64,000 nucleotides of DNA from Nitrospirota bacterium (GTDB taxonomy: Bacteria > Nitrospirota > UBA9217). The position numbers and the translations under genes were made by a program. The notes under the pieces are model-generated. The model was not told the DNA's origin. It searched no databases and worked only from the letters and a program-made list of their open reading frames with translations. Positions 1 through 64,000 of the stretch are shown piece after piece. The stretch covers positions 480,001 to 544,000 of the forward strand of contig CAWIYV010000014.1 of assembly GCA_963840455.1 (NCBI GenBank). The letters are read 5' to 3'. Within the stretch, counting starts at the first letter, position 1. Every line of letters starts with the position of its first letter.

Positions 1-51
1 CAGGCAAAGAAGGACAATGTGGGCGGAGAAGTGCTCTGCCACGTTTGGTAG
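1..51 (+). CDS. rpsH: 30S ribosomal protein S8, 3' end (partial)
   Basis: Frame 1 reads QAKKDNVGGEVLCHVW*, the typical S8 C-terminus, directly upstream of rplF. Confidence 0.9.
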   Translation, partial: QAKKDNVGGEVLCHVW

Positions 52-101
52 GCTTCCTAACAATAAGAATCCGTGTCCTGATACCGAAATGAGGAGCTGT
101 T

Positions 102-653
102 ATGTCGAGGGTTGGCAAGAAACCGATTGAATTACCGTCCGGTGTTGACGCGAAGATCGCGCCCGGCATGATCACCGTCAAGGGGCCGCTGGGCGAGATC
201 AGCCAGGCGGTGAATCCCAAGCTGGAGATCAAAAAGGACAGCAACAAGCTTGTGGTCGCCCGCCAGTCGAACCAGAAGATGTACCGCGAGCTCCACGGCC
301 TGACCCGAAACCTCATCGCGAACATGGTGACCGGTGTCAGCAAGGGATTTGAAAGGACACTGGACATTTCCGGCGTCGGTTTCAAGGCTTCCCTGGCAAA
401 TAAGACGAACCTCATGTTCACGCTGGGCTTCTCCCACCCCGTGCTCTTCCCGCTTCCCAAGGGGATTACGGCGACGGTGGACGCTAAGCAGACCCAGGTG
501 GTGATCAAGGGCATCGACAAGCAGCTGGTCGGCCAGATGGCCGCGAACATCCGGAACCTCAAACAGCCGGAACCGTACAAGGGCAAGGGCATCAAGTACA
601 ATACCGAGGTCATCCAGCGCAAGGAAGGCAAGGCCGGCAAGGGCGGCAAGTAG
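102..653 (+). CDS. rplF: 50S ribosomal protein L6
   Basis: MSRVGKKPI start and PEPYKGKGIKY motif; spc operon order. Confidence 0.98.
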   Translation: MSRVGKKPIELPSGVDAKIAPGMITVKGPLGEISQAVNPKLEIKKDSNKLVVARQSNQKMYRELHGLTRNLIANMVTGVSKGFERTLDISGVGFKASLANKTNLMFTLGFSHPVLFPLPKGITATVDAKQTQVVIKGIDKQLVGQMAANIRNLKQPEPYKGKGIKYNTEVIQRKEGKAGKGGK

Positions 654-712
654 GTCAAATCCGGTTCGCGGGCGGTCAGCATGGCCCGCGGTCATAACAG
701 TGGAGAGGCAAC

Positions 713-1075
713 GTGGCACTGAGCAAAGAAGAAGCGAGACTGAAACGGCATCAGCGGATCCGGAAACGGCTCCAGGGCACGGGCACAAAGCCAAGACTGA
801 CCGTGTATAAGAGTCTGAACCATATCTACGCCCAGCTCGTCGATGACGCGGCAGGGAAGACGATCCTTTCGGCGTCGACCCTGGAGAAGGACATCCGCAC
901 GACCGTCAAGCACGGCGGCAACCTCGAGGCGGCCAAGAAGGTCGGAGCGAGCCTGGCGCAGAAGGCGTTGGGCAAGAAGATCACGGCCGTTGTGTTCGAC
1001 CGCGCCGGGTACCGGTATCACGGCTGCATCAAGGCGCTTGCCGATGCGGCCCGGGAGCAGGGTCTGAAGTTCTAA
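713..1075 (+). CDS. rplR: 50S ribosomal protein L18
   Basis: PRLTVYKSLNHIYAQ and VVFDRAGYRYHG motifs. Confidence 0.98.
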   Translation: MALSKEEARLKRHQRIRKRLQGTGTKPRLTVYKSLNHIYAQLVDDAAGKTILSASTLEKDIRTTVKHGGNLEAAKKVGASLAQKALGKKITAVVFDRAGYRYHGCIKALADAAREQGLKF

Positions 1076-1088
1076 CGCGAAACACTGA

Positions 1089-1610
1089 GTGGAGGCGGCT
1101 TTGGCAGAGAGATATCAGAGAGATGCAGAAGAAGGCGACGGTCTGAAGGACAAACTGGTCTCGCTGAACCGTGTTGCCAAGGTGGTGAAGGGCGGCAAGC
1201 GGTTCAATTTCAGTGCCCTCGTGGTCGTGGGCGACGGGAAGGGCAAGGTGGGCGTCGGCAAGGGGAAGGCAGCCGAAGCACCGGTAGCCATCAAGAAGGC
1301 GGTTGAACGCGCGAAGAAGAACATGATGACCGTTGCCTTGAAGGGTGATACGATCCCCCACCAGGTGTTCGGCCACTACGGCGCAGGCAAGGTCCTCCTC
1401 AAGCCCGCCTCGGAAGGTACGGGTTTGATCGCCGGCGGCGCGAGCCGCGCGGTGCTCGAGGTCGTCGGCGTACGCAATGTGCTCTGCAAGTCATTGGGTT
1501 CCAGCAATCCCCATAACGTGGTGAGCGCGACGATCAAGGGTTTGAGCCAGCTCCGGAGCGCGGAAAGCGTCGCTGCCCTTCGGGGAAAAACGGTAGAGGA
1601 GCTTGGATAA
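1089..1610 (+). CDS. rpsE: 30S ribosomal protein S5
   Basis: [22 protein letters not shown] motif; exact start codon uncertain. Confidence 0.97.
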
Positions 1611-1611
1611 T

Positions 1612-1806
1612 ATGTCGTCAGCTGATGCGAAAAAGATAAAGATCACCCTGGTGAAGAGCGCGATCGCGCGCCCGGGAAAACATAAGGCGATCGTTGCCGG
1701 GCTCGGGCTCAGGAAGTTGAATGGGTCGGTCATCCGGCCGGACACCCCGGAGATCCGCGGCATGATCAACAAGATCAGCCACCTCGTGCAGGTAGACAAC
1801 GCGTAA
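1612..1806 (+). CDS. rpmD: 50S ribosomal protein L30
   Basis: [11 protein letters not shown]...LGLRKLN...[16 protein letters not shown]; ATG at 1612. Confidence 0.95.
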
Positions 1807-1845
1807 CGTCGTTCCCATCCCTATTGGACAGGTCGGATCACTACT

Positions 1846-2280
1846 ATGAGATTAGAAGAGCTCAAACCCTCTCAAGGGTCACGAAAAAAATCGAAGCGGG
1901 TCGGCAGGGGTCCCGGCTCGGGCAGCGGAAAGACCGCATCCAAGGGCCATAAGGGCCAGAAGGCCCGTTCCGGCGGCGTGAAGGGCCCGGGTTTCGAGGG
2001 CGGCCAGATGCCGCTCCAGCGCCGGCTTCCAAAACGCGGCTTTACCAATATCTTTCGCAAGGAATATGCTGTTGTGAACCTTCGCGACCTGGCGGCCCTG
2101 AGCGGCACGATCACTCCGGAAACGATGATGGAGCAGGGGCTGGTGAGGAATCCGAAGGACGGTATCAAGGTCCTTGGTGTCGGTGAGCTCAAGTCGGGGA
2201 TTATCGTACGCGCCCACAAGTTCAGCAAGAGCGCCATGGACAAGATCCAGGCAGCCGGCGGCAAGGCTGAGGTGATCTAG
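1846..2280 (+). CDS. rplO: 50S ribosomal protein L15
   Basis: [13 protein letters not shown]...[10 protein letters not shown]...GFEGGQMPL motifs. Confidence 0.98.
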
Positions 2281-2283
2281 AAC

Positions 2284-3582
2284 GTGTTCACCGGCCTGCA
2301 GAACATATTCAGGATCCCCGAACTCAGGAAGAGGATCATATTTTCCCTGCTCATGCTCGCTGTATACCGGGTGGGTGCGCATATCCCGACCCCCGGAGTG
2401 CGCGGTGACGCGCTCAGCCAGTATCTCCACCAGGCCGCGTCGGGCCTGATGGGCTTTTTCGACATGTTCTCCGGCGGCGCGCTCTCCAAGGTAACGATCT
2501 TTGCCCTGGGGATCATGCCGTATATCACGGCGTCCATCGTTCTCCAGCTGCTGACGGTCGTTATTCCACGCCTCCAGGCGCTTGCCAAGGAAGGCGAAGC
2601 GGGGCGGAAGAAGATCACCGAGTACACACGCTACGGGACGGTGCTGATCGCGGCGTTCCAGTCATTCTGGATGGCGGTGGGCATCGAGAAGATGGGTGAA
2701 GGCGCTTTCGTGGATTCCGCCGGATGGTCCTTCCGTATCCTGACCATGATCACGCTCACGGCCGGCACGACGTTCATCATGTGGCTCGGCGAGCAGATCA
2801 CCGAGCGCGGCATCGGGAACGGCATCTCGCTCATCATCTTTGCAGGGATCGTTGCAGGTCTCCCGCGTGCCGTAGGGAATACGGTCGGGCTGATGCGCTC
2901 CGGCGAGATCCCCTACTACCTGGTGGCGGTCATCATCGGCCTCGTTGTTGCGGTCATTGCGGCCATCATCATCATGGAGCGCGGACAGCGGAAGATCCCG
3001 GTCCAGTACGCCCAGCGTATGGTCGGCCGCAAGGTCTACAAGGGCCAGAGCACGCACCTGCCGCTCAAGATCAATTCGGCCGGCGTGATCCCGCCGATCT
3101 TCGCGTCCTCCATCCTGCTGTTCCCCGCGACGATCGCAGGGTTCACCCAGGTCGGATGGATCCAGACGATCGCCAAGCAGCTCGCACCGGGACAGATACT
3201 GTACACGGCCGTCTATGTGACGATGATCATTTTCTTCGCCTATTTCTATACGGCGATCGTATTCAACCCGGTGGACATTGCGGACAACCTGAAGAAGTAC
3301 GGCGGGTTCATCCCCGGCATCCGTCCGGGTAAAAAGACCTCGGATTATCTCTACCGCGTGTTGACCCGGATCACGCTGGGCGGAGCGCTCTACCTGGCGG
3401 CCGTGTGCGTGCTGCCGGATATCTTCTACAAGGCATTCAACGTGCCGTTCTATTTTGGAGGGACCTCGCTCCTGATCGTGATCGGTGTTGCACTTGATAC
3501 CGTGTCCCAGGTCGAGTCGCATCTCATCCAGCGGCACTATGGCGGGTTCTTGAAGGGCGTTTCCATCAAGGGGAGACGGTAA
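2284..3582 (+). CDS. secY: Preprotein translocase subunit SecY
   Basis: IFALGIMPYITASI, GIGNGISLIIF and GGFIPGIRPG motifs; multi-pass membrane protein. Confidence 0.98.
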   Translation: MFTGLQNIFRIPELRKRIIFSLLMLAVYRVGAHIPTPGVRGDALSQYLHQAASGLMGFFDMFSGGALSKVTIFALGIMPYITASIVLQLLTVVIPRLQALAKEGEAGRKKITEYTRYGTVLIAAFQSFWMAVGIEKMGEGAFVDSAGWSFRILTMITLTAGTTFIMWLGEQITERGIGNGISLIIFAGIVAGLPRAVGNTVGLMRSGEIPYYLVAVIIGLVVAVIAAIIIMERGQRKIPVQYAQRMVGRKVYKGQSTHLPLKINSAGVIPPIFASSILLFPATIAGFTQVGWIQTIAKQLAPGQILYTAVYVTMIIFFAYFYTAIVFNPVDIADNLKKYGGFIPGIRPGKKTSDYLYRVLTRITLGGALYLAAVCVLPDIFYKAFNVPFYFGGTSLLIVIGVALDTVSQVESHLIQRHYGGFLKGVSIKGRR

Positions 3583-3596
3583 GGACCGATAGCGGC

Positions 3597-4346
3597 ATGG
3601 TCATTCTCAAATCCCTTCAGGAGATCGAGAAGATCCGGAAGGCCGGATTGGTCGTAGCCGATGTCCTCAGGGAAATACGGCAGCTGGTCAGACCGGGCAT
3701 CAGCACGCTGTCGCTGGATGAGTTCGCAGAACAGTTCATCCGCGCTGCAGGGGCAAAGCCGGCGTTCAAAGGATACCGGGGGTATCCGCGGACCGTATGC
3801 ACGTCGGTCAACGAACAGGTGATCCACGGGATACCGTCGAAGGATGTTGTTCTCAAGGCGGGTGACCTCTTAAGCATTGACGTGGGAGCGCTCGTTGACG
3901 GCTTCTACGGTGATGCGGCGGTAACGGTTCCGGTCGGCGCTGTAAGGCCGGAAGCCGAACGCCTGATGCGGGTGACGGAAGAAGCGCTGGCCCTCGGGAT
4001 CGCGGAAGCAAAGCCGGGCAACCGCCTGTTCGATATTTCCTCGGCGATCCAGCGCCATGTTGAGAAGAATGGTTTCTCGGTGGTCCGCGAGTTTGTCGGC
4101 CACGGCATCGGAAGAAGCCTTCATGAGGACCCGCAGGTCCCCAATTTCGGGGAACGCGGGCGTGGCCCGCGGATCCAAAGCGGCATGGTGCTTGCCATTG
4201 AACCGATGGTGAACGCCGGGGGAAGCAAGACGGTCGTACAGGAAGACCAATGGACTGCGGTAACGGCGGATGGAAGTCTTTCCGCGCATTTTGAACATAC
4301 GATCGCCGTGTTGGACGACGGTCCGAAGGTTTTGACGATACGGTAG
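3597..4346 (+). CDS. map: Methionine aminopeptidase type I
   Basis: [31 protein letters not shown] and SAHFEHT motifs. Confidence 0.97.
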
Positions 4347-4374
4347 GACGAAGTATTATAGTAATTGGAGGATG

Positions 4375-4593
4375 ATGGCAAAGGAAGATTCCATAGAAGT
4401 GCAGGGCACGGTGCTCGAGACGCTTCCCAATGCCATGTTTCGCGTGGAGATGGAGAACGGCCATAAGATACTTGCCCACATCTCCGGCAAGATGCGGATG
4501 CATTTCATCAAGATACTCCCGGGGGACAAAGTGACGGTGGAATTATCGCCCTATGACCTGACCCGGGGAAGAATAACCTATCGATTCAAATAG
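4375..4593 (+). CDS. infA: Translation initiation factor IF-1
   Basis: [11 protein letters not shown]...LPNAMFRVE...[10 protein letters not shown]. Confidence 0.98.
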
Positions 4594-4651
4594 TGACGGT
4601 GGCGTTCACGGCGGACCGTGAACATGATCCGGAAGGGAACAGGATAGATCA

Positions 4652-4765
4652 ATGAAAGTACGCTCTTCAGTAAAAAAGATCTGCACGAAATGCAGGGTCA
4701 TTCGCCGCAAGGGCATTGTGCGCGTCATCTGTGAGAATTCGCGCCACAAGCAGCGGCAGGGATAG
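4652..4765 (+). CDS. rpmJ: 50S ribosomal protein L36 (Zn-ribbon form); missing from the ORF track
   Basis: Hand translation [37 protein letters not shown]. Confidence 0.97.
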
Positions 4766-4861
4766 GGAAAGCACTGCCGGGATTCGGATAGCGAAATTCG
4801 AACAGGCAGGGAATGGTGTACTTCGGAATGTTAGTTTCGGATCTGCATTACAGGAGGAACT

Positions 4862-5254
4862 GTGGCACGTATCGCCGGTGTGGACTTACCCAAGGATAAG
4901 AGAATCGAGATCTCGCTGAGATACATTTTCGGCATCGGGCCGACGACCGCCCGCAGGATCCTCACGGAGGCGGGAATCGATCCGGCCACCAAGACCAAGG
5001 ATATCACGGAAGACGCGATCGTCAAGATCCGCGCCATCCTGGACCGGGACTACGTCGTGGAGGGCGACCTCCGGCGCGACATTACCATGAACATCAAGCG
5101 CCTGATGGATACCGGAAGCTATCGCGGCCTCAGGCACCGCAAGGGTTTGCCGACGCGAGGACAGCGGACCAAGACGAACGCCCGTACGCGAAAAGGACCG
5201 AAGAGGTCCGCAATGTCGGGCAGGGGCAAGAAGAAGAGCCTGGCGAAGAAGTAA
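4862..5254 (+). CDS. rpsM: 30S ribosomal protein S13
   Basis: [10 protein letters not shown]...[25 protein letters not shown]. Confidence 0.98.
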
Positions 5255-5321
5255 CGGGCAGGCGTGCCCCGGCAGGGCGATCCCCTGAGCCGGCGGCATT
5301 ATTACATACACGGGAGATCCG

Positions 5322-5696
5322 ATGGCAAAGAAGGGTAAAGAGAGAAAGAACGTGGCGAACGGTATCGCCCACATCCACGCATCGTTCAATAATACGATCG
5401 TAACCATCACGGATACCGCGGGCAACGTCCTGACGTGGTCAAGCTCCGGCAACAAGGGATTCAAGGGGTCCCGGAAGAGCACACCCTTCGCCTCACAGCT
5501 GGCGGCGGAAACGGCAGCGAAAAAGGCGATGGAGCACGGTATGCGGCAGGTCGAGGTCTATGTGAAGGGGCCGGGCACCGGCAGGGAATCGGCCATACGG
5601 GCGATCCAGGCGGCGGGTCTTGAGATCGTTGCGATCAAGGACGTGACACCTATCCCGCACAACGGATGCAGGCCGCCGAAGCGGCGCAGGGTCTAG
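5322..5696 (+). CDS. rpsK: 30S ribosomal protein S11
   Basis: [12 protein letters not shown]...[18 protein letters not shown]. Confidence 0.98.
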
Positions 5697-5728
5697 TCAG
5701 GAACAGGCTTTAACAGGAGGAGAAACAC

Positions 5729-6358
5729 GTGGCACGGTATATTGGATCGGTCTGTAAACTCTGTAGAAGGGAAAGCACCAAACTGTTCTTGAAGGCGGAG
5801 CGGTGCTATACTGATAAGTGCGCGATCGTCAGGAGAAGTTATCCGCCTGGACAGCACGGTCAGGGAAGGATCAAGCTCTCGGAATATGCCGTCCAGCTGC
5901 GGGAAAAGCAAAAGATCCGTCGCCTCTACGGTGTCCTGGAAGGGCAGTTCCGGGGCTACTTCGAGAAGGCCGAGCGGATGAAGGGGATCACCGGCGACAA
6001 CCTGCTGCAGCTCCTTGAGCGTCGGCTTGACAACGTGGTGCAGAGGATGGGCTTTGCCGGCTCCAAGAAAGAGGCGAGACAGCTTGTCCGGCACGGCCAC
6101 ATGCTGGTGAACGGCAAGAAGGTGAATATCCCGTCCTTTATCCTGAAGGCAGGGGACGTGGTGGAACTCCGCGAGAAGAGCAGGGGCATTGCGCAGGTCC
6201 AGCAAACACTTGCCGCTGTTGAGAAACGCGGCTTCCCCACCTGGCTGGAGATCGACAAGGTCCAGTTCCGGGGCAAGGTGCTGTCCCTCCCGCCGCGGGA
6301 AGAGGTCACCCTGCCGACGGTGAAGGAACAGCTCGTTGTCGAGCTCTACTCGAAGTAA
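5729..6358 (+). CDS. rpsD: 30S ribosomal protein S4 (Cys-containing form)
   Basis: [15 protein letters not shown]...LERRLDNVV...VVELYSK. Confidence 0.98.
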
Positions 6359-6455
6359 TCTCGATATATAATTCCGTGGCTTCGCTGGATGTGGGGGCAG
6401 TTTCCCGCATCTGCAGCCACGGCGTTCAGTTTTTTCACTCCTATTCGGAGGAACC

Positions 6456-7478
6456 ATGCTGAAAAAAGCCAAAGACTTCCAGATGCCGAAAAAGCTTCAG
6501 TACGACCCGAAGAAGATCACTGACACGTACGGGAAGTTCACGGCGGAGCCTCTGGAACGGGGATTCGGAACCACGCTGGGAAACTCCTTGCGCCGCGTCC
6601 TGTTGTCGTCCCTGGAGGGCTCGGCCATCACGGCCGTGAAGATCGCCGGGGTGCATCACGAGTTTTCCAGCATTCCGGGCGTTGTGGAGGACACGACGGA
6701 TCTGATCCTGAACCTGAAGGAGATCCGTCTCAAGCTGCATACCGACAAGACGAAGACCCTGACCCTCAAGGCCAAAGGCCCGGGCCAGGTCACGGCAAAG
6801 GACATCGAAACGGACGCCGAAGTGGAGATCCTGAACCCGGACCTCCACCTTGCTACGATCGACAAGAACGGCAAGCTGGAGTTCGAAGTGCGCGCCCGCC
6901 GCGGCAGGGGCTATGTTCCTTCGGACAAGAACAAGGAGCCCGGTCAGCCCATCGGTGTCATCCCGATCGACGCGATATTCTCTCCTATCCGCAAGGTGAA
7001 CTTCAAGGTGGAGAACGCCCGTGTCGGGCAGGATACGGACTATGATAAGCTGGTCCTCGATGTGACGACCGACGGGAGCCTCCGCCCCGATGATGCGGTG
7101 GCCCATGCGGCGAAACTTCTGAAGGACCACCTGTCCATATTCATCCATCTGCCTGAGGAAGAGGAAGAGGCCCCCCTCGCGGAAGAGGAGTTGAAAAAGT
7201 CCCCGACGTATAACGAGAACCTCCTCCGGAGCGTCAATGAGCTCGAGCTCTCCGTGCGGGCTGCGAACTGCCTTAAGAACGCCGGGATCGAGACCATCGC
7301 CGAGATGGTCCAGAAGACCGAGAGCGAGATGCTCAAGACCAAGAACTTCGGCCGGAAGTCGCTGAACGAGATCAAGGAGATCCTGAGCGGCATGGGGCTG
7401 GGCCTGGGGATGAAAGTGGATGATAAGATCGTGACCGAAGCCAGGAGGCTCCTGGCAGAGCGGCCCACCGAGGTGTAA
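6456..7478 (+). CDS. rpoA: RNA polymerase subunit alpha
   Basis: [22 protein letters not shown] and alpha-[14 protein letters not shown] motifs. Confidence 0.98.
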
Positions 7479-7503
7479 ACCTAATTTTGAGAAGGATCGT
7501 ACT

Positions 7504-7908
7504 ATGAGACACGCATGTGCAGGAAGACAATTCGGGAGGAACAGCGGACACCGCAAGGCATTGCTCAAGATGCTGGTGACCGCATTGCTTCGGAATGAAA
7601 AGATCGAGACGACCGTCGCGAAGGCGAAGGAGATCCGGCCGCTGGCGGAGCAGATGATCACGCTCGGCAAACGGGGGGACCTGCATGCACGGCGGCAGGC
7701 CATGAGCTTCATCCAGGACGAGGCAGTGGTCAGGGGATTGTTCGCCGATATTGCCCCCCGGTTTGCGTCCCGGAACGGCGGTTATACCAGGATTGTTCCT
7801 ACACGCCAGCGGATGGGCGATGCCGCTCCCATGGCGGTGATCGAGCTGGTGGAGCGCCAGAAGAAAGAGGCGTCTTCGCCCAAGGCGGAGTCAAAACAGA
7901 AGTCATAG
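7504..7908 (+). CDS. rplQ: 50S ribosomal protein L17
   Basis: MRH...[10 protein letters not shown]...RNGGYTRI...[11 protein letters not shown]. Confidence 0.98.
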
Positions 7909-7988
7909 ACAGCACGGCGGACCCGCGGTCGTTCGATCACGGCACCGGTGGAAAGCGTCGGACAGTCTAGCAGCGCACGTTCCTGACC

Positions 7989-8022
7989 AAAGGCAAGGGG
8001 AAACTCCCCTTGCCTTTTTTCT
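7989..8022 (+). terminator. Rho-independent terminator of the ribosomal operon
   Basis: aaaggcaagggg-aaact-ccccttgccttt hairpin followed by a T run. Confidence 0.85.
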
Positions 8023-8077
8023 TGCGTTTACAGAGAGTTGCCGTTATTATACTACTTCTAGGTCATTCTCTCTCTTT

Positions 8078-10129
8078 ATGCTGACGGTCATACAGAACAC
8101 TGCCAAGAATATCGCGTCCAGGGTGCGGTCGTTCTCATCGCTTTGGTGGGGCGGCATTGGATGTCGGGTGGCAATCATCATGTCTCTGGCGATTCTGTTC
8201 GTGTCCGTGTTCATCAGCGCCTTTCTCCTGTGGGAGGGTTCCCGGTTCCGGGAGTCTGAGATCCGCGGCAGGTCCCTCTTCATCGGCGGATATTTCTCCG
8301 CTCTTGCCGCCGAAGATATCATCACCGGCGACCGGCGGGAACTGTACCGCAAGCTGACACCGGCCTTTCTTTCGCAGGGCGATGTTTCCCGCGACCTGCT
8401 CTACCTCCGTGTCTACGACCGCCTGGGCCAGTTCCTGACCGGGAGCATGCTGCGCGGCCATAACGAAGACGGCTCCTCCGCCGAGAAGGACCTTGATAGC
8501 GACGTGGTGTCGAGCGTCGAGCCGAGGTTTCAACTCGTGGGGAAGGGCGTGTATGACCTGGTCATGCCGGTCGTCATCGATGACACACGAGTCGGCTTCG
8601 TCAAGGTCGGCATTTCCGGCCAGGGTTTCCAGCAGCAGTTTGGCAATGTGACGAAGAAGGCGATCATCGCCGGCGCGGCGCTTCTGCTCCTCGGGCTGGT
8701 GTTCAGCCAGGTCATCGCGGCCGGCATCACCAGGCCGATCGCGGGTTTGAGCGCCGCGGTCGATGGGCTCGGCAGACAGAACTGGAAAGCGCCAGTCCCT
8801 GTCCGGGGAAGGGACGAACTGAGCCGCCTTGCCAATGCCTTCAACCAGATGGCGCAGACCCTGAAGGAACGGGAGACGAGCCTTTCCCGGGGCAATCGCG
8901 ACCTGTTCATCCTGCACACTGCCGGGCTGGACCTCATGGAGAGCCTGGACCTTGAGGCGCTCCTGGGGAAGATTGCGGCGCGGGCCGAGGACCTGGTAAA
9001 GGCGGACACGACCGCCGTGGCTGCGATGGACCATACCACCCGTGCGCTGCAGTACCTCGGGGTGACCGGCAGCAAGGCGCATCTCCTGAAGGGCCTGGAC
9101 TTGCCTTTCGAGGCAGGGGGAATCTATAACTGGACCGCCAGCTATGGTAGTCCGCTCCTGATACAGGACGCTCAGACGGATTTCCGGCTCGATCCCGGCC
9201 AGATGCGGGCCCTGGGGATCGACTCGCTCATCACCGTTCCGCTCTGGTCATCGAGCACCCTGATGGCCATGATCACGGTGATGAACAAAAGAGGCGGCGA
9301 TGTCTTCGATAACCAGGACCTCCGGCTGTTCACGGTGTTCGCGAACCTGGCGGGGGCTGCCCTGCAGAACGCTTTTCTCTATGCCGATCTGAAGCATAAG
9401 ATCAGCGAACTGAAAAGCACCCAGCAGCAGCTTGTCCATTCAACCAAGATGGCCGCCATCGGCGAGCTTGCAGCGAACGTGGCGCATGAGATCAACAATC
9501 CCCTTACCAGTGTCCTGGGGTACACGAGCCATCTGCTCAAGACGCTCGAGATCCCCGAGGAGTCGCGCCAGAAGCTCCGCATGATGGAGCAGGAGACCTT
9601 GCGGGTCAGAAAGATCATCCGGAACCTTCTGGACTTCTCGCGACAGCGGGCTTCCTTGATGCAGCCCGGCGACGTGGTGCAGCCGCTTCGGGAAACAGTA
9701 TTGCTCCTGCACGGCGCCGCTGAGAGCGCTTCGGTACGCATCATCGAGGAATATCCTGCGTCCCCGGTGACCGTGAACATGGACCACAACGAGATCAAGC
9801 AGGTGTTCATCAATATCATGAGCAATGCCCTCCATGCCATGCGCGAGGGCGGCGAGCTCAGGGTCTGGGTCGATGCGGGTCGTGACGGCGAAACGGCAAT
9901 TATATTCTCCGATACCGGCAACGGCATTCCCCAGGAGCACTTGAAAAAGATCTTCGACCCGTTCTTTTCCACCAAAGGGAACGGTGACGGGACGGGATTG
10001 GGGCTTTCGATCAGCTATCGCATTGTTCAAAACCACGGCGGAAGGATCGAAGTGGAGAGCGAGGTCGGTCGCGGGTCCCGTTTTCGCGTCATCCTGCCGT
10101 CCCATGAGCACAGGGCGGTCAGGGGGTAA
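8078..10129 (+). CDS. Membrane sensor histidine kinase (2 TM, HAMP, GAF, HisKA, HATPase)
   Basis: AHEINNPL H-box, QVFINIMSNA N-box, DTGNGI and GTGLGL G-boxes; HAMP DELSRLANAFNQM. Confidence 0.92.
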   Translation: MLTVIQNTAKNIASRVRSFSSLWWGGIGCRVAIIMSLAILFVSVFISAFLLWEGSRFRESEIRGRSLFIGGYFSALAAEDIITGDRRELYRKLTPAFLSQGDVSRDLLYLRVYDRLGQFLTGSMLRGHNEDGSSAEKDLDSDVVSSVEPRFQLVGKGVYDLVMPVVIDDTRVGFVKVGISGQGFQQQFGNVTKKAIIAGAALLLLGLVFSQVIAAGITRPIAGLSAAVDGLGRQNWKAPVPVRGRDELSRLANAFNQMAQTLKERETSLSRGNRDLFILHTAGLDLMESLDLEALLGKIAARAEDLVKADTTAVAAMDHTTRALQYLGVTGSKAHLLKGLDLPFEAGGIYNWTASYGSPLLIQDAQTDFRLDPGQMRALGIDSLITVPLWSSSTLMAMITVMNKRGGDVFDNQDLRLFTVFANLAGAALQNAFLYADLKHKISELKSTQQQLVHSTKMAAIGELAANVAHEINNPLTSVLGYTSHLLKTLEIPEESRQKLRMMEQETLRVRKIIRNLLDFSRQRASLMQPGDVVQPLRETVLLLHGAAESASVRIIEEYPASPVTVNMDHNEIKQVFINIMSNALHAMREGGELRVWVDAGRDGETAIIFSDTGNGIPQEHLKKIFDPFFSTKGNGDGTGLGLSISYRIVQNHGGRIEVESEVGRGSRFRVILPSHEHRAVRG

Positions 10130-10236
10130 CACGGCTATGCATCAGCGCAACAAGGGAACGAGTGCGAACTGCGGGGCAACCCTGCTCGCCGCGGTCCTGC
10201 TTACCGGCGGCTGTACAAGGAAAAGGAAGGCATTTC

Positions 10237-11739
10237 ATGGCAGGTGAGCGGATACTGGTCGTTGATGACGAGAAAATGATCCGGGACCTGTGCGCCCATA
10301 TCCTCGCAGACGAAGGATACGGCGTCACGGTGATGCCCAACGGCGAAGCTGCGCTCGCCGAGCTCGGCCGGACCCCGACGGACCTCCTCATCACGGACAT
10401 CAAGATGCCGGGCATGGACGGACTGGAGCTCTTTGAGCGCGTTAAAAAAATGAATCCGGACATGGTCACGATCTTCATTACCGGCCACGGTACTCTCGAT
10501 ACCGCTATCGAGTCCCTCATGCGGGGCGTGGAAGGGTTCGTCCTGAAGCCGTTCACCCAGGAAGAGCTCGTCAATGCCGTGGACCGTGCGGTGACCCGGT
10601 CACGGCTTCAGAAGGAGAACATCCGGCTCAAGGCGCTCATCCCCCTGTTCGAGATCAGCAAGCTGCTGGTCACCGAGATCGATCTGGCCCACCTGTTCAG
10701 GATCATCTCCGAGGTCCTGGTGAAAGAGTTCTCGGTAGAGCGGGTGTCCCTGATGCTTGTGGATGAAGCTACCGGAAGCCTTCTGATCCGCGCTTCCCAC
10801 GGTCTGCCCACGGACCTCGCGGTGAAGGCCAGGCGCGGGCCGGGCGAAGGTGTTTCGGGGATCGTCATGAAGCACCGGAGGCCGGTCATCATCACCAAGG
10901 GCAAGAGCGACGATCCGGAGGTCATGGCAACCCTGAACAGGGACAACGAGCCCCTTTCGTCCATGTCGGTGCCCCTCATCGGCAAGGACAAGGTGCTGGG
11001 GGTGCTCAACATCAGCAAGTTCACGGATCCCACGTTCACGACCAGCGACCTGCAGATCGTGTCGGTTCTCGCCAGCCAGGTCGTGGCGACGATGGAGAAC
11101 GCCTCGCTCTATGAAGGGCTCCGGGAGAGCTATTTCCGGACCGTCCAGGCACTGGTCGCGGCGGTGGAGGCGAAGGACTCCTACACGCGATGGCATTCGA
11201 CCAATGTTGCGAAATACGCCGTCGCCATCGCACGTGACCTGGGTTTCTCGCCGTCGCAGCTCGAGGAGATCCATATCGCGGCGATCCTGCACGATGTGGG
11301 CAAGATCGGCATCAGCGAGCGGATCATCAGCAAGCCCGACCGGCTCAGCCGCGAGGAGTTCGACATCATGAAGGACCACCCGGCGCACGGGATGAGGATC
11401 CTGGAACCCATTGGTTTTTCGCAGCCCATCATCAGTGCCATCTACCAGCACCACGAGCGCTACGATGGAAAAGGGTATCCCCAGGGCATCGCGGGCGAGA
11501 ACATCGCGCTCGCAGCCCGGATCCTGAACGTTGCGGACACCATCGACGCCATGGTCTCTGAGCGCCCTTATCGGGGGACGATCTCGAGCGAAACCGTGCT
11601 CCGGGAACTGGAGCGGGAGTCGGGCCTTCAGTTCGATCCGGCGGTCAGCGGGGCGGCACGGAAGCTCATCGAAAAGGGGCTCTTAAAGCTCGGCATGCAT
11701 ACCTACGCGCAGCATACCCCTGCGGCGGACAGGAAATGA
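10237..11739 (+). CDS. Response regulator REC-GAF-HD-GYP (cyclic dinucleotide phosphodiesterase)
   Basis: ILVVDDE/DIKMPGMDG receiver domain; LHDVGKIG and HHERYDGKGYP; ATG at 10237 after AAGGAAGG. Confidence 0.92.
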   Translation: MAGERILVVDDEKMIRDLCAHILADEGYGVTVMPNGEAALAELGRTPTDLLITDIKMPGMDGLELFERVKKMNPDMVTIFITGHGTLDTAIESLMRGVEGFVLKPFTQEELVNAVDRAVTRSRLQKENIRLKALIPLFEISKLLVTEIDLAHLFRIISEVLVKEFSVERVSLMLVDEATGSLLIRASHGLPTDLAVKARRGPGEGVSGIVMKHRRPVIITKGKSDDPEVMATLNRDNEPLSSMSVPLIGKDKVLGVLNISKFTDPTFTTSDLQIVSVLASQVVATMENASLYEGLRESYFRTVQALVAAVEAKDSYTRWHSTNVAKYAVAIARDLGFSPSQLEEIHIAAILHDVGKIGISERIISKPDRLSREEFDIMKDHPAHGMRILEPIGFSQPIISAIYQHHERYDGKGYPQGIAGENIALAARILNVADTIDAMVSERPYRGTISSETVLRELERESGLQFDPAVSGAARKLIEKGLLKLGMHTYAQHTPAADRK

Positions 11740-13418
11740 AGCGACGATCGACCAGCAATAAGATATCGGACCAAACCGCGGCCCCCCGCGTCGGCGGCCC
11801 CGCCCCGGATATCCAGCCGCCCCTGCGCAAGGACGGCGGGGCGCTCCTGCGTCCGGACCCGATGGCCGGAAACCCCGATGACGAGGTCCTTCACCATCTG
11901 AGCAGTCTGCTCGACAGCGTCAAGACCGGCATCATCTCCCTCGACGGCGAGGGCAGGATACGCGTGTTCAACGCAGTCGCGGAGATGCTCTTTGCTGTCC
12001 ACCGCCAGGCGGTGCTCGGCCGTCCCTTCAGTGCCATGGGGAGAATGATCAGCTTCAAGGACCAATCGCTCCATGCCCTATGGGAGCGGCTTGCAGATGC
12101 CGTGTGGGCCGCCGGAGCGGCCCTTGACCTGGAGGCCGACCTCGTGCATCCCACGGGGCAAAGGCGCATCATATCCTACAGCGTCTATCCGCTGGGGCGT
12201 CTGGCATGGTCCGTGGGGCACGGCGTTGTGATCATGCTCGAGGACGTAACACGAAAGAAGGAGATGGAGGACCAGATCACGGACGGACGGAAGCGCCTGC
12301 AGGCGGTGTTCGACGGCATCACCGACGGGATCCAGGTGGTGGACCCGGGATTCAGGATCACCGCGGTGAACAAGTCCATGACCTACCTTGTGGGCGGTAC
12401 CGTCACCCTGGGGCATCTTTGCTACAAGTCCTGCTCTCTCGGCGACGTCCCCTGCGAGGACTGCCCGGCCGAGAAGACCTTCCGCTCCGGCCAGCCGGCC
12501 TCCCTCATCAGGCGGGCCTCCCGCAGGTCTGCCGTGCCGGGAAGCGACGATGAGCGGGTCCTCGAGATCAGCACGTTCCCGCTCCTGGACCGCAGCGGCC
12601 GTGTAGTGCAGGTCGTTGAGTACATCAAGGACGTCACGGACCGGCTCCGCCTCGCGGAGCGTATGGAACATACGCGCCGCCTTGCCGAGCTGGGTGAGAT
12701 GGCGGCCCGGGTGGCCCACGAGGTGCGGAACCCCTTGAACGCAATCAACGGCGCCGCACATTTCCTTGCGACGGAGTACGCGGACAATGAGATCATCCAG
12801 AAGTTCACCAGCCTGATCAAGCGCCAGTCCGGCCGCGTGGACCAGGTGGCCTCCGACATCCTGTATGCAGCGAAACCCTTGCGCTTGACGCGGACCAGCG
12901 TGGACGTTGACGCCGTCGTGGACCAGGTGCTTGCCTCGCTCCAGGAGGAGATCCGGGGACAGGGCATTTCAGTGGAGCGGCATGACGATCCCGACCTGCC
13001 TCGGCTCCAGGCCGACGAGCTCCAGATCGAACAGGCGCTTACCAACATCATCCAGAACGCTGTGGAGTCCATGCCCCATGGCGGCACGCTTGCCATCAGC
13101 ACAACGGAGGACACCGGAGGAGGATGGCTGCGGATCAGCGTGCAGGACACCGGGAGCGGCATCCTGCCCCGGGACAGCGACCACATCTTCGAGGCATTCT
13201 ACACCACCAAGCCCAAGGGGACGGGCCTCGGCCTTTCCATCGTTGAGGGGGTCCTCAAGAACCACGGGGGCAAGATCTTCATCGAGCAGCCCGAGGGCAT
13301 TGGTACCCGTGTCGTGCTCTGCCTCCCTGCGCTCGGCGACGCAGACGCCAGCGGGCGGGAGATGCCGGAGAGCGCACCATCCCCCCGTCCCGAAGAGTCC
13401 CCGAAGAAAACACCATGA
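11736..13418 (+). CDS. Cytoplasmic PAS-PAS histidine kinase
   Basis: Two PAS-like segments, AHEVRNPL H-box, DTGSGI and GTGLGL; start uncertain. Confidence 0.9.
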   Translation: MKRRSTSNKISDQTAAPRVGGPAPDIQPPLRKDGGALLRPDPMAGNPDDEVLHHLSSLLDSVKTGIISLDGEGRIRVFNAVAEMLFAVHRQAVLGRPFSAMGRMISFKDQSLHALWERLADAVWAAGAALDLEADLVHPTGQRRIISYSVYPLGRLAWSVGHGVVIMLEDVTRKKEMEDQITDGRKRLQAVFDGITDGIQVVDPGFRITAVNKSMTYLVGGTVTLGHLCYKSCSLGDVPCEDCPAEKTFRSGQPASLIRRASRRSAVPGSDDERVLEISTFPLLDRSGRVVQVVEYIKDVTDRLRLAERMEHTRRLAELGEMAARVAHEVRNPLNAINGAAHFLATEYADNEIIQKFTSLIKRQSGRVDQVASDILYAAKPLRLTRTSVDVDAVVDQVLASLQEEIRGQGISVERHDDPDLPRLQADELQIEQALTNIIQNAVESMPHGGTLAISTTEDTGGGWLRISVQDTGSGILPRDSDHIFEAFYTTKPKGTGLGLSIVEGVLKNHGGKIFIEQPEGIGTRVVLCLPALGDADASGREMPESAPSPRPEESPKKTP

Positions 13419-14824
13419 CCAGGAAAGCCGCAGTTCTCATCGTCGACGACGAACCGGACATCCAGCTCGTCATGTCGGTCAACCTGAGGAAGGAAGGCTA
13501 TGACGTCGACACGGCCGGCGACGGCATGGAAGCCCTGAGCAGGATCGAATCGCGGGACTACGACGTCATTATCCTGGACCATCAGATGCCCCGCCTGACA
13601 GGGATGCAGTTCCTTGAACGGCTCCGGGACAGGACCGCCGGCAGCACGGTCGACAATGATGTCCCGGTGATCGTCATGACCGCGTACGGGACCATCGAGA
13701 TGGCCGTTCAGGCGATGAAGGAAGGGGCGTACAGCTACCTCACGAAGCCCATCCAGTACGAGGACCTGAGCCTCCAGGTGAAGAACGCCGTGGAGCGCCA
13801 CCGGCTGGCCCTCGAGGTGCGGAGCCTGCGCCACGAGGTGGAGGAGCGCTACCAGTTCGGGAACATCATCGGCAGGAACCCCCGGATGCAGGAGATCTTC
13901 CAGGTCATCAGGACCGTGGCCGAGACCGACGCCACCGTGCTCGTCCACGGCGAGAGCGGCACGGGCAAGGAGCTCATCGCCCGGGCCATCCATTACAACA
14001 GCAGGCGGCAGGACAGACCCTTTGTCGTCGTGAGCTGTTCGGCCCTCCCGGAGGCGCTCCTCGAGAGCGAGCTCTTCGGCCACGAGAAAGGGGCGTTCAC
14101 CGGCGCCATCCGGCAGCGCATCGGCAGGTTCGAGATGGCCGAGGGCGGCACGATCTTCCTTGACGAGATCGGCGAGATGACCATGCCGGTGCAGCTCAAG
14201 CTCCTCCGCGTGCTCCAGGAACGGGAGTTCGAGCGGGTCGGCGGGAACCAGACCCACAAGGTCGACGTCCGCGTCATTGCCGCCACGCACCGCGATCTCC
14301 AGGAGGCCATGCGGGAACGCCATTTCCGGCAGGACCTCTTCTACCGGCTGAACGTCGTCCCCCTCAAGCTGCCGCCGCTCCGCGAACGGCTCGACGATGT
14401 TCCCCTCCTGGCCGCACACTTCCTCCGGAAATACGCCGACAAGAACCAGAAACCGGTCCGGTCCATCTCCCGCGAGGCGATGGAGGCCCTCGGCGCCTAT
14501 ACCTACCCGGGGAACGTCCGGGAGCTGGAGAACATCATCGAGCGCGCCGTGATCATGGAGAAAGGGGAGTCGATCCAGCGGGCCGAGCTGGGCGTGGCGG
14601 CCTCTGTCCGGAAGGCCCCGGTCTATCAGATCAACGGTGAGCTTGACCTCTTCAAGACGATGAAAGCGGAGGCCGTTGAGCGGTTCGAACGGGAGTACCT
14701 GTCCCAGCTGCTCCGCATGTACAAGGGGAACATGAGCAGGTCGGCACGTCACGCGGGCATGGACATCAAGAACCTGCATGAGAAGATGGCGCGGTACGGG
14801 TTGAAGCGGGAAGATTTCAAGTAA
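13415..14824 (+). CDS. Sigma54-dependent (NtrC-family) response regulator
   Basis: REC domain, GESGTGKE Walker A, GAFTGA loop, C-terminal HTH. Confidence 0.95.
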
Positions 14825-14832
14825 TTCGGGGA

Positions 14833-15498
14833 TCAGCGTCGCGACTTGCGGTCTGTGCCGCCCAGGTCCCTGAGCATGGCGGCAGCTTCTGCATTTGAAG
14901 GCTGGGCTTGCAACACCAGTTCACATTCCCTGCGGGCGTCAAGGCTGCGCCCCATCTGCCTATAGGTCTTTGCGAGGTTCATCCGGGCATCGATGTTCCC
15001 GGGCTGTGCCAGTAGCGCGTCCTGGTAAGCCTGTAGTGCTTCCGGCAGTTTGTGCTGCAGATAGTACACGCTGCCGAGATTCAGCAACACATCGACGGAC
15101 CGAGGGCGCAGATTGAGGGCCGTCCGGAAGGACCGCTCCGCATCCTCCAGCCGCTCTCTGCGGACGTACGCCATCCCGAGATTGAAGTGTGAACGGAAAT
15201 GATCGGGTCGGAGCTCGGTCGCGCGCTGCAGGGCCGCGATCGCGTCATCCATACGGCCTTCATGGTAGAGGAAGGTCCCCCTATTATAGTGCACCCGGCC
15301 CTTCCGCGGGCTCTTTCTCACGGTATCGTCCCACAGCGCGAGCGGATCTGCATACACGTCGTTCCGCGCATGCGTGAGCCAGCCGAGGCCTGAGATGATC
15401 ACCAGAGGGAGCATTGCTGCAATAAGCGGAGAAAGGGACCACGGCCCCCTGGTGTCTCCGGTGCTTTTCCGATGTGGAGGCTGCTTCTTAAGTGACAT
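14833..15498 (-). CDS. Membrane-anchored TPR protein
   Basis: One N-terminal TM, then about 4 TPRs (HYNRG, HFNLG, LLNLG, RMNLA). Confidence 0.8.
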   Translation of the reverse strand: MSLKKQPPHRKSTGDTRGPWSLSPLIAAMLPLVIISGLGWLTHARNDVYADPLALWDDTVRKSPRKGRVHYNRGTFLYHEGRMDDAIAALQRATELRPDHFRSHFNLGMAYVRRERLEDAERSFRTALNLRPRSVDVLLNLGSVYYLQHKLPEALQAYQDALLAQPGNIDARMNLAKTYRQMGRSLDARRECELVLQAQPSNAEAAAMLRDLGGTDRKSRR

Positions 15499-15567
15499 GG
15501 GTCTGGGAGTGGTCCCCGGGAAGCAAACCCGGAAGCCGGACCGGTCATGAGCGTCCCGGTGCGTCGG

Positions 15568-16158
15568 TCATTGTTTCGGCGGTTCGCATATGCCTGTTGA
15601 GCATTTCGACAGGAGCGGCTGCTTGAGCTTCTTTCCCGTGAGCGAGAGGAGCAGCAGGAAGGCGGTGGAGAACCCCAGAGCATTGAAGACAGGGTGGGAC
15701 ATTCCCATCAGGTTCACGAGGACCAGGAGGGGGTAGAGCCACAGGAGCATCCAGCCTTCCCGGTAGGCGAAACAGTAGGCTTCTTTGCCCACCATGCCGC
15801 CGGCACCCACACAGACCAGCCCGATGCCGATCAGGATCACGCTCACCGCGTACTGCTCCGGGGCATACAACCACCCCAGAACCTGCAGGGGGATGCCGAT
15901 GAGGATCGAGCCGAGGATGATCTTCTTGACCCAGGACATCCATACCAGGAGATAGATCCCCGACAGGAGCGCGCCTGCATTGAACAGCATGATGCCGAGG
16001 GTATAGAAGGGGCTCCCCAGCGGGTAGAGCACAGCGAGCACGGCAGCGCCCAGCACCTGCGCGACAAGGCCTGCTCGGTAGGATATGTCGTGCCGCCTTC
16101 TGTACGCGAGGCCGGCCATTGCGATCTGTTCTTCGAGGGTGGGGTCCGCCATGGCCAT
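15568..16158 (-). CDS. Integral membrane protein, DUF2301-like
   Basis: Multiple TM segments, YRAGL near the N-terminus and KEAYCF motif; start taken at MAMADP. Confidence 0.7.
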   Translation of the reverse strand: MAMADPTLEEQIAMAGLAYRRRHDISYRAGLVAQVLGAAVLAVLYPLGSPFYTLGIMLFNAGALLSGIYLLVWMSWVKKIILGSILIGIPLQVLGWLYAPEQYAVSVILIGIGLVCVGAGGMVGKEAYCFAYREGWMLLWLYPLLVLVNLMGMSHPVFNALGFSTAFLLLLSLTGKKLKQPLLSKCSTGICEPPKQ

Positions 16159-16453
16159 CGTTATAGCACGCCGGGAGAGGTGTTGCAAGGGGAAACGTGG
16201 CCTGCGGGAACGCGGGACGGAACGGTCCCTTGCAGGAAGCTCCATCTGCTCTTAGGCGAATGGCAGCCTCCCTGACCGGGCGTTCGGCCGGCCAAGCAAA
16301 GTGCTGACGGTGAGCCATAAGATCATCGCTTGAGAGAACGTCCTCGCGTGGAGACGCTCTGTTGGTATGCGGGAGAGGAAGGCGGGACAGTCAATAAGCA
16401 GCGATGAATAAGACCTAAAGTTGTAGTTTTGCAAAGGCAGGGGTAGAAATTTC

Positions 16454-16482
16454 TTGACTTGCCCCCCCTGTTTTGCTATATT
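16454..16482 (+). promoter_or_regulatory. Sigma70 promoter upstream of the porin gene
   Basis: TTGACT-17 nt-TATATT with extended -10 TG. Confidence 0.6.
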
Positions 16483-16821
16483 TTTTACGACTTTCTTACA
16501 AAAATTCTTTTCACCCGTAGCGATTTTTTGTGCAGTAGTCATAGTGGCTTGCTAGACCCGTTCATCTTATGACATCCACTATCCAAGCTCACAGGTCGCC
16601 TTACCCCAGTTCCGATGCGCAACCCGCGGTCTTTGCGGCCGTGTTGGTCTCGCGGCATTCACTCGTCCTACGAACGTTCCACAGTCTTCTTGCTACGAGC
16701 TTACTGAAGAAAGGGGGGATGAGCCCGGTTCTCTAACGTTGGCAATGTATCTCATCGCTTCATAAGTGAAGGGTTCTCACAAGCTCCGATGTAGGAGCAA
16801 AACTACTAGGGAGGTTAAACG

Positions 16822-18132
16822 ATGAAGAAGTTTATCGCAGTATTGGCAGTTCTCGCCCTGACCCTCACGATGGCTTCTGTGGCAATGGCAGAGGTGACCG
16901 TGAGCGGCAGCGTCGACATCCGGAGCCTGGAGCTGAACAATAACACGGATTTCTCGGACAAGGTGAACGATCGATACAGAAATACGCAGGAGCGCATCCG
17001 CGTCAACGTCGACGCGAAGAATGACAATGTCAAGGGTCGGGTGACCTTTGAGAACGACTGGGAAGCCTGGGGCTCGCAGACCAACATCACGACCGGCGGC
17101 ATGCTCTCCGGCGCGAAGACGGGCGTGGAAGCCCGTCAAGGCCAGGCTAATAATGGCAACAAGTTCGGTATCCGCGAGGGCTGGATCGACTTCACCATCC
17201 CCGGCGCACAGCCGGCGCATGTGAAGGTCGGCCATCAGTTCCTGCAGCTCGGCAACGGCTGGTTCTTCCGCTCCATGAAGTACGGCTCTGATGCCTGGCT
17301 GGTCGGTCTGCCCGGCAAGAACACGATCGCTTTCGTGGATGTGAAGGCTGCTGAGAACACCAACACACAATCGGACGATGTCGACGCCTATGTGCTGCTC
17401 GATAACTTCAAGATCGATGACACCAAGACCGTCGGTATCTATTTTGCGCGTGTAAAGGACTCCCGGAATCTGCTCTTTAGCGGGCTCGGTCTTGGTGCCG
17501 CGGGAACGGAAGCCAACCTGGACAACATCGGCCTCTGGTTCAATGGCAAGCTCGGCCCGGTGAACCTCCAGGCAGAGCTTGATTACCAGATGGGCGAGGC
17601 AAAGGGCGCAGGCGCGGTCTCTACCTCCAAGTTCAAAGGCAACCAGATCGTTGTCCAGGGCAATGTGCAGCTCGCGCCTGCCGCGGTCAACTTCCTGGTC
17701 GCCAGGGGCACCGGCGACAAGGGGGACTCCACGTCGCCAGACTTAAAGTCCTATGTCCCGATCCTCGATTCTGACCCGCATTACACGGTCGTGTACGAGT
17801 ATTTCGCGCCGACTGCTTGCGGTTTCAAGAACACGGGCTTCTGCAACACCACGGCGCTGGCCGTCGGCGGGTCTATGGAGTTCACAAAGTGGTTTACCGC
17901 CGACCTCAACCTCTTTTATCTGAAGGCGACCGAGAAGGTGCTCAATGGCGCCGGCGAACTGACCGATGAGATCGGCAACGAGATCGACCTGGTCCTGAAG
18001 TTCAAGCTCTATGACCAGCTGACCTGGAACTGGCAGCTCGCTCGCCTGATGGCGGGCAAGATGTATGATGGGGCTGTGAACAAGGCAGACGACATCGATG
18101 CCATCCAGGGCATCCTGAGCTACAAGTTCTAA
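16822..18132 (+). CDS. Outer-membrane beta-barrel porin (alginate-export/OmpJ-like)
   Basis: Signal peptide ending VAMA, alternating beta-strand pattern, C-terminal YKF, strong GGAGG RBS. Confidence 0.8.
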   Translation: MKKFIAVLAVLALTLTMASVAMAEVTVSGSVDIRSLELNNNTDFSDKVNDRYRNTQERIRVNVDAKNDNVKGRVTFENDWEAWGSQTNITTGGMLSGAKTGVEARQGQANNGNKFGIREGWIDFTIPGAQPAHVKVGHQFLQLGNGWFFRSMKYGSDAWLVGLPGKNTIAFVDVKAAENTNTQSDDVDAYVLLDNFKIDDTKTVGIYFARVKDSRNLLFSGLGLGAAGTEANLDNIGLWFNGKLGPVNLQAELDYQMGEAKGAGAVSTSKFKGNQIVVQGNVQLAPAAVNFLVARGTGDKGDSTSPDLKSYVPILDSDPHYTVVYEYFAPTACGFKNTGFCNTTALAVGGSMEFTKWFTADLNLFYLKATEKVLNGAGELTDEIGNEIDLVLKFKLYDQLTWNWQLARLMAGKMYDGAVNKADDIDAIQGILSYKF

Positions 18133-18184
18133 CCGCAGTACGATGCCGTGCCGGCGAACCCGGCAGGGCTGTCAAGCATAAGAA

Positions 18185-18219
18185 GGACCCCCGGGCAGAG
18201 ATGCCCGGGGGTTTTTTTT
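18185..18219 (+). terminator. Rho-independent terminator
   Basis: cccccgggca-gaga-tgcccggggg followed by T8. Confidence 0.9.
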
Positions 18220-18282
18220 GAGCGACGATTATAAATCACAGCTTGAGATTATTTGTTGTTCAATACATCACAGGAGGGAAAC

Positions 18283-18849
18283 ATGAAGAAGATCGCAATT
18301 GTTGCAGTGGTAGTGGTCATGATGGCGGGCCTTGCGGGCAGCGCTTTTGCCGCGAACAGCCTGGCCCAGGGGTCCAAGGCTATCAGCGTTGGGATGGGCG
18401 ACAGTTATTTCTCGCATACATTCTCACCGCAAACTCCAGGGGCTGTTAATAACGTCGTGGATATCAGCGGTCGGTACTTCGTTGCCAAGGATATGGCGCT
18501 CTACGGAGGGTTCGGTTTGCAGCTCAACAGCGGCGATTATGACGGCACCTATTTCAGCTTCACCGTAGGGGCCCGCAAATATCTGAGCACGAACGATTTC
18601 GCGCCTTTCATAGGCGGCCAGCTTGCATATGCCACGGTAGACGCGAAGCTCAACGGAACGAAGTTTGTCGACCAGTCGGTCTTTGACATTGCAGGAATGT
18701 TCGGCGCCGAGTATTTCTTCAGCAAGAACTTCAGCGTGGAGGGCTCCATTGGTCTCGGAGTTGGTCAGTTCAACGATGATCTCAATAATGCAGACAGCAC
18801 CTATCTCGGCACGAGGACAGTGGGCGTGCAGGCAAACTTCTACTTCTAA
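18283..18849 (+). CDS. Small outer-membrane beta-barrel protein
   Basis: Signal peptide ending AFA, amphipathic strands, C-terminal FYF; AGGAGG RBS before ATG 18283. Confidence 0.8.
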   Translation: MKKIAIVAVVVVMMAGLAGSAFAANSLAQGSKAISVGMGDSYFSHTFSPQTPGAVNNVVDISGRYFVAKDMALYGGFGLQLNSGDYDGTYFSFTVGARKYLSTNDFAPFIGGQLAYATVDAKLNGTKFVDQSVFDIAGMFGAEYFFSKNFSVEGSIGLGVGQFNDDLNNADSTYLGTRTVGVQANFYF

Positions 18850-18902
18850 GCACGGTTCAGAGATCATGCCACTGTCATGATCCGACAGCAGAGCTGAAAC
18901 AC

Positions 18903-18940
18903 AAATCCCCGGAGAGTCCATCTTTCCGGGGATTTTTATT
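18903..18940 (+). terminator. Rho-independent terminator
   Basis: aaatccccgga...tccggggattttt hairpin with T tail. Confidence 0.8.
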
Positions 18941-18982
18941 GTGACAAGGTTGGAGCTCTTCAGGAATAGAAAGGCAAAAAGA

Positions 18983-19200
18983 TTTTACCGCGAAGGCGCG
19001 AAGAACGCGAAGAAGGTCAAAGACCTCGATTATTTAGACCAAGGACCGAAAGTTCCTTACGCAACAGAGCCACTGAGTAACAAATGGATATCTCAGTTAA
19101 GGCTTTCTCTGAGAGCGCTGAACTCTCTGTGACAAAAGATGATGAGAAGAATGCTTTCTTTTTAGTATCCCCTCGCGACCTTCGCGCCTTCGCGGTTCAA
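18983..19200. repeat. Empty inverted-arm element (GxxExxY-associated type), copy A
   Basis: ttttaccgcgaaggcgcgaagaacgcgaag ... cctcgcgaccttcgcgccttcgcggttcaa; arms almost identical to those at 20161/20659. Confidence 0.85.
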
Positions 19201-19225
19201 GGGGCTTGGGTTTTTGTCGGCTAGA

Positions 19226-20077
19226 TCACGGATTCTGCAGTTTCGCGGCCTTGACCACGTGCTTCAGGAGTACCCGCGTAGTGACGGTGCCTACGCCGCC
19301 CGGCACCGGGGTGATGGCGCCGGCGACCTCTTTGGCCGGCTCCGTGTCCACGTCGCCGAACAGCTTGTCGCCTTCCACGTTGATGCCCACGTCCATGACC
19401 GTTGCCCCCGGCTTGATATAGTTCGGCGTGATCATCTTTGCCTTGCCGATGGCCGCAACGAGGATGTCGGCGCGGCGGCAGACCCCTGGCAGGTCCTGGG
19501 TCCGCGAGTGGCAGACGGTGACTGTTGCGTTCTCGCCCAAGAGCAGCATGGCCTGGGGCTTGCCCACCACCATGGAGCGGCCGATGACCACGGCCTCCTT
19601 GCCGCTCATCGGAATGGTGTAGAAGCGGAGCATCTCCATGACGGCCTGGGGCGTGGCGGGCGGGAATCCGGTCATATCGCCGGCCATGACCTTGCCGGCG
19701 TTCACGGGATTGAAGCAGTCGATGTCCTTTTCCGGCGCAAGAATATGCTTGACCACGTCCTCGCTGATCTGCTTCGGGAAGGGCCGCATGACGATGATGC
19801 CGTGGATGGCCTTGTTGCTGTTCCGCTCCTTCAGTATCTTGACGAACTCATCCTGGCCCGTGGTCCCCGGCAGCTGCTCGATGTCGCAGGCGATGCCGTT
19901 CTTTTCGGCCATCTTCTTCGCACTGTTCGCGTAGGCCAGCGAGTCCGGAGCATCGCCTACGATCATGATCTTGAGGGCGGGATTGATGCCTTTTCCCTTG
20001 AGGGCCTGAACCTCTGCCTGGATGTCCTGGTCCATCTTCTGCGCCACTTCTTTTCCCGTCAACAGTTTTGCCGCCAT
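19226..20077 (-). CDS. folD: Methylene-THF dehydrogenase/cyclohydrolase
   Basis: PEKDIDC, VVIGRSMVVGKP, DVGIN and ITPVPGGVG motifs. Confidence 0.95.
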   Translation of the reverse strand: MAAKLLTGKEVAQKMDQDIQAEVQALKGKGINPALKIMIVGDAPDSLAYANSAKKMAEKNGIACDIEQLPGTTGQDEFVKILKERNSNKAIHGIIVMRPFPKQISEDVVKHILAPEKDIDCFNPVNAGKVMAGDMTGFPPATPQAVMEMLRFYTIPMSGKEAVVIGRSMVVGKPQAMLLLGENATVTVCHSRTQDLPGVCRRADILVAAIGKAKMITPNYIKPGATVMDVGINVEGDKLFGDVDTEPAKEVAGAITPVPGGVGTVTTRVLLKHVVKAAKLQNP

Positions 20078-20160
20078 GGTCGCTCCTTTATAAACATGAT
20101 TTGCCGCATGCAGCTGAGATCATAAAGCAAAGATTGAAATCAACATCACAATCGTAAAGC

Positions 20161-20659
20161 TTTTACCGCGAAGGCGCGAAGAACGCCAAGGAAATCAGAA
20201 GGGAATTCTGCGTGCAATGAAATAGAATATCTACAGATTGTTGACCATTCTCTTGATGCCGTCTTTCATGCGGGGTACATTCCAGTTGAGTAAAAAACCC
20301 AATTTGCATTTTTTCATCTTCAAATAGGTCAGCAGCTGTGCTTCGTGTACCGGCAGGAGTTTCTCAACGGTCTTGTGTTCGACGATTACTGATCCTTGCA
20401 CGATCATATCTATTCGATAACCTGCATCAATGATAATTTTCTCATAGATAATCGCAAAACCACTTCGCACTCTACGGTTAATTCATCTTTATTCAGTTCA
20501 TACTTCATGCATTTCTGATATGCCGATTCCATCAAGCCGGGGCCTAAAATAGTATGTACTTTAATGGCAACATCAACGATCCTTTTAGCGATCTCTTCTA
20601 TATCCATAAACGGATTTCCGAGATTTACTCTTCGCGTCCTTCGCGCCTTGGCGGTTCAA
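20161..20659. mobile_element. Putative cassette: inverted arms enclosing a GxxExxY gene
   Basis: Left arm 20161-20190 and right arm 20630-20659 bracket an AT-rich gene placed between fchA and folD. Confidence 0.65.
20231..20607 (-). pseudogene. GxxExxY protein (PD-(D/E)XK nuclease-like), frameshifted
   Basis: GPGLMESAY in one frame and YRIDMIV..EHK..AQLLTYLK..GFLLNWN in another; a 1-nt loss near 20454 (ttg cg att) would join them. Confidence 0.85.
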
Positions 20660-20689
20660 GGTTTTACCGCAGCCCGGACACTGATTTTC

Positions 20690-21316
20690 TTACCCCATCT
20701 TCCTATACGTCGTCTCCATCACGCTCTTCTCGAGCGCAGCCACCTGCTTCAGAACATCCTGCATCTTCGACCATGTCGGCTTATTGTAGGCCTCGTCCTT
20801 GATGCTGTTGACATTGATCTTGACGTTCAGCGCGGCGCTCTGGGCGCAGGCCTGGGCGAGGAGCACTGCCACGCCGGCGTCGCTCACCGCGGCCACGTTG
20901 CCGATATCGGCAGCGCGCTGGGCGAGTCTCGCAACCTCCAGGGATTTCAGACCGATCTCGAAGGGGACCTGGCAGGCCAGCTTCAGCGCCTCCTGCATCT
21001 TTGCAGTGCGCGCGGCCTTCTCGGCGTCGGTGTTCTTCGGCATCTTGTAGACCTCGGAGAGTCCGCCGTAGACCTCGGTGTCCTTCTGGATCAGGTCCTG
21101 CATTTCGGTCCGGAGCTTCTCCGACTCCTTGATCAGGGCCTCGACCTGGGGCTGGACATCCTTGTATTTTTCCTTGCCCAGGGTTAGGCTGCAGACCATG
21201 CTGACGAGCCCGGCGCCGAGGGATCCGGTGAGCGCGGCAACGCTCCCGCCGCCCGGTTCGGGGGACTTGCTGGCAAGCTTATCCAGGAAATGACGAATCG
21301 GCTGGTCGATATACAT
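20690..21316 (-). CDS. fchA: Cyclodeaminase/cyclohydrolase family protein (methenyl-THF cyclohydrolase)
   Basis: LASKSPEPGGGSVAAL, SDAGVA and LNVKIN motifs; next to folD. Confidence 0.88.
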   Translation of the reverse strand: MYIDQPIRHFLDKLASKSPEPGGGSVAALTGSLGAGLVSMVCSLTLGKEKYKDVQPQVEALIKESEKLRTEMQDLIQKDTEVYGGLSEVYKMPKNTDAEKAARTAKMQEALKLACQVPFEIGLKSLEVARLAQRAADIGNVAAVSDAGVAVLLAQACAQSAALNVKINVNSIKDEAYNKPTWSKMQDVLKQVAALEKSVMETTYRKMG

Positions 21317-21366
21317 GGGAAGGCACCTCGCAAAGGGGAGTTGTGGAACGGGGTCAATGGTTTATA

Positions 21367-21395
21367 AGATTAGTAAAAAGAGGCTTCTTTGTCAA
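21367..21395 (-). promoter_or_regulatory. Sigma70 promoter for fchA-folD
   Basis: Minus strand TTGACA-17 nt-TAATCT. Confidence 0.55.
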
Positions 21396-21477
21396 TAAAA
21401 AATGCCCCCCTCTCCGACATTGCTGTCTTCAAGGGAGGCATTTCAGGGGAGGCGTATATAATCGCTATTTGAGATTA

Positions 21478-21559
21478 ACTATATCCATAGTTTTAGAATA
21501 AGTCAAGAATAAAATAGTACAAGTTTTTCTTGACTCAAATTGTTGGGCTTTGGTATTAT
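21478..21559. promoter_or_regulatory. Back-to-back divergent sigma70 promoters
   Basis: Minus strand TTGACT-17-TATAGT (21506 to 21478); plus strand TTGACT-18-TATTAT (21530-21559). Confidence 0.5.
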
Positions 21560-21587
21560 ACAAAACCTGTCATGGACAGGCTTTATC

Positions 21588-22316
21588 ATGGACATATCGC
21601 ACGGCCTTTCCATAACCTCATTGTTCTTTTCCCTGCTGATGGGTGTGGTGTCCTTTGCCTCTCCCTGCATCCTTCCGCTCATCCCGTCCTACGTTTCCTA
21701 CATCACGGGGATCAGCTTTGACGAGCTGGTAGGGCCGGAATCCCGCAGGAAGAACATCAATACGACGCTGCTGCATTCGCTGGCATTCGTGGCCGGGTTC
21801 ACGGTCATCTTCGTCCTCCTGGGCGCCACGGCGAGCATCGTCGGCCAGCTGATGATCCAGTACCTGAAGCCCATCCGCATCGCGGGCGGCGTCCTCCTGA
21901 TCGTCCTGGGGTTGTTCGTGTCCGATGTCATTCCCATCCCTTTCCTGCAGCAGGACGCAAAGATACATCTGAAGCACCGTCCGGCGGGATTCTTCGGAAC
22001 TTTCTTCGTCGGCGTGATCTTCGCCGCTGGCTGGACGCCCTGCACCGGGCCCTTCCTTGCCGCGGCGCTCATGCAGGCGGCGCAGGCGGAGACCATGGCG
22101 ACCGGCATGGTGCTGCTGGTGTTCTACTCCCTCGGGATCGGGATACCGTTCATCCTTTCGGCCATCGCCATCAGCGTCTTCCTGTCGTCGTTCAAGAAGC
22201 TGAAGGACCATTTTCATGCGATCAAGATCGCGAGCGGTGCCATCCTCGTCATCATGGGCCTGCTGCTCATCACCGATAAGTGGACATTGATCACGTCCTA
22301 TCTCATGAACCCGTAA
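21588..22316 (+). CDS. ccdA: Cytochrome c biogenesis protein CcdA
   Basis: SFASPCILPLIP and GWTPCTGP Cys motifs; 6 TM segments. Confidence 0.92.
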   Translation: MDISHGLSITSLFFSLLMGVVSFASPCILPLIPSYVSYITGISFDELVGPESRRKNINTTLLHSLAFVAGFTVIFVLLGATASIVGQLMIQYLKPIRIAGGVLLIVLGLFVSDVIPIPFLQQDAKIHLKHRPAGFFGTFFVGVIFAAGWTPCTGPFLAAALMQAAQAETMATGMVLLVFYSLGIGIPFILSAIAISVFLSSFKKLKDHFHAIKIASGAILVIMGLLLITDKWTLITSYLMNP

Positions 22317-22334
22317 GGGGGCGAACGAACGAAT

Positions 22335-22754
22335 ATGGGAGCTGAAACCCTGGATATCTTGAAGGACAAGGACGCACCGCTGTATACCATGGGGGTCGCC
22401 GCCCGGCTAGTGGGCACGACGGCGCAGACGCTGCGGCTCTATGAAAAGCACGGACTGATCCTGCCGACGCGGGAGCGCCGGAACCGGCTTTATACCGAGA
22501 ACGACATCAAGTGGCTGCGCTGCATCCGGGAGCTGATCCACAACAAGAAGATCAGCATAGAGGGGATCAAGAAACTGCTCGACTATGCGCCCTGCTGGGA
22601 GGTCAAGGACTGCCCTGATGACCGGCGCGTCGTGTGCACGGCATTCACGAACAAGAGCAAACCCTGCTGGGAGACCACCCGCTGCCGGAAGGACGAGGAC
22701 TGTTCGACCTGCGTGGTCTATCTGAAAGGCGTAAAGAAGGCGGCGAAGAAGTGA
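22335..22754 (+). CDS. MerR/HspR-like regulator with a Cys-rich C-terminal domain
   Basis: YTMGVAARLV..TLRLYEKHGLI.P.R...RLY HTH; CWEVKDC...C...CWE..C...CSTC tail. Confidence 0.88.
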   Translation: MGAETLDILKDKDAPLYTMGVAARLVGTTAQTLRLYEKHGLILPTRERRNRLYTENDIKWLRCIRELIHNKKISIEGIKKLLDYAPCWEVKDCPDDRRVVCTAFTNKSKPCWETTRCRKDEDCSTCVVYLKGVKKAAKK

Positions 22755-22760
22755 GAACTT

Positions 22761-22878
22761 CAGGAGACAGCAGTCAGTAGACAGTAGACAGAAGAAGTTC
22801 ACGGAAGACAGGTGCAGTTGAAGACCCTGCGTATTCAGCCTCCTGTCTACGGTATGCTGTATTCCGTCTACTCGCTGT
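22761..22878. repeat. Paired heptamer repeat (cagtaga-type)
   Basis: cagtcagtagacagtagacag ... ctgtctacggtatgctgtattccgtctact inverse arm. Confidence 0.65.
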
Positions 22879-23553
22879 TCAAGGATGTTCCTCAACCCAC
22901 ACCACGCCGTCCGGCGTGGTCTCTTTTTTCCAGATAGGCGTGATCCGCTTCAATTCATCGATGCAGAACCGGCAGGCCTGGAACGCCTCGTCCCGGTGGA
23001 CCGCTGCGACGACGATCAGCACGATGTTCTCGCCGATCGGCAGCGTCCCGACGCGGTGGATGATGGTCGCGTCGATGATGCCAAACGTGCGGATGGCGCT
23101 CTCCCGGATCTCTTCCAGCTTCTTCTCGGCCATGCCCGGATAGTGTTCGAACTCGAGCTTGGCCACCGACTCGCCCCGCGAGATGTCCCGGGTCGTGCCC
23201 AGGAACGTGACGATGCCGCCGATGGAACTCGAGGTCTTCTTGATCCTCGCGACCTCCACGTCGAGCGAAAAGGGCTCTGTCTGGACGCGGACGAAGCCCT
23301 GCTGTTCCTGGCCCCCGGAGAAGGGCGGCATGAGCCCCACCTCGTCGCCGTCCCTGAGCGGCGCATCCTGCTTCACGAACTCCTGGTTCACCGAGACCAT
23401 GATCCGGCCGCAGGACAGGCTGTCCTTCAGCGCGGGGAAACGGCCAGCGATCACGTCCAGAAGGTCCTTCACCGTCGCCGGCCTTTCGGTAAGGACAACC
23501 TCCGTAGTCCCCGCCTTATCCTTGAGCATCGCGAACATCTTTACTGTGATCAT
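22879..23553 (-). CDS. moaE: Fused molybdopterin synthase MoaD-MoaE
   Basis: N-terminal ThiS/MoaD fold ending PPFSGG, then MoaE motifs GGIVTFLGTTR, HRVG and PIWKKE. Confidence 0.92.
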   Translation of the reverse strand: MITVKMFAMLKDKAGTTEVVLTERPATVKDLLDVIAGRFPALKDSLSCGRIMVSVNQEFVKQDAPLRDGDEVGLMPPFSGGQEQQGFVRVQTEPFSLDVEVARIKKTSSSIGGIVTFLGTTRDISRGESVAKLEFEHYPGMAEKKLEEIRESAIRTFGIIDATIIHRVGTLPIGENIVLIVVAAVHRDEAFQACRFCIDELKRITPIWKKETTPDGVVWVEEHP

Positions 23554-25181
23554 GTAGTCAACTCCCTTCGAGCGCCGCTCATTGCGGCATCAGCAATGTC
23601 CGGGACCAGGTGGTTCTCGATCATGCACTGGAGCATTTCGAGCTCGTCCTTGTCGAACCAGGTGAGGCCGCAGTAGCTGCACCGGTCCACCTCGATCAGG
23701 TGCGCCTGGCTGTAGAATCCGCGGGACATGGGATTCTTGCATTTCGGGCAGGAGAGGCGGGGAAACTGGCCGGCGCTGGTGTCGCTGACCTTCTGATAGA
23801 TCCTCCGGGACTGATTCTCCTTGAGGACCGCCCGGGCAAGGACAGTGACCCGCTCCGAGCATGGCCGGTCCCTGCCGGTCCGCGCGATGATCCGGGGTAT
23901 CTTGTCCGTCTCAACGAGCGTCCCTGCGCAGAAACAGCACGGATAGATGCGGGTCCCTTCGTAGGTCGCGGTGACAAGGGGTTGTTTGCAGGCCGGACAG
24001 GTAAACCCGTTCGGGGCCGGTTCTGTCCCGTTCAGGCGCTGCAGGAAGATCGTGTTGACGATGGGGTCCTTCCAGGCGCGGTCCGGGGTCCGGCCCCCTC
24101 CCGGGACGATCCAGGAAAGGGGGGACAGCCACGGCAGTGCCGCCAGCTCCTGGAGCGTGAACGGCCCCTGCCAGTCCTGTTTCGGGCTCATGACGAAATA
24201 TTTCTGACCGGCGGCCTGTTCGCCCGGGTTCCGCTGCGCTTCTTTCCGGTCAAGCTCGTCGATGCTCACCCGCGCCATCCCGAGCAGGATGTCCATCCTC
24301 TTTCTGAGTGGCGGATGCGTCGAGAGCAGGTCTGCCCAGAAACCTTCTGCCTCATCCAGCGCCGTGGCCTGCGGGTTCACGATGCAGAGCATCTCGAAGC
24401 CGCTGCCGATGAATCCTGAACCACGCCAGCTCCGGGAGAGTCTACGGAGCGCTTCGGCCAACGCAAGAGGGTCCCGGGTCATGCGAACCGCTGCGGCGTC
24501 TGCGCGATACTCCCGCTCGCGGGAGATGAACATGTTGAGAAGATACCCCAGCTGCAGCAGGATCCAGGCGAGGAAAAAGGCCGGCAGCGAGAATACCCGG
24601 TTCTCGGACGAATAACGGAGCTTTTCCATGGCTGATGAGAGCGTGCCGAAGAGGCTGGCTGCGACCGTGGTCTCGAGGCAGTCACCGGATAGGATGTGGT
24701 GCGCCTCATGGCAGACCACCGCCTCGATCTGGGGACGCCTGAGGCGGGAGAGCAGGCCCTCGGTGATGGCGATCAGCGCGTTCCCCTTCAGGTCCTCGGC
24801 GGCCAGGGCGTTCAGGGAGAGGGAGGGGATGACCGCGCACTGGATGGTCCGCTTGTTGCCCATGACGACATGGACCTCCTCCATGATGTTCGAGAACATC
24901 CTGTGGATCTCGTCATCCGGATCAGGAGGCCGTGCGTCGAGGCTGTGGATCACGCTGTTCACGGTATTGTAGGCAGCGAACCAGAAGTGTATTCCCGCGC
25001 CGAGGAGCGCCAGCAGGCCAGCGACCACCCAGAAGCGAGGCGTCGTCGTGCCGAGCGTCACGGGAAGGATCGCCAGGCCGAAGGCCGCGAGCACGCCCAG
25101 ATAGACGAGCAGGAGGACGACGAAGAACAGCGCGATGCGCCAGTTCTTTTGCCGCTCTATGTCGATGAAGGTCAGGGGCAT
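23550..25181 (-). CDS. HtpX-like M48 zinc protease with C-terminal GYF-like and Zn-ribbon domains
   Basis: LNALA, HEAHH, SREREYRAD and STHPPL motifs; QGPFT motif and four CxxC pairs; follows lemA. Confidence 0.85.
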   Translation of the reverse strand: MPLTFIDIERQKNWRIALFFVVLLLVYLGVLAAFGLAILPVTLGTTTPRFWVVAGLLALLGAGIHFWFAAYNTVNSVIHSLDARPPDPDDEIHRMFSNIMEEVHVVMGNKRTIQCAVIPSLSLNALAAEDLKGNALIAITEGLLSRLRRPQIEAVVCHEAHHILSGDCLETTVAASLFGTLSSAMEKLRYSSENRVFSLPAFFLAWILLQLGYLLNMFISREREYRADAAAVRMTRDPLALAEALRRLSRSWRGSGFIGSGFEMLCIVNPQATALDEAEGFWADLLSTHPPLRKRMDILLGMARVSIDELDRKEAQRNPGEQAAGQKYFVMSPKQDWQGPFTLQELAALPWLSPLSWIVPGGGRTPDRAWKDPIVNTIFLQRLNGTEPAPNGFTCPACKQPLVTATYEGTRIYPCCFCAGTLVETDKIPRIIARTGRDRPCSERVTVLARAVLKENQSRRIYQKVSDTSAGQFPRLSCPKCKNPMSRGFYSQAHLIEVDRCSYCGLTWFDKDELEMLQCMIENHLVPDIADAAMSGARRELTT

Positions 25182-25214
25182 GGTGAAGAAGCAGGATAGA
25201 GGAGCCAGAATTGA

Positions 25215-25327
25215 AGCTCCCTGCAGCAAGCTGCAGGGAGCTTCGATCCTCAGGGTAATTATATTTATCCTGATCGCTCGCTAACTCCGCAGCAAGCTGC
25301 GGGTGGATGCGCTCGCTCCTGGATTCA
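25215..25327 (+). mobile_element. ~112-bp non-autonomous IS200/IS605-like element, copy 1
   Basis: TTGA|agctccctgcagcaagctgcaggg...ccgcagcaagctgcgg...gcgctcgctcctggattca. Confidence 0.75.
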
Positions 25328-25384
25328 GGAGTCAGGAGAAAGGTAGTCTCCTGGCAGGGGTCCCCTCTGGCTCCGGGCTCCTGG

Positions 25385-25948
25385 CTACTTTCCTCTCAGG
25401 CTCAGGTCCACGGCCGGTGTTGCACGGGTCGCTTCCGGGGCCTCAAAGTACTCTTCCGCGCGGAAGTTGAACAGCGAGGAGACGACGTTGTTGGGGAAGA
25501 CCTGGAGCGCCGTGCGGTAGTTCGCCACCAGGTCGTTGTAGAGCTGACGGGCGAAGGCGATGCGGTTCTCGGTGGAGGTGAGCTCCTCCTGGAGCTGCAA
25601 GACGTTCTGGTTGCTCTTGAGGGCCGGGTAGTTCTCCATGACCGCAAAGAGCTTGCCGAGGGCCTGGGTGAGCATGTTCTCGGCCTCGGCCTTGGACTGC
25701 GGCCCTGTTGCCCCCACGGCCTTTGCCCGCGCCGAGATCACCTTTTCGAGCGTGTCCTGCTCGAACTCCAAGGCCCCTTTGACCGTGGAGACAAGGTTGG
25801 GGATGAGGTCGTGCCGCCGGTTCAGCTGCACGTCGATCTGTTTCCAGGAACCCTGGACATCGTTCCGTTTTGCCACAAGACCGTTGTAGATCACGATCAG
25901 CCACAGGATGCCGAGAACCAGTACACCAAGTAAGAACCAGCCTACCAT
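25385..25948 (-). CDS. lemA: LemA family protein
   Basis: N-terminal TM, IDVQLNRRHDLIPNLV, ENYPALKS and ENRIAFARQLYN motifs. Confidence 0.95.
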   Translation of the reverse strand: MVGWFLLGVLVLGILWLIVIYNGLVAKRNDVQGSWKQIDVQLNRRHDLIPNLVSTVKGALEFEQDTLEKVISARAKAVGATGPQSKAEAENMLTQALGKLFAVMENYPALKSNQNVLQLQEELTSTENRIAFARQLYNDLVANYRTALQVFPNNVVSSLFNFRAEEYFEAPEATRATPAVDLSLRGK

Positions 25949-26008
25949 AGGGCCTCCTTGCGAACAGGCAGTGCCAAGAATGGCTGTATTATAACATACT
26001 ATCCCGCG

Positions 26009-26848
26009 TCACTCGCCGGCAAGCAGCGGCATGCCGGAGGTCGGGAAGATGCCGCGCTTCTCGGCCTCGGCGAAGAGCCGCCGGACCGCCGCAGTCCCCT
26101 CGTTGCCGAGGTCCAGGGAAAGGTCGTTCACGTACAGGTCGATGTGCTTCTGCATCACCGTCTCGTCCATTTCCTGACTGTGCCGACGGCAATAGGACAG
26201 GACCTCCGCCTCGTTCGCCCGAGCGTAGCGGATACTTTCCCGGATCCCCTCCTCTACCATCAGCAGTATATCCGACCCGAGCGAACGCAGTCCTAAGATC
26301 CCACCGAGGGGGATGGGGAGGCCGGAATATCGCTCCCACCATTCACCGAGATCAAGGAGCTTCTCCAGTTTATAGAGCGGATAGGTGAACCGGCTCTCAT
26401 GGATGATCAGGCCGGCGGTCACCGCGCCGTCCGCCACGGCCCGCATGATGCGGTCGAAGGTCATTAGCATCACGTTCGTCAGCGCCGGGTCATAGAGACG
26501 AAGGAGGAGCCAGGCGGTCGTGAGCTTCCCCGGGATGGCCACGGTCCCGCTCCGGACATTCTCAAGTTCTGTGCCGGGCCGCGCCACGAGGAGCGGCCCG
26601 CATCCCCGTCCCAGCGCTCCGCCGGACCGGAGCAGGGCATAACGTTCCCGGAGATGCCCCAGGGCATGATAGGATATCTTGGTAAGGTCCAGTTCGCCCG
26701 TGAGCGCCAGCTGGTTCAGGGTCTCCACGTCCTCGAGCCGCTCGCGGAACGTGATGCCCGGGACACGGACCTTGCCGTGCACGAGGGCGTAGAAGATATA
26801 GGTGTCGTTGGGGCAGGGAGAGTAGCCGATGGTGAGCTGTTGTTCCAT
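26009..26848 (-). CDS. mqnD: 1,4-dihydroxy-6-naphthoate synthase
   Basis: YSPCPNDTYIF, GGALGRGCGP, IIHESRFTY, LPIPLGG and HIDLYVN motifs. Confidence 0.93.
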   Translation of the reverse strand: MEQQLTIGYSPCPNDTYIFYALVHGKVRVPGITFRERLEDVETLNQLALTGELDLTKISYHALGHLRERYALLRSGGALGRGCGPLLVARPGTELENVRSGTVAIPGKLTTAWLLLRLYDPALTNVMLMTFDRIMRAVADGAVTAGLIIHESRFTYPLYKLEKLLDLGEWWERYSGLPIPLGGILGLRSLGSDILLMVEEGIRESIRYARANEAEVLSYCRRHSQEMDETVMQKHIDLYVNDLSLDLGNEGTAAVRRLFAEAEKRGIFPTSGMPLLAGE

Positions 26849-26902
26849 TAGAGGTCCCGGAAAGGAGTGCCGCATTCCGCGAAACGGTATTTCGGACGTT
26901 GA

Positions 26903-27037
26903 AGCTCCCTGCAGCAAGACTTCGGCGAGCTCAGTCGAGTCGCTGCAGGGAATCTTCGATCCTCAAGGTAGTGGTTTTATTCTAATCGCTCGCTAACCCC
27001 GCGCAGGCTACGGGGTTAGCGCTCGCTCCTGGATTCA
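26903..27037 (+). mobile_element. ~112-bp element, copy 2, with a 24-bp insertion in its left hairpin
   Basis: Same ends as copy 1; extra gacttcggcgagctcagtcgagtc at 26918-26941. Confidence 0.75.
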
Positions 27038-27090
27038 TTCCGCAATCGTTCGGCCGAGCTCACGACGAAGTCCGCAATCCGCCATTCGAT

Positions 27091-27822
27091 TCATCCATCC
27101 CATCCCTTCAGGATGCTGACAACGGCCTTTTGGACGGACTTGGCCGCCCGCGGGATATCCCACTTCTTCAGGTTGCGGTCCTCGACGATGTTCGAAATGC
27201 CGCGCACCTCGAGCCAGGGGACATTGTGGAGCGCCGCCACCTGGGCGACCGCCGCCCCCTCCATGTTCTCGCACAGGCCGTGGTAGCGCTCCTCCAGTTC
27301 CATCGCCCGCGCGGAGGTCCCCGTGCAGGTCGAGAGAGTGACGAAGGGGCCGAAATGCACTTTGCCGCTGCCTGGCTCCGCGGTGGTAATGAGCGTATGG
27401 AGCGACTGTTTCAGCAGTCGTTCCGATGCAGGGTAGGTCGTGAAGATCACCGAGGATGCGGTCTTGAGAAGCGGTATGCCAATATATTCCGTGTCCATGA
27501 ACCCGTCATGGGTCAGCACGCCTTCATCGCCGGCGATCTCCTGATGAGCGAGGGCCACGTCGCCTACGGCCGCGCCAGATGAGGGATAGGCGCCGCCGAC
27601 ACCGAACAGGACAAGCGCCTCGGGGGCGAACTCAGCGATCATGAGGGTGGCGGCGTGCGCGGCATTGACCTTGCCCATCCCGCCCACGCAGAGCAGGACA
27701 TCGCGGCCCGCGAGGGTCCCCGCGATTATGGATTTTGATCCGAGCTGCGTGGTCGCCTTCACCGTGGTCCATGCCAGGATATGTTCGGCTTCGGCCTGTA
27801 CTGAGCAGAGCAGCGCGATCAT
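27091..27822 (-). CDS. mqnB: Futalosine hydrolase
   Basis: PNP/MTAN fold motifs GMGKVNAA, GVGGAY, ENMEGAA and RGISNIVEDR; upstream of mqnD. Confidence 0.88.
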   Translation of the reverse strand: MIALLCSVQAEAEHILAWTTVKATTQLGSKSIIAGTLAGRDVLLCVGGMGKVNAAHAATLMIAEFAPEALVLFGVGGAYPSSGAAVGDVALAHQEIAGDEGVLTHDGFMDTEYIGIPLLKTASSVIFTTYPASERLLKQSLHTLITTAEPGSGKVHFGPFVTLSTCTGTSARAMELEERYHGLCENMEGAAVAQVAALHNVPWLEVRGISNIVEDRNLKKWDIPRAAKSVQKAVVSILKGWDG

Positions 27823-27976
27823 GAAGGCCCCTTTGCATCTCCCGAAAGCGACCGGCATCAAGATTACAGCATTTCCCGATGTGACAGGCGGTCTGCTGCG
27901 GAGAAAAGTGTCGTCGCTTTAATCCGGCATCCCGGAACACCGTTCATATCGTACCAATTATATACCATACTTTTGA

Positions 27977-28005
27977 TTGCACTTCTATTCCAAATTTGCT
28001 ATGAT
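27977..28005 (+). promoter_or_regulatory. Sigma70 promoter for aroC
   Basis: TTGCAC-17 nt-TATGAT with extended -10 TG. Confidence 0.55.
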
Positions 28006-28137
28006 GAGCCCGATTTTACAGGGTTTTTTCGAGATTCTGGCAGCGCGGGACGATGGCTCCGAAGGAGCAATGGCTCACAAGTTGTTGTATTGTAAGTAAA
28101 TTATCGTGTTCCTGGCCGGTGATACGAAGGAGGGTCA

Positions 28138-29331
28138 ATGTTACGCTATTTAACTGCAGGAGAGTCTCACGGGGAACTTCTGATGGGCATCATCGAAGGT
28201 GTGCCTGCCGGCCTGCTCATCCGGGTCACGGACATCGACAACGACCTCGGACGCCGTCAAGCGGGATACGGCCGGGGCGGCAGGATGAAGATCGAGAAGG
28301 ACACGGTCAAGATCCTCACGGGCGTGCGCTGGGGCAGGACCCTGGGCAGCCCCATCGGCCTGATGGTCAGGAACAAGGATTGGGACAACTGGCGAGCCAA
28401 GATGTCCCCGGACCCATCGTTCCTGAACACAGCCGAACCCGTGACGCGTCCGCGGCCGGGACACGCGGACCTTGCCGGCGCGCTCAAGTACGGCATGGCG
28501 GACATCCGCAACATCCTGGAGCGTTCCAGCGCCAGGGAGACGGCCATGCGCGTGGCCGTCGGCGCCGTGGCAAAGCGGCTCCTGGACGAGTTCGGCATCG
28601 GCATCACGAGTCACGTGATCGCCATCGGCGGGGTATACGCCAAGGGTGACCGGATGTCCCTCAAGGAGGTCCGGAAGCGGGCCGAGGCGTCGGAGCTTCG
28701 CTGCGCCGACCAGCAGGCAGAGAAGCGGATGATGCACAGGATCGACGAGGCCGCGCGCGCCGGGGACTCCCTGGGCGGCATCTATGAGATCATTGTTTCC
28801 GGTGTGCCGGTGGGGCTCGGCAGCCACGCCCATTGGGACCGCAAGCTCGACGCGCGCCTCGCCGCGGCCATCATGAGCATCCAGGCCATGAAGGGCGTCG
28901 AGGTCGGCTCGGGATTCGGCGTCGCCAACAAGCCGGGATCGCAGGTGCACGACGAGATCTTCTGGGGGCCCAAAGGCGGCTTCTTCCGCAAAACGAACCA
29001 CGCCGGCGGTATTGAGGGCGGCATGAGCAACGGGGAGGACATCACGCTCCGGGCCGCCATGAAACCGATCCCCACGCTGATGAGGCCGCTCCGCTCGGTG
29101 GATATCGTGACCCGGAAACCCTTCAAGGCCGCGGTGGAACGCTCCGATGTGTGCGCCGTACCCGCTGCCACCGTGGTGGGCGAGGCCGTCACGGCCTTCG
29201 AGATCGCTGTGGCCCTGATAGAGAAGTTCGGCGGCGACAGCATCGATGAGATGAAGCGGAACCACGAGCAGTACCGAAAGTACCTCAAGGATAGGATGGG
29301 AATCGTCGAGGAAGAGGCAACGAAACAGTAA
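28138..29331 (+). CDS. aroC: Chorismate synthase
   Basis: [22 protein letters not shown] and KPIPTL motifs. Confidence 0.97.
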
Positions 29332-29344
29332 TAAATATAGGTTG

Positions 29345-29462
29345 TTTACCGCAGAGATCGCTGAGAGCGCAGAGAAAATGCAACGGAGCAGGCGTGGCTT
29401 TCCTGCTGCAGCGTCAAGAACCAAAAGTTTTCTCAGCGTGCTCCGCCCCCTCTGCGGTGAAA
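29345..29462. repeat. Empty inverted-arm element, copy C
   Basis: tttaccgcagagatcgctgagagcgcagag ... ctcagcgtgctccgccccctctgcggtgaaa. Confidence 0.75.
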
Positions 29463-29475
29463 AGGTTTTCTGCTT

Positions 29476-29991
29476 ATGTTCAAGAACATCATCCTCACGG
29501 GTTTCATGGGCGTCGGCAAGACGAGCGTGGGAACGCGGCTGGCGAAGGACCTGGGCTACGTTTTTATTGACACCGATGAGCTGATCGAGGCGGACCAGAA
29601 GATCACCATCACGGAGATCTTCTCGAACTTCGGTGAACCGTACTTCCGCGACGTGGAGACGCGCGTCATCAAGCGGCTTCTTGAGAGCGAGGGCCAGGTG
29701 GTATCCACCGGCGGCGGTGCCGTGATCCGCGATGAGAACCGCAGGGCCTTCAAGGAGAACGGGGTAACCATCTGCCTCACCGCCCATCCGGAAAGCATCT
29801 ATGCGCGGATCAGGCACGAGACGCACCGGCCGCTGTTGCAGGGAAAGGACCCGCTGGCGAAGATACGGGAGCTGCTGGATGCCCGGGACCAGTTCTACCG
29901 CCAGGCGGACTTTGTCATCGATACCTCGGAGCGGTCCGTGGATGACGTGATCGTCGAGATCAAAGAGAAGGTACGCTATGCATGTTGTTAA
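29476..29991 (+). CDS. aroK: Shikimate kinase
   Basis: GFMGVGKT, GEPYFR, STGGG and RPLL motifs. Confidence 0.96.
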   Translation: MFKNIILTGFMGVGKTSVGTRLAKDLGYVFIDTDELIEADQKITITEIFSNFGEPYFRDVETRVIKRLLESEGQVVSTGGGAVIRDENRRAFKENGVTICLTAHPESIYARIRHETHRPLLQGKDPLAKIRELLDARDQFYRQADFVIDTSERSVDDVIVEIKEKVRYACC

Positions 29992-31060
29992 AGTAGAGCT
30001 CGGCGCGCGGAGCTACGACATCCTCATCGGCGCGAAGCTTGACAAGCTCGGCGAAGAGATGGGCAGGCTCCGCTTCGGCCGGAAGACCGCCGTGGTCACG
30101 AATCCCACGGTGAACGGGCTCTACGGCCAACGCGTGCTCAAGGCCCTGGCGGCTGCCGACTTTCTGGCGATGCCCGTGGAGGTCCCCGACGGCGAACAGT
30201 ACAAGACCCTGGACTGGGCCAATGCTGTCTTCACCGCGCTCCTGATCAACACCTTCGACCGCCGCTCGCCGCTCGTGGCGCTGGGCGGCGGCGTGATCGG
30301 CGACCTGACGGGCTTTGCCGCTTCCTGCTACATGCGGGGCGTGCCCTTCGTCCAGGTGCCGACGACGCTCCTCGCCATGGTGGACAGCAGCGTCGGCGGC
30401 AAGACCGGCGTGAACCACCCCATGGGCAAGAACATGATCGGAGCGTTCTACCAGCCCCGGCTCGTGCTCATGGACCTGGACACGCTCAAGACGCTGCCGA
30501 AGGAGGAGTTCCTCTCGGGCATGGCCGAGGTGATCAAGTACGGCGTGATCTGGGACCGCGAACTGTTCGATTTCCTCGACAAGAACCGGGAGAAGGTCCT
30601 CGCCCAGGAGCAGGGGCCGCTGGGTCACATCATCCGGCGTTCCTGCGAGATCAAGGCGGACGTGACGAGCAAGGACGAACGCGAAGGCGGTCTCCGCGCC
30701 ATTCTGAACCTCGGCCACACGGTGGGGCACGCGGTCGAGACGTTGTCGAACTATACGGTGCGCCATGGCGAGGCAGTGGCCATCGGCATGGTGTATGCCT
30801 CGAAGCTTGCCCATCGCATTGGTCAGTGCGACGCCAGGGTCCCGGAGCGGGTGGGAAAGCTGGTCCGCGACTACGGCCTGCCGTTCAGCCTCGCGGTCCT
30901 GAAGCGCCGGCCTTCCGTCGCCGAGCTCATGGACGCCATCCAGGTGGACAAGAAGGCCGAGGGCGGCAAGGTGCGCCTGGTCCTGCCGAAGAAGGTCGGC
31001 GAGGTCGTCATGACCGGGGAGTGGGACGAGCAGCAGCTCAGGACGCTGCTCGCCGAATAA
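29978..31060 (+). CDS. aroB: 3-dehydroquinate synthase
   Basis: GGGVIGDL, VPTTLLAMVDSSVGGKTG, LNLGHTVGHA and HGEAV motifs. Confidence 0.97.
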   Translation: MHVVKVELGARSYDILIGAKLDKLGEEMGRLRFGRKTAVVTNPTVNGLYGQRVLKALAAADFLAMPVEVPDGEQYKTLDWANAVFTALLINTFDRRSPLVALGGGVIGDLTGFAASCYMRGVPFVQVPTTLLAMVDSSVGGKTGVNHPMGKNMIGAFYQPRLVLMDLDTLKTLPKEEFLSGMAEVIKYGVIWDRELFDFLDKNREKVLAQEQGPLGHIIRRSCEIKADVTSKDEREGGLRAILNLGHTVGHAVETLSNYTVRHGEAVAIGMVYASKLAHRIGQCDARVPERVGKLVRDYGLPFSLAVLKRRPSVAELMDAIQVDKKAEGGKVRLVLPKKVGEVVMTGEWDEQQLRTLLAE

Positions 31061-31086
31061 GGCGAAGCGATCACAAGGAGGGAAGC

Positions 31087-31779
31087 ATGAGCGAATATAT
31101 CTGGCAATGCCCGTTCTGCGGCTCGGATCAGCCCGTGACGGACAATGAGCGGCAGGTGGTCATTGCGGACCTGACGCTGCCGAACGCGGACGGCACGCGC
31201 CGCCTCGTGACCAAGTTCGTGGTCTGCCCCAACGCGAAATGCCGCAAGTTCTCGCTGACCGCGTCCCTGCACGGCCGTGAGGTCGTCGGGACGAGGGTCT
31301 ACACGGGAAAGCACCTCACTTCCTGGAACCTCGTGCCGCCATCGCGCGCCCGGGCATTCCCGGTCTCGCTTCCGCCGGAGGTCCTTGAAGACTATCATGA
31401 GGCCTGTCTCACCCTCGACCTGAGCCCCAAGGTATCGGCGGCCTTGTCCCGGCGCTGCATCTCGGCGATGCTGAGGGACTACTGGCGTGTGCAGCCGGGA
31501 AGCCTGAACGACGAGCTTCGCCAGATCAAGGGCACTGCGGACCCGCTCACCTGGGAGGCCATCGAGTCCATCCGGAGGAGCGGCATGATCGGTGCCCGCA
31601 TGGAGGCAGAAGGTGCCGAGGTACAGGACACCGATCCCGGTGAAGCGGAACTGCTGATCGGCCTGATCGAAACGTTGATCCAGGACTGGTATATCGCCCG
31701 GGAGGAGCGTCGGAAACGGCTTCAGAAGATACGCCGGATCACCGGCGAGGAAACAGCGGAAAAGGAGGCAGACGAATGA
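31087..31779 (+). CDS. DUF4145-like protein with an N-terminal Zn ribbon
   Basis: CPFC and CPNAKC; EDYHEAC..LSPKVSAALSRRC; GGAGG RBS before ATG 31087. Confidence 0.7.
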   Translation: MSEYIWQCPFCGSDQPVTDNERQVVIADLTLPNADGTRRLVTKFVVCPNAKCRKFSLTASLHGREVVGTRVYTGKHLTSWNLVPPSRARAFPVSLPPEVLEDYHEACLTLDLSPKVSAALSRRCISAMLRDYWRVQPGSLNDELRQIKGTADPLTWEAIESIRRSGMIGARMEAEGAEVQDTDPGEAELLIGLIETLIQDWYIAREERRKRLQKIRRITGEETAEKEADE

Positions 31780-31832
31780 CGCGGCAGGAATGCTTTTATC
31801 CAGGAACGTCCCTCAGGAAAGGCGGTGAAACT

Positions 31833-32636
31833 ATGGTACGACGAATGATGATCTGGTGCTTTGTCCTCAGCGGCATCATAGCAATGATGCCCGGCAGCGT
31901 CCTGTCTGCCGATGCTGTCACGGGCCCGAAACAATACTGGCAAAAAGCGACAGAGTACGCTGGCAACAAGCTGTACCTTGATGCGGTTGAGTATTACACC
32001 CGGGCGATCCGGACGAACAAGGGCGAGATCCCGATGGAGGACGTGGCCCGGATCTTCGTCAGCAGGGGCATGGCCTTTCTGAGCCTGAACGATCAGGACC
32101 GTGCCATAGACGATTTCAGCAATGCGCTCGAGCTGGACGATAAGAACCAGGAGGCCGCCCTGAGCCGGGGCGGCGTTTATCTGAACCGGAAGCAGTACGG
32201 GCGGGCGCAGGACGATTTCAGCATGGTGATCAAGCTGAACCCCCGGAGCACCGCGGCCTATGCCGGCAGGAGCAGGGCCTTCCAGGAAGCAGGCGACCAA
32301 GATAGGGCCATCGCGGACCTCACGAAGCTCCTCGAGCTCGAACCGCATAATGTCGGCGCGCTGTACAGCATGGGGGTGTCCTACAAGGCCAAACGCCAGG
32401 ATGAACAGGCGTTGGAGACCTTCGACAAGGTGCTCAAGATCGATTCGAACCATGCCGCCGCATCGTACCAGAAGGCGGGCATCTATGCACGCACGAAGAA
32501 GATCGATTCCGCCTGCGTCTGGCTGGACATCGCGGTCGCCGATGGCTATCGCGATTGGGGCGCTCTGAAGAACGACCCGGATTTTGACACCATCCGCAAG
32601 GTCGACTGCTACCGGAAGACCATGGCAGGCAAATAG
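31833..32636 (+). CDS. Secreted TPR protein
   Basis: Signal-like N-terminus, about 5 TPRs, C-terminal DPDFDTIR motif. Confidence 0.85.
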   Translation: MVRRMMIWCFVLSGIIAMMPGSVLSADAVTGPKQYWQKATEYAGNKLYLDAVEYYTRAIRTNKGEIPMEDVARIFVSRGMAFLSLNDQDRAIDDFSNALELDDKNQEAALSRGGVYLNRKQYGRAQDDFSMVIKLNPRSTAAYAGRSRAFQEAGDQDRAIADLTKLLELEPHNVGALYSMGVSYKAKRQDEQALETFDKVLKIDSNHAAASYQKAGIYARTKKIDSACVWLDIAVADGYRDWGALKNDPDFDTIRKVDCYRKTMAGK

Positions 32637-32703
32637 TGGAAGAACGCTCCTGACGGGAAGATGCGGATGATGGCGCTGCGCCTCCATCCCGAAGGGCCCC
32701 ACC

Positions 32704-34125
32704 ATGTACGATCTGATCGGAGCATATCTTGCCCGGCTTACCGCACTCACTCCCCGGCCGATCTATCTTGTCGGCGGCTCCGTCCGTGACCTGCTGAGCG
32801 GGGCCCGGAACATCAAGGACATCGACCTCGTGATGCCGTCGGCCTCCGAGGATGTGGCGCGCACGTTCGCTGATCTCATCGGCGGGAGTTTTTTCTTCCT
32901 CGACGAGGAACGGAAGGTCACGCGGGTGATGAAGCGCGAAGCGGACGGGGCGATCCAGTTCGACTTCACGAACTTCGAAGGGCCGGACCTTCATGCAGAC
33001 CTTGCGCGGCGGGATTTCACGGTCAATGCCATGGCCATCGACCTCAAGGCGTTCCTCGCGCAGGGATCTCTGGACGGGCTCATCGACCTCTTCGACGGCA
33101 GGGGGGATGTCCGGCAAAAGCTGGTCCGGGTCGCAGACCCGAAGGTGCTCGACGACGATCCGCTCCGGCTCCTCCGTGCCGTGCGGTTCGCGGCGACCCT
33201 TGGCTTCAGCATCGAGAGAACGACCGCGGAGCATATCAAGGCCCGTGCAGACCTTATCACCCGGCCGTCACCGGAGCGCATCCGGGACGAGCTCTTCCAG
33301 ATACTCTCGGTCAAGGGCGCGGGCCGACATCTTCTGCTCATGGAGTCACTCGGCCTGCTCAAAATACTCCTGCCCGAACTGGAGCCGCTCAAGGACTTTG
33401 CTCCCGGAAAACACCATCTCTACGACATCTTCACACACTCCCTTAAGACAGCAGAGTACGTGGACAGCGTCATGGAGAACTTTCCCAACCTATCGCCAGG
33501 ACATGCCGGTACGGTCCTCGCGCATCTCGACGAAGAGCTCGAACAGTTCGTGACCCGAAAAGCCGCTCTCCGCTTCGCCTGTCTCCTGCACGACAATGCC
33601 AAGACCGAGACCTACAGCCGTGATGAAGCAGGGGACATCCATTTCTTCGGCCATGACACGATCGGCGCCGACAAGGCGCTGTTCATCTGCCAGCGGTTCC
33701 GGCTGTCGAACGACACATCGTCGGTGGTGTCCAGGCTCGTTCGGCATCATATGCGTCCGCTCAACCTGTCCGCACCCGGCGGTCCGAGCAGGAGGGCGCT
33801 GTACCGCTACTGCCGGGACCTCAAGGACGCCGTGCCGGAGAGCATCATCCTGTCCCTCGCCGACGCAAAGGCGACCTTGGAGGTCATGCCCGCAGAAGGA
33901 TTCACCGACACGCAGAAGATCTCGGGGCAGGTCCTCGAGTACTATTACGGCAAGTTCCTCAAGGCCGAAGCGAAGCCTTTCGTGACGGGCAAGGACCTTA
34001 TCGCGCGGGGGATGGAACCGGGGCCGAGCTTCCGCGAGGTCCTCGACGACATCAAGGAGCGGCAGGCAGAGGGGACGCTGAAGGACCGGCAGGAAGCGCT
34101 GAAGTATCTCGACACCTTGCCGTAA
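32704..34125 (+). CDS. CCA-adding enzyme/poly(A) polymerase family nucleotidyltransferase with HD domain
   Basis: YLVGGSVRD, DIDL, DLARRDFTVNA, DDPLRLLRAVRF and LLHDNAK motifs. Confidence 0.92.
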   Translation: MYDLIGAYLARLTALTPRPIYLVGGSVRDLLSGARNIKDIDLVMPSASEDVARTFADLIGGSFFFLDEERKVTRVMKREADGAIQFDFTNFEGPDLHADLARRDFTVNAMAIDLKAFLAQGSLDGLIDLFDGRGDVRQKLVRVADPKVLDDDPLRLLRAVRFAATLGFSIERTTAEHIKARADLITRPSPERIRDELFQILSVKGAGRHLLLMESLGLLKILLPELEPLKDFAPGKHHLYDIFTHSLKTAEYVDSVMENFPNLSPGHAGTVLAHLDEELEQFVTRKAALRFACLLHDNAKTETYSRDEAGDIHFFGHDTIGADKALFICQRFRLSNDTSSVVSRLVRHHMRPLNLSAPGGPSRRALYRYCRDLKDAVPESIILSLADAKATLEVMPAEGFTDTQKISGQVLEYYYGKFLKAEAKPFVTGKDLIARGMEPGPSFREVLDDIKERQAEGTLKDRQEALKYLDTLP

Positions 34126-34137
34126 CGGATATTCATC

Positions 34138-34409
34138 GAAGCTTCCTGCAGCAAGCTGCGGAGAATGCGCTTGCTCCTGGATTTAAGCTCCCTATAGCAA
34201 ACTGCGTGGAGCTTCGATCCTCAGGGTTGAACTAATTATTCTAATCGCTCGCTAACCCCGCAGCAAACTGCGGGGAATGCGCTCGCTCCTGGATTTAAGC
34301 TCCCTATGGCAAACTGCATGGAGCTTCGATCCTCAAAGTTGAACTAATTATTCTAATCGCTCGCTAACCCCGCAGCAAACTGCGGGGAATGCGCTCGCTC
34401 CTGGATTCA
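34138..34409 (+). mobile_element. Head-to-tail array of the ~112-bp element (1 deleted unit and 2 full units)
   Basis: Units start at about 34139, 34186 and 34298, with a 112-nt period between the full units; junctions ggattta|agctccc. Confidence 0.8.
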
Positions 34410-34433
34410 TCCTTTTATGGTTCGGGGTGTCAC

Positions 34434-34679
34434 ATGTGCAGTGATAGGGAAAAGACCTACGAGGCGATGTCCGTCGAGGAACTGGAGGCGGAGCTTGCAA
34501 AGCTCAAGGAGAGCCTATGCGACCTTGAAGAAACGCACAACTTCACCTTCGGCAGGACCACCGTTCATATCGGCGCAGAGCGGGCGCAGGCCATGCAGGA
34601 GGAGTACGAAGCGGAATGTGCTCTGTACAGCGGACAGATCGCGAAGATCGAGGGGATCTTGAAAGTAAAGGGGGGATGA
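34434..34679 (+). CDS. Small coiled-coil hypothetical protein
   Basis: 81-aa acidic helical ORF with host-like codon usage. Confidence 0.6.
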   Translation: MCSDREKTYEAMSVEELEAELAKLKESLCDLEETHNFTFGRTTVHIGAERAQAMQEEYEAECALYSGQIAKIEGILKVKGG

Positions 34680-34821
34680 CCGCCCGGCTCACTCTGTACA
34701 GTTTCAGAATTGCATGATTATACATACGGTTTTACTCAAATTCTGCTTGCAGAATTTCGCAAATTATGGTATTTATAACGCTCACAAGTGGTACAAATTC
34801 TTTTTGGAGGGGGTTCTCGGA

Positions 34822-35112
34822 ATGAAGAAGCTTACCGTTGTTCTGGTTGTTGTGCTGTCGCTGTGTCTCGTTGTATCGATGGCGTTCGCTGCCGATATGA
34901 AGAAGGGCACCATCAAGTCCGTTGACGCCAAGGCCGGCTCGGTCGTGGTGACCATCGACGGCAAAGATCATACGTACAAGGCCGACAAGGCCGTGGACCT
35001 CGGCAAGGTGAAGGCCGGCGAGGCCGTGGAGCTCTCGGTCGAGAAGGACACTGTGAAGTCCATCAAGGCCGCCGCTGCTGCTCCTGCGAAGAAGGCCCCG
35101 GTGGGCTGCTAA
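34822..35112 (+). CDS. Small periplasmic OB-fold-like protein ending KKAPVGC
   Basis: Signal peptide ending AFA, GTIKSVDA...VKAGEAVEL; GGAGG RBS. Confidence 0.75.
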   Translation: MKKLTVVLVVVLSLCLVVSMAFAADMKKGTIKSVDAKAGSVVVTIDGKDHTYKADKAVDLGKVKAGEAVELSVEKDTVKSIKAAAAAPAKKAPVGC

Positions 35113-35135
35113 GCATCAACTGAGCCTGTTCTTCC

Positions 35136-35165
35136 AAAGGCCGCCTCATCCGAGGCGGCCTTTTC
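35136..35165 (+). terminator. Rho-independent terminator
   Basis: aaaggccgcctc-atcc-gaggcggcctttt. Confidence 0.85.
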
Positions 35166-35210
35166 TGTTGTTCTTCCCGCAGCTCTAATCGCTGCATTTA
35201 CCGTCTGTCG

Positions 35211-35560
35211 CTAGAAGTCAAATCCCGCCGAGAAGTATACAAGATATCTTCTGTCCTCGCCTGCCCCGAAGTCGAGCGGGACAGGGGTGTCCGAGACAGC
35301 GTTTCGAGCAAGGAGGCCGATGCTCGCCCCTTTCCTGAGGCCCTGCAAGGACATATCGTCCCGTGCGTTCCGATGTTTGCCGCACCGCCGGAAAGGACAA
35401 GGTCAACCGTTTCATGGCATCCGACTGATATTCGTCATCATCCGGCGGTAGCATCGCTGATGCACACCGCTCGCGCGCGCCGACAATGCCCCTCCGCGTG
35501 AGGCAGGCGACCCGAGCAGGAAATCGGTGCCTTCGATATCGAACTGCTCCTGTATGCGGA
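35211..35560 (-). pseudogene. Decayed C-terminal fragment of an Omp85/BamA-TamA-type barrel
   Basis: Frameshifted pieces EQFDIEGTDFLLG and GLRKGASIGL...DTPVPLDFGAGEDRRYLVYFSAGFDF*. Confidence 0.6.
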
Positions 35561-35790
35561 GAGTGCCACTCCCGTTAGCCGGCTAGAGACATCGATGTCG
35601 GGTGTGGCGTTCGGCCGACCGGCCGGCATCGTTCGCTGGCCAACGACGTTGAGGGGATCGACGTTCCCGACCGTACGCAGCGACACGGTACTCGTGAGGA
35701 CCCCTGATCAGGATGTCGGAAGGTGCAGGGAAGAGTACTATAGTCGCAACGGCTCGATCATGACCACGCATGGGTTCGCCTGTTTTCAGC

Positions 35791-35820
35791 TTGCCATTGC
35801 GGCGTGTCCTGTTCTATAAT
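35791..35820 (+). promoter_or_regulatory. Sigma70 promoter for the cytochrome gene
   Basis: TTGCCA-18 nt-TATAAT. Confidence 0.5.
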
Positions 35821-35909
35821 GACCCGTGGACGGGAGATGTGCGTCGGCGGGCCGGGGGCCTGCCGTGAGCTGACCTTGCATGAGGGCGGGGGCCAGCGGG
35901 GAGGAACGT

Positions 35910-36242
35910 ATGAAGAGGTGGTTCTGGTCCGGAATTGCTGCGTCATTGCTTGCCATGTCGTACGCCTGGGCGGAGACCGGAGGCGGCGAAATCATATTCG
36001 ACATCGAGGGCACGCCAAGCGTGGTGTTCAGCCATGAAAGCCATGTGGGCGCCGCGAAGAAGAAATGCAGCGAATGTCATTATGGGATCTATACGAACCA
36101 TTCGCAGCGCAAGACCGTGGGGATGGCGGCGATGCGGGCCGGGAAGTCATGCGGAACCTGTCATGACGGGAAGAAGGCCTTCGGCGTTGCGAGCAGTCAG
36201 AACTGTGAAAAGTGCCATAAGAAGCCGGCGCCGCTGCAATAA
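35910..36242 (+). CDS. Periplasmic triheme c7-type cytochrome c
   Basis: Signal peptide, VVFSHESH, and three CxxCH motifs (CSECH, CGTCH, CEKCH); GKSCGTCHDGKKAF. Confidence 0.9.
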   Translation: MKRWFWSGIAASLLAMSYAWAETGGGEIIFDIEGTPSVVFSHESHVGAAKKKCSECHYGIYTNHSQRKTVGMAAMRAGKSCGTCHDGKKAFGVASSQNCEKCHKKPAPLQ

Positions 36243-36407
36243 GGGAGCCTGCCTGGTCGGGTAAGCGTTCTTTCGACGTCGCTGCGCTTGCGTGGCCCTG
36301 CAGGATGAGATGCCGCTGTATTTTCCGCAGTTATCGGGGAACTCGATGGAGCACCTGGCCGGGGATGCGGGTGACGGCAAGCCGAGTTCCCTCATGTGAG
36401 GTATGCT

Positions 36408-36659
36408 ATGATGAATAGCGCTGGACGAAGAAAGAGCGACTATGATGTTGCCAGCTGTCGTTGTCATCGCTTCGGGGCGATTGCCGTACTCAAGGGGTTC
36501 GTGACCATCGAAGAAGTGAAGGCGGCGATCATGGATCAGGTCGAGGACGACCTCAGCGGCTGCGAACACCGCCTCCTCGGCAGTATCCTGTTCGAACGGG
36601 GCCTGATCACCGAGAACCAGATCGAAACGGTCATGCTTGAGCTCCGGAAACAACTGTAA
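36408..36659 (+). CDS. Stand-alone MshEN-like protein
   Basis: RFGAIAVLKGFVTIEEVKAAIMDQ and LLGSILFERGLITENQI resemble tandem RLGxxLxxxGxxxxxxLxxxLxxQ motifs. Confidence 0.65.
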   Translation: MMNSAGRRKSDYDVASCRCHRFGAIAVLKGFVTIEEVKAAIMDQVEDDLSGCEHRLLGSILFERGLITENQIETVMLELRKQL

Positions 36660-36744
36660 TGGTCCCGGCTGTTATCCGCCCCCCTCGATCCTCGCCTGCG
36701 CCTTTCTCCGAAGGGAAGCTTCGCTCCAGTTCTTCTGCCCGACC

Positions 36745-36773
36745 TTGACACTTCTTTGTTTTCTCGATAGACT
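36745..36773 (+). promoter_or_regulatory. Sigma70 promoter
   Basis: TTGACA-17 nt-TAGACT. Confidence 0.6.
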
Positions 36774-36930
36774 TTCATTGTACCGACCAGCATGTGCTCC
36801 ACGATCGTGGTCACCGCTGGTTCGGGTCCGTTCCGGCGTTGTACCCCGGTCATATGCCGGTCCTGCAATTTCAGGATACACTAACGACCCTATGCGATTT
36901 CAATAAGCCAGAAGGACTGAAGGGGCAGCC

Positions 36931-38076
36931 ATGTGTGACAGGGAAAGCGGGCAGAACAGCTTGGGAATAAGGACGATCCCCGTGCAGCAGGCCGTTGGAT
37001 CTGTTCTTGCCCATGATGTGACCGAGATCCGGAAGGGCGAGTTCAAGGGTCCGGCGTTCCGGAAGGGCCACATTGTGCGGCAGGAGGACGTCTGTCATCT
37101 CCAGCGGCTCGGCAAGGATAACCTGTTCGTGCTGTCCCTGGGGCCCGATGATATGCACGAGGATGAGGCGGCTGTTGCGATCGCCCGGGCGCTGATGGGG
37201 GAGGGTGTCGCGATCAAGGGCGAGCCGCGCGAGGGAAAGATCACGGTCATTGCCGCGCGGGACGGCCTGCTGAAGATCGATGTCAATGCCCTCCGGGCGT
37301 TCAATATGCTGGGCGATGTGATGTGCGCAACGCTGCATACTAACACGGTCGTGAAGAAAGGGCAGGAGGTCGCCGGGACGCGGGCGATACCCCTGGTGGT
37401 CAAGAAAGCCGTGGTTGACAGGGCCGTGAAGATCGCACAGCAGGGTCCGGGAACCAGGGGCCAGGGCCCAGGGGTGCTGGACGTGAAGGAGATTCGGAAG
37501 CCCCGGGCCGGAGTGGTCATCACGGGGAATGAGGTCTACCACGGAAGGGTCAAGGACGAATTCGCGCCGATCATCGCGAAGAAGATCGAGGAGTACGGCG
37601 GGGAGATCGTGGGGACCTACTACGCGCCTGATGACGAGCGGTTCATTGCCGAGCGTTTACGGGAATTGCTGAATGCCGGCGCCGACCTGCTGATCACCAC
37701 CGGCGGCATGTCCGTGGACCCCGACGACGTGACGCGGTTCGCCATCAGGAGCCTGGGCGCCACGGACATCACCTATGGCTCGGCGGTCCTGCCGGGGGCG
37801 ATGGTGCTGGTTGCTTATCTAGAGACAAGAGAAGAGAGACGAGCGACAAGCGACAGCAAGCACTCTTCCCTCGTGCCTCGTTCCTCGTCACTGGTACCCA
37901 TCTTGGGCATTCCCGCCTGCGGCATGTATCACAAAACGACGGTGTTTGACCTTGTCCTGCCGCGCGTCCTTGCCGGCGAGCGGATCGGCCGCGAAGAACT
38001 CGCCGAGCTTGGCCACGGCGGTCTCTGCCTGCATTGTTCAGAATGCCGCTACCCGGTCTGCCCCTTCGGGAAGTAA
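36931..38076 (+). CDS. Molybdopterin-binding (MoeA/MogA-like) protein with a C-terminal Cys cluster
   Basis: AVGSVLAHDVTEI, ITGNEV, TTGGMSVDPDD and GHGGLCLHCSECRYPVCPFGK motifs. Confidence 0.88.
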   Translation: MCDRESGQNSLGIRTIPVQQAVGSVLAHDVTEIRKGEFKGPAFRKGHIVRQEDVCHLQRLGKDNLFVLSLGPDDMHEDEAAVAIARALMGEGVAIKGEPREGKITVIAARDGLLKIDVNALRAFNMLGDVMCATLHTNTVVKKGQEVAGTRAIPLVVKKAVVDRAVKIAQQGPGTRGQGPGVLDVKEIRKPRAGVVITGNEVYHGRVKDEFAPIIAKKIEEYGGEIVGTYYAPDDERFIAERLRELLNAGADLLITTGGMSVDPDDVTRFAIRSLGATDITYGSAVLPGAMVLVAYLETREERRATSDSKHSSLVPRSSSLVPILGIPACGMYHKTTVFDLVLPRVLAGERIGREELAELGHGGLCLHCSECRYPVCPFGK

Positions 38077-38208
38077 GTCCTTCTGCCTGCCCTGCGCCTG
38101 CCCGCTATTCCGAGATCAGGCATACGATTCCAACCATTCCCACTCGTGCTTTTTATTGGTCCTTTCAAGGGCAGATAAGATTATGTGACAAGTGGGCCCG
38201 TCGGCGCG

Positions 38209-39315
38209 CTATTGCTCAGGAACATATCTGGTCTTGATCAGGACGAGCGCGCCGATGATCGTTCCGCAGATATTGCAGACGAGGTCGGTCGCGGATGAGT
38301 TCCTCATGGGAAGGTAGGCCTGCGTAACTTCTATGGCCAGGCTGAATGCGGTTCCCGCAGTAACGGTAGCAAGCACGACGTGCCTTGCAGAAAGCGAACT
38401 AGTCCCCCGCAGCAGAAAAGAGAAAAAGAAACCGAAGGGAACAAAGCCCGCAATATTGATGAAGATATCCTCGGCGTCCGGCAATAATCGCCAACCCCGT
38501 TCCCAGGGAAGTTCGAGCATGGTGCGGTGGACCGGCTGAAAAGCATGGGTGACCACAAGGTCCGGCAGTGGTCCTGAGCGGTTGACGGCGAGCGGGGCAT
38601 CGCGTCGGTCGAAATCGTATTCCGCAATGACGCCCTGTTCAATCACTGGGGGACGAATGCCGATCTTCGGCCATCCGCGCGCATGCAGCCGTACTTCGTG
38701 GTCCTGCAGCGCACGGTCATAGATCCGCAGGCCCAGAAGATCGCCGCTCCAGAAGGACCGTCCGGGGTGTGCATTGCCGATCACGAGGTATCCTGTAAGT
38801 CGGACCGCACCGGGGAGGAGAGAATGCCGGGGGAAGGTCCGAGCACGGTCGCCGTCCAGGAAGACGGCCGTCTCCTGTTCCGATGCTGTCACCGTGATCA
38901 GGCGGGTCCGGTCTTGATGCAGAGCATTGGCAACGCCGATCTCTCGGTAGCGCTTCGATGGGGGGGATGATCTTTCAGGCCTCCGTATGATCAAGGTCGA
39001 CTTCCACTGGCCGATAAAGAGGTATTCAATGCCGCTGACATCACAGATGGAGACCATGGCAGGAACGTCCTTAAGTGGTTCCTGATGGGGACGGACCAGT
39101 ATCTCGAGACTAAATGACCTGTTCCGGAACAAGGTGTCGGAAAAGGAGAACGGTTCCCGGGAGCGTGCGTTTCCGACACCCGCCAGGCGGAGCCCATTTT
39201 CCTCGCGGAGCAGCATCACCCCGTTGTCCGGATGGAAATCAAAGGGCCAGAGGCCGGCGACAACAAAGACTCCGCAGAGGAGTAGAAGGATCGTTATGAG
39301 GGCTTTCCGATTCAT
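38209..39315 (-). CDS. LamG-like domain plus VanZ family membrane protein
   Basis: GLWPFDF N-terminus, LamG-like WSGDLLGLRIYDRAL, VanZ motifs DIFINIAGFVPFGF and SATDLVCNICG. Confidence 0.75.
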   Translation of the reverse strand: MNRKALITILLLLCGVFVVAGLWPFDFHPDNGVMLLREENGLRLAGVGNARSREPFSFSDTLFRNRSFSLEILVRPHQEPLKDVPAMVSICDVSGIEYLFIGQWKSTLIIRRPERSSPPSKRYREIGVANALHQDRTRLITVTASEQETAVFLDGDRARTFPRHSLLPGAVRLTGYLVIGNAHPGRSFWSGDLLGLRIYDRALQDHEVRLHARGWPKIGIRPPVIEQGVIAEYDFDRRDAPLAVNRSGPLPDLVVTHAFQPVHRTMLELPWERGWRLLPDAEDIFINIAGFVPFGFFFSFLLRGTSSLSARHVVLATVTAGTAFSLAIEVTQAYLPMRNSSATDLVCNICGTIIGALVLIKTRYVPEQ

Positions 39316-39607
39316 ATTGGTCGCGAGCTTGTCGTTGACACCACGGCATCAGAAATCGGACGGTGAGGGAAGAACATATCTGGCTGATATACAGGAAGAA
39401 GTTCTTGCCCGAAAAATATATCATAAAATCAATGATACAAACAGCATTAAGTGCTTGTCTGAGGACGTATGATAATTATTCCTTGCAAGCAAGGCGCCCA
39501 TAGAACTCGCGGTCTCGAATGGTGGGGTGGAAGGATTTCGTTGGTATGTACCATCGGAGTCTGTTAGAATGGCGCAATCTGCAGCTGAAAACTATCGACT
39601 CCCAAAG

Positions 39608-40078
39608 ATGAACTTCATGCAAAAATTCAAATATTGGATCCCGGTCATCATGACGATGGTATGCATCTATTGGATGTCAACCGATACTCTCTCCTCGCGA
39701 AGTACCATGCATATCATCGAGCCGATACTCCGTTTCTTTGCGCCGTCCCTTTCACGAAAAGAGATCTTCATGATCCACGGCGTTATCCGGAAGGCTGCCC
39801 ATGTGATCGTGTATCTCATCCTCGGGATATTGCTGTTCCGGGCGTTCCGGGCCGGCTCACACGAGCGGCGTTGGTGGCGATGGGTAAGCTCTTCTCTGGC
39901 AGTTGTTGTGCTGTACGCGATGACCGACGAGTTTCACCAGCTGTATGTCTCCGTGAGAACGGCTTCTCTTGTCGATGTCGGCCTTGATACCTTCGGCGGT
40001 TTGCTTGCTCAGCTTGTCAGCGTAATCTATTACGATCGACGGCGGCGGGAAGAACAGCACTTCGAAAACGCACCCTGA
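39608..40078 (+). CDS. VanZ family protein
   Basis: IRKAAHV..Y, YAMTDEFHQLYV..RTAS..DV..D motifs. Confidence 0.85.
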   Translation: MNFMQKFKYWIPVIMTMVCIYWMSTDTLSSRSTMHIIEPILRFFAPSLSRKEIFMIHGVIRKAAHVIVYLILGILLFRAFRAGSHERRWWRWVSSSLAVVVLYAMTDEFHQLYVSVRTASLVDVGLDTFGGLLAQLVSVIYYDRRRREEQHFENAP

Positions 40079-40194
40079 AGAGTGCGGCTGCTCGCTTGAG
40101 CCTGCGAGAATCGCTCCTCTTAGTTCTTCTTCCGCGGCTCGGGAAAACAGACCGGACAATAAGGTTCGCCCTCGTCCAGAGGGCAGACGTGCCC

Positions 40195-41235
40195 TCACTC
40201 GGGACAGCAGATGCAGTCCCTGATCGGGAGCTTGCAGACGGGGCAGAGAGAATCCTTCTCCTCGGCCATTTTAACCATTCTACCGGTAACCAGCACTGTA
40301 TTCCCAAGATCCTTGACCGTCATTTTCTTGAACCCGACCTTCGCGAGCCAGCCCTTCATCTCCTTCGGCGTGTAGCTCCTGCCACCAGCAGTGTTCACCA
40401 GCATGTTCACGGAGAACAGCGCGCCGGGCACCGGCGATGCATGATTCTCGTTCAGCTTGAACTCATGGATCGCGATCTGCCCTCCTGGTGAAAGCGCTTT
40501 GAACACCTTGTTGAGCAGTGCGAGATTCTCGATTGGGCTGTGGGAGTGAAGCACCTGGCTCAGAAGCGCCAGGTCGTAGCCGCTGCCGATCTCGTCGAAA
40601 TGGAAGTCTCCGCCACGGAACGCGATGCCCGTCGCACCGGAGCGTCGGATCAGGTCCTGTGCGACCTCGAGGGTGTCGGGAAGGTCGAATAGGGTGACGA
40701 GGATGCCTTTCTTCGCCAGCTCGATGCCATAGGTGCCTGGTCCGCCGCCCAGGTCCAGCGCTTTTTTCACTCCGCGCAGATCGAGCGCCATGATGACATC
40801 CCTGGCACGCATCATGGCATTGTTGTGCATGGCTTTGATGAACACATCGTGGTCCCTGGTTCCGGCGCGGTTCGGCATACCCGTCCTGACGACCGCTTCG
40901 AGGCCGGACCAGTTCTTCCAGAGCGTGTCCGCGTGCCGCAGCATGTCACCCTGGTACCAGGGGCTGTCCGGGAGGAGGAAGCGCCTTGCCGGGGGAGCGA
41001 GCCGGTAGGTCCTGCCTGACTTCCTGAGCAGTCCCAATGAGGCGACCGCATCGAGCAGGATCTCCGTTGCCCGGGGGTCGGTCTTGAGGACACTGGCCAG
41101 ATCATCAGCGGTGCGGCCCTTCCCGATGTTTTCGAATACCCGAAGATTGTTCGCCGTAAGGATGACCCGCGAGGCGCGGAACCCGCCCCAGAGGCGGGTG
41201 AACTCCATTACTTCCCTGTTCATCGCACTCTCCAT
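40195..41235 (-). CDS. Class I SAM-dependent O-methyltransferase with dimerisation domain
   Basis: LDLGGGPG, FDLP, GDF and LSQVLH motifs; Cys-rich tail CPVC...CICC. Confidence 0.88.
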   Translation of the reverse strand: MESAMNREVMEFTRLWGGFRASRVILTANNLRVFENIGKGRTADDLASVLKTDPRATEILLDAVASLGLLRKSGRTYRLAPPARRFLLPDSPWYQGDMLRHADTLWKNWSGLEAVVRTGMPNRAGTRDHDVFIKAMHNNAMMRARDVIMALDLRGVKKALDLGGGPGTYGIELAKKGILVTLFDLPDTLEVAQDLIRRSGATGIAFRGGDFHFDEIGSGYDLALLSQVLHSHSPIENLALLNKVFKALSPGGQIAIHEFKLNENHASPVPGALFSVNMLVNTAGGRSYTPKEMKGWLAKVGFKKMTVKDLGNTVLVTGRMVKMAEEKDSLCPVCKLPIRDCICCPE

Positions 41236-41236
41236 A

Positions 41237-41641
41237 TCATTCTCCTTTCATCGCGCAGGAGAGCCGGCCCATCACGCCCAGGGAGGCTGACAGCGCCCGC
41301 GCCTTCTTCTGCGGTCCTTCCGCAAGGGCCTGGAGAAGCGGTTCGCAGAAGTACCACGTGCATTTCCACGCCCGCTGCCACCGAGGCTTCTCGCATCCCG
41401 AAGCTCCCATGAACTGGCAGGACCCGTCCACTGGCCGGGACGGGTCATGGGGCGGGACCTCCTCACCCAGTGCAGCCAGATAGGCACGGTCATCCTCCGT
41501 GAACAGGCCATGGCGCTGTTTGCAGCAGACCTCGGTGCAGGAGGGGCAGATCTGCCGGGTGTATTCCTCGATGAGCGGCGAACTTTCGATAAGGAGCTGC
41601 TTCAGGCGGCGGGCTGTTTCGGCGGATGAGGAGAGCGTCAT
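41237..41641 (-). CDS. Cys-rich hypothetical protein (CxxCxxxCC, putative Fe-S/Zn)
   Basis: CPSCTEVCC...CQFMGASGC...CTWYFC. Confidence 0.7.
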   Translation of the reverse strand: MTLSSSAETARRLKQLLIESSPLIEEYTRQICPSCTEVCCKQRHGLFTEDDRAYLAALGEEVPPHDPSRPVDGSCQFMGASGCEKPRWQRAWKCTWYFCEPLLQALAEGPQKKARALSASLGVMGRLSCAMKGE

Positions 41642-41649
41642 AAGGCAGC

Positions 41650-42501
41650 CTACCGTATAATAAGGGTGTCCACGGAGATCAGGATCATTACTGCTGCGAT
41701 AAAAACGTTGATCAGCGGGAAAGCGGCCCGAGGCAGTGATGGTCTGCGCAGCAGCCCGCCTGTACCGAGGGACGACAGCAGCGCTGACAGAAGGAGCAAC
41801 CCGTAGAGCAGCGGAGTGCGTACCATGCCGAAGAGCGGCAGGAGAAGGCTCGCTGCCGCCGCTGCTGCGGTCCAGAGAACAATGATCCCTGAAAGAAGCT
41901 CGCGGGGGAACACCTTCGTGAGTGTCGGCAGTCCGGCCCGTCCGTAGTCGTCAGCTGACCGGAGCAGGAGCAGCCAGAAGTGAGGGACCTGCCAGAGGAA
42001 GAACAACATGGCGACAACGGCAAGGCGGGGGTCAGTGATGCTGCCGCCTCCTGCCGCCCAGCCGATGGCGGGCGCGGCCATGCCGACCGGAGCGCCATAG
42101 ACCGCGGCAAAAGCGGTCTTCCGCTTGAGCCAGGTATAGAGGCCGTTGTACCAGGCCATCGCAAGGACGCCGAGGACAAAGGGCAGCGGTCCGGAGCGGC
42201 CGAGGAGGACGAGACCGGCGAGCATCGCTGTGAACGACGCGATGAGCGCATTGCACGGAGTCAGCAGGCGGGCAGGCAGGGGACGGTACCGGGTGCGCTC
42301 CATCAGTGCATCGATGTCACGTTCCTGGACCTGGTTCAGCGCCGAGGCGCCGCAGGCAAGCAGAAAGACGCCTGCGGCGGTCAAGAAAATGTCCGCTGTT
42401 ATGACAGGCGAAGCCACGATCTGGCCCATGACGGCAGAGCCGGTCACGAATAGCGCGACCGGCAACCGGAAAAGAGTTCGATATGAGGCGAGGGGCGTCA
42501 T
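41650..42501 (-). CDS. ctaB: Protoheme IX farnesyltransferase
   Basis: LNQVQERDIDALMERTRYRPLP, YTWLKRKT and WQVPHFW motifs. Confidence 0.92.
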   Translation of the reverse strand: MTPLASYRTLFRLPVALFVTGSAVMGQIVASPVITADIFLTAAGVFLLACGASALNQVQERDIDALMERTRYRPLPARLLTPCNALIASFTAMLAGLVLLGRSGPLPFVLGVLAMAWYNGLYTWLKRKTAFAAVYGAPVGMAAPAIGWAAGGGSITDPRLAVVAMLFFLWQVPHFWLLLLRSADDYGRAGLPTLTKVFPRELLSGIIVLWTAAAAAASLLLPLFGMVRTPLLYGLLLLSALLSSLGTGGLLRRPSLPRAAFPLINVFIAAVMILISVDTLIIR

Positions 42502-42539
42502 GATCTCACCCAACTGGACAGAAGCTTGAGATTCCTCAC

Positions 42540-42639
42540 GCCACAGAGACAGCCGAGGACGCCGAGAGAAGCCGGACACCTTTTAGCAGGTATTTCTTAG
42601 CTCTCTCTGCCAGTGGCCTGCGGTCATGACCTCTGTGGC
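42540..42639. repeat. Empty inverted-arm element, gccacagag variant (copy D)
   Basis: gccacagagacagccgaggacgccgag ... ctctctgcc...gacctctgtggc. Confidence 0.6.
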
Positions 42640-42663
42640 AAGAATGGTTTGATGTACTGTGCG

Positions 42664-43611
42664 TCACTTCAGGGTTTTCAGATACTCGATGATCGCATTG
42701 ATCTCGGCGTCCGTGAGCAGGCCCTTTTGCGATGGCATGATGGGCGGAAAGCCCTTGATTCGCGCCTCCTCCGGCTCCAGGAGCTTGTGATGGATGAATG
42801 CCTCGTCCGCGACGGCCTCGGTCTCCTTTCCCGCGCGGATCACGGCCTCTTTTTTCCCGAAGAGCCCTTTGAAGGTCGGCCCGATCTTGGGAGAGCCGTC
42901 TATACTGTGGCATCCCAGACATCCTTTCTCCTGAACGAGGCGGGAGCCGCTCGGGGCAGGAGATGGCCCCTTCGCTGCCGTACCGGCGGCCTTCTCTCCC
43001 TCGCGGTACCAGCTGTCAAAGGCCGCTGCTTGCACGACCTCCACTTTCGTTATCATTGACGAATGTCCCATGCCGCAGTATTCGGTGCAGAAAATGTCGT
43101 AGGTCCCTACCTGGTCCGGCCGGAACCAGAGATAGGTCTCCCGGCCGGGAACTGCGTCCTCTTTCACGCGGAACGCCGGTATGAAGAGGCTGTGGAGCAC
43201 ATCGAGCGAATTGATCGTGAGCTTCACCGGCCTGCCGAGGGGGAGTTTCAGGACGTCGGAATGAGCGCCGTTCCCGTATTCAAATCCCCAGGACCACATG
43301 CGCGCCGTCACCTTCACGACCATGGCATCCTTCGGGACCGTGCGCATGTAAACAAAGCCCTTCCAGCCGACCCAGAAGATCGCCATCACCAGAATCAGCG
43401 GAATGGCCGTCCAGACGATCTCGAGCGCCAGGTTCCCCTCAATGTTCTCCGGTCTAGGGTTCCTGCGCCGGTTGTACCGTACTACGAAATAGAGCATCAC
43501 GCCGGTGGTGCCGGCCAGTAAAATGACCGATATCGTCATGATGAACAGAAAGACGCTGTCTACGGAGCTCGATAGATTTGTCCAGCCGTGCACCATAATT
43601 ACCTCATTCAA
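42664..43611 (-). CDS. coxB: Cytochrome c oxidase subunit II with fused cytochrome c
   Basis: LEIVWTAIP, DVLHS, CuA motif CTEYCGMGHSSM, C-terminal CLGCH. Confidence 0.95.
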   Translation of the reverse strand: MNEVIMVHGWTNLSSSVDSVFLFIMTISVILLAGTTGVMLYFVVRYNRRRNPRPENIEGNLALEIVWTAIPLILVMAIFWVGWKGFVYMRTVPKDAMVVKVTARMWSWGFEYGNGAHSDVLKLPLGRPVKLTINSLDVLHSLFIPAFRVKEDAVPGRETYLWFRPDQVGTYDIFCTEYCGMGHSSMITKVEVVQAAAFDSWYREGEKAAGTAAKGPSPAPSGSRLVQEKGCLGCHSIDGSPKIGPTFKGLFGKKEAVIRAGKETEAVADEAFIHHKLLEPEEARIKGFPPIMPSQKGLLTDAEINAIIEYLKTLK

Positions 43612-43677
43612 AATTCAGAATCATAATTCAATATTGCTTCACGAAGAAATATTCCCTGTCGAATCTTGAATTTTCTC

Positions 43678-43962
43678 TTACCGATACCAGATATCGAAGA
43701 ACGTGAGCCCGATGATGACCGCAAGGGTCACAATGGGCGCGAGGAACAGGCCTTTGAAGAGCCGGGACTCGTACTTGAGGTGCATGAAGAACCAGAGCAC
43801 CAGTCCTGCCTTGAGCGACGCGATCACAAGCGCGGTCAGCGTGCTGAACCTGCCGAGATGCAGCTCTGCCACCGTTACGGTGATCGCCGTAAGCGCGAGC
43901 AGCGCGAGCCAGACTTTAATGAAGGTCTTTTGCGGGACTATGTGAGCTTCCGGTTCTTTCAT
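43678..43962 (-). CDS. Cytochrome c oxidase subunit IV
   Basis: LLALTAITV, IASLKAGLVLWFFMHLKYE motif. Confidence 0.88.
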   Translation of the reverse strand: MKEPEAHIVPQKTFIKVWLALLALTAITVTVAELHLGRFSTLTALVIASLKAGLVLWFFMHLKYESRLFKGLFLAPIVTLAVIIGLTFFDIWYR

Positions 43963-44019
43963 ATGTTCAGTTGATCTTGTATGCTGAGCCTTAAACGTTG
44001 AACCTTCAACCTCTTTCCC

Positions 44020-44301
44020 CTACCTCAACGGCTCACCGCAGTGCCGGCAATGCGTCGGTGTAAGGATCGACCAAGTGAACAGCTCCATGCCGAGAAACTT
44101 CCGCGGCCTGAGCAGAACGGGCATCCGGCACTTTGGGCAGCGCATGAGGAATGCCACCAGGATGTAGCACACCAGGCTGGCCATGAAGAACCCGATGACC
44201 ATCAGGTGGCCCGCCTGGAAGCCCCAGACGCCCGAGCCGAGCAGCAGGAAGACAATGAACCAGACGATCAGGACGACCTTGTGCTTTGCTCTGCGGCCCA
44301 T
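44020..44301 (-). CDS. Small membrane protein with a Zn-ribbon-like domain
   Basis: 2 TM segments, then CPKC and CRHCG; sits within the cox operon. Confidence 0.65.
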   Translation of the reverse strand: MGRRAKHKVVLIVWFIVFLLLGSGVWGFQAGHLMVIGFFMASLVCYILVAFLMRCPKCRMPVLLRPRKFLGMELFTWSILTPTHCRHCGEPLR

Positions 44302-44309
44302 GCGCTTTC

Positions 44310-44924
44310 CTACGTGATCAGATAGAACAGCGGGAACAGATAGATCCAGATCAAATCCACGAGGTGCCAGTAGAGTCCGGCGTTCTCCAGTTTGACTTGG
44401 TCACTACCCGTGATCTGCCGCCTGACAGTCTGTGTCAGCATGATCCCGATGAGGACGAGGCCTGCCACGACATGAAGCCCGTGAAGACCGGTCATGACAT
44501 AGTAGAGACCGTAGAACAATATCTGTCCATGGCCGCGCGCGAGCAGTTCCGGCGCGTTCGGATAGATACCCTCGTGAATATGGCCGCTCCACTCGAAGTA
44601 CTTGTTCACGAGGAAAACGAGGCCCAGGACCATCGTCGCCGCCTGGAACTGGATCGAGCCCCGCGTGTTCCCGCTCTGGAGCGCCGTGATCGCCAGTGCC
44701 ATGGTCAGGCTGCTCGTGAGCAGGATCACCGTGTTGGCCGTGCCAAGGACCACGCTGAGCCCTGCTGCCGCGGCATGGAACTCTGCAGCGTTAACATAGC
44801 GGTAGACCGCGTACACGAGGAAGAGCCCGCCGAAGAGCAGGATCTCGGTGAACAGGAAGAACCACATGCCGAGCTTGGAGCCGGTGTAGTCGCGATGTTC
44901 GGTATTTGCAAGTTCGGTCGTCAT
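44310..44924 (-). CDS. coxC: Cytochrome c oxidase subunit III
   Basis: GMWFFLFTEILLFGGLF, TGLHGLHV and GLYWHLVDLIW motifs. Confidence 0.95.
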   Translation of the reverse strand: MTTELANTEHRDYTGSKLGMWFFLFTEILLFGGLFLVYAVYRYVNAAEFHAAAAGLSVVLGTANTVILLTSSLTMALAITALQSGNTRGSIQFQAATMVLGLVFLVNKYFEWSGHIHEGIYPNAPELLARGHGQILFYGLYYVMTGLHGLHVVAGLVLIGIMLTQTVRRQITGSDQVKLENAGLYWHLVDLIWIYLFPLFYLIT

Positions 44925-45084
44925 AGGGTCGAGGCAAGAGAGATGAAAAGGCATTCAACGCATACAAAAGCTGATCAATTACGATGAACGCTGAGATCCT
45001 GTTCTGGCCTTCATGCTAGGTAAATATCATGGCTCTCTGCAGCGATCGACAGCGTCGAATGCATGTCGTCTATTGCATGCACGG

Positions 45085-46671
45085 TCACTTGTAGCTATAT
45101 GGCCCTGTCGTGACCTCGGGCACTTTCTCGAAGTTCTCCGTGGGCGGCGGAGATGATGTCTGCCACTCCAGCGTAGTTCCGCCCCAGGGATTGTTCCCCA
45201 CGCGCGTACCGCTGCGCATGGACCGGAGCAGGTTCACGAGCATGAGGATGATACCCGTGGCAAGGATCCAGGAGCCGATGGTCGAGATGAGGTGGCCGGT
45301 GTGGTACTTCGGCAGGTAGTCGTAGTACCGCCGGGGCATGCCCTCCCAGCCGAGGACGAACATGGGGAAGTAGAGCGTATTGAACCCTATGAACAGGAAG
45401 GCGCAGGCGATCCTCGCCCGTTTCTCATTGTACATCCTGCCCCAGATCTTGGGGAACCAGTAGTGCAGTCCGGCGAAGAAGGCGAAGACCGTGCCGCCAA
45501 ACATAACGTAGTGGAAGTGGGCCACGATGAAGTAAGTGCCGTGGACCTGCACGTTCGTAGCAAGCGCCCCCTGGAGAAGCCCCGTCAGCCCTCCGATGGA
45601 GAAGAGAAAGATGAAACAGAGGGTGAAGAGCAGGGGCGCGTCCACCTGGATGGAGCCTTTGTACATACTGGCAATCCAGTTGAAGATCTTGATGCCGCTC
45701 GGGATCGCCACGAGGAAGGTGAGGAGCGAGAAGATCATCCGCGCTTCGTCGCTCATGCCGCTGGTGAACATGTGGTGGCCCCAGACGAGGTAGCCGAAGA
45801 GCGCGATGCCCAGGCTGGAGAATGCGATGGCCTTGTACCCGAAGATTGTGCGGCGACTGAAGACAGGGATGATCTCGGTGACGACGCCCATGCCCGGCAG
45901 GATCATGATGTAGACAGCCGGATGCGAGTAGATCCAGAAGAGATGCTCGAAAAGGATGGGGTCTCCGCCCTTGGCGGGATCGAAGAAACCGATGCCGAAG
46001 GAGCGTTCGAGGATGATCATTACGAGCGTGATGGCAATGATCGGCGTCGCCAGAAGTTGGACCCACGCCGTGGCGTAAAGTGACCAGGCGAAGAGCGGCA
46101 TGCGGAACCACGTCATGCCGGGCGCCCGCATGCGATGGATCGTGGTAAGGAAGTTAAGCCCCGTGAGCGTGGACGAGATGCCGAGAAGGAACACGCCGAA
46201 CACAGCCAGGGAAACGTTGGTGCCGGTGCGGACGCTGTAGGGAACATAGAAGGTCCAGCCCGTGTCCGGCGGACCGCCGCCGGTGAAGAGCGAGGTGATG
46301 ACAACCGCGGCGCCGGTGATGTAAAACCACCACGACAGGAGATTGATCCGAGGGAAGGCAACGTCTTGCGCGCCGAGTTGGAGCGGCAGCAGGAAGTTGC
46401 CGAGCGCAGCCGGGATGCCGGGGATGATGAAGAGGAAAATCATGATCACGCCATGGAGGGTGAACAGTGCGTTGTAGGTCTGCGCCGAGATGAAGTGCGT
46501 ACCGGGAGCGATGAGCTCGAAGCGCATGGTGAGGCCGAGCGTCATGCCCGTCAGAAAGAACGTGAAGATGCAGGCAAGGTACAGGAGGCCGATCCGCTTG
46601 TGGTCCGTGGAGAATATCCATGCGCGGATGCCAGTGTATTTTCCCGGAGTATCGTAGAAGCTGGTTTCCAT
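45085..46671 (-). CDS. coxA: Cytochrome c oxidase subunit I, type A2
   Basis: DHKRIG, HGVIMIF, GWTFY, WIYSHPAVY (YS motif), WGHHMF and AHFHYV motifs. Confidence 0.97.
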   Translation of the reverse strand: METSFYDTPGKYTGIRAWIFSTDHKRIGLLYLACIFTFFLTGMTLGLTMRFELIAPGTHFISAQTYNALFTLHGVIMIFLFIIPGIPAALGNFLLPLQLGAQDVAFPRINLLSWWFYITGAAVVITSLFTGGGPPDTGWTFYVPYSVRTGTNVSLAVFGVFLLGISSTLTGLNFLTTIHRMRAPGMTWFRMPLFAWSLYATAWVQLLATPIIAITLVMIILERSFGIGFFDPAKGGDPILFEHLFWIYSHPAVYIMILPGMGVVTEIIPVFSRRTIFGYKAIAFSSLGIALFGYLVWGHHMFTSGMSDEARMIFSLLTFLVAIPSGIKIFNWIASMYKGSIQVDAPLLFTLCFIFLFSIGGLTGLLQGALATNVQVHGTYFIVAHFHYVMFGGTVFAFFAGLHYWFPKIWGRMYNEKRARIACAFLFIGFNTLYFPMFVLGWEGMPRRYYDYLPKYHTGHLISTIGSWILATGIILMLVNLLRSMRSGTRVGNNPWGGTTLEWQTSSPPPTENFEKVPEVTTGPYSYK

Positions 46672-46702
46672 AATGAGAGGCCAAAACCCCTTTGCCACAG
46701 GG

Positions 46703-46736
46703 TTGGCAGCCGCAGGCTGAAGCTTGCGGTTGCCAA
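46703..46736. repeat. REP-like palindrome between sco and coxA
   Basis: ttggcagccgcaggc-tgaa-gcttgcggttgccaa hairpin without a T tail. Confidence 0.55.
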
Positions 46737-46745
46737 TCCATTACT

Positions 46746-47540
46746 CTATGCCGAGCCCCGCTTCTTCGTTGTCACCACAAGATAGAGGAAGAACGAGACC
46801 AACGTCAGGATCATCACGGTCCCCACGACCTTCAGGATGTTAAAGACGTAGGACTTCTTGAGCGGGTCGTAGCTGAAGCAATAGTTGAGCACCCTCGCGG
46901 CGGGTGTTCCGGTCCTGCCTTGAGCCGCCTCGGTGATCGCCATCGTGAGCTCGAAGGGCAGGAAGGTCGTTCCGTAGAGATACCGGACGACCTTTCCTCC
47001 CGGCGCGAGGATGATCACGACAACAGGATGGGAGAAGTCCTCTCCGTCGCGCTGGAATGTGAACCCCACGGCATCGGTGAACTTCCTGATGTTGGCGTTG
47101 TCGCCGGTCAGGAACGGCCACGCGTCCGTCGGGAAGGGTCTGCCGACGGCGGCGATGTAGTTCGGCTTCTTTTCCCGCGCCACCTCCGGACCCTCCTGTT
47201 CGTCAAAGCTGAGAGCGACGACACGGAAGTCCTTGCCCGGCTGCACGAGGTCCAGCTTGCCAAGGGTCTCGGCGAGGTTCGTCAGGAGCAGGGGGCAGAC
47301 ATGGGAACAGTGAAGGTAGACCGGTGCGATGATGGTGGGACGGTCCACGAGGCTCCTCAAGTTCACGGGTCTTCCGTTCTCGTCCTTGAGCGAAATATCT
47401 GCTGGGATGACGACCCCGAGTTTCTCGTCCAGCGAGATGTTGGCCGAGGTCGCCGTCGTTTCGTGGGCCGGCGCAGGAGCGGCGGCAACAAGGAGGAACA
47501 AAAGGAGAAGCAGTCTGCGCACGGGAGACCTCCCGGTCAA
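46746..47540 (-). CDS. SCO1/SenC family copper chaperone
   Basis: Signal peptide, CSHVC (CxxxC), WPFLTG, FSHP and a C-terminal TM. Confidence 0.88.
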   Translation of the reverse strand: MTGRSPVRRLLLLLFLLVAAAPAPAHETTATSANISLDEKLGVVIPADISLKDENGRPVNLRSLVDRPTIIAPVYLHCSHVCPLLLTNLAETLGKLDLVQPGKDFRVVALSFDEQEGPEVAREKKPNYIAAVGRPFPTDAWPFLTGDNANIRKFTDAVGFTFQRDGEDFSHPVVVIILAPGGKVVRYLYGTTFLPFELTMAITEAAQGRTGTPAARVLNYCFSYDPLKKSYVFNILKVVGTVMILTLVSFFLYLVVTTKKRGSA

Positions 47541-47951
47541 GGATCAAATACTGCAAGCATGAGGAGCATAGCGCAATCAGCAGTGAAAATCAAGCGGACA
47601 TCTGTAGGGTATGGAGTGGGAGAGCGCAAAAAAACGATTCCCTTTTTTGGGCAGCCCGTTGGTTCTGCTGTGCTAAGCATGCAGGGCACATGTGCTTGTT
47701 TCCGCCATGATCTGGCAAACCCCTGCAGCGCTTCCCCTGCGGACGCGCTGCTTTGGGGTCGGTTCCTGTTCGATCCGTGTAAGGGCATGCGTCACGCACA
47801 GTTGTCGCAGCCGGGCTGCCCTGGGCATGGGGTGAAGCAAGGCTTAAGTCTTTACCCAAACACCGCGCGTCCCTGGAGCGGCCCTACACCCGCGGGGTGC
47901 AGGCGAAATTCCTGGGCACCCGTCTTGGCCTAAGGAAGCGTCCCGACAGGG

Positions 47952-48059
47952 CGAATCCAGGAGCGAGCGCATATCCTAGTCTTATTGGGAATAGCAATTG
48001 AATAGGATAAATATTACACCCTGAGGATCGAAGCTCCATTCAGTAATCTTCTGGGAGCT
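47952..48059 (-). mobile_element. ~112-bp element, degenerate copy, minus strand
   Basis: gaatccaggagcgagcgcat...cctgaggatcgaagctcc...gggagct|TAAA. Confidence 0.65.
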
Positions 48060-48140
48060 TAAACGCGCATGTCCGAGGCCGAAGGCCGAGTTTGTGCGGG
48101 CGGGCGGACGTGGCCTTAGACGGGACAGAAATTTCGTTGT

Positions 48141-48256
48141 CGCCCCCCTGCAGCAAGCTGTAGGGGAACTCCGATCCTCAAGGAAACGATCGTTATTCTA
48201 ATCGCTCGCGGATACCCCGCAACCTGCTGCGGGGAATGCGCTCGCTCCTGGATTTA
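48141..48256 (+). mobile_element. ~112-bp element copy
   Basis: ccctgcagcaagctgtaggg...gatcctcaagg...ttattctaatcgctcgc...gcgctcgctcctggattta. Confidence 0.75.
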
Positions 48257-48377
48257 GGACGCAAAAGGGATGTGCAAAAAAAGAATCTGTTCCTTTGTTC
48301 TGTGTCCTGCGCGACAGCGCGAGCCGGGCAGCAGAAAAAACGAATCTCTGTTTCGGGCGGCTTGGAGCCGGATAAGA

Positions 48378-48415
48378 AAACGAAAGCCGCCAGAAGGTCC
48401 TGGCGGCTTTCGTTT
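48378..48415 (-). terminator. Terminator downstream of trpS (possibly bidirectional)
   Basis: aaacgaaagccgccag-aaggtc-ctggcggctttcgttt. Confidence 0.7.
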
Positions 48416-48435
48416 ATCAGGATCAAAGGAGCTGT

Positions 48436-49422
48436 CTACAGCTTCATCGCGTCCTGGACCTTGGCAAGGGTCTCCTTTGCCACGACGCGGGCCCTGGCGG
48501 ACCCGGCTGCGATGATCTCGGCGACCTTCTTTGGATCAGCAGTGAGCGCGTTCCTTCGCTCCTGCAGGGGCCTGAGGTACTCGAGGAGGTGCTTCAGGAG
48601 CTCCTTCTTGTCGTCCACGCAGCCGATGCCGGCCCTGCGGCATTCCACGTTCACGTGGTCGCACCAGGATTTGGGCGCGAAGATCTGGTCGAGGGTGTAG
48701 AGCGGGCAGACATCGGGATTCCCCGGGTCCGACCGCCGCTGGCGCGCCGGATCAGTGACCATGGCCATGACCTTCTTCGTGATCTCCTCGGGCGAATCCG
48801 ACAGGTAAAGGCAGTTGTTGTAGCTCTTGCTCATCTTGCGGCCGTCGGTGCCCAGGAGCTTGGGATACTGCGTCAGGAGAGGCTGGGGCTCGGGCAGGAC
48901 GTCGCCGTAGAAGGCGTTGAACCTGCGGCCGATCTCGCGGGACAGCTCCAGGTGCGGCAGCTGGTCGATGCCCACGGGCACGAAGTCGGCCTGGTAGATG
49001 AGGATGTCGGCGGCCTGGAGCACCGGGTAGCCCAGGAACCCGTAGGTGTAGAGGTCGCGGTCGTCGATCTGCTCCATCTTCTCCTTGTACGTCGGCACGC
49101 GCTCGAGCCAGGGGAGCGGCGTGATCATGGAGAACAGGACGTGCAGCACGGCGTGCTCCGGGAGCTGGGACTGCTGGAACAGGACCGCCTTCTCCGGATC
49201 GAGCCCGGCTGCCAGCCAGTTGATGACCATCTCGTGGACATAGGAGCGCATCTTCGAGGTGTCGGCATACTGGGTCGTGAGGGCGTGCCAGTCGGCGATG
49301 AAGTAGTAGCACTCGTACTCGTCCTGGAGCTTTCTCCAGTTGTCGAGGGCGCCCATGAGGTTGCCGAGATGGAGCAGCCCGCTGGGCTGCATGCCGCTGA
49401 GTACGCGTTTCTTCTTGGTCAT
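48436..49422 (-). CDS. trpS: Tryptophan--tRNA ligase
   Basis: SGMQPSG.LHLGN, YPVLQAADIL, VPVGIDQ and KMSKS motifs. Confidence 0.97.
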   Translation of the reverse strand: MTKKKRVLSGMQPSGLLHLGNLMGALDNWRKLQDEYECYYFIADWHALTTQYADTSKMRSYVHEMVINWLAAGLDPEKAVLFQQSQLPEHAVLHVLFSMITPLPWLERVPTYKEKMEQIDDRDLYTYGFLGYPVLQAADILIYQADFVPVGIDQLPHLELSREIGRRFNAFYGDVLPEPQPLLTQYPKLLGTDGRKMSKSYNNCLYLSDSPEEITKKVMAMVTDPARQRRSDPGNPDVCPLYTLDQIFAPKSWCDHVNVECRRAGIGCVDDKKELLKHLLEYLRPLQERRNALTADPKKVAEIIAAGSARARVVAKETLAKVQDAMKL

Positions 49423-49522
49423 GAAAGTTCCTTAACCTAAGGGGTCGGAATCCAGGAGCCAGGAGATGGCGGAATGGTTCTTCTGTTCTTCAAGCTGCTC
49501 CCCTGACTTTTGGATCCTGATT

Positions 49523-50200
49523 CTAGAATCCCCCATCTCCCAGGAGCAGCCCTAGCAGGGGGCGGATGACGGGCGTCATGATCCTGCCGAGGATACCAGT
49601 GAATATGAGAAGCATAAGTATGATCATGCCATATCGTTCCAGCTGATAATATGCCCCTGCCAATTTATCGGGAAGGAGCCAGTAAACAATGCGGCTCCCG
49701 TCCAGCGGCGGGATGGGGATCAGGTTAAGCACGGCGAGCACCACATTGATGATGACGCCGTAACCCAGCATGAGGGTTACCGGGGTGGCGAACCATCCCC
49801 AGGCCGGCTCTGGTACATTCCCTTCGAGTCCCACCATCACCACGCGTAGGAGGAACGAAAATGTGACCGCCATGGCGATGTTCACACCGGGGCCGGCCAT
49901 GGATGAGAGTGCCATTCCTTTCTTCGGGTCCTTGAAATAACGCGGATCAATGGGTACGGGCTTCGCGTAGCCGAACAGCATCCGGCCGTCGGTCAGCAGG
50001 AAGAGCATCAGCGGCATGATGATTGTGCCGACGAGGTCGATGTGCGGGATGGGGTTCAGCGTGAGCCTGCCCATGTCGCGCGCCGTGGGGTCGCCGAGCT
50101 TGTTCGCTACCCAGCCGTGGGCCACCTCGTGGAACACGATGGCGAAGATGAGCGGCAGAGCCATGACAGCGATCTTTTGTATTGTTGAGAGCTCTTCCAT
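49523..50200 (-). CDS. Site-2 protease (M50) family protein
   Basis: HEVAHG, GRLTLNP, AGP and NLIPIPPLDG motifs; start at MEELS. Confidence 0.92.
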   Translation of the reverse strand: MEELSTIQKIAVMALPLIFAIVFHEVAHGWVANKLGDPTARDMGRLTLNPIPHIDLVGTIIMPLMLFLLTDGRMLFGYAKPVPIDPRYFKDPKKGMALSSMAGPGVNIAMAVTFSFLLRVVMVGLEGNVPEPAWGWFATPVTLMLGYGVIINVVLAVLNLIPIPPLDGSRIVYWLLPDKLAGAYYQLERYGMIILMLLIFTGILGRIMTPVIRPLLGLLLGDGGF

Positions 50201-50209
50201 AGAATCAAG

Positions 50210-50366
50210 TTTACCGCAGAGTACGCAGAGGGCGCAGAGGAGAAGCAGCAACAGAAGGAGTGAAATTGCGAAGGTTAGAAAGCGGGATACTGTCTTTAAG
50301 CGTTGTTGCCTTCCAGTTCCTTGATTTCAATAGATCTCAGCGATCTCTGCGGGCTCCGCGGTGAAA
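50210..50366. repeat. Empty inverted-arm element, copy E
   Basis: tttaccgcagagtacgcagagggcgcagag ... ctcagcgatctctgcgggctccgcggtgaaa. Confidence 0.8.
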
Positions 50367-50438
50367 ATATATTTGTGAAGACTGATACTAAGGGAAAAGG
50401 GGCCGATGTGTCAAGGGAAAATGCGGCGGAAAAGGGCC

Positions 50439-52343
50439 TTAGTCCGTTACCAGTGTGAACTTTCCGTCCTCGATCCTGATGAGGAAAAGCTTCTTCTGCG
50501 CCTCGCCGCTCCCGGCGAAGGACGTGGTGCCGGAGATGCCCGGGAAGTCCTTCATGTTCAGGAGCCCTTCCTTGATGGCTGCCGGTGTGTCCTTCTTCGC
50601 CTCAAGGAGGGACAGGACCATGGCCGCGGCGTCATAGGCCTGGGCCGATAGGATGTCCGGCTCGTCCTGGTAGGCGGAGCGGTACGCGTCCACCACGGCC
50701 TTGACCGCGGGGTCCTGGTTCTCGGGGTAGAACCCGTCGACGATCACCGCGCCCTCGGCGTGCCTCCCGGCGCGCTCGATGAGGTCGGGCGTGTGCCAGT
50801 TGTTGGAACCGATGATCGGCTTGCCGGTGATGTTGTAGAATGCCAGCTGGGGGAGCAGCAGGCCCACTTTCTCGGCATAGCCCGGCAGGTAGAGGGCGTC
50901 GAAAGTCGGGACGTACATCTGGAACAGCTTCTTCCGCTCCTTGTCGTCCTCAGGGATGGGCAGCTTCTGTGACCGGAAGTCGATCTCGATGAGTTTGCGG
51001 ATATAGGGGCCGAAATCGTTGGTCTCCGGCGGATAGGTGATGGTCGCGAGGATTTCGGCCTTCCTCGCGAGGTCGCGGGTGAAGACGCGGGTCAGGTCGC
51101 GGCCGTAGGGGTCGTCGGGCTCGAAGATCACGAATTTTTTGAGGTTCTGCTTCAGGCCGTATTCGGCTGCCGCGGCTGCCTGGGCCGCATTGGTCAAGGC
51201 GTTCCGGAAGATCCAGGGGCTCAGCTCGGTCAGGCCCGTGCCGGGCGCGGTCGGTGTGAACACAGGCACCTGGACCTTCGCCAGGGACGGCGCCAGGGCC
51301 TCCACTTCCCTGCTCAGGAGCGGACCGATGACGGTGACGACGCCTTTCGCGGCCAGTTCGGCCAGGCCGGCGACTGCCTTCTCCGGAGAACCCTCTGTGT
51401 CCTTCACGATGAGCTCGACGCGGTTGTCGGCGTGCCTAATATTATACGAAAGGACCGCGAGCTGGATGCCTTTAAGGACCCGGTCGCCGAAGAACGAAGC
51501 AGGGCCTGTCTGGGGGACCAGGACGCCGAGGAGATACCGGGGAGCAGTGAGGCCGGCGGTTGCCTGGGCCAGCAGCATCTCGGCGCGCGTCCTGTCCGGG
51601 TGGCCGGGAAACTTTTCCTGGAAGGCCTTTACGGTAGAGACGGCGTCCTGATAGGCCCGCTGTTCGATCTGGAGCGCAGCGAGCCTTAACAGCGCAAGGT
51701 CGGACGGATAGGTCTTGCCCGCAGCCAGCGTACTGAGTTCGCTATCGGAAAGGTTCTTCTCCACGATCTCGCGGATGCGGTCGCGGTAGCCCGGCCGCTG
51801 CTTTTCCGGCGCGTTGTCCGCGAGGTATACGAATTCCCGGACCGCGGCAGGGTAGTTCTTTTTGATCACATACGATGCCGAAAGGATCTCGGCAATGCGC
51901 CGGAGCTTCGCCGGATCGGTGATCCTGGTCCGGTCCCCAAGGTTGTCGATGGCGAGGTCGTAGTCCTTCAGCTCGAAGTAGCACAGGCCGATCTTGTATT
52001 TTGCTTCGGCAATGAGCGAGGAGCCGGGATACCGCTCGATGAGCTTCTTGTAGTAGGTGAGCGCCTGCTTGTAGTTGCGGGTGGTAAACTGGATCTCCCC
52101 CATGAGGGAGAGGGCCCGGTCGGTGTACCTGCTCTCGGGATAGGTGGTGAAGAAACCCTCCACCGCCTTCGCCGCCTGCTCGTACTGCTTCTTGGCGAAC
52201 ATGGCCTCGGCATGGTCGATGAGCGCCTGGGCGTCCTTCTCCCACTGCGGCACCGGGACCAGCGCAGGTGCGCAGCCCATCGGGACGGCCGCGGCGATCA
52301 GCAGCAGGACCGCGAATATGGCGGTGACTGACCTCATCAGCAT
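50439..52343 (-). CDS. Lipoprotein with TPR (BamD-like) repeats and a periplasmic-binding-protein type 1 domain (LpoA/LppC-like)
   Basis: Lipobox-like PMGC, TPRs, GVLVPQTG...IGPLLS...AQAYDAA...FPGISGTTSF. Confidence 0.8.
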   Translation of the reverse strand: MLMRSVTAIFAVLLLIAAAVPMGCAPALVPVPQWEKDAQALIDHAEAMFAKKQYEQAAKAVEGFFTTYPESRYTDRALSLMGEIQFTTRNYKQALTYYKKLIERYPGSSLIAEAKYKIGLCYFELKDYDLAIDNLGDRTRITDPAKLRRIAEILSASYVIKKNYPAAVREFVYLADNAPEKQRPGYRDRIREIVEKNLSDSELSTLAAGKTYPSDLALLRLAALQIEQRAYQDAVSTVKAFQEKFPGHPDRTRAEMLLAQATAGLTAPRYLLGVLVPQTGPASFFGDRVLKGIQLAVLSYNIRHADNRVELIVKDTEGSPEKAVAGLAELAAKGVVTVIGPLLSREVEALAPSLAKVQVPVFTPTAPGTGLTELSPWIFRNALTNAAQAAAAAEYGLKQNLKKFVIFEPDDPYGRDLTRVFTRDLARKAEILATITYPPETNDFGPYIRKLIEIDFRSQKLPIPEDDKERKKLFQMYVPTFDALYLPGYAEKVGLLLPQLAFYNITGKPIIGSNNWHTPDLIERAGRHAEGAVIVDGFYPENQDPAVKAVVDAYRSAYQDEPDILSAQAYDAAAMVLSLLEAKKDTPAAIKEGLLNMKDFPGISGTTSFAGSGEAQKKLFLIRIEDGKFTLVTD

Positions 52344-52347
52344 CCGG

Positions 52348-52458
52348 TTACTTTACCTTCTTTGCGGCCGCCTCAGCCCTGGCGGTCTTGCTCTTCGCCC
52401 TCAAGGTCTCGGCTTTCCGCTTCCGCCTGCGGCGCAATTCACGTTCTCTTTCACGCAC
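52348..52458 (-). CDS. Small very basic protein (36 aa); missing from the ORF track
   Basis: AAAGGAG RBS, GTG start, MRERERELRRRRKRKAETLRAKSKTARAEAAAKKVK*. Confidence 0.7.
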   Translation of the reverse strand: MRERERELRRRRKRKAETLRAKSKTARAEAAAKKVK

Positions 52459-52748
52459 GATATGGTTCTCCTTTCGACAAAAATGGCCGATCAAATCAGC
52501 CTGCACACTATAGCGAAGACGGGCCGATTTGTCAATAAGTTCGCTGTGACAGGAGCCGGGATGCAGGGGCTGGGGCCAGGGGGCAGGGGAGCGGGGACAG
52601 AATTCCGGAGAGGTCGCTATTCTTTGTTGTTATCCTGACTCCTGGCTCCTGACTACTGATTTGTGAGTTCAGACTCCTGTCTTTAAACTTTTTCCCTTGA
52701 TTTCTTGAGGCTGATAGATTAGATTATACCCGCTTGTCAGCCAGTGAC

Positions 52749-52824
52749 GGGCGAGTAGCTCAGCTGGGAGAGCACCGCGTTCGCAATGCGGGGGTCGAGG
52801 GTTCGAATCCCTTCTCGTCCACCA
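52749..52824 (+). tRNA. tRNA-Ala (anticodon CGC)
   Basis: 76-nt cloverleaf: GGGCGAG/CTCGTCC acceptor stem with G3:U70, CCGCG-TTCGCAA-TGCGG anticodon arm, GTTCGAATC T-loop, encoded CCA. Confidence 0.97.
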
Positions 52825-52837
52825 ATCTTACAATCAC

Positions 52838-53050
52838 CTACAACCCCGCCGCAATTTCTTTCACACCCGACTGTGCTAAATTTGTGCTAATCCTGTCGAG
52901 TATGTCCACACCATCACGAAGGCTTTCTGAATAGTGGTGCGCGTAACGCTGTGTCATGGGAGGGGATTTGTGGCATATCAACATCTGCACCTTTTACAGA
53001 TCGACACCTGCCTGAGTAAGTTGTGTCGCAAAGGTGTGGCACAGATTGCG
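52838..53050 (-). pseudogene. Tyrosine integrase C-terminal remnant
   Basis: RNLCHTFATQLTQAGVDL*KVQMLICHKSPPMTQRYAHHYSESLRDGVDILDR...; internal stop, degenerate LRH and LGH motifs, catalytic Y retained. Confidence 0.85.
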
Positions 53051-53325
53051 GACTAATCGTTGATAATTACAGCGCGATCAACTTCCTGAAGTATTGATTC
53101 GGTTACATAAACGGATGGTGTAAGTCTCAACCAGAATCTTGTTTATCCGCCTGCTCCTTTTCGCTACGTCCTGCAATACCCCAAAAATACCCCATCGTAA
53201 TTTCCTCTGTTCTGCTATATTACAATTAAGTATTACATCGAACAACTTTCCTAGATGCACAAAATATTACTATTGTAGAATCCGCGTGTATCTTGCATTT
53301 AGTTTCTTTTAAGGATTAGGTTTTC

Positions 53326-53404
53326 CCGACAAAGCTAAACCCGTCGTGAGATGGGGACGGAAAGCAACGGGTCTTGGAATGCAAGACGGCCGGGCTGCCG
53401 AAGG
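53326..53404 (+). ncRNA. Cyclic di-GMP-I (GEMM-I) riboswitch aptamer
   Basis: CGACAAAGCTAAACCCGTC-GTGA-GATGGGGACGGAAAGC..GGGTCTT...AAGACGGCCGGGCTGCCG matches the P1/P2/P3 consensus. Confidence 0.88.
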
Positions 53405-53435
53405 ATGATGCCTTTGGTATGCCCGGCTTTTTTTG
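53389..53435 (+). terminator. Riboswitch expression-platform terminator
   Basis: gccgggc...gcccggc followed by T7; the 5' arm overlaps the aptamer 3' strand. Confidence 0.8.
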
Positions 53436-53584
53436 TTGAGAGAAGCAAGGTCTATGATAAGCCTAACAATCCTAGGAGACGAGTTACTGACAAAACTGAA
53501 GTTGAAGGCGAAGAGATTAGTGGGACAATGAAATGGATTGGACACAGGCGAAAATTAAGCTAGCAAAGAAAGGAGGAAATGACC

Positions 53585-54697
53585 ATGAAACGCACAAGTG
53601 TAGTAGTAACGAGCAGTATGTTTTTATTCCTGAGTATAGCTGTCGTTCTGAGCAACTGTGGAGGCGGCGGAGGTGGTGGAGGTGGTGGTACTCCTGCGGC
53701 TCCTGTTAGTGAAGGCTCAATAGCGAGCCCGGTAAACCTCGGCACTGCGTCAACGACTTTGACGCATTCCGGGTCGATCGCCTCTTACGATACCAGTTTT
53801 TATAAATTTACGACAGGACCAACCGGCACCTATACTATCAGCCTTACAAATACAAAGTCAGACTTGGAATGGTCGCTGTGGAGCGATTCAGGATTTATCA
53901 CAATAGTGGTAGATTGCGATACCTTCTCCGGTGCTCACGATGAGATTTGCTCAGCTCCGTTGTCTGCGGGAACCACCTATTATCTGGCCGTTGACGAGTG
54001 GGACCACGTTGCTGGAGCGTATACTCTTACAATATCTCATTCTACACTGCCACTGGCCCCGTATATCGCTGCTCAGGTCCTCACCTGGACCGGCACCCCG
54101 CCCGCTGGCTTCCCGATCCTGACAGCTCAGGTATGCACTGACTGGAACTGTGGTACGCCCATCACCAACGCCGTTGTTACGATAAATTCAACGACGCTAA
54201 GTTACAATGCAGGCGTGTATGAAGCTTCCGGGCCGATGCCGGCCGCAGGCGCCGCAGTCAACTTAAGCGTGACGATCCCAGGCGGCTGGCCTGTTACGGA
54301 TGGTACGTACACAGCATCGGGCACGCAATATACGACAGTCCCGAGCGTCACGAGCCCCACGGCATCTGCAACGTGGGATCGTACAGTTGCCAACACCGTC
54401 ACCTGGACGGCCGGATCGCCGACCACAGCATCGGAATATCTTGTAGGCATTATGGATGATCTCGGCGATTTCTATCCGACCAATAATGGCCCTGTTCCGG
54501 TTTCGACCGCTTCCGCATCGTATATACTGCCTGCCAACAGCATCACAGCGCCAGCAGCCTATCACGTGTTCGTGGGAATCGGAACTCAAGGTATCATAGC
54601 GGGGACGGGAGGTATCAGTATATCGCCCAGCGCCACAACCGGTTCGGGGCTATGGATCGGCAGCATTTCATCAATCGTTGACATCACCGTGAACTGA
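53585..54697 (+). CDS. Thr/Ser/Gly-rich surface lipoprotein with a PPC-like beta domain
   Basis: VLSNC lipobox followed by G10; GTYTISL and GTTYYLAV repeats; AGGAGG RBS. Confidence 0.8.
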   Translation: MKRTSVVVTSSMFLFLSIAVVLSNCGGGGGGGGGGTPAAPVSEGSIASPVNLGTASTTLTHSGSIASYDTSFYKFTTGPTGTYTISLTNTKSDLEWSLWSDSGFITIVVDCDTFSGAHDEICSAPLSAGTTYYLAVDEWDHVAGAYTLTISHSTLPLAPYIAAQVLTWTGTPPAGFPILTAQVCTDWNCGTPITNAVVTINSTTLSYNAGVYEASGPMPAAGAAVNLSVTIPGGWPVTDGTYTASGTQYTTVPSVTSPTASATWDRTVANTVTWTAGSPTTASEYLVGIMDDLGDFYPTNNGPVPVSTASASYILPANSITAPAAYHVFVGIGTQGIIAGTGGISISPSATTGSGLWIGSISSIVDITVN

Positions 54698-54761
54698 CAT
54701 GCGGGCAGGTTGATTTCTGATCAACCATCTAGATCTGATCGTCGTTCCCGGTAATATCCGT

Positions 54762-54795
54762 AAGGCGGCCTCGACCAAGAGGCCGCCTTTTTTTG
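54762..54795 (+). terminator. Rho-independent terminator
   Basis: aaggcggcctc-gaccaa-gaggccgcctt followed by a T run. Confidence 0.85.
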
Positions 54796-55221
54796 AATAA
54801 GTATATTTTATTGGATTAAAGCGCCCCAGGAACATACGGGCTCCTGGGGCTTTTGTGCTCATGAAGATTTCTATTAGAGCTTAGAAGAGTTTTGCCATTG
54901 TTTCGATCTACTCCTGAGTGTTCATGTGCATTTTTTCAACTGGTGTTCTGCACCTCCTATTCAAAAAGCAGCATTTCAAGTTTGTTTCATACAATCAGGT
55001 TCTTCCATACCCGTATCAGACTCTTGATCATATGACCTCCGAAGCGAGATTGCAGGGATAGGGGCGTTGAGTGCTGTACTAAAATTGTTCTAATAAATAT
55101 CGAAAAGGGCATAACAGGCAAGATAAACATAATTACCGAAGTGCTTCCACTTGCTTGATTATCAATATAAAATGGGAAACCAGAACCAAAGCAAGGGTTT
55201 CGCCAAAATTGCCTTTTCAAA

Positions 55222-55328
55222 TTCGCAATGCGGGGGCTGAGGGTTCGAATCCCTTCTCGTCCACCAATCTTACAATCACCTACAACCCTGCCGCAATTTC
55301 TTTTACACCCGACGGTACTAATTCTGTG
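55222..55328 (+). repeat. att repeat: tRNA-Ala 3' half plus about 60 bp of downstream flank
   Basis: ttcgcaatgcggggg..gagggttcgaatcccttctcgtccaccaatcttacaatcacctacaaccc.gccgcaatttc matches 52780-52888. Confidence 0.92.
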
Positions 55329-55708
55329 ATCAATGTCCTATAATCTAACCCCCCCCCATTTATTATTGGTGCCCTCTCTTGCTTCCTGCTATACTTTAAT
55401 GTATCAGATCTCAGCAACCGTGAATCGATGGCTCCCGACAAAGCCAAACCCGACACTACTCACTGGACACGGAGAAGGAATCCAACCGGCTGCCCGCGCC
55501 GAGGGGGCCCTTTAGGTTGATCATACGGATTTACCAGCCGAGTTGGAGGTCCTCGAACACATGTGAAAGATGCCGCTGCGGGAACGAGTGAAGTGAGAAA
55601 GCAGATAACAATGAAAAGAGAGAATCATGAAAATAGCGTGCAGCATGATCGTACTCTTCCTTCCTACATTATCGCTCAGTCATACACAGGCCAAAGGAGG
55701 GAAAAGTC

Positions 55709-56464
55709 GTGGCAAGAGAAAGTCTGACAAGGGTATTAATGTATGGGCTTGTGTGTCTGACACTGGTACTTTCTAACTGTGGAGGCAGTGTAGGTGGGGG
55801 AGACGGTGGAGGTGGCGGTGTACCATCAGGCGCTATCGCAGGCACATGGTTTGGAACGCTGGAAGATGCAGATTTAGTTTTGCACAAACTCAAAGTCACT
55901 GCTCATACTAATAACACGGTAACGGATGAGTTCGTAGACGATTTAGCAACAAACGTTACTCATACTGTAGCGGCTGTGTCCGGTAAGACGCAGATTTTCA
56001 GCTTAACAGGGAGCGATGGCACAACTGGCGGCTTTTATGTGGACGGTAGTTTCACTCACGCAGTATTGGTAGATGATGGCGGGAATTTTGCTGTCATGCA
56101 AAAAGGCGCTACGAGCCATCCAACCTATACGACAAGCGATGCTGTGGGTACGTGGTCCGGGTTTGAAGTCGTCTTGAATGAAAATTACCGCGTCGTTGAC
56201 ACCTATAGCTCAACGGTGACCATTTCAACGTATCCAAACTTTTCAGTCAGTAATAAGAACGGCACTATCACGGGCTCGTTTTCTGACTTTGATCCAGAGT
56301 ATGGTGGGTATGGTGGTTTTTGGGCCGATATAACATCACCCATGATTGGCTATGCCGGGGTATTCATGACACCGGACAAAATGTTTTTCGGCGGGCATTC
56401 CTGTGCAAAAAACGGCTATTGGCCTTTTAAGGATTGCTCATTCTCTTCATGGAACAAACAATGA
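55709..56464 (+). CDS. Gly-linker lipoprotein of unknown function
   Basis: AAAGGAGG RBS, VLSNCGGSVGGGDGGGGG, repeated GTWxG beta motifs. Confidence 0.78.
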   Translation: MARESLTRVLMYGLVCLTLVLSNCGGSVGGGDGGGGGVPSGAIAGTWFGTLEDADLVLHKLKVTAHTNNTVTDEFVDDLATNVTHTVAAVSGKTQIFSLTGSDGTTGGFYVDGSFTHAVLVDDGGNFAVMQKGATSHPTYTTSDAVGTWSGFEVVLNENYRVVDTYSSTVTISTYPNFSVSNKNGTITGSFSDFDPEYGGYGGFWADITSPMIGYAGVFMTPDKMFFGGHSCAKNGYWPFKDCSFSSWNKQ

Positions 56465-56694
56465 CAAAAATATTCATGGTATGAGCAACAGTCCATACCC
56501 ATATCAGACTCTTGATTATAGGACACCCGCAGTCGTCAGCCCAGGGGGTCGAGTCTGACTTATCGGTGATCCATCTAGCCGCCGTCGCTATCCAACGCAT
56601 CAACCGGAGACCGGACCTGATGAATATCGCCTGGTCCGGACCTGCTTGCAGGATCGGGCCGAGGACGGCCTTACGAAATCAGGGAAAACAAAAA

Positions 56695-57627
56695 GGTAAT
56701 TATCCCCTTAGAGGGACCAACTGTATACTTGGAGAAACACCTTCCAGGCACAGGAGGCCTCTATGGGGCTGTACGACTATCGATACTATCTTGCTGATGA
56801 GAATGAATGCCGCAAGCTTCTTCATGAGCTTCGCTGGCCTGGCGGCATAGAATGCCCACGCTGTGGCCATGAGTTTATCTGGAAGCTTGGAAGAAAAGAT
56901 CGCTATAAAAACAAATGTAGACGCTGTAAATATAAGTTTACAGAAACGTCGGGCACGATCTTTGAGAAGACCAGAACGCCTATCTCCAAATGGATCTGTG
57001 CCATCGGGCTCTTCAAGGTTGGGATTTCTGCCAACCAGCTGAAGGATGAGATTCGGGTCACATACAAGGCTGCCTGGCAGATGCTTGTCAAGATCAGAAA
57101 GGCCATTAAGGGTGACCATCTCACCAGCCAGCTGTCCGGCCACATTGAAGTCGATGAAGCCTACTTTGGCGGCCGACGCAAGGGGAAGCGCGGCAGAGGT
57201 GCTGCCGGGAAAACACCGGTCATCGGTATCATCCAGAGAAACGGGGATGTCAGAACGATTGCCATCCCCAATGTGAGAAGCAAGACGCTTCAGGCCCTTG
57301 TGAAGGAGCATGTTGAGGCAGGCAGCACGATCTATACTGACAACTATATCGGCTATAGAGGCCTTGATAATAGCGGCTTTTCTCATAAACTTGTCAATCA
57401 TCAGAAAGCTTTTGTATCTCGCAAAGGGCACCACACGAATTCGATTGAAGGCTTCTGGCGGTTATCGAAACACAAGCTGTATGCTCGATACCATAAAATC
57501 TCTAAAAAGCACTTGCCGTCCTATTTGGCAGAGTCGGAGTTCAAGTATAATGAGCGTTCACACCCTGATTTCATAAAACTGGTGCTCACGAAGCTCATAT
57601 TTCAGTCCCTCTAAGGGGATAATTACC
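56695..57627 (+). mobile_element. IS1595-family insertion sequence, 933 bp
   Basis: Perfect 23-bp TIRs ggtaattatccccttagagggac; 8-bp target duplication aacaaaaa (56687-56694 and 57628-57635). Confidence 0.95.
56763..57614 (+). CDS. IS1595-family DDE transposase
   Basis: RWPGGIECPRC Zn ribbon, IEVDEAYFGG, IYTD, HTNSIEGFW and YLAESEFKYN motifs. Confidence 0.95.
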   Translation: MGLYDYRYYLADENECRKLLHELRWPGGIECPRCGHEFIWKLGRKDRYKNKCRRCKYKFTETSGTIFEKTRTPISKWICAIGLFKVGISANQLKDEIRVTYKAAWQMLVKIRKAIKGDHLTSQLSGHIEVDEAYFGGRRKGKRGRGAAGKTPVIGIIQRNGDVRTIAIPNVRSKTLQALVKEHVEAGSTIYTDNYIGYRGLDNSGFSHKLVNHQKAFVSRKGHHTNSIEGFWRLSKHKLYARYHKISKKHLPSYLAESEFKYNERSHPDFIKLVLTKLIFQSL

Positions 57628-57630
57628 AAC

Positions 57631-57662
57631 AAAAAAGCAGGCCGGAAACCGGCCTGCTTTTG
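57631..57662. terminator. Bidirectional terminator adjacent to the IS insertion site
   Basis: aaaaagcaggccgg-aaa-ccggcctgcttttt. Confidence 0.8.
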
Positions 57663-57686
57663 ATCATTTAAAGCTCGTAGATCGGA

Positions 57687-58025
57687 CTACGGAAGGTCCG
57701 AACCTCCCACCGGGCTGAGAAGCGTGTCCCAGATCCTGGTGTTCTCGTCAACATTCGCCACTCCTCCTGCTGCCTCGCCTCTTGCTTCCGAATTGTCCAT
57801 TAAGAAGGCGTCATGATACAGGGCTGTACCAATCTCCATAGGAACTTCACGTTCTCCTTTCACCGCGAAGTCCTTGCTGATTGCAGTGTCAGGGGCAGCA
57901 AATGCGCTGACATACAATTCTGTGCCAACATCCTTTCCGGCCATGATGGGGAACTCATCTGCATAAGCCACTCCGACGGCTATCGTGAACGCCATCACTG
58001 TCAATATGGTAGTAAATATCTTCAT
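57687..58025 (-). CDS. Small secreted acidic protein
   Basis: Signal peptide ending AYA, internal repeat GTELY/GTALY; GAGG RBS. Confidence 0.65.
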   Translation of the reverse strand: MKIFTTILTVMAFTIAVGVAYADEFPIMAGKDVGTELYVSAFAAPDTAISKDFAVKGEREVPMEIGTALYHDAFLMDNSEARGEAAGGVANVDENTRIWDTLLSPVGGSDLP

Positions 58026-58278
58026 GGTTTATACCTCTCTTTCCATACAGCTTCATTGCTTGATTAGAGTATAGCACCGAACTGGCTATTGTCAAGAAAG
58101 TGCGCAACTAATTGACATTGGATGGAATATATAAGGTTTTAGGGGGAGGGGAGCAAAAGCGTCAAAACAGTGTCAATACAACCTTGTGTAAATTTTCTGC
58201 AAAGGGGATGATTGTCCATCCAAAGTATTAGCCATTGCATGGTCATCTCTTGACGCCTTTGTAGTTCGATGATTTAAT

Positions 58279-58386
58279 TGAATCCAGGAGCGAGAGCATT
58301 CCCCGTAGCTTGCTGCGGGGTTCGTGAGCGATTAGAATAAATAGTACTACCTTGAGGATCGAGGATTCAGCTTGCTGCAGGGAGCT
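58279..58386 (-). mobile_element. ~112-bp element copy, minus strand
   Basis: tgaatccaggagcgagagcattccccg...gcttgctgcagggagct|TCAA. Confidence 0.75.
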
Positions 58387-58486
58387 TCAATCATAATGCA
58401 GGCGGGCAGGCAGCAAATTACGAATCAATGCCTTGCAGGGAACATATGCAGGGTTTTTTCATTGGCATCAGATGAGGAGGATGGTT

Positions 58487-58759
58487 ATGACCATGCGGTT
58501 CCCGAGGCTCACGGGCAGGATATCTATCACCGAAGAGGAGGGGAAGGTCGTCATCGCCGGGGACCCCGAAGGCCTGCGGTCCTTCGGCAGGCTCCTGACC
58601 TGGCTCGGCGATGCTGACCAGGAGCAGTGGCCCTACCTGCCGCCTGGTGGCCATGCTCATATCCACGTCTACCCGAAGGACGACCTCAGCCCGGATTCGC
58701 GTGAGGTGGAGCTGATGCGTCTGGACGCAAAGCGATCCTCCGGATCTGCAGAGCAATGA
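58487..58759 (+). CDS. Imm32-like orphan immunity protein
   Basis: VIAGDPEGLRSFGRLL...HIHV...RLDAK pattern; GAGGAGG RBS. Confidence 0.5.
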   Translation: MTMRFPRLTGRISITEEEGKVVIAGDPEGLRSFGRLLTWLGDADQEQWPYLPPGGHAHIHVYPKDDLSPDSREVELMRLDAKRSSGSAEQ

Positions 58760-58824
58760 AGCGTCTTCGGCGAGCACCCTCTCGCTCAACGCATCAGCGG
58801 AAGGCTCGATGATGCCCAGACCAT

Positions 58825-59532
58825 TCACTTCCTTCTTAATAGCCGCTCCAAACCCTTCTCCAACAGTTTTTCGGCGCCTGCCTTACCGACCTCGGTGCTC
58901 ACCTCAGCGAGGATGGCAGATACGATCTGCTTCGCCACTTCTTCCGGCGGCGCGCCATTCTTTCCGCCGATATCGGTCATTTCGATCCGCGATAGCGCGA
59001 CGGTCCGCGGCTTCCCGCCGAGCGCGGCAATGCGGATTTCAGTCTGGGCATTCTCGATCACGAGCCGCTTTATCCGGAGACGTTTTTCAACGCCCTTCCC
59101 GCCCCTGTCCCCGGTCCTCGACGGCTGGCCTGCCGCCAGGTTCTTCTTGAGCGCATCGACGTTCGCAACACCGGTTTCGTTCATCTCGTAGACCACCAGC
59201 GGAGCGGCGATGCGGATGTCGTCGATCACCACGGGGTTCGAAGCGATGGTGCGGGGAGCAATGCGGACGCTGATGCCGCCGAGCGAAAGGATATGGGGCG
59301 CCGAATACCCCGGCGGGTTTGCGACGGTCAGCCCCTCGATCGCCCCCTTGCCCTGCGCAGGACGGATGGATATGCGGTCGACCCGCACGGAGGTCCCTGT
59401 TGCTTGCGACCCGTAGCGTTCGATGGCGTTCTTGACGATCCCGTCGAGGTTTGTCCAGAGGAAGGTCAGGCCTGCGGCCAAGAGCAATCCGGCTGAGGCA
59501 AGGATCACGAGGAATTTCCGTGTGCGAGTCAT
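58825..59532 (-). CDS. AsmA-like protein
   Basis: N-terminal TM, IERYGSQATGTSV, LTVANPPGYS motif. Confidence 0.75.
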   Translation of the reverse strand: MTRTRKFLVILASAGLLLAAGLTFLWTNLDGIVKNAIERYGSQATGTSVRVDRISIRPAQGKGAIEGLTVANPPGYSAPHILSLGGISVRIAPRTIASNPVVIDDIRIAAPLVVYEMNETGVANVDALKKNLAAGQPSRTGDRGGKGVEKRLRIKRLVIENAQTEIRIAALGGKPRTVALSRIEMTDIGGKNGAPPEEVAKQIVSAILAEVSTEVGKAGAEKLLEKGLERLLRRK

Positions 59533-59766
59533 ACTGTCTCCTGTGATGGCCGTTCGGTCATAAAACGCTGCGTCGTCCTGAGCACTCCCTTGCAAATGGA
59601 CCTTTATACCGGTTGCAATGCATGAGGTCAATCGAATCCCGTATCACGCGCAACGAGCGCAGAACCGCACAAGAGCCTTGTACTTCATTTAAGACATATT
59701 CCGCATCCGCATCTCCGGAAGAGTATCCGGTGGTTTTCAAAGCCTTCGGGAAACTCTCTCATTCTG

Positions 59767-60228
59767 TTATTTCTCAGCTATCGCTTTCATGATGCTGTTC
59801 TTAATGTTCTGATAAAAGGGCAGAAGCTGCGGCATGAGCTCTTTCGGTCCGACTTCAGTGTCCCCGGATACCTCGCCGGTCTGAAACTCCATCTCTACGG
59901 TGCTGTCCGCGACCTTCACCTTCAGCGTATACCCGACCGTTCCTTCATGGAAATGAAGCTGGAATGAATCAACCGGTTTTGACCACCGATAGGACCCTTT
60001 TGCGGTGATCGTTCCTGATCCTTTATCGGACTGTTGCACGATGTTTTTGCCGCCCTGGTAGTGTTCCGACAACCAGTTTGATGCGGCCAGGAATGCGGCG
60101 TCTTTTGTCTTGTGATGCTCCTCGCTGAATGTAACCGCTCCTTCCCCCTTATCCCCCGGGTCGTGAACAGCGGGCAGTCCCGCACATCCTGCGAGCAGCA
60201 AAGCCAATGCCAACGCAACGTTCTTCAT
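59767..60228 (-). CDS. Lipoprotein (DUF4468-like)
   Basis: LAGC lipobox, NWLSEHY and DKGSGTITAKG; AAGGAGG RBS. Confidence 0.7.
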   Translation of the reverse strand: MKNVALALALLLAGCAGLPAVHDPGDKGEGAVTFSEEHHKTKDAAFLAASNWLSEHYQGGKNIVQQSDKGSGTITAKGSYRWSKPVDSFQLHFHEGTVGYTLKVKVADSTVEMEFQTGEVSGDTEVGPKELMPQLLPFYQNIKNSIMKAIAEK

Positions 60229-60313
60229 AATAACGCTTTGCCTCCTTATTTGTGATAGCTGTTGAATTCGCGCAATTCGTATTGCATATCCATTGGATAT
60301 CCCGTGGTTCATC

Positions 60314-61480
60314 CTATGATGTCCTGAGCGCCTCCACGATGTTCATCCTGGCTGCGCGGAACGCCGGCAGGACGCCGCCCACGAACCCCATGATGAACGA
60401 GAAGACGAGCGACCGCGTCACGATGTCCGGTGTGAGGGCAAAGGAGAAGGCGAGCTCCGAGAAGGTCTGCCAATTGACGGTCGAGACGGTGAAGAGCTGC
60501 AAAAAGGACGAGAAGAAAAGCCCCATGACGCCGCCGGCGAGGCCCAGCAGCAGGGACTCCATCAGGAACGCGGCCATGATGCTCCTTCTGCGGAAGCCCA
60601 GGGCCCGGAGCGTGCCGATCTCGGCGGTGCGGTTGGCCACGGCCGCGTACATGGTGATCATGGCGCCAATGACCGCGCCAAGGGAGAAGATGAGGGTGAG
60701 CGTCATGCCCATGATCCTGAGGAAGGTGGCCATCATCTCGGACTGGTCGCTGTAGTACTTCGTCTCGCGCTTCGCCTCCACGGTGAGGCGGGGGTCAGTC
60801 TCGAGACGCTCTTTCACCTTCGGGAGCTCCGCCGCGTCCCGCAGGCGGAAGAGCACGGATGAATAGACCGGCCTGCGGAAGGCCTGCATGAGCTGGTCCA
60901 CGTCGCCCCAGATCTCGGAGCTGAAGCCCGTCGCTCCCGCGTCGAAGGTCCCCACCACGGTCCAGTCCCGCATGCCGAAGCGCAGCGTCTCGTTGATCCC
61001 GCCGCCCTTGAACCGTTTCGCCACGCTCTGGCCTGCGATCACTTCCAGCGACCCGGGCCGCGGCATATGACCCTCGATGAGCCTTACCTGCGGCCGGAGC
61101 GCGAGCGACTCCTGGCTGATCCCCCGGATCACTACGTTCGATGGCTTGTCCGTGCCGCGCTTGGGCAGGGAGATGAGGACGACCATCTCCTTGGCCAGGA
61201 GCAGCCTGCCGTCCGTGCCGACGGCGATCTCCGGCTGGGTCGCGACCAGGGCGGCCTGATCCCGGTCCACTCCGCTCTGCACCTCCGACTGCGAGGCCTT
61301 GCGGATCACGACCATGTTGTCGGTCGAGCCGGTCGCGATCAGTGTCTTCCGGAGTCCCGCGGCCAGCATCAGGGTCGCCGCGAATACGAAGACAACAAGC
61401 GCCATGCCCGAGGCGGTCAGCACCGTGGTAAGACGGCGGGTCCAGAGGTTCCGGAAGCTGTAGAAGAAAGGGATAGCCAT
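60314..61480 (-). CDS. ABC exporter permease (MacB/FtsX family)
   Basis: RNLWTRRLTT, RTAEIGTLRALGF and PAFRAAR motifs. Confidence 0.92.
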   Translation of the reverse strand: MAIPFFYSFRNLWTRRLTTVLTASGMALVVFVFAATLMLAAGLRKTLIATGSTDNMVVIRKASQSEVQSGVDRDQAALVATQPEIAVGTDGRLLLAKEMVVLISLPKRGTDKPSNVVIRGISQESLALRPQVRLIEGHMPRPGSLEVIAGQSVAKRFKGGGINETLRFGMRDWTVVGTFDAGATGFSSEIWGDVDQLMQAFRRPVYSSVLFRLRDAAELPKVKERLETDPRLTVEAKRETKYYSDQSEMMATFLRIMGMTLTLIFSLGAVIGAMITMYAAVANRTAEIGTLRALGFRRRSIMAAFLMESLLLGLAGGVMGLFFSSFLQLFTVSTVNWQTFSELAFSFALTPDIVTRSLVFSFIMGFVGGVLPAFRAARMNIVEALRTS

Positions 61481-61510
61481 GATGAAAACCCATTCAATAT
61501 TCAGGATTGG

Positions 61511-61621
61511 CGCTCCCTGCAGCAAGCTGCAGGGAATCTTCGATCCTCAGGGTTGGTTATTATCCTAATCGCTCGCTAGCCCCGCGGCAAGCTACGGGGA
61601 ATGCGCTCGCTCCTGGATTCA
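61511..61621 (+). mobile_element. ~112-bp element copy
   Basis: gctccctgcagcaagctgcagggaatcttcgatcctcagg...gcgctcgctcctggattca between the two permease genes. Confidence 0.78.
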
Positions 61622-61692
61622 CCATTCAAGAGTAAGATGCCGATGCCGTCATGATCATATTGAATTTTGAACATTGAATCTTCGGTCCGTAA

Positions 61693-62850
61693 TTACGCTA
61701 TCCTTCTCAGTCCGTCTGCGATCCGGATGGTCGCGCCGCGCCAGGTGGGGAATATCCCGGCGACCGTTCCGACGATGAAGGCGGCCAGCAGGTCAAGGTA
61801 GATGGTCTCAGGCGTGATCCGGAAGACCGGGATGAACTGCCCCAACTTCTGGCCGGTCCATTGGGCGGCAGGAAAGGAGAGCGCCACACCCAGCACCCCC
61901 CCTGCCATGGCGATGACGAGGGACTCGCCGAACACCACGCCCGCCACATGCCATGCGCCGAAGCCCAGTGTCTTCAGCGTGGCGTACTCGGCGATGCGCT
62001 CCCGGGCCGTCATGGCCATGGTGTTCGCGGCCACGACCATGATGATCACGATGACCACATAGGAAACGAGCCGGATGGCGATGATAATGGCCTCGGTCAT
62101 GGACACGAAGCTCATCTGGAACGCCCGTTCCGTCTCGGTGAGCGTCTCGGCCAGGGAGTTCTTGAACATGCCGTCGACGAAGAGCGAGACCTCAGCTGCC
62201 AGGTCCGCGCTGGAGAGCCCCAGGACGTAGATGCCCACCATGTTGGCCCGGCGCGGGATGGTCTTCTTCATCACCTCGTTCCAGTAGTCCCAGTGAAAGA
62301 AGAATTGCGTCTCATCAGTGCTCTTTTCCGCTCCCTGGTAGATGCCGCGGACGACGAATTCCCAGTCGCCTGGACTGATGGTCCCTTTCAGGACGACGGT
62401 ATCGCCGATCTTCCAGCCGAACCGCTCGGCAATGTTGCGCCCGACGACGCACCCCTTCCGGTCCAGGATGAACGCTTTTTTCTGCTCGGGAGGGAGCACG
62501 AATTCCGGGTACAGGTCGAGATAGGTCTTCGCGTCCACGGCGAAGTTGGGGAAGAAGTTCTTCTCGGTGATGTACACGCCGCCGAACCAGTTCGCGTAGG
62601 ATACTCCCCTGACGCCGGGCACCTGGCGTATCTTCTCACGGTAGGAGAGGGGCAGGGAGAACACGAGCGAGATGGCGTTCCGGGTGACGAGCCGCGACGC
62701 CGACGACGATTCCACGCCGAGGTACCATGCGGCGACGAGGGTGCGCAGGAGCCCGAAGGCCAGGACGGCAATGGCGACGCCGACGACGGTGAGCGAGGAC
62801 CTAAGCTTGTGGCGCAGGGCGTTCCGGAGGATCAGTTTCAGAAGGAACAT
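61693..62850 (-). CDS. ABC exporter permease (MacB/FtsX family)
   Basis: [18 protein letters not shown] and [15 protein letters not shown] motifs. Confidence 0.92.
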
Positions 62851-62952
62851 GCTCGGCCCCCCTAGGGGAACATCCAACAGCATTTTTCCAAAGAGGTCAC
62901 AACGTTCACCGAGAAAGGTACAAGCAGCTGCTGGCGAGCTATCAAGCCCGCG

Positions 62953-63032
62953 CCGTCATGCCGAGTGCTTCTCTCGGGGAAGCCAGGGTCATGCGATCGA
63001 CGACTGGATTCCCGTTTTCACGGGAATGACGG
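62953..63032. repeat. REP/RS3-like inverted repeat pair
   Basis: ccgtcatgccg...gccag ... ctggattcccgttttcacgggaatgacgg. Confidence 0.6.
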
Positions 63033-63105
63033 AATACGAGAGAAACAGAGGCCGATCCGCACGACTGCCTGCCCTCTCAACCTCTTATCCTCCCCCTTCG
63101 GCCGT

Positions 63106-63804
63106 TCACCTGCTATTATCGCTCAGCACGCCCTTTTCCAGGTGGCGGACGAGGTGGGCCCGCTCCGCAGCCCGGGGATCATGGGTCACCATGATGATGG
63201 TTTTGCCGAACTCCTTGTTCAGCCGCCCCATGAGGCCCAGCACGTCCTCGGCCGAGACGCGGTCCAGGTCCCCCGTGGGTTCGTCGGCAACGAGGATGGT
63301 CGGGTCCGTCACCACGGCGCGGGCGATGGCAACGCGCTGCTGTTGGCCGCCGGAGAGCTGGGAAGGGTAGTGGTCCATGCGGTCCTGGAGGTTCACGACG
63401 GCAAGGGCCATCTCGACATGCTCGCGCCGCTCCCTGCGGGAGAGCCCGGTGAGCAGGAGCGGCAGCTCCACGTTCTCGTAGGCCGTGAGCACGGGCATAA
63501 GGTTGTAGAACTGGAAGATGAACCCAACGTTGACGGCGCGCCACTGCGCCAGGTCGGTCTCGGAGAGGGACGAGATGTCCACGCCGCCGATGGTCACCGT
63601 GCCGCTGTCCGCCTTGTCGATGCCGGCGAGGATGTTGAGCAGCGTGCTCTTGCCCGAGCCCGACGGGCCCATGAGCGCCAGGAACTCGCCGTCACAGATC
63701 TCGAAGGTGATGTCCTCGAGCACCGGCACGGTCTGGGCCCCGCGCCGGTAGGACTTGTTGATGTTCCTAATGGAGACTATGTTCTGGGGGCAGCGCTGTT
63801 CCAT
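63106..63804 (-). CDS. ABC exporter ATP-binding protein (LolD/MacB-like)
   Basis: [29 protein letters not shown] and VTHD motifs. Confidence 0.95.
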
Positions 63805-63918
63805 ATTGAGGACCAGGGGTCAGGGTACAGGGGTTAGGAGCCAGGGGTCAGGAGAGTCATCGAGAAGACAATTCTTCCAGTTCCTGTATTCTGGCTTCTG
63901 ACTTCTGGCTCCTGTTCT

Positions 63919-64000
63919 TTACTTTTCCTTTCGTTTCACCTTCGAGCCGTTCCTGAGCTTCTTCGGTGGGTTCACGACGATCTTCTCTCCCGGCTTGATG
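63919..64000 (-). CDS. Efflux membrane-fusion (adaptor) protein, 3' end (partial)
   Basis: IKPGEKIVVNPPKKLRNGSKVKRKEK*, typical MFP C-terminus, upstream of the ABC ATPase. Confidence 0.7.
   Translation of the reverse strand, partial: IKPGEKIVVNPPKKLRNGSKVKRKEK

What the first reader, a model, noticed from the sequence alone, without database searches (positions are those of the whole stretch)
18983..20659. GxxExxY nuclease gene enclosed by 9-nt-periodic inverted arms, with empty copies across the window: candidate undescribed mobile element
Seen: the AT-rich GxxExxY gene between fchA and folD is bracketed by ttttACCGCgaaggcgcgaagaacgccaag (20161) and cttcgcgtccttcgcgccttgGCGGTtcaa (20659). 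Nearly identical arms in the same orientation enclose only non-coding DNA at 18983-19200. The same layout (ttt-ACCGC, three 9-nt units, variable spacer, inverse arm, GCGGT-gaaa) recurs at 29345-29462 and 50210-50366, with a gccacagag variant at 42540-42639. All copies are intergenic, several lie inside operons, and I see no target duplication. Known: GxxExxY proteins are PD-(D/E)XK-fold proteins of unknown function. Inference: an autonomous/non-autonomous pair, analogous to RAYT/REP, in which the nuclease recognises or spreads the arms.
Basis: partly seen in the sequence, partly recalled or inferred. Interest (0 to 1): 0.75.

Follow-up and report, generated by a model that had tools for sequence, protein, structure and literature searches.

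The report
Nuclease cassette with triple nine-base arms
A tiny DNA-cutting-type gene of unknown function sits between short mirror-image repeats that also litter the gaps between genes as empty copies and come and go between related bacteria, which points to an undescribed kind of selfish mobile DNA.

Summary
All five arm pairs are in the window and exceed chance. The GxxExxY gene (TIGR04256/PF13366, 40% GC) is frameshifted. It is absent from the fchA-folD gap in 39 of 39 Nitrospirota relatives. That gap instead holds changing families of 6-9-nt periodic arms, or none. A close relative has an empty 9-nt element where the window has none. The same three-unit arm encloses GxxExxY genes in Bacteroides, Bernardetia and Sphingomonas, and relatives lack the cassette. 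Flank inverted-repeat scores pass threshold for 6 of 10 GxxExxY genes versus 9 of 377 control genes. There is no target duplication and no RNA-strand pairing bias. The protein folds as a minimal Cas4/RecB-like PD-(D/E)XK core with near-invariant catalytic residues. A sister system pairs 7-nt arms with four-helix-bundle (23S IVS/Avd-like) genes. Best reading: a REP/RAYT-like selfish cassette whose nuclease recognises its arms and spreads them by cut-and-repair. Mobility and association are shown; the nuclease's role is inferred. Ten literature searches found no description.

The parts
20161..20190 (.). arm at the 3' side of the gene: T-rich end, ACC, then three CGCGAAG-type cores at 9-nt period
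20231..20607 (-). GxxExxY / PDDEXK_3 gene, 125 codons, 40% GC, broken by a frameshift near codon 52 (about 20453-20455)
20630..20659 (.). arm at the 5' side of the gene (TTGAACC-type end), inverse to 20161-20190
20662..20684 (.). decayed remnant of an older CCGCAG-type arm just outside the cassette; relatives L010, L011 and L042 keep such an arm in this gap
   Evidence: judged by eye
18983..19200 (.). gene-less element of the same arm subfamily (29 of 30 identical at one arm), between convergent omp and folD genes
19062..19135 (.). decayed inner arm pair nested in the 18983 spacer
29345..29462 (.). gene-less element, CCGCAGAG subfamily, aroC-aroK gap
42540..42639 (.). gene-less element, GCCACAGAG subfamily, degenerate, coxB-ctaB gap
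   Evidence: missed by the stricter paired detector
50210..50366 (.). gene-less element, CCGCAGAG subfamily, between co-oriented genes
22765..22860 (.). 7-nt-period inverted arm pair (GTAGACA type) of the sister system, hspR-moaE gap
25317..25390 (.). 7-nt-period inverted arm pair (CAGGAGT type), sister system
37819..37892 (.). 7-nt-period arm pair, sister system
52566..52661 (.). 7-nt-period arms, sister system
63836..63915 (.). 7-nt-period inverted arm pair, sister system

Best explanation
It is a small selfish DNA cassette. Its ends are two inverted arms, each a T-rich tip plus three tandem CRCNRAG cores at 8-9-nt period. The full form carries a 125-aa GxxExxY nuclease; far more copies are gene-less. 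Shown: the cassette is gained and lost at single gaps, lands just after stop codons in transcribed gaps, nests inside older copies, replaces other arm families, leaves no target duplication, and its gene decays. Inferred (likely): the three cores are repeated binding sites for the cognate GxxExxY protein. Inferred (about even): because a PD-(D/E)XK enzyme hydrolyses DNA but cannot join strands alone, it cuts at or beside arms and host repair copies or pastes an arm-bounded unit. That would be homing-like conversion at sites that already hold arms and illegitimate repair at new sites. It would give the untidy junctions, nests and hybrid arm pairs seen. Gene-less copies arise by internal deletion and by mobilisation in trans.
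For: Gene absent from fchA-folD in 39 of 39 relatives (gap 36-284 nt; no tblastn hit in 44 Nitrospirota loci, 680 kb). 34 of 40 such gaps hold some periodic-arm family, and the family differs between species. Divergent promoter gaps rarely hold arms: 2 of 34 and 4 of 28. L009 (97% FchA) has an extra empty element of the window's subfamily. Cassettes fill the radA and fabD gaps of B. finegoldii and S. parapaucimobilis; Parabacteroides distasonis, Phocaeicola massiliensis and S. paeninsulae lack them. Flank inverted-repeat score of 26 or more: 6 of 10 GxxExxY genes, 9 of 377 control gene copies. Arm-codable peptides in terminal extensions of family representatives: 20 of 71 N-terminal and 14 of 42 C-terminal, against 4.2 expected from shuffles for each. 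Proteins with CACGGATT/GGATT/GGACT repeats form a separate clade (bootstrap 89, 10 proteins). E27, D67, E77, K79, Q91 and Y95 are conserved in 122-123 of 122-124 aligned representatives. The model (pLDDT 95) is closest to Cas4, lambda-type exonucleases, AdnAB and Hjc. Gemmatirosa has near-identical empty units at 35 and 30 places in two replicons. In 232 kb it has 15 arm clusters, with nests and related spacers. Direct repeats at the ends are no longer than chance (2.8 vs 2.9 nt, 15 elements).
Against: No binding, cutting or movement was tested. The window's copy and one Gemmatirosa copy are frameshifted. Four of 10 GxxExxY genes fail the flank score, and two of the six that pass lie between complete units rather than inside one pair. 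The sister 7-nt system carries a four-helix bundle with no nuclease fold yet behaves the same way, so a shared outside enzyme is possible. No pair of strains close enough to fix the exact element ends was found; the L009 insertion includes 30-40 nt beyond each arm. The arm-family patterns were written after seeing these sequences, so its shuffle control is lenient. The 377 control genes are orthologues from 45 loci and are not independent. Wrong-orientation hits were 7 (N) and 8 (C), so the C-terminal excess is modest. No fold match reached Foldseek E < 0.001; the best Z was 8.2 (rmsd 3.2, 99 aligned).
Confidence: 0.55

Rival explanations
1. The arms are the mobile unit but are moved by another enzyme, from the host or from another element. 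GxxExxY is a specific passenger that helps the unit persist, for example by binding the arms or penalising their loss, without catalysing the move.
For: The 7-nt family shows the same behaviour with a non-nuclease cargo (7 of 11 four-helix genes pass the flank score). Arm turnover is everywhere, while 44 loci (680 kb) held 13 paired 9-nt elements and no GxxExxY gene. A lone hydrolytic nuclease cannot do strand transfer (established knowledge).
Against: Catalytic residues are near-invariant. Protein clade tracks repeat type. One cargo family goes with one unit length across phyla. A low-GC ORF screen of the fetched loci showed no other cargo inside 9-nt pairs.
Confidence: 0.2
2. The element moves through RNA. 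The arms pair in the transcript, RNase III cuts out the hairpin as it does for 23S rRNA intervening sequences, a borrowed reverse transcriptase copies it, and the cargo acts as cofactor (Avd-like bundle) or nicks the target (GxxExxY, as the R2 endonuclease does).
For: Elements sit in transcribed gaps and avoid divergent promoter gaps. They fold as long stems. The Coxiella 23S IVS has heptamer repeats, a 28-bp terminal stem and RNase III excision (PMC4990558, passages). An Azospirillum locus that reads as 23S rRNA (my recognition, unannotated) has the same 7-nt arms. PF05635 is homologous to DGR Avd (PMC10053308, passage). R2 endonuclease domains appear among weak fold hits.
Against: No excess of G-U pairs on the transcribed strand (111 vs 119, p = 0.64, in 50 of 137 sequences that passed the stem threshold). 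In 10 of 13 elements an arm matches another element's arm better than its own partner (a best-of-many comparison, biased upward). No reverse transcriptase was seen beside any cassette. Placement may reflect selection alone.
Confidence: 0.15
3. The arms are host regulatory hairpins (terminators, mRNA stabilisers, processing sites) or slippage-made repeats that arise repeatedly, and the gene landed among them by chance.
For: They lie just after stop codons and inside operons. Intergenic heptamer repeats have been read as regulatory or G-quadruplex elements (PMC4679880 and PMC4692102, passages).
Against: Unrelated arm families replace each other at one gap among species about 90% identical in fchA-folD. 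The same three-unit arm and tip recur in four phyla together with the gene. There is no RNA-strand bias.
Confidence: 0.07

Closest known systems
REP/REPIN with RAYT (REPtrons), and TIR/TIRYT elements
   Same: An enzyme gene flanked by the repeats that also occur as many gene-less inverted pairs and clusters in intergenic DNA (PMC3733652, passages; PMC3116915, search listing only). Avoidance of divergent gaps and lack of target duplication are recalled as REP traits.
   Different: The protein is PD-(D/E)XK, not an HUH tyrosine transposase. Arms are tandem 9-nt cores with no GTAG or CGTC tag and no internal palindrome. The gene occurs at changing sites and in several copies per genome (3 places in one replicon).
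ORF-bearing 23S rRNA intervening sequences (S23p / 23S_rRNA_IVP, PF05635)
   Same: A small ORF inside a terminal inverted repeat built of short tandem units; sporadic presence; decaying ORF; mobility proposed but unexplained (PMC4990558, passages). Here the same gene family sits in 7-nt inverted arms outside rRNA genes.
   Different: The finding has 9-nt units and a nuclease-fold protein, and lies in mRNA gaps, not in rRNA.
Intergenic heptamer repeats: TAACTGA (Beggiatoaceae, Cyanobacteria, Bacteroidetes), GGGAATC (Xanthomonas), cyanobacterial STRR
   Same: Short tandem units, 2-6 copies, intergenic, next to stop and start codons, inside operons, patchy across phyla; MacGregor suspected horizontal spread with 'no mechanism evident' (PMC4679880, abstract and passages; PMC4692102, passages; STRR recalled).
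   Different: In the passages read, these papers name no partner gene; a find for 'four helix', 'intervening' and 'PDDEXK' in PMC4679880 gave 0. The 9-nt family is not among them.
MITE / IS pairs with terminal inverted repeats
   Same: Imperfect left and right ends, an autonomous copy and shorter gene-less copies.
   Different: No DDE transposase, no target duplication, tandem-unit ends, untidy junctions.
Free-standing PD-(D/E)XK homing endonucleases and the R2 restriction-like endonuclease
   Same: Same nuclease superfamily, used for selfish spread by cutting and host repair or priming (established knowledge; I-Bth0305I and R2 are weak fold hits).
   Different: No intron, no separate DNA-binding domain, no fixed target gene, and repeat-built ends.

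Membership tests
GxxExxY / PDDEXK_3 protein family | HMM match above curated cut-off (TIGR04256, PF13366) | tested here: met
   both pieces pass TIGR04256 (49.8 and 81.8 bits, cut-off 35); the intact homologue passes PF13366
PD-(D/E)XK nuclease, RecB/Cas4-like | alpha/beta core with conserved E, D, ExK and QxxxY motifs | tested here: met
   motif names recalled
PD-(D/E)XK nuclease, RecB/Cas4-like | nuclease activity | not testable with these tools
   needs a bench assay
REP/RAYT | HUH/Y1 tyrosine transposase | tested here: not met
   family and fold are PD-(D/E)XK
REP/RAYT | repeat tagged by GTAG or CGTC with an internal palindrome | tested here: not met
   arm consensus is a T-rich tip plus three CRCNRAG cores
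REP/RAYT | enzyme gene flanked by repeats that also form many gene-less inverted pairs in intergenic DNA | tested here: met
MITE / IS with TIRs | terminal inverted repeats | tested here: met
MITE / IS with TIRs | target-site duplication | tested here: not met
   mean longest flanking direct repeat 2.8 nt vs 2.9 for mismatched flanks, 15 elements; exact ends are uncertain
MITE / IS with TIRs | DDE, serine or tyrosine transposase in the autonomous copy | tested here: not met
   the only ORF is PF13366; 20 long representatives showed no transposase domain
23S rRNA intervening sequence | located in an rRNA gene | tested here: not met
   Rfam finds only a tRNA and a riboswitch in the window
23S rRNA intervening sequence | terminal stem excised by RNase III | not testable with these tools
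   stems are predicted; cleavage untested
homing endonuclease gene | cuts the element-free allele of its own site | not testable with these tools
   needs cleavage mapping
known structured RNA family (Rfam 15) | match at gathering score | tested here: not met
   no match at any arm site
anti-phage defence gene (PADLOC 2.0) | match to a defence model | tested here: inconclusive
   only weak Cas4 hits, E 8e-4 and 5e-3

The most novel reading that the evidence does not exclude
GxxExxY/9-nt cassettes and four-helix-bundle/7-nt cassettes are two branches of one unrecognised class of tiny mobile elements with periodic inverted arms. The class would account for the unexplained intergenic heptamer repeats of many phyla and for ORF-bearing 23S rRNA intervening sequences. 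In the 9-nt branch a 125-aa nuclease, whose specificity changes with the arm unit, would be the smallest known mobilising enzyme and would work without any transposase chemistry.
Probability: 0.35. Interest if true: 0.92.

Novelty: new variant of a known kind. Interest (0 to 1): 0.76.

Why it matters
It gives a testable role to a very large family of unknown function: 21,301 clusters at 50% identity match the profile at E <= 0.001, 7,681 at 1e-10 (weak hits may include other nucleases). It offers a candidate mechanism for two old puzzles: where intergenic heptamer repeats come from, and how ORF-bearing rRNA intervening sequences spread. In this Nitrospirota lineage most copies of some operon gaps are rebuilt by these elements, so they shape transcript structure. 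A 125-aa nuclease with a cognate repeat site would also be a compact tool candidate.

Tried and rejected
Programmed frameshift: rejected, because the window and Gemmatirosa copies break at different codons with no shared slippery run. RNA-level selection on the stem: no strand bias. Target duplication: none. A family-free periodicity detector found only part of the pairs and was replaced by motif patterns. A short arm query against plasmids gave only chance-level hits. No GxxExxY match in 50,697 phage records. The cassette has no match in the E. coli collection. No solved structure by sequence. The first small tree had a mistranslated row and was redone. My notes listed the Pseudanabaena four-helix locus L084 as inverted; it has heptamer arrays on both sides in direct orientation. 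My notes gave 11 of 13 for the arm-concordance test; the count is 10 of 13. Rows left out: L046 (labelled Dehalococcoidales) from junction counts; L050 and L052 (frameshift-rich assemblies) from the tree and strand test. Four-helix plasmid loci: 8 of 40 records fetched, picked by hand for taxonomic spread. Not checked: orthologues of the coxB-ctaB and 50210 gaps and a genome-wide GxxExxY flank survey (the single genome scan went to FchA); metagenome and viral contig collections; supplements of all papers.

Full report
Observation. The window is 59% GC; FchA relatives label it Nitrospirota. The arms described are all present. An 18-nt arm pattern matches 11 times, always within the five reported sites, against 1.89 +/- 1.32 in 100 shuffles. 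A three-core pattern yields 16 arms and 6 inward pairs against 2-13 arms and 0-1 pairs in 20 shuffles. The enclosed gene is TIGR04256 in two frames, 40% GC against 61-62% for its neighbours, and one base short near codon 52 relative to a 96%-identical intact protein. Of the 120 nearest homologues, 21 start late at varied positions, from decay or contig ends. Rfam has no family for the arms.

Anatomy. Over 30 paired Nitrospirota arm rows the consensus is a T-rich tip (T at -5 in 28 of 30, C at -1 in 28 of 30) followed by three CRCNRAG cores with 1-2 free bases between them; nothing is conserved further out. The same build occurs in Gemmatirosa, Bacteroides and Sphingomonas. Within a subfamily the two ends are distinct: in 10 of 13 elements an arm resembles another element's arm more than its own partner (a best-of-many comparison). 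Direct repeats at the ends are at chance level. The elements fold as long stems, but G-U pairs are not enriched on the transcribed strand (111 vs 119; 50 of 137 sequences passed the threshold). This favours arms as repeated protein-binding sites in DNA over selected RNA stems, without excluding the latter.

Presence and absence. One genome scan with FchA returned 74 loci, 44 of them Nitrospirota. In 39 relatives with both genes the fchA-folD gap is 36-284 nt and holds no GxxExxY gene; no locus has one anywhere. Of 40 gaps including the window, 34 match one of twelve arm patterns; aroC-aroK 15 of 27, hspR-moaE 20 of 32, lemA-htpX 15 of 26. The divergent gaps ccdA-fchA and aroC-mqnB match in 2 of 34 and 4 of 28, and the short hspR-ccdA gap (16-41 nt) in 0 of 33. 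These patterns were written after reading the sequences, so the shuffle rates of 0-13% understate chance, but the printed junctions show the repeats plainly. Pairs of species 92% or more identical in fchA-folD share the arm type; the five species of the window's clade show four types (labels by eye). Some gaps hold hybrids with a 7-nt left arm and a 9-nt right arm (L010, L042). L009, with 97% FchA identity, carries an empty element of the window's subfamily upstream of fchA that the window and four other relatives lack. Its contig ends inside a matching arm after fchA, so whether it shares the gene is unknown. A stricter detector finds 13 paired 9-nt elements, all gene-less, in 680 kb of Nitrospirota loci and none in 448 kb of 30 other loci.

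Other phyla. All 8 plasmid-collection records with a GxxExxY match were fetched. Inward CRCRRAG-type arms enclose the gene in B. finegoldii (radA gap), Bernardetia and S. parapaucimobilis (fabD-fabG gap). Parabacteroides distasonis and S. paeninsulae have short plain gaps there, and Phocaeicola massiliensis has an unrelated gene. Two Bacteroides species share an empty element in the gmd-fcl gap. In 232 kb of a Gemmatirosa replicon there are 29 arms in 15 clusters, some nested, many with related spacers. Its two GxxExxY genes each lie between complete hairpin units, the second of a different repeat type. A unit query finds 35 and 30 places in two replicons. Treponema has single CACGGATT units on each side; Fusobacteria, Persicobacter and Prevotella have looser repeats that do not enclose the gene. 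By one flank score, 6 of 10 GxxExxY genes pass against 9 of 377 non-independent control genes. In a 10-protein tree the CACGGATT/GGATT/GGACT carriers group apart (bootstrap 89). Independently, terminal extensions of the 150 best family representatives are arm-codable in 20 of 71 N-terminal and 14 of 42 C-terminal cases against 4.2 expected each; wrong-orientation hits are 7 and 8.

Protein. The profile matches 21,301 cluster representatives at E <= 0.001. E27, D67, E77, K79, Q91 and Y95 are nearly invariant among 124 top representatives, a set biased towards the profile. The deep-alignment model has pLDDT 95. Its best Foldseek hits are Cas4 proteins, lambda-type exonucleases, AdnAB and Hjc (E 0.005-0.04); the wide search gives Z 8.2 (rmsd 3.2, 99 aligned) for a restriction-like fold and 7.4 (rmsd 4.5, 102 aligned) for Cas4 SSO0001. 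It is a bare nuclease core with no extra binding domain. A survey lists PDDEXK_3 as function unknown with 'multiple transfers' (PMC3424549, one table row).

Sister system. Four-helix-bundle genes (PF05635) sit inside inverted 7-nt arms in Nitrospirota L016, in Anabaena, Nostoc, Picosynechococcus, Geminocystis and Gemmatirosa, and in an Azospirillum locus that reads as a 23S rRNA insert. Seven of 11 pass the flank score; one has direct arrays, and three have one-sided or weak repeats. The Coxiella IVS paper reports heptamer repeats and a 28-bp terminal stem around such an ORF, RNase III excision, and an open question on mobility (PMC4990558, passages). PF05635 is homologous to DGR Avd (PMC10053308, passage) and occurs at scattered rRNA insertion sites in CPR bacteria (10.1101/2024.02.27.582315, passages).

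Mechanism. Shown: gain, loss, nesting, replacement, gene decay, gene-arm association, and no duplication. Inferred: the three cores are binding sites for the cognate protein. More weakly inferred: the nuclease cuts at the arms and host repair completes the move, converting arm-bearing sites and sometimes seeding new ones. I put this at 0.55. The passenger model (0.2) gains from the non-nuclease sister cargo. The RNA route (0.15) gains from placement and the IVS precedent, but lacks strand bias or a linked reverse transcriptase. Host regulation (0.07) does not explain turnover.

Prior work. Ten searches of the open-access library used the family names and accessions, four-helix and IVS terms, REP terms, heptamer terms and literal arm sequences. 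They found no paper linking GxxExxY to repeats or mobility. One GxxExxY mention concerns a gene beside a CRISPR reverse transcriptase (10.1101/2021.01.26.428298, passage); the other, in an algal virus genome paper, was seen only as a listing. Heptamer repeats are described without a partner gene in the passages read (PMC4679880, PMC4692102). Subscription journals and supplements were not seen, so prior description is not excluded.

Verdict. The feature is real and is part of a wider, apparently undescribed family of mobile cassettes. It works like a REP/RAYT pair but fails that family's defining tests, and those of MITEs and rRNA IVSs. Novelty: new variant of a known kind, possibly a new class. 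Interest 0.76.

Noticed in passing
window 25211-25320, 26931-27037, 34123-34414 (three tandem 112-nt copies), 48018-48261, 58278-58392, 61503-61626: A separate ~112-nt intergenic repeat family built of two short palindromes with a GC-rich hairpin core; resembles IS200/IS605- or REP-type ends (recalled), no Rfam match, often adjacent to 7-nt arms.
   Followed up: partly
window 37450-37475, 43991-44012, 61657-61678: Further single 7-nt periodic arms of other unit types; partners not sought.
   Followed up: no
window 56763-57614: IS1595-family (ISXO2-like) transposase gene.
   Followed up: no
window 53325-53403 and 52749-52821: c-di-GMP-I-GGC riboswitch and a tRNA gene; a 107-nt repeat overlapping the tRNA 3' end recurs at 55222-55328 around low-GC genes, suggesting an integrated island.
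   Followed up: no
L083, L084, L089: Four-helix-bundle cassettes with heptamer arrays sit inside CRISPR-cas operons (cas6-cas4, cas10-cmr3); such insertions may explain why PF05635 is scored as a cas-associated family.
   Followed up: partly
L073 5540-5845; L042 and L050 fchA-folD gaps: A GIY-YIG gene next to a GTCATTCC-type palindrome, and the same palindrome nested within arm pairs; possibly a third small-gene/repeat pair.
   Followed up: no
L011, L013 mqnB gap; L020, L036, L041, L049, L073: A 6-nt-period (GTAACG-type) inverted repeat family at the same gaps, with no partner gene identified.
   Followed up: partly
proteins P0241-P0246 and others: Tandem double GxxExxY proteins of about 280 aa, and read-through fusions such as RNase H plus GxxExxY (P0361).
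   Followed up: partly
L040 1340-2270: A 912-nt aroC-aroK gap holding two small unknown ORFs beside a 7-nt arm.
   Followed up: no
window 21400-21450 and relatives: A conserved hairpin-rich stretch upstream of fchA, nearly invariant in six close relatives, possibly a cis-regulatory RNA below the Rfam threshold.
   Followed up: no

Follow-up and report, generated by a model that had tools for sequence, protein, structure and literature searches.

Abundant transposase-less, hairpin-ended repeats in a Nitrospirota genome are probably IS200-type elements mobilised in trans

A family of short repeats was analysed in a 64,000-nt stretch of DNA from a Nitrospirota bacterium (GCA_963840455.1 CAWIYV010000014.1:480001-544000; hereafter the window), and these repeats are probably PATEs, that is, non-autonomous IS200-type (IS200/IS605 family) derivatives mobilised in trans. 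The element is of a known kind and is here unusually abundant. A profile made from 110 full-length BLAST matches (model length 113 positions) gave 353 matches at 281 places in the 4.03-Mb genome (G000; E <= 1e-3), of which 233 cover nearly the whole model, and these numbers exclude chance. The roughly 350 copies make up about 1% of the genome. In the window, the profile found all nine copies listed in the original prediction and no others, and a repeat search had also linked them; the one at 34136-34181 is, however, a 46-nt terminal-only form and not a full copy. The broad description given there, of an abundant, transposase-less, hairpin-ended family of IS200/IS605 (Y1 HUH) type which inserts at a tetranucleotide and is mobilised in trans, is upheld, and its polarity and target had to be revised.

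Both related hairpins are seen in the profile alignment, as are the core and the end that had been described as conserved. The active strand is complementary to the one first described, and what had been called the left end is the right end. Read along the active strand, the element has the form TGAA|TCCAGG, two hairpins and AGCT-TCAA|. Its left part follows the target TGAA and consists of TCCAGGAGCGAGCG, CATT and a hairpin with a 9-bp stem and a TT loop, after which comes an AT-rich middle; its right part consists of GAGGATCGAA, GATT, a second hairpin with a 9-bp stem and a TT loop, and AGCT-TCAA. In the orientation first described, the element spans TTGAAGCT... to ...CTCCTGGA. The two hairpins have the same orientation, one of them 18 nt in from the left end and the other 8 nt in from the right, and the true right end is only ~32 nt long. 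Units of 111-113 nt and terminal-only units of 46-47 nt are too short for a transposase gene; the terminal-only form makes up 24 of the 42 short matches genome-wide. Terminal inverted repeats are absent, the termini having only TGAA-like bases in common, and with neither such repeats nor a target duplication the family is not a classical MITE. It is also not a REP/REPIN family with a RAYT, as its hairpins lie in direct orientation within a 112-nt unit and not as inverted doublets; no copy lies at any of 30 long Y1 gene loci from same-genus genomes, and G000 has only a 79-aa fragment of such a gene.

Copy 1 (25211-25323, minus strand, 113 nt; profile span 25214-25327, 108 bits) belongs to the long-hairpin subtype, follows a TGAA on the complement of 25324-25327 and has AGCT in place of the GATT guide before its right-end hairpin. 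Copy 2 (26899-27033, minus strand, 135 nt; profile span 26902-27037), with its TGAA on the complement of 27034-27037, carries a 24-nt insert within the loop of the right-end hairpin. A head-to-tail array follows. First on the active strand is a 112-nt unit (34294-34405, minus strand; profile span 34297-34409) with its target TGAA on the complement of 34406-34409; then comes a second 112-nt unit (34182-34293, minus strand; profile span 34185-34296), with a variant right-end hairpin and a TAAA end at the junction with the next unit. The array is closed by the 46-nt terminal-only unit (34136-34181, minus strand; profile span 34144-34184, a short unit), in which a single hybrid hairpin stands between the left-end linker and a right-end tail that reads AGCT-TCGA. 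Right-hand hairpins (left-hand ones in the original orientation) are decayed in the array units at 34185-34409. An old copy on the plus strand (47957-48063, 107 nt; profile span 47953-48060, 63 bits), with both hairpins decayed and a TAAA end, sits precisely after CGAA within a member of another repeat family (element B), splitting it into two halves (47904-47956 and 48064-48138; overall 47904-48138). The copy at 48141-48252 (minus strand; profile span 48146-48255, 90 bits, model positions 6-112) has a diverged right-end tail and TAAA ahead of its left end. Another plus-strand copy (58283-58390, 108 nt; profile span 58279-58387, 102 bits) is preceded by TGAA (58279-58282) and closes with TCAA, the left arm of its right-end hairpin being partly deleted. 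The last copy (61507-61617, minus strand, 111 nt; profile span 61512-61621, 113 bits) is of the GATT-guide subtype, with a TGAA on the complement of 61618-61621 and the right-end tail AGCG-CCAA.

Insertion occurs precisely after TGAA and does not duplicate the target. The TTGA that had been proposed as the target belongs to the element itself, being its end (TCAA when read along the active strand); insertion in fact targets TGAA on the opposite strand, which corresponds to the terminal '...ggaTTCA' of the original description. Among the 233 near-full copies, patterns caught 119 left ends and 69 right ends, and TGAA stands ahead of 83 of the 119 left ends; TAAA is found at a further 15, mostly at array junctions. 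In other genomes, TGAA precedes 36 of 54 readable left ends (72 loci). In the original orientation, the element is preceded by RTT and followed by CA, the right flank being CA in 146/235 cases and the left flank ATTG, GTTG or ATTT in 172/201.

The lack of target duplication, which had been correctly predicted, was confirmed at four empty sites, made up of a pair of orthologous loci, of which one is empty in three relatives, and a single paralogous site. From the corresponding site in genome G003, precisely the 111 nt of copy 61507-61617 are missing; the flanks are 96% identical, and the empty site reads ...TTGAA|CCC... on the top strand. Copy 26899-27033 is missing in G003, G002 and G004, and TGAA is retained there in G002 and G004; because this site is empty in three relatives including the closest, the copy was gained only after that closest relative had split off. 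The paralogous site is provided by uninterrupted copies of element B, which read GGGCGAA|CGCGCATG where the window has copy 47957-48063. A duplication of TT or ATT was considered and rejected, since at 26903 GTT flanks the element on the left while the element itself ends in ATT, and since only a single copy is present at the empty sites. At copy 1 the spacer is too divergent in all five relatives for an empty-site reading, and the same holds for the array site and, in G003, for the site at 47.9-48.3 kb.

These sites bear on the suggestion that the family is a fossil, and that genomes differ through deletion or recombination and not through transposition. A median identity to the consensus of only 86% would fit such a history, as would the finding of no cognate TnpA in searches of G000 and five same-genus genomes and the four copies that G003 apparently shares, since BLAST alignments run through them. 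The gain of copy 26899-27033 after the split argues against it, as do the absence at 61507, which is exact to the base, three identical pairs among the copies and the 97% consensus identity reached by the best ones; a fossil family is accordingly judged unlikely.

The four bases 5' of each hairpin are complementary to the cleavage sites. In the IS608 rule, pairings are c1:g2, c2:g1 and c4:g4 (PMC3201880), and both CATT/TGAA and GATT/TCAA obey it. The CATT guide is present at 94 of 119 left ends, and the combination of GATT, AGCT and TCAA at 47 of the 69 caught right ends; the subtype with AGCT instead of the GATT guide, found in 82 of 217 full copies, violates the rule. A replication-strand bias was also found, in that 152 of 226 places (67%, p = 2e-7) have the top strand on the G-rich strand, as do 56 of the 80 places between convergent or divergent genes (p = 5e-4). 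For this test the G-rich strand is taken to be the leading one, an assumption supported by a gene-strand bias (2350/3489 genes); the bias is moderate and vanishes where both neighbour genes lie on the C-rich strand (18/37). Its direction agrees with that published for the IS200/IS605 family (PMC5027513). Another site-specific recombinase (IS110-type, serine or tyrosine), with exchange at a shared TT/AA, would be compatible with the AA at both joints (TGAA, TCAA), as in a 2-bp core exchange, and with array junctions that resemble circle junctions. It would leave unexplained the guide/site complementarity, the strand bias, and the spacing and hairpin identity shared with IS200, and we consider it very improbable.

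The Nitrospirota element resembles Helicobacter pylori IS608, the model element of the IS200/IS605 family (PMC3201880, PMC5027513), in several ways: its hairpins are subterminal, its cut lies 3' of a tetranucleotide, its right end finishes in TCAA, and the right hairpin is followed immediately by AG. It also has guide tetranucleotides with the same pairing rule and an orientation bias that fits the lagging-strand template. The distance from the cut to the left hairpin is 18 nt here and 19 nt in IS608. Unlike IS608 as reported in these papers, it has no tnpA or tnpB, its target is TGAA and not TTAC, its right-end site lies 4 nt and not 10 nt after the hairpin, and its hairpin stems are perfect.

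A search of G000, which is scored 100% complete, with the Y1 profile matched only two places, both >6 kb from any copy. The first is an IS200 tnpA that an in-frame TAG interrupts; its hairpins are unrelated, and its identity to the TnpA of genome G049 is 36%. The second is the 79-aa fragment. Profiles of TnpB gave no match in G000 (PF07282, 0/25 candidates; PF01385, 0/11 candidates). With no TnpB found, and with the only small IS200-type transposase gene broken and unrelated, the repeats are therefore best read as a PATE-like family mobilised in trans. The absence of any tnpA/tnpB element sharing these ends had been given as a refuting outcome, and within this genome it applies, as no such element in G000 has them. 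None of 30 Y1 loci from five same-genus genomes, and none of 30 Y1 loci from 64 genomes of the taxonomic family, has them either, and the exact ends are absent from 80 metagenome loci of G049-TnpA relatives and from the genome behind locus L014. These 30 + 30 + 80 loci likewise include no autonomous element that has a TGAA target or this left-end linker. Because no fitting enzyme is present in this genome, the mobilising enzyme can only be inferred.

The hairpins and the right-end tail are shared with IS200 elements that carry tnpA. For an IS200 from another genus (G049, locus L093), an alignment of eight copies shows the hairpins CCCAGCAGCTTGCTGCTGGG and CCTCGCAGCTTGCTGCGGGG. Its left hairpin lies 18 nt from the cut, and its right hairpin is followed by a spacer and a site of 4 nt each, an arrangement that the Nitrospirota element shares. 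In 18 of the 80 metagenome loci, the right end consists of a guide, CCCCGCAGCTTGCTGCGGGG, 4 nt and the site, with the guide/site pairs GATG/TCAC (8) and AATG/TTAC (10); the IS608 rule is obeyed by all 19 of 19 (these loci and G049). At the left ends of the metagenome loci, AATA pairs with TTAT or GATA with TCAT. The hairpins of the G049 element and of L186, L194, L196, L201 and L205 are identical to those of the Nitrospirota element or differ by compensatory pairs, and the right-end spacer AGCT is common to it and to five of those IS200 loci. Spacing (18-19 nt left, 4+4 nt right) is also the same, and the four bases that differ at the right end amount to two compensatory pairs. Unlike the Nitrospirota element, these IS200 carry a 140-aa TnpA and have the targets TTAT or TCAT and the right sites TTAC or TCAC; their left linker and interior are unrelated in sequence, and none was found in a genome rich in the present element. 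A link to IS200 is suggested by hairpins, spacing, pairing rule and right-end tail, as compared with elements of one other genus and of metagenomes.

The closest parallel in kind is found in the PATEs of Haloquadratum walsbyi, for example HqIRS46. According to the description in PMC3119063, they likewise have no transposase gene and no terminal inverted repeats, like palindromes near both ends, no target duplication, a ~50 bp terminal-only form through deletion between palindromes, strain-specific insertions despite IS200-type transposase pseudogenes, and other small repeats inserted into them; for strain C23 the same account gives no working Y1 transposase to act in trans. The present family differs from what is described there in its bacterial host and unrelated sequences, in an IS200-only derivation with no IS1341/TnpB partner in the genome, and in ~350 copies of a single family with frequent head-to-tail arrays. 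Searches of the Nitrospira literature on such repeats and on IS200, and the papers listed by a search on PATEs, did not show the element in print; two of the papers mention Nitrospira once each, in unrelated contexts.

Geobacillus stearothermophilus has PATE-like elements that are likewise gene-less IS200/IS605 end pairs, with TnpA predicted to act in trans; as reported in PMC10055086, their genome also holds TnpA and TnpB/IscB partners, and omegaRNAs are encoded by their ends, whereas here no TnpA or TnpB partner was found. The original prediction had proposed that the copies could serve as guide scaffolds, with the host flank as guide; they would then be omegaRNAs for a TnpB or IscB nuclease, and PATE-like elements of other bacteria do often encode omegaRNAs (PMC10055086). 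The absence of any TnpB profile match makes this barely credible for this genome, as does the finding that the end meant there is actually the left end. Known omegaRNA scaffolds are much longer than the true right end of this element, and Rfam gave no match, neither at the gathering threshold nor at E <= 1.

By analogy with IS608, mobilisation in trans would proceed as follows. A Y1 HUH TnpA would bind both hairpins on single-stranded DNA, and CATT and GATT would pair with the cleavage sites TGAA and TCAA, so setting the positions of the cuts. The top strand would leave as a single-strand circle and be inserted 3' of a further TGAA in the lagging-strand template, the target not being duplicated. 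Head-to-tail arrays and 46-nt terminal-only units are secondary products, the short units fitting repeat-mediated deletion between the two like hairpins, and each array might conceivably be a composite that moves as a whole, bounded by its first left end and its last good right end.

A function for the host, also or mainly, would have the copies kept by selection as REP-like protein-binding sites, mRNA stabilisers or terminators and not by selfish spread. Non-hairpin blocks kept in 90-99% of 217 full copies, with variable hairpin stems, point in this direction, together with a nearly exclusive intergenic location (17 of 226 places lie within predicted genes by a crude gene call) and the persistence of the family without a transposase. 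Presence and absence vary, however, among close relatives at the same intergenic sites, and copies occur in both orientations relative to neighbour genes. At the one copy scanned, a simple scan gave no promoter-like site, a candidate internal promoter (TTGCTG, 17 nt, TAGAAT) failing it, and the sole terminator-like site was a weak 7-pair stem mid-element, outside both hairpins. Outside the two hairpins the element folds no better than shuffled sequences do (z = -1.3), and no Rfam family applies; a host role is thus regarded as improbable. A small probability is given to a related idea, in which the PATE family is still inserting although six genomes of the genus lack a cognate transposase, and in which either the mover is an unrecognised HUH enzyme of the host or a plasmid, or the conserved non-hairpin blocks form a domesticated, replication-oriented genome signal maintained by the host.

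As a probable non-autonomous IS200-type family, the repeats provide a clean illustration, from nature and from beyond the model systems, of the DNA-guided target code that IS200/IS605 elements use. One conserved hairpin scaffold carries three or four guide/site pairs, and the code has therefore been reprogrammed in nature. The question raised by Haloquadratum, how elements keep moving without a working transposase in the genome, recurs here. The family also explains many-contig assemblies and differing intergenic regions in this Nitrospirota genus, and annotators should treat its sites as mobile repeats to be masked, not interpret them as regulatory RNAs.

Several candidates for a source were examined and rejected. 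Two exact 17-mer matches in viral contigs are due to chance, lying in coding DNA and giving no profile match. Transfer between phyla had been considered for L014; its contig is syntenic with G000 at 76-80% identity and therefore gives no evidence for such transfer. Split elements, with left and right parts 0.3-1.1 kb apart, enclose a host gene or an inserted element B and no transposase; the host gene is an ORF that is presumably polyphenol-oxidase-like. The better preservation of non-hairpin blocks than of hairpin stems is not predicted by IS608 biology. The 24-nt insert of copy 2 recurs 12 times in the genome.

The ~112-nt gene-less hairpin repeat is very probably a PATE of the IS200/IS605 family, carrying the defining features of that class with two exceptions: no cognate transposase was found in the Nitrospirota genome studied (GCA_963840455.1), and the exact parent was not recovered. 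This agrees with the original prediction of a PATE-like family, which would be mobilised in trans. The lack of a cognate transposase is a paradox also reported for Haloquadratum walsbyi C23 (PMC3119063). No published description of the element was found in literature searches on Nitrospira repeats and IS200 and on PATEs.

The genome comprises 4,029,776 bases in 14 contigs and is scored 100% complete. A BLASTN search of it with one element unit gave 301 matches, and 110 full-length matches were used to build a profile of 113 positions, which returned 353 matches at E <= 1e-3 (233 nearly full length, 63 with the right part only, 53 with the left part only and 4 internal). They occupy 281 places, and in 49 of these two to five matches adjoin one another. 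Within the window, the profile search returned exactly the nine units originally predicted and zero further, and a repeat search also linked every place named. A 20-base motif retrieved 72 loci from other genomes, every one of which carries the element.

Read on the top strand, which is the active strand and the complement of the orientation first used, the unit is TGAA / TCCAGGAGCGAGCG CATT (CCCCGCAGC TT GCTGCGGGG) ... GAGGATCGAA GATT (CCCTGCAGC TT GCTGCAGGG) AGCT TCAA /, where parentheses enclose the hairpins. The left end opens TCCAGG, its linker is TCCAGGAGCGAGCG, and the right-end tail is AGCTTCAA. IS608 is cut 3' of TTAC, 19 nt ahead of the left hairpin, and at TCAA past the right hairpin. 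Recognition of each site falls to the tetranucleotide 5' of the hairpin: T-4 pairs with A-34 and C-3 with G-35, and the third base stays unpaired (PMC3201880). These pairings can, as we read them, be written as a rule between cleavage site (c) and guide (g), c1:g2, c2:g1 and c4:g4. Both CATT/TGAA and GATT/TCAA satisfy this rule, which the IS608 pair AAAG/TTAC also fits. Among the 233 nearly full-length copies, the end patterns captured 119 left ends (TGAA in 83, CATT in 94) and 69 right ends (TCAA in 58, GATT in 61, the full combination of GATT, AGCT and TCAA in 47). In a second subtype, 82 of the 217 full copies, AGCT replaces GATT; the hairpin becomes longer and the guide rule no longer fits. 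Copy 1 of the window and the units of the array are of this kind. Of the 217 full copies in the genome, 90-99% preserve the linker past TGAA, the non-hairpin block that follows the left hairpin and ends ATTAGAATAA, the block GAGGATCGAAG and the tail AGCTT; the hairpin stems are preserved in only about 60-80%.

No tnpA/tnpB element with matching ends emerged from this genome: the Y1_Tnp profile found no tnpA-bearing parent, only two unfitting places, and two TnpB profiles gave zero matches. The first Y1_Tnp match (C10:393728-394087) is an IS200 tnpA with TAG at the tyrosine codon, which is intact in a genome of the same genus (G004, locus L113). It is the sole small IS200-type tnpA of the genome; its locus (L001/L239, C10:393700-394300) adjoins a tRNA gene, and of its hairpins, which are unrelated to those of the element, the left one is decayed. 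The second match is a 79-aa fragment at C14:236761, the only trace here of the long Y1-domain proteins (about 290-345 aa) that are encoded by 2 to 17 genes in each of the five same-genus genomes G001-G005 (L118, L131-L158); none of these long genes in G001-G005 adjoins the element. The suggestion that transcribed copies serve as omegaRNA-like guide scaffolds failed on the features tested, the TnpB profiles being empty. Readings of the element as a REPIN/RAYT system, as a classical MITE or as the product of another recombinase also failed on tested features.

Y1 matches were present in 54 of 64 genomes of the same taxonomic family, and among 30 Y1 loci from family genomes only L093, an IS200 locus of another genus (G049), has the hairpin core, one on each side of tnpA. 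Alignment of eight copies of this IS200 defined its ends: a TTAT target, a left linker of 18 nt with the guide AATA at its end, and a right end made of AATG, hairpin, TTAT and TTAC. Its 140-aa TnpA (P0001) was used to scan metagenome contigs; 393 relatives came up, and the analysis covered the 80 best loci. In 18 of these 80 the right end is guide, CCCCGCAGCTTGCTGCGGGG, 4 nt and site, with the pairs GATG/TCAC in 8 and AATG/TTAC in 10; the remaining 62 have no match to the hairpin pattern. In the left ends of the matching loci, AATA is paired with TTAT or GATA with TCAT. The guide rule is obeyed by 19 of 19 right ends (the 18 metagenome loci and L093), and the spacer AGCT is common to the element and five of these tnpA-linked loci. 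At its right end the element departs from L186, a metagenome IS200 locus, at four bases, which make up two compensatory pairs: one lies in the stem, the other links guide and site. No other evidence that the element functions as the G049/L186-type IS200 elements do is as strong as this natural covariation on a common scaffold; the clade of IS200 elements with that scaffold shows the guide code changing in nature. The exact parent, with a TGAA target and the element's left linker, was not found among the loci scanned.

The boundaries were examined by flank profiles and empty sites. In the orientation first used, conservation across 112 copies ends past ...GGATTCA on one side and starts at RTTG on the other. 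Right ends in that orientation have GGATT followed by CA in 146 of 235, TA in 41 and GA in 13 (last bases unselected), TA and GA being mostly junctions to the next unit; left ends are preceded by ATTG, GTTG or ATTT in 172 of 201. The unit at 61507-61617 is exactly missing from the closest relative (G003), whose flanks are 96% identical. The unit at 26899-27033 is missing from G003, G002 and G004, so it was gained after the split from G003 and is a recent insertion by outgroup comparison. The unit at 47957-48063 lies inside a copy of element B, a second repeat family whose uninterrupted copies run straight across the site. In all of these cases, inserting the unit into the empty site reproduces the filled one, which bears out the predicted lack of target duplication, and junction ambiguity is two bases only (TT; AA on the other strand). 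The same comparison moved the ends originally assigned: the CA past the former end is host, and the TTG ahead of the former start is element.

The core of element B measures about 390 nt, and a copy with inverted ends reaches about 520 nt; the family gives 39 BLAST matches >150 nt in the genome (for example C11:347633-348160 and C11:233045-233372). Its window copy (47904-47956 and 48064-48138) is split by the hairpin element, and two other copies sit within hairpin-element copies. No Rfam match and no long ORF were found for it.

Identity to the consensus among the 217 full copies has a median of 86% and a best value of 97%, with three identical pairs. Four copies seem common to this genome and G003, as BLAST rows run through them; other copies are specific to this genome, their sites being empty in relatives. 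Short units of 46-47 nt, made of left linker, one hairpin and right tail, account for 24 of 42 short matches (one at window 34136-34181), and several stand alone following TGAA. They match the terminal-only PATEs of Haloquadratum, which arise by deletion between the two palindromes (PMC3119063). Of thirty-six head-to-tail arrays, 23 have two units, 8 have three and 5 have four. Most of the internal units end TAAA and carry a variant, imperfect right hairpin; the last position, read along the top strand, is taken by a unit ending TCAA or by a short one. The arrays may be mobile as composites or expand locally; a single TAAA-type unit inside element B shows that such units can also insert alone.

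For strand preference, a crude gene call of our own and local GC skew were used. At 152 of 226 places the element's top strand coincides with the G-rich strand (p = 2e-7). Because genes also favour that strand (2350 of 3489 in the crude call), the test was stratified by neighbouring genes. The top strand is on the G-rich strand in 56 of 80 places between convergent or divergent genes (p = 5e-4). With co-directional neighbours the figure is 64 of 90 where the genes run along the G-rich strand and 18 of 37, without bias, where they run along the C-rich strand. The strand bias, read as a replication-strand bias, is moderate and partly entangled with gene direction.

Several variants and neighbouring features were also recorded. 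At no fewer than seven places, among them C10:136660-136815, C14:48283-48438 and C10:454760-454915, other sequence of about 38 nt (TCTTGCCCCCAGCG...) separates the left and right parts of the element. A 24-nt insert at window 26918-26941 occurs 12 times in the genome (<=4 mismatches; also C7:65760, C8:59076, C9:40760, C10:59381 and C14:263148), exactly in the left or right hairpin loop in 6 of the 12 and past similar GCAG contexts in the others; it recalls small repeats targeting PATE palindromes in Haloquadratum (PMC3119063). A 42-nt direct repeat, 88% identical and rich in CGCGAAG-like heptamers, lies at window 18978-19019 and 20156-20197. A c-di-GMP-I-GGC riboswitch aptamer (window 53325-53403, + strand; 70 bits, exceeding the gathering score) lies upstream of an ORF at 53579-54697. 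A 107-nt direct repeat, 93% identical, is found at 52780-52886, beginning in the 3' part of a tRNA gene (52749-52821), and 2.4 kb downstream at 55222-55328; the pair looks like attachment sites flanking a small integrated element, with the riboswitch inside it. A 4.18-Mb contig labelled Chloroflexia (L014, G076:C8:45000-84800) has only three element copies, all inside 20 kb; it is syntenic with contig C1 of the genome studied at 76-80% nucleotide identity and probably represents a chromosome of Nitrospirota from a mixed bin.
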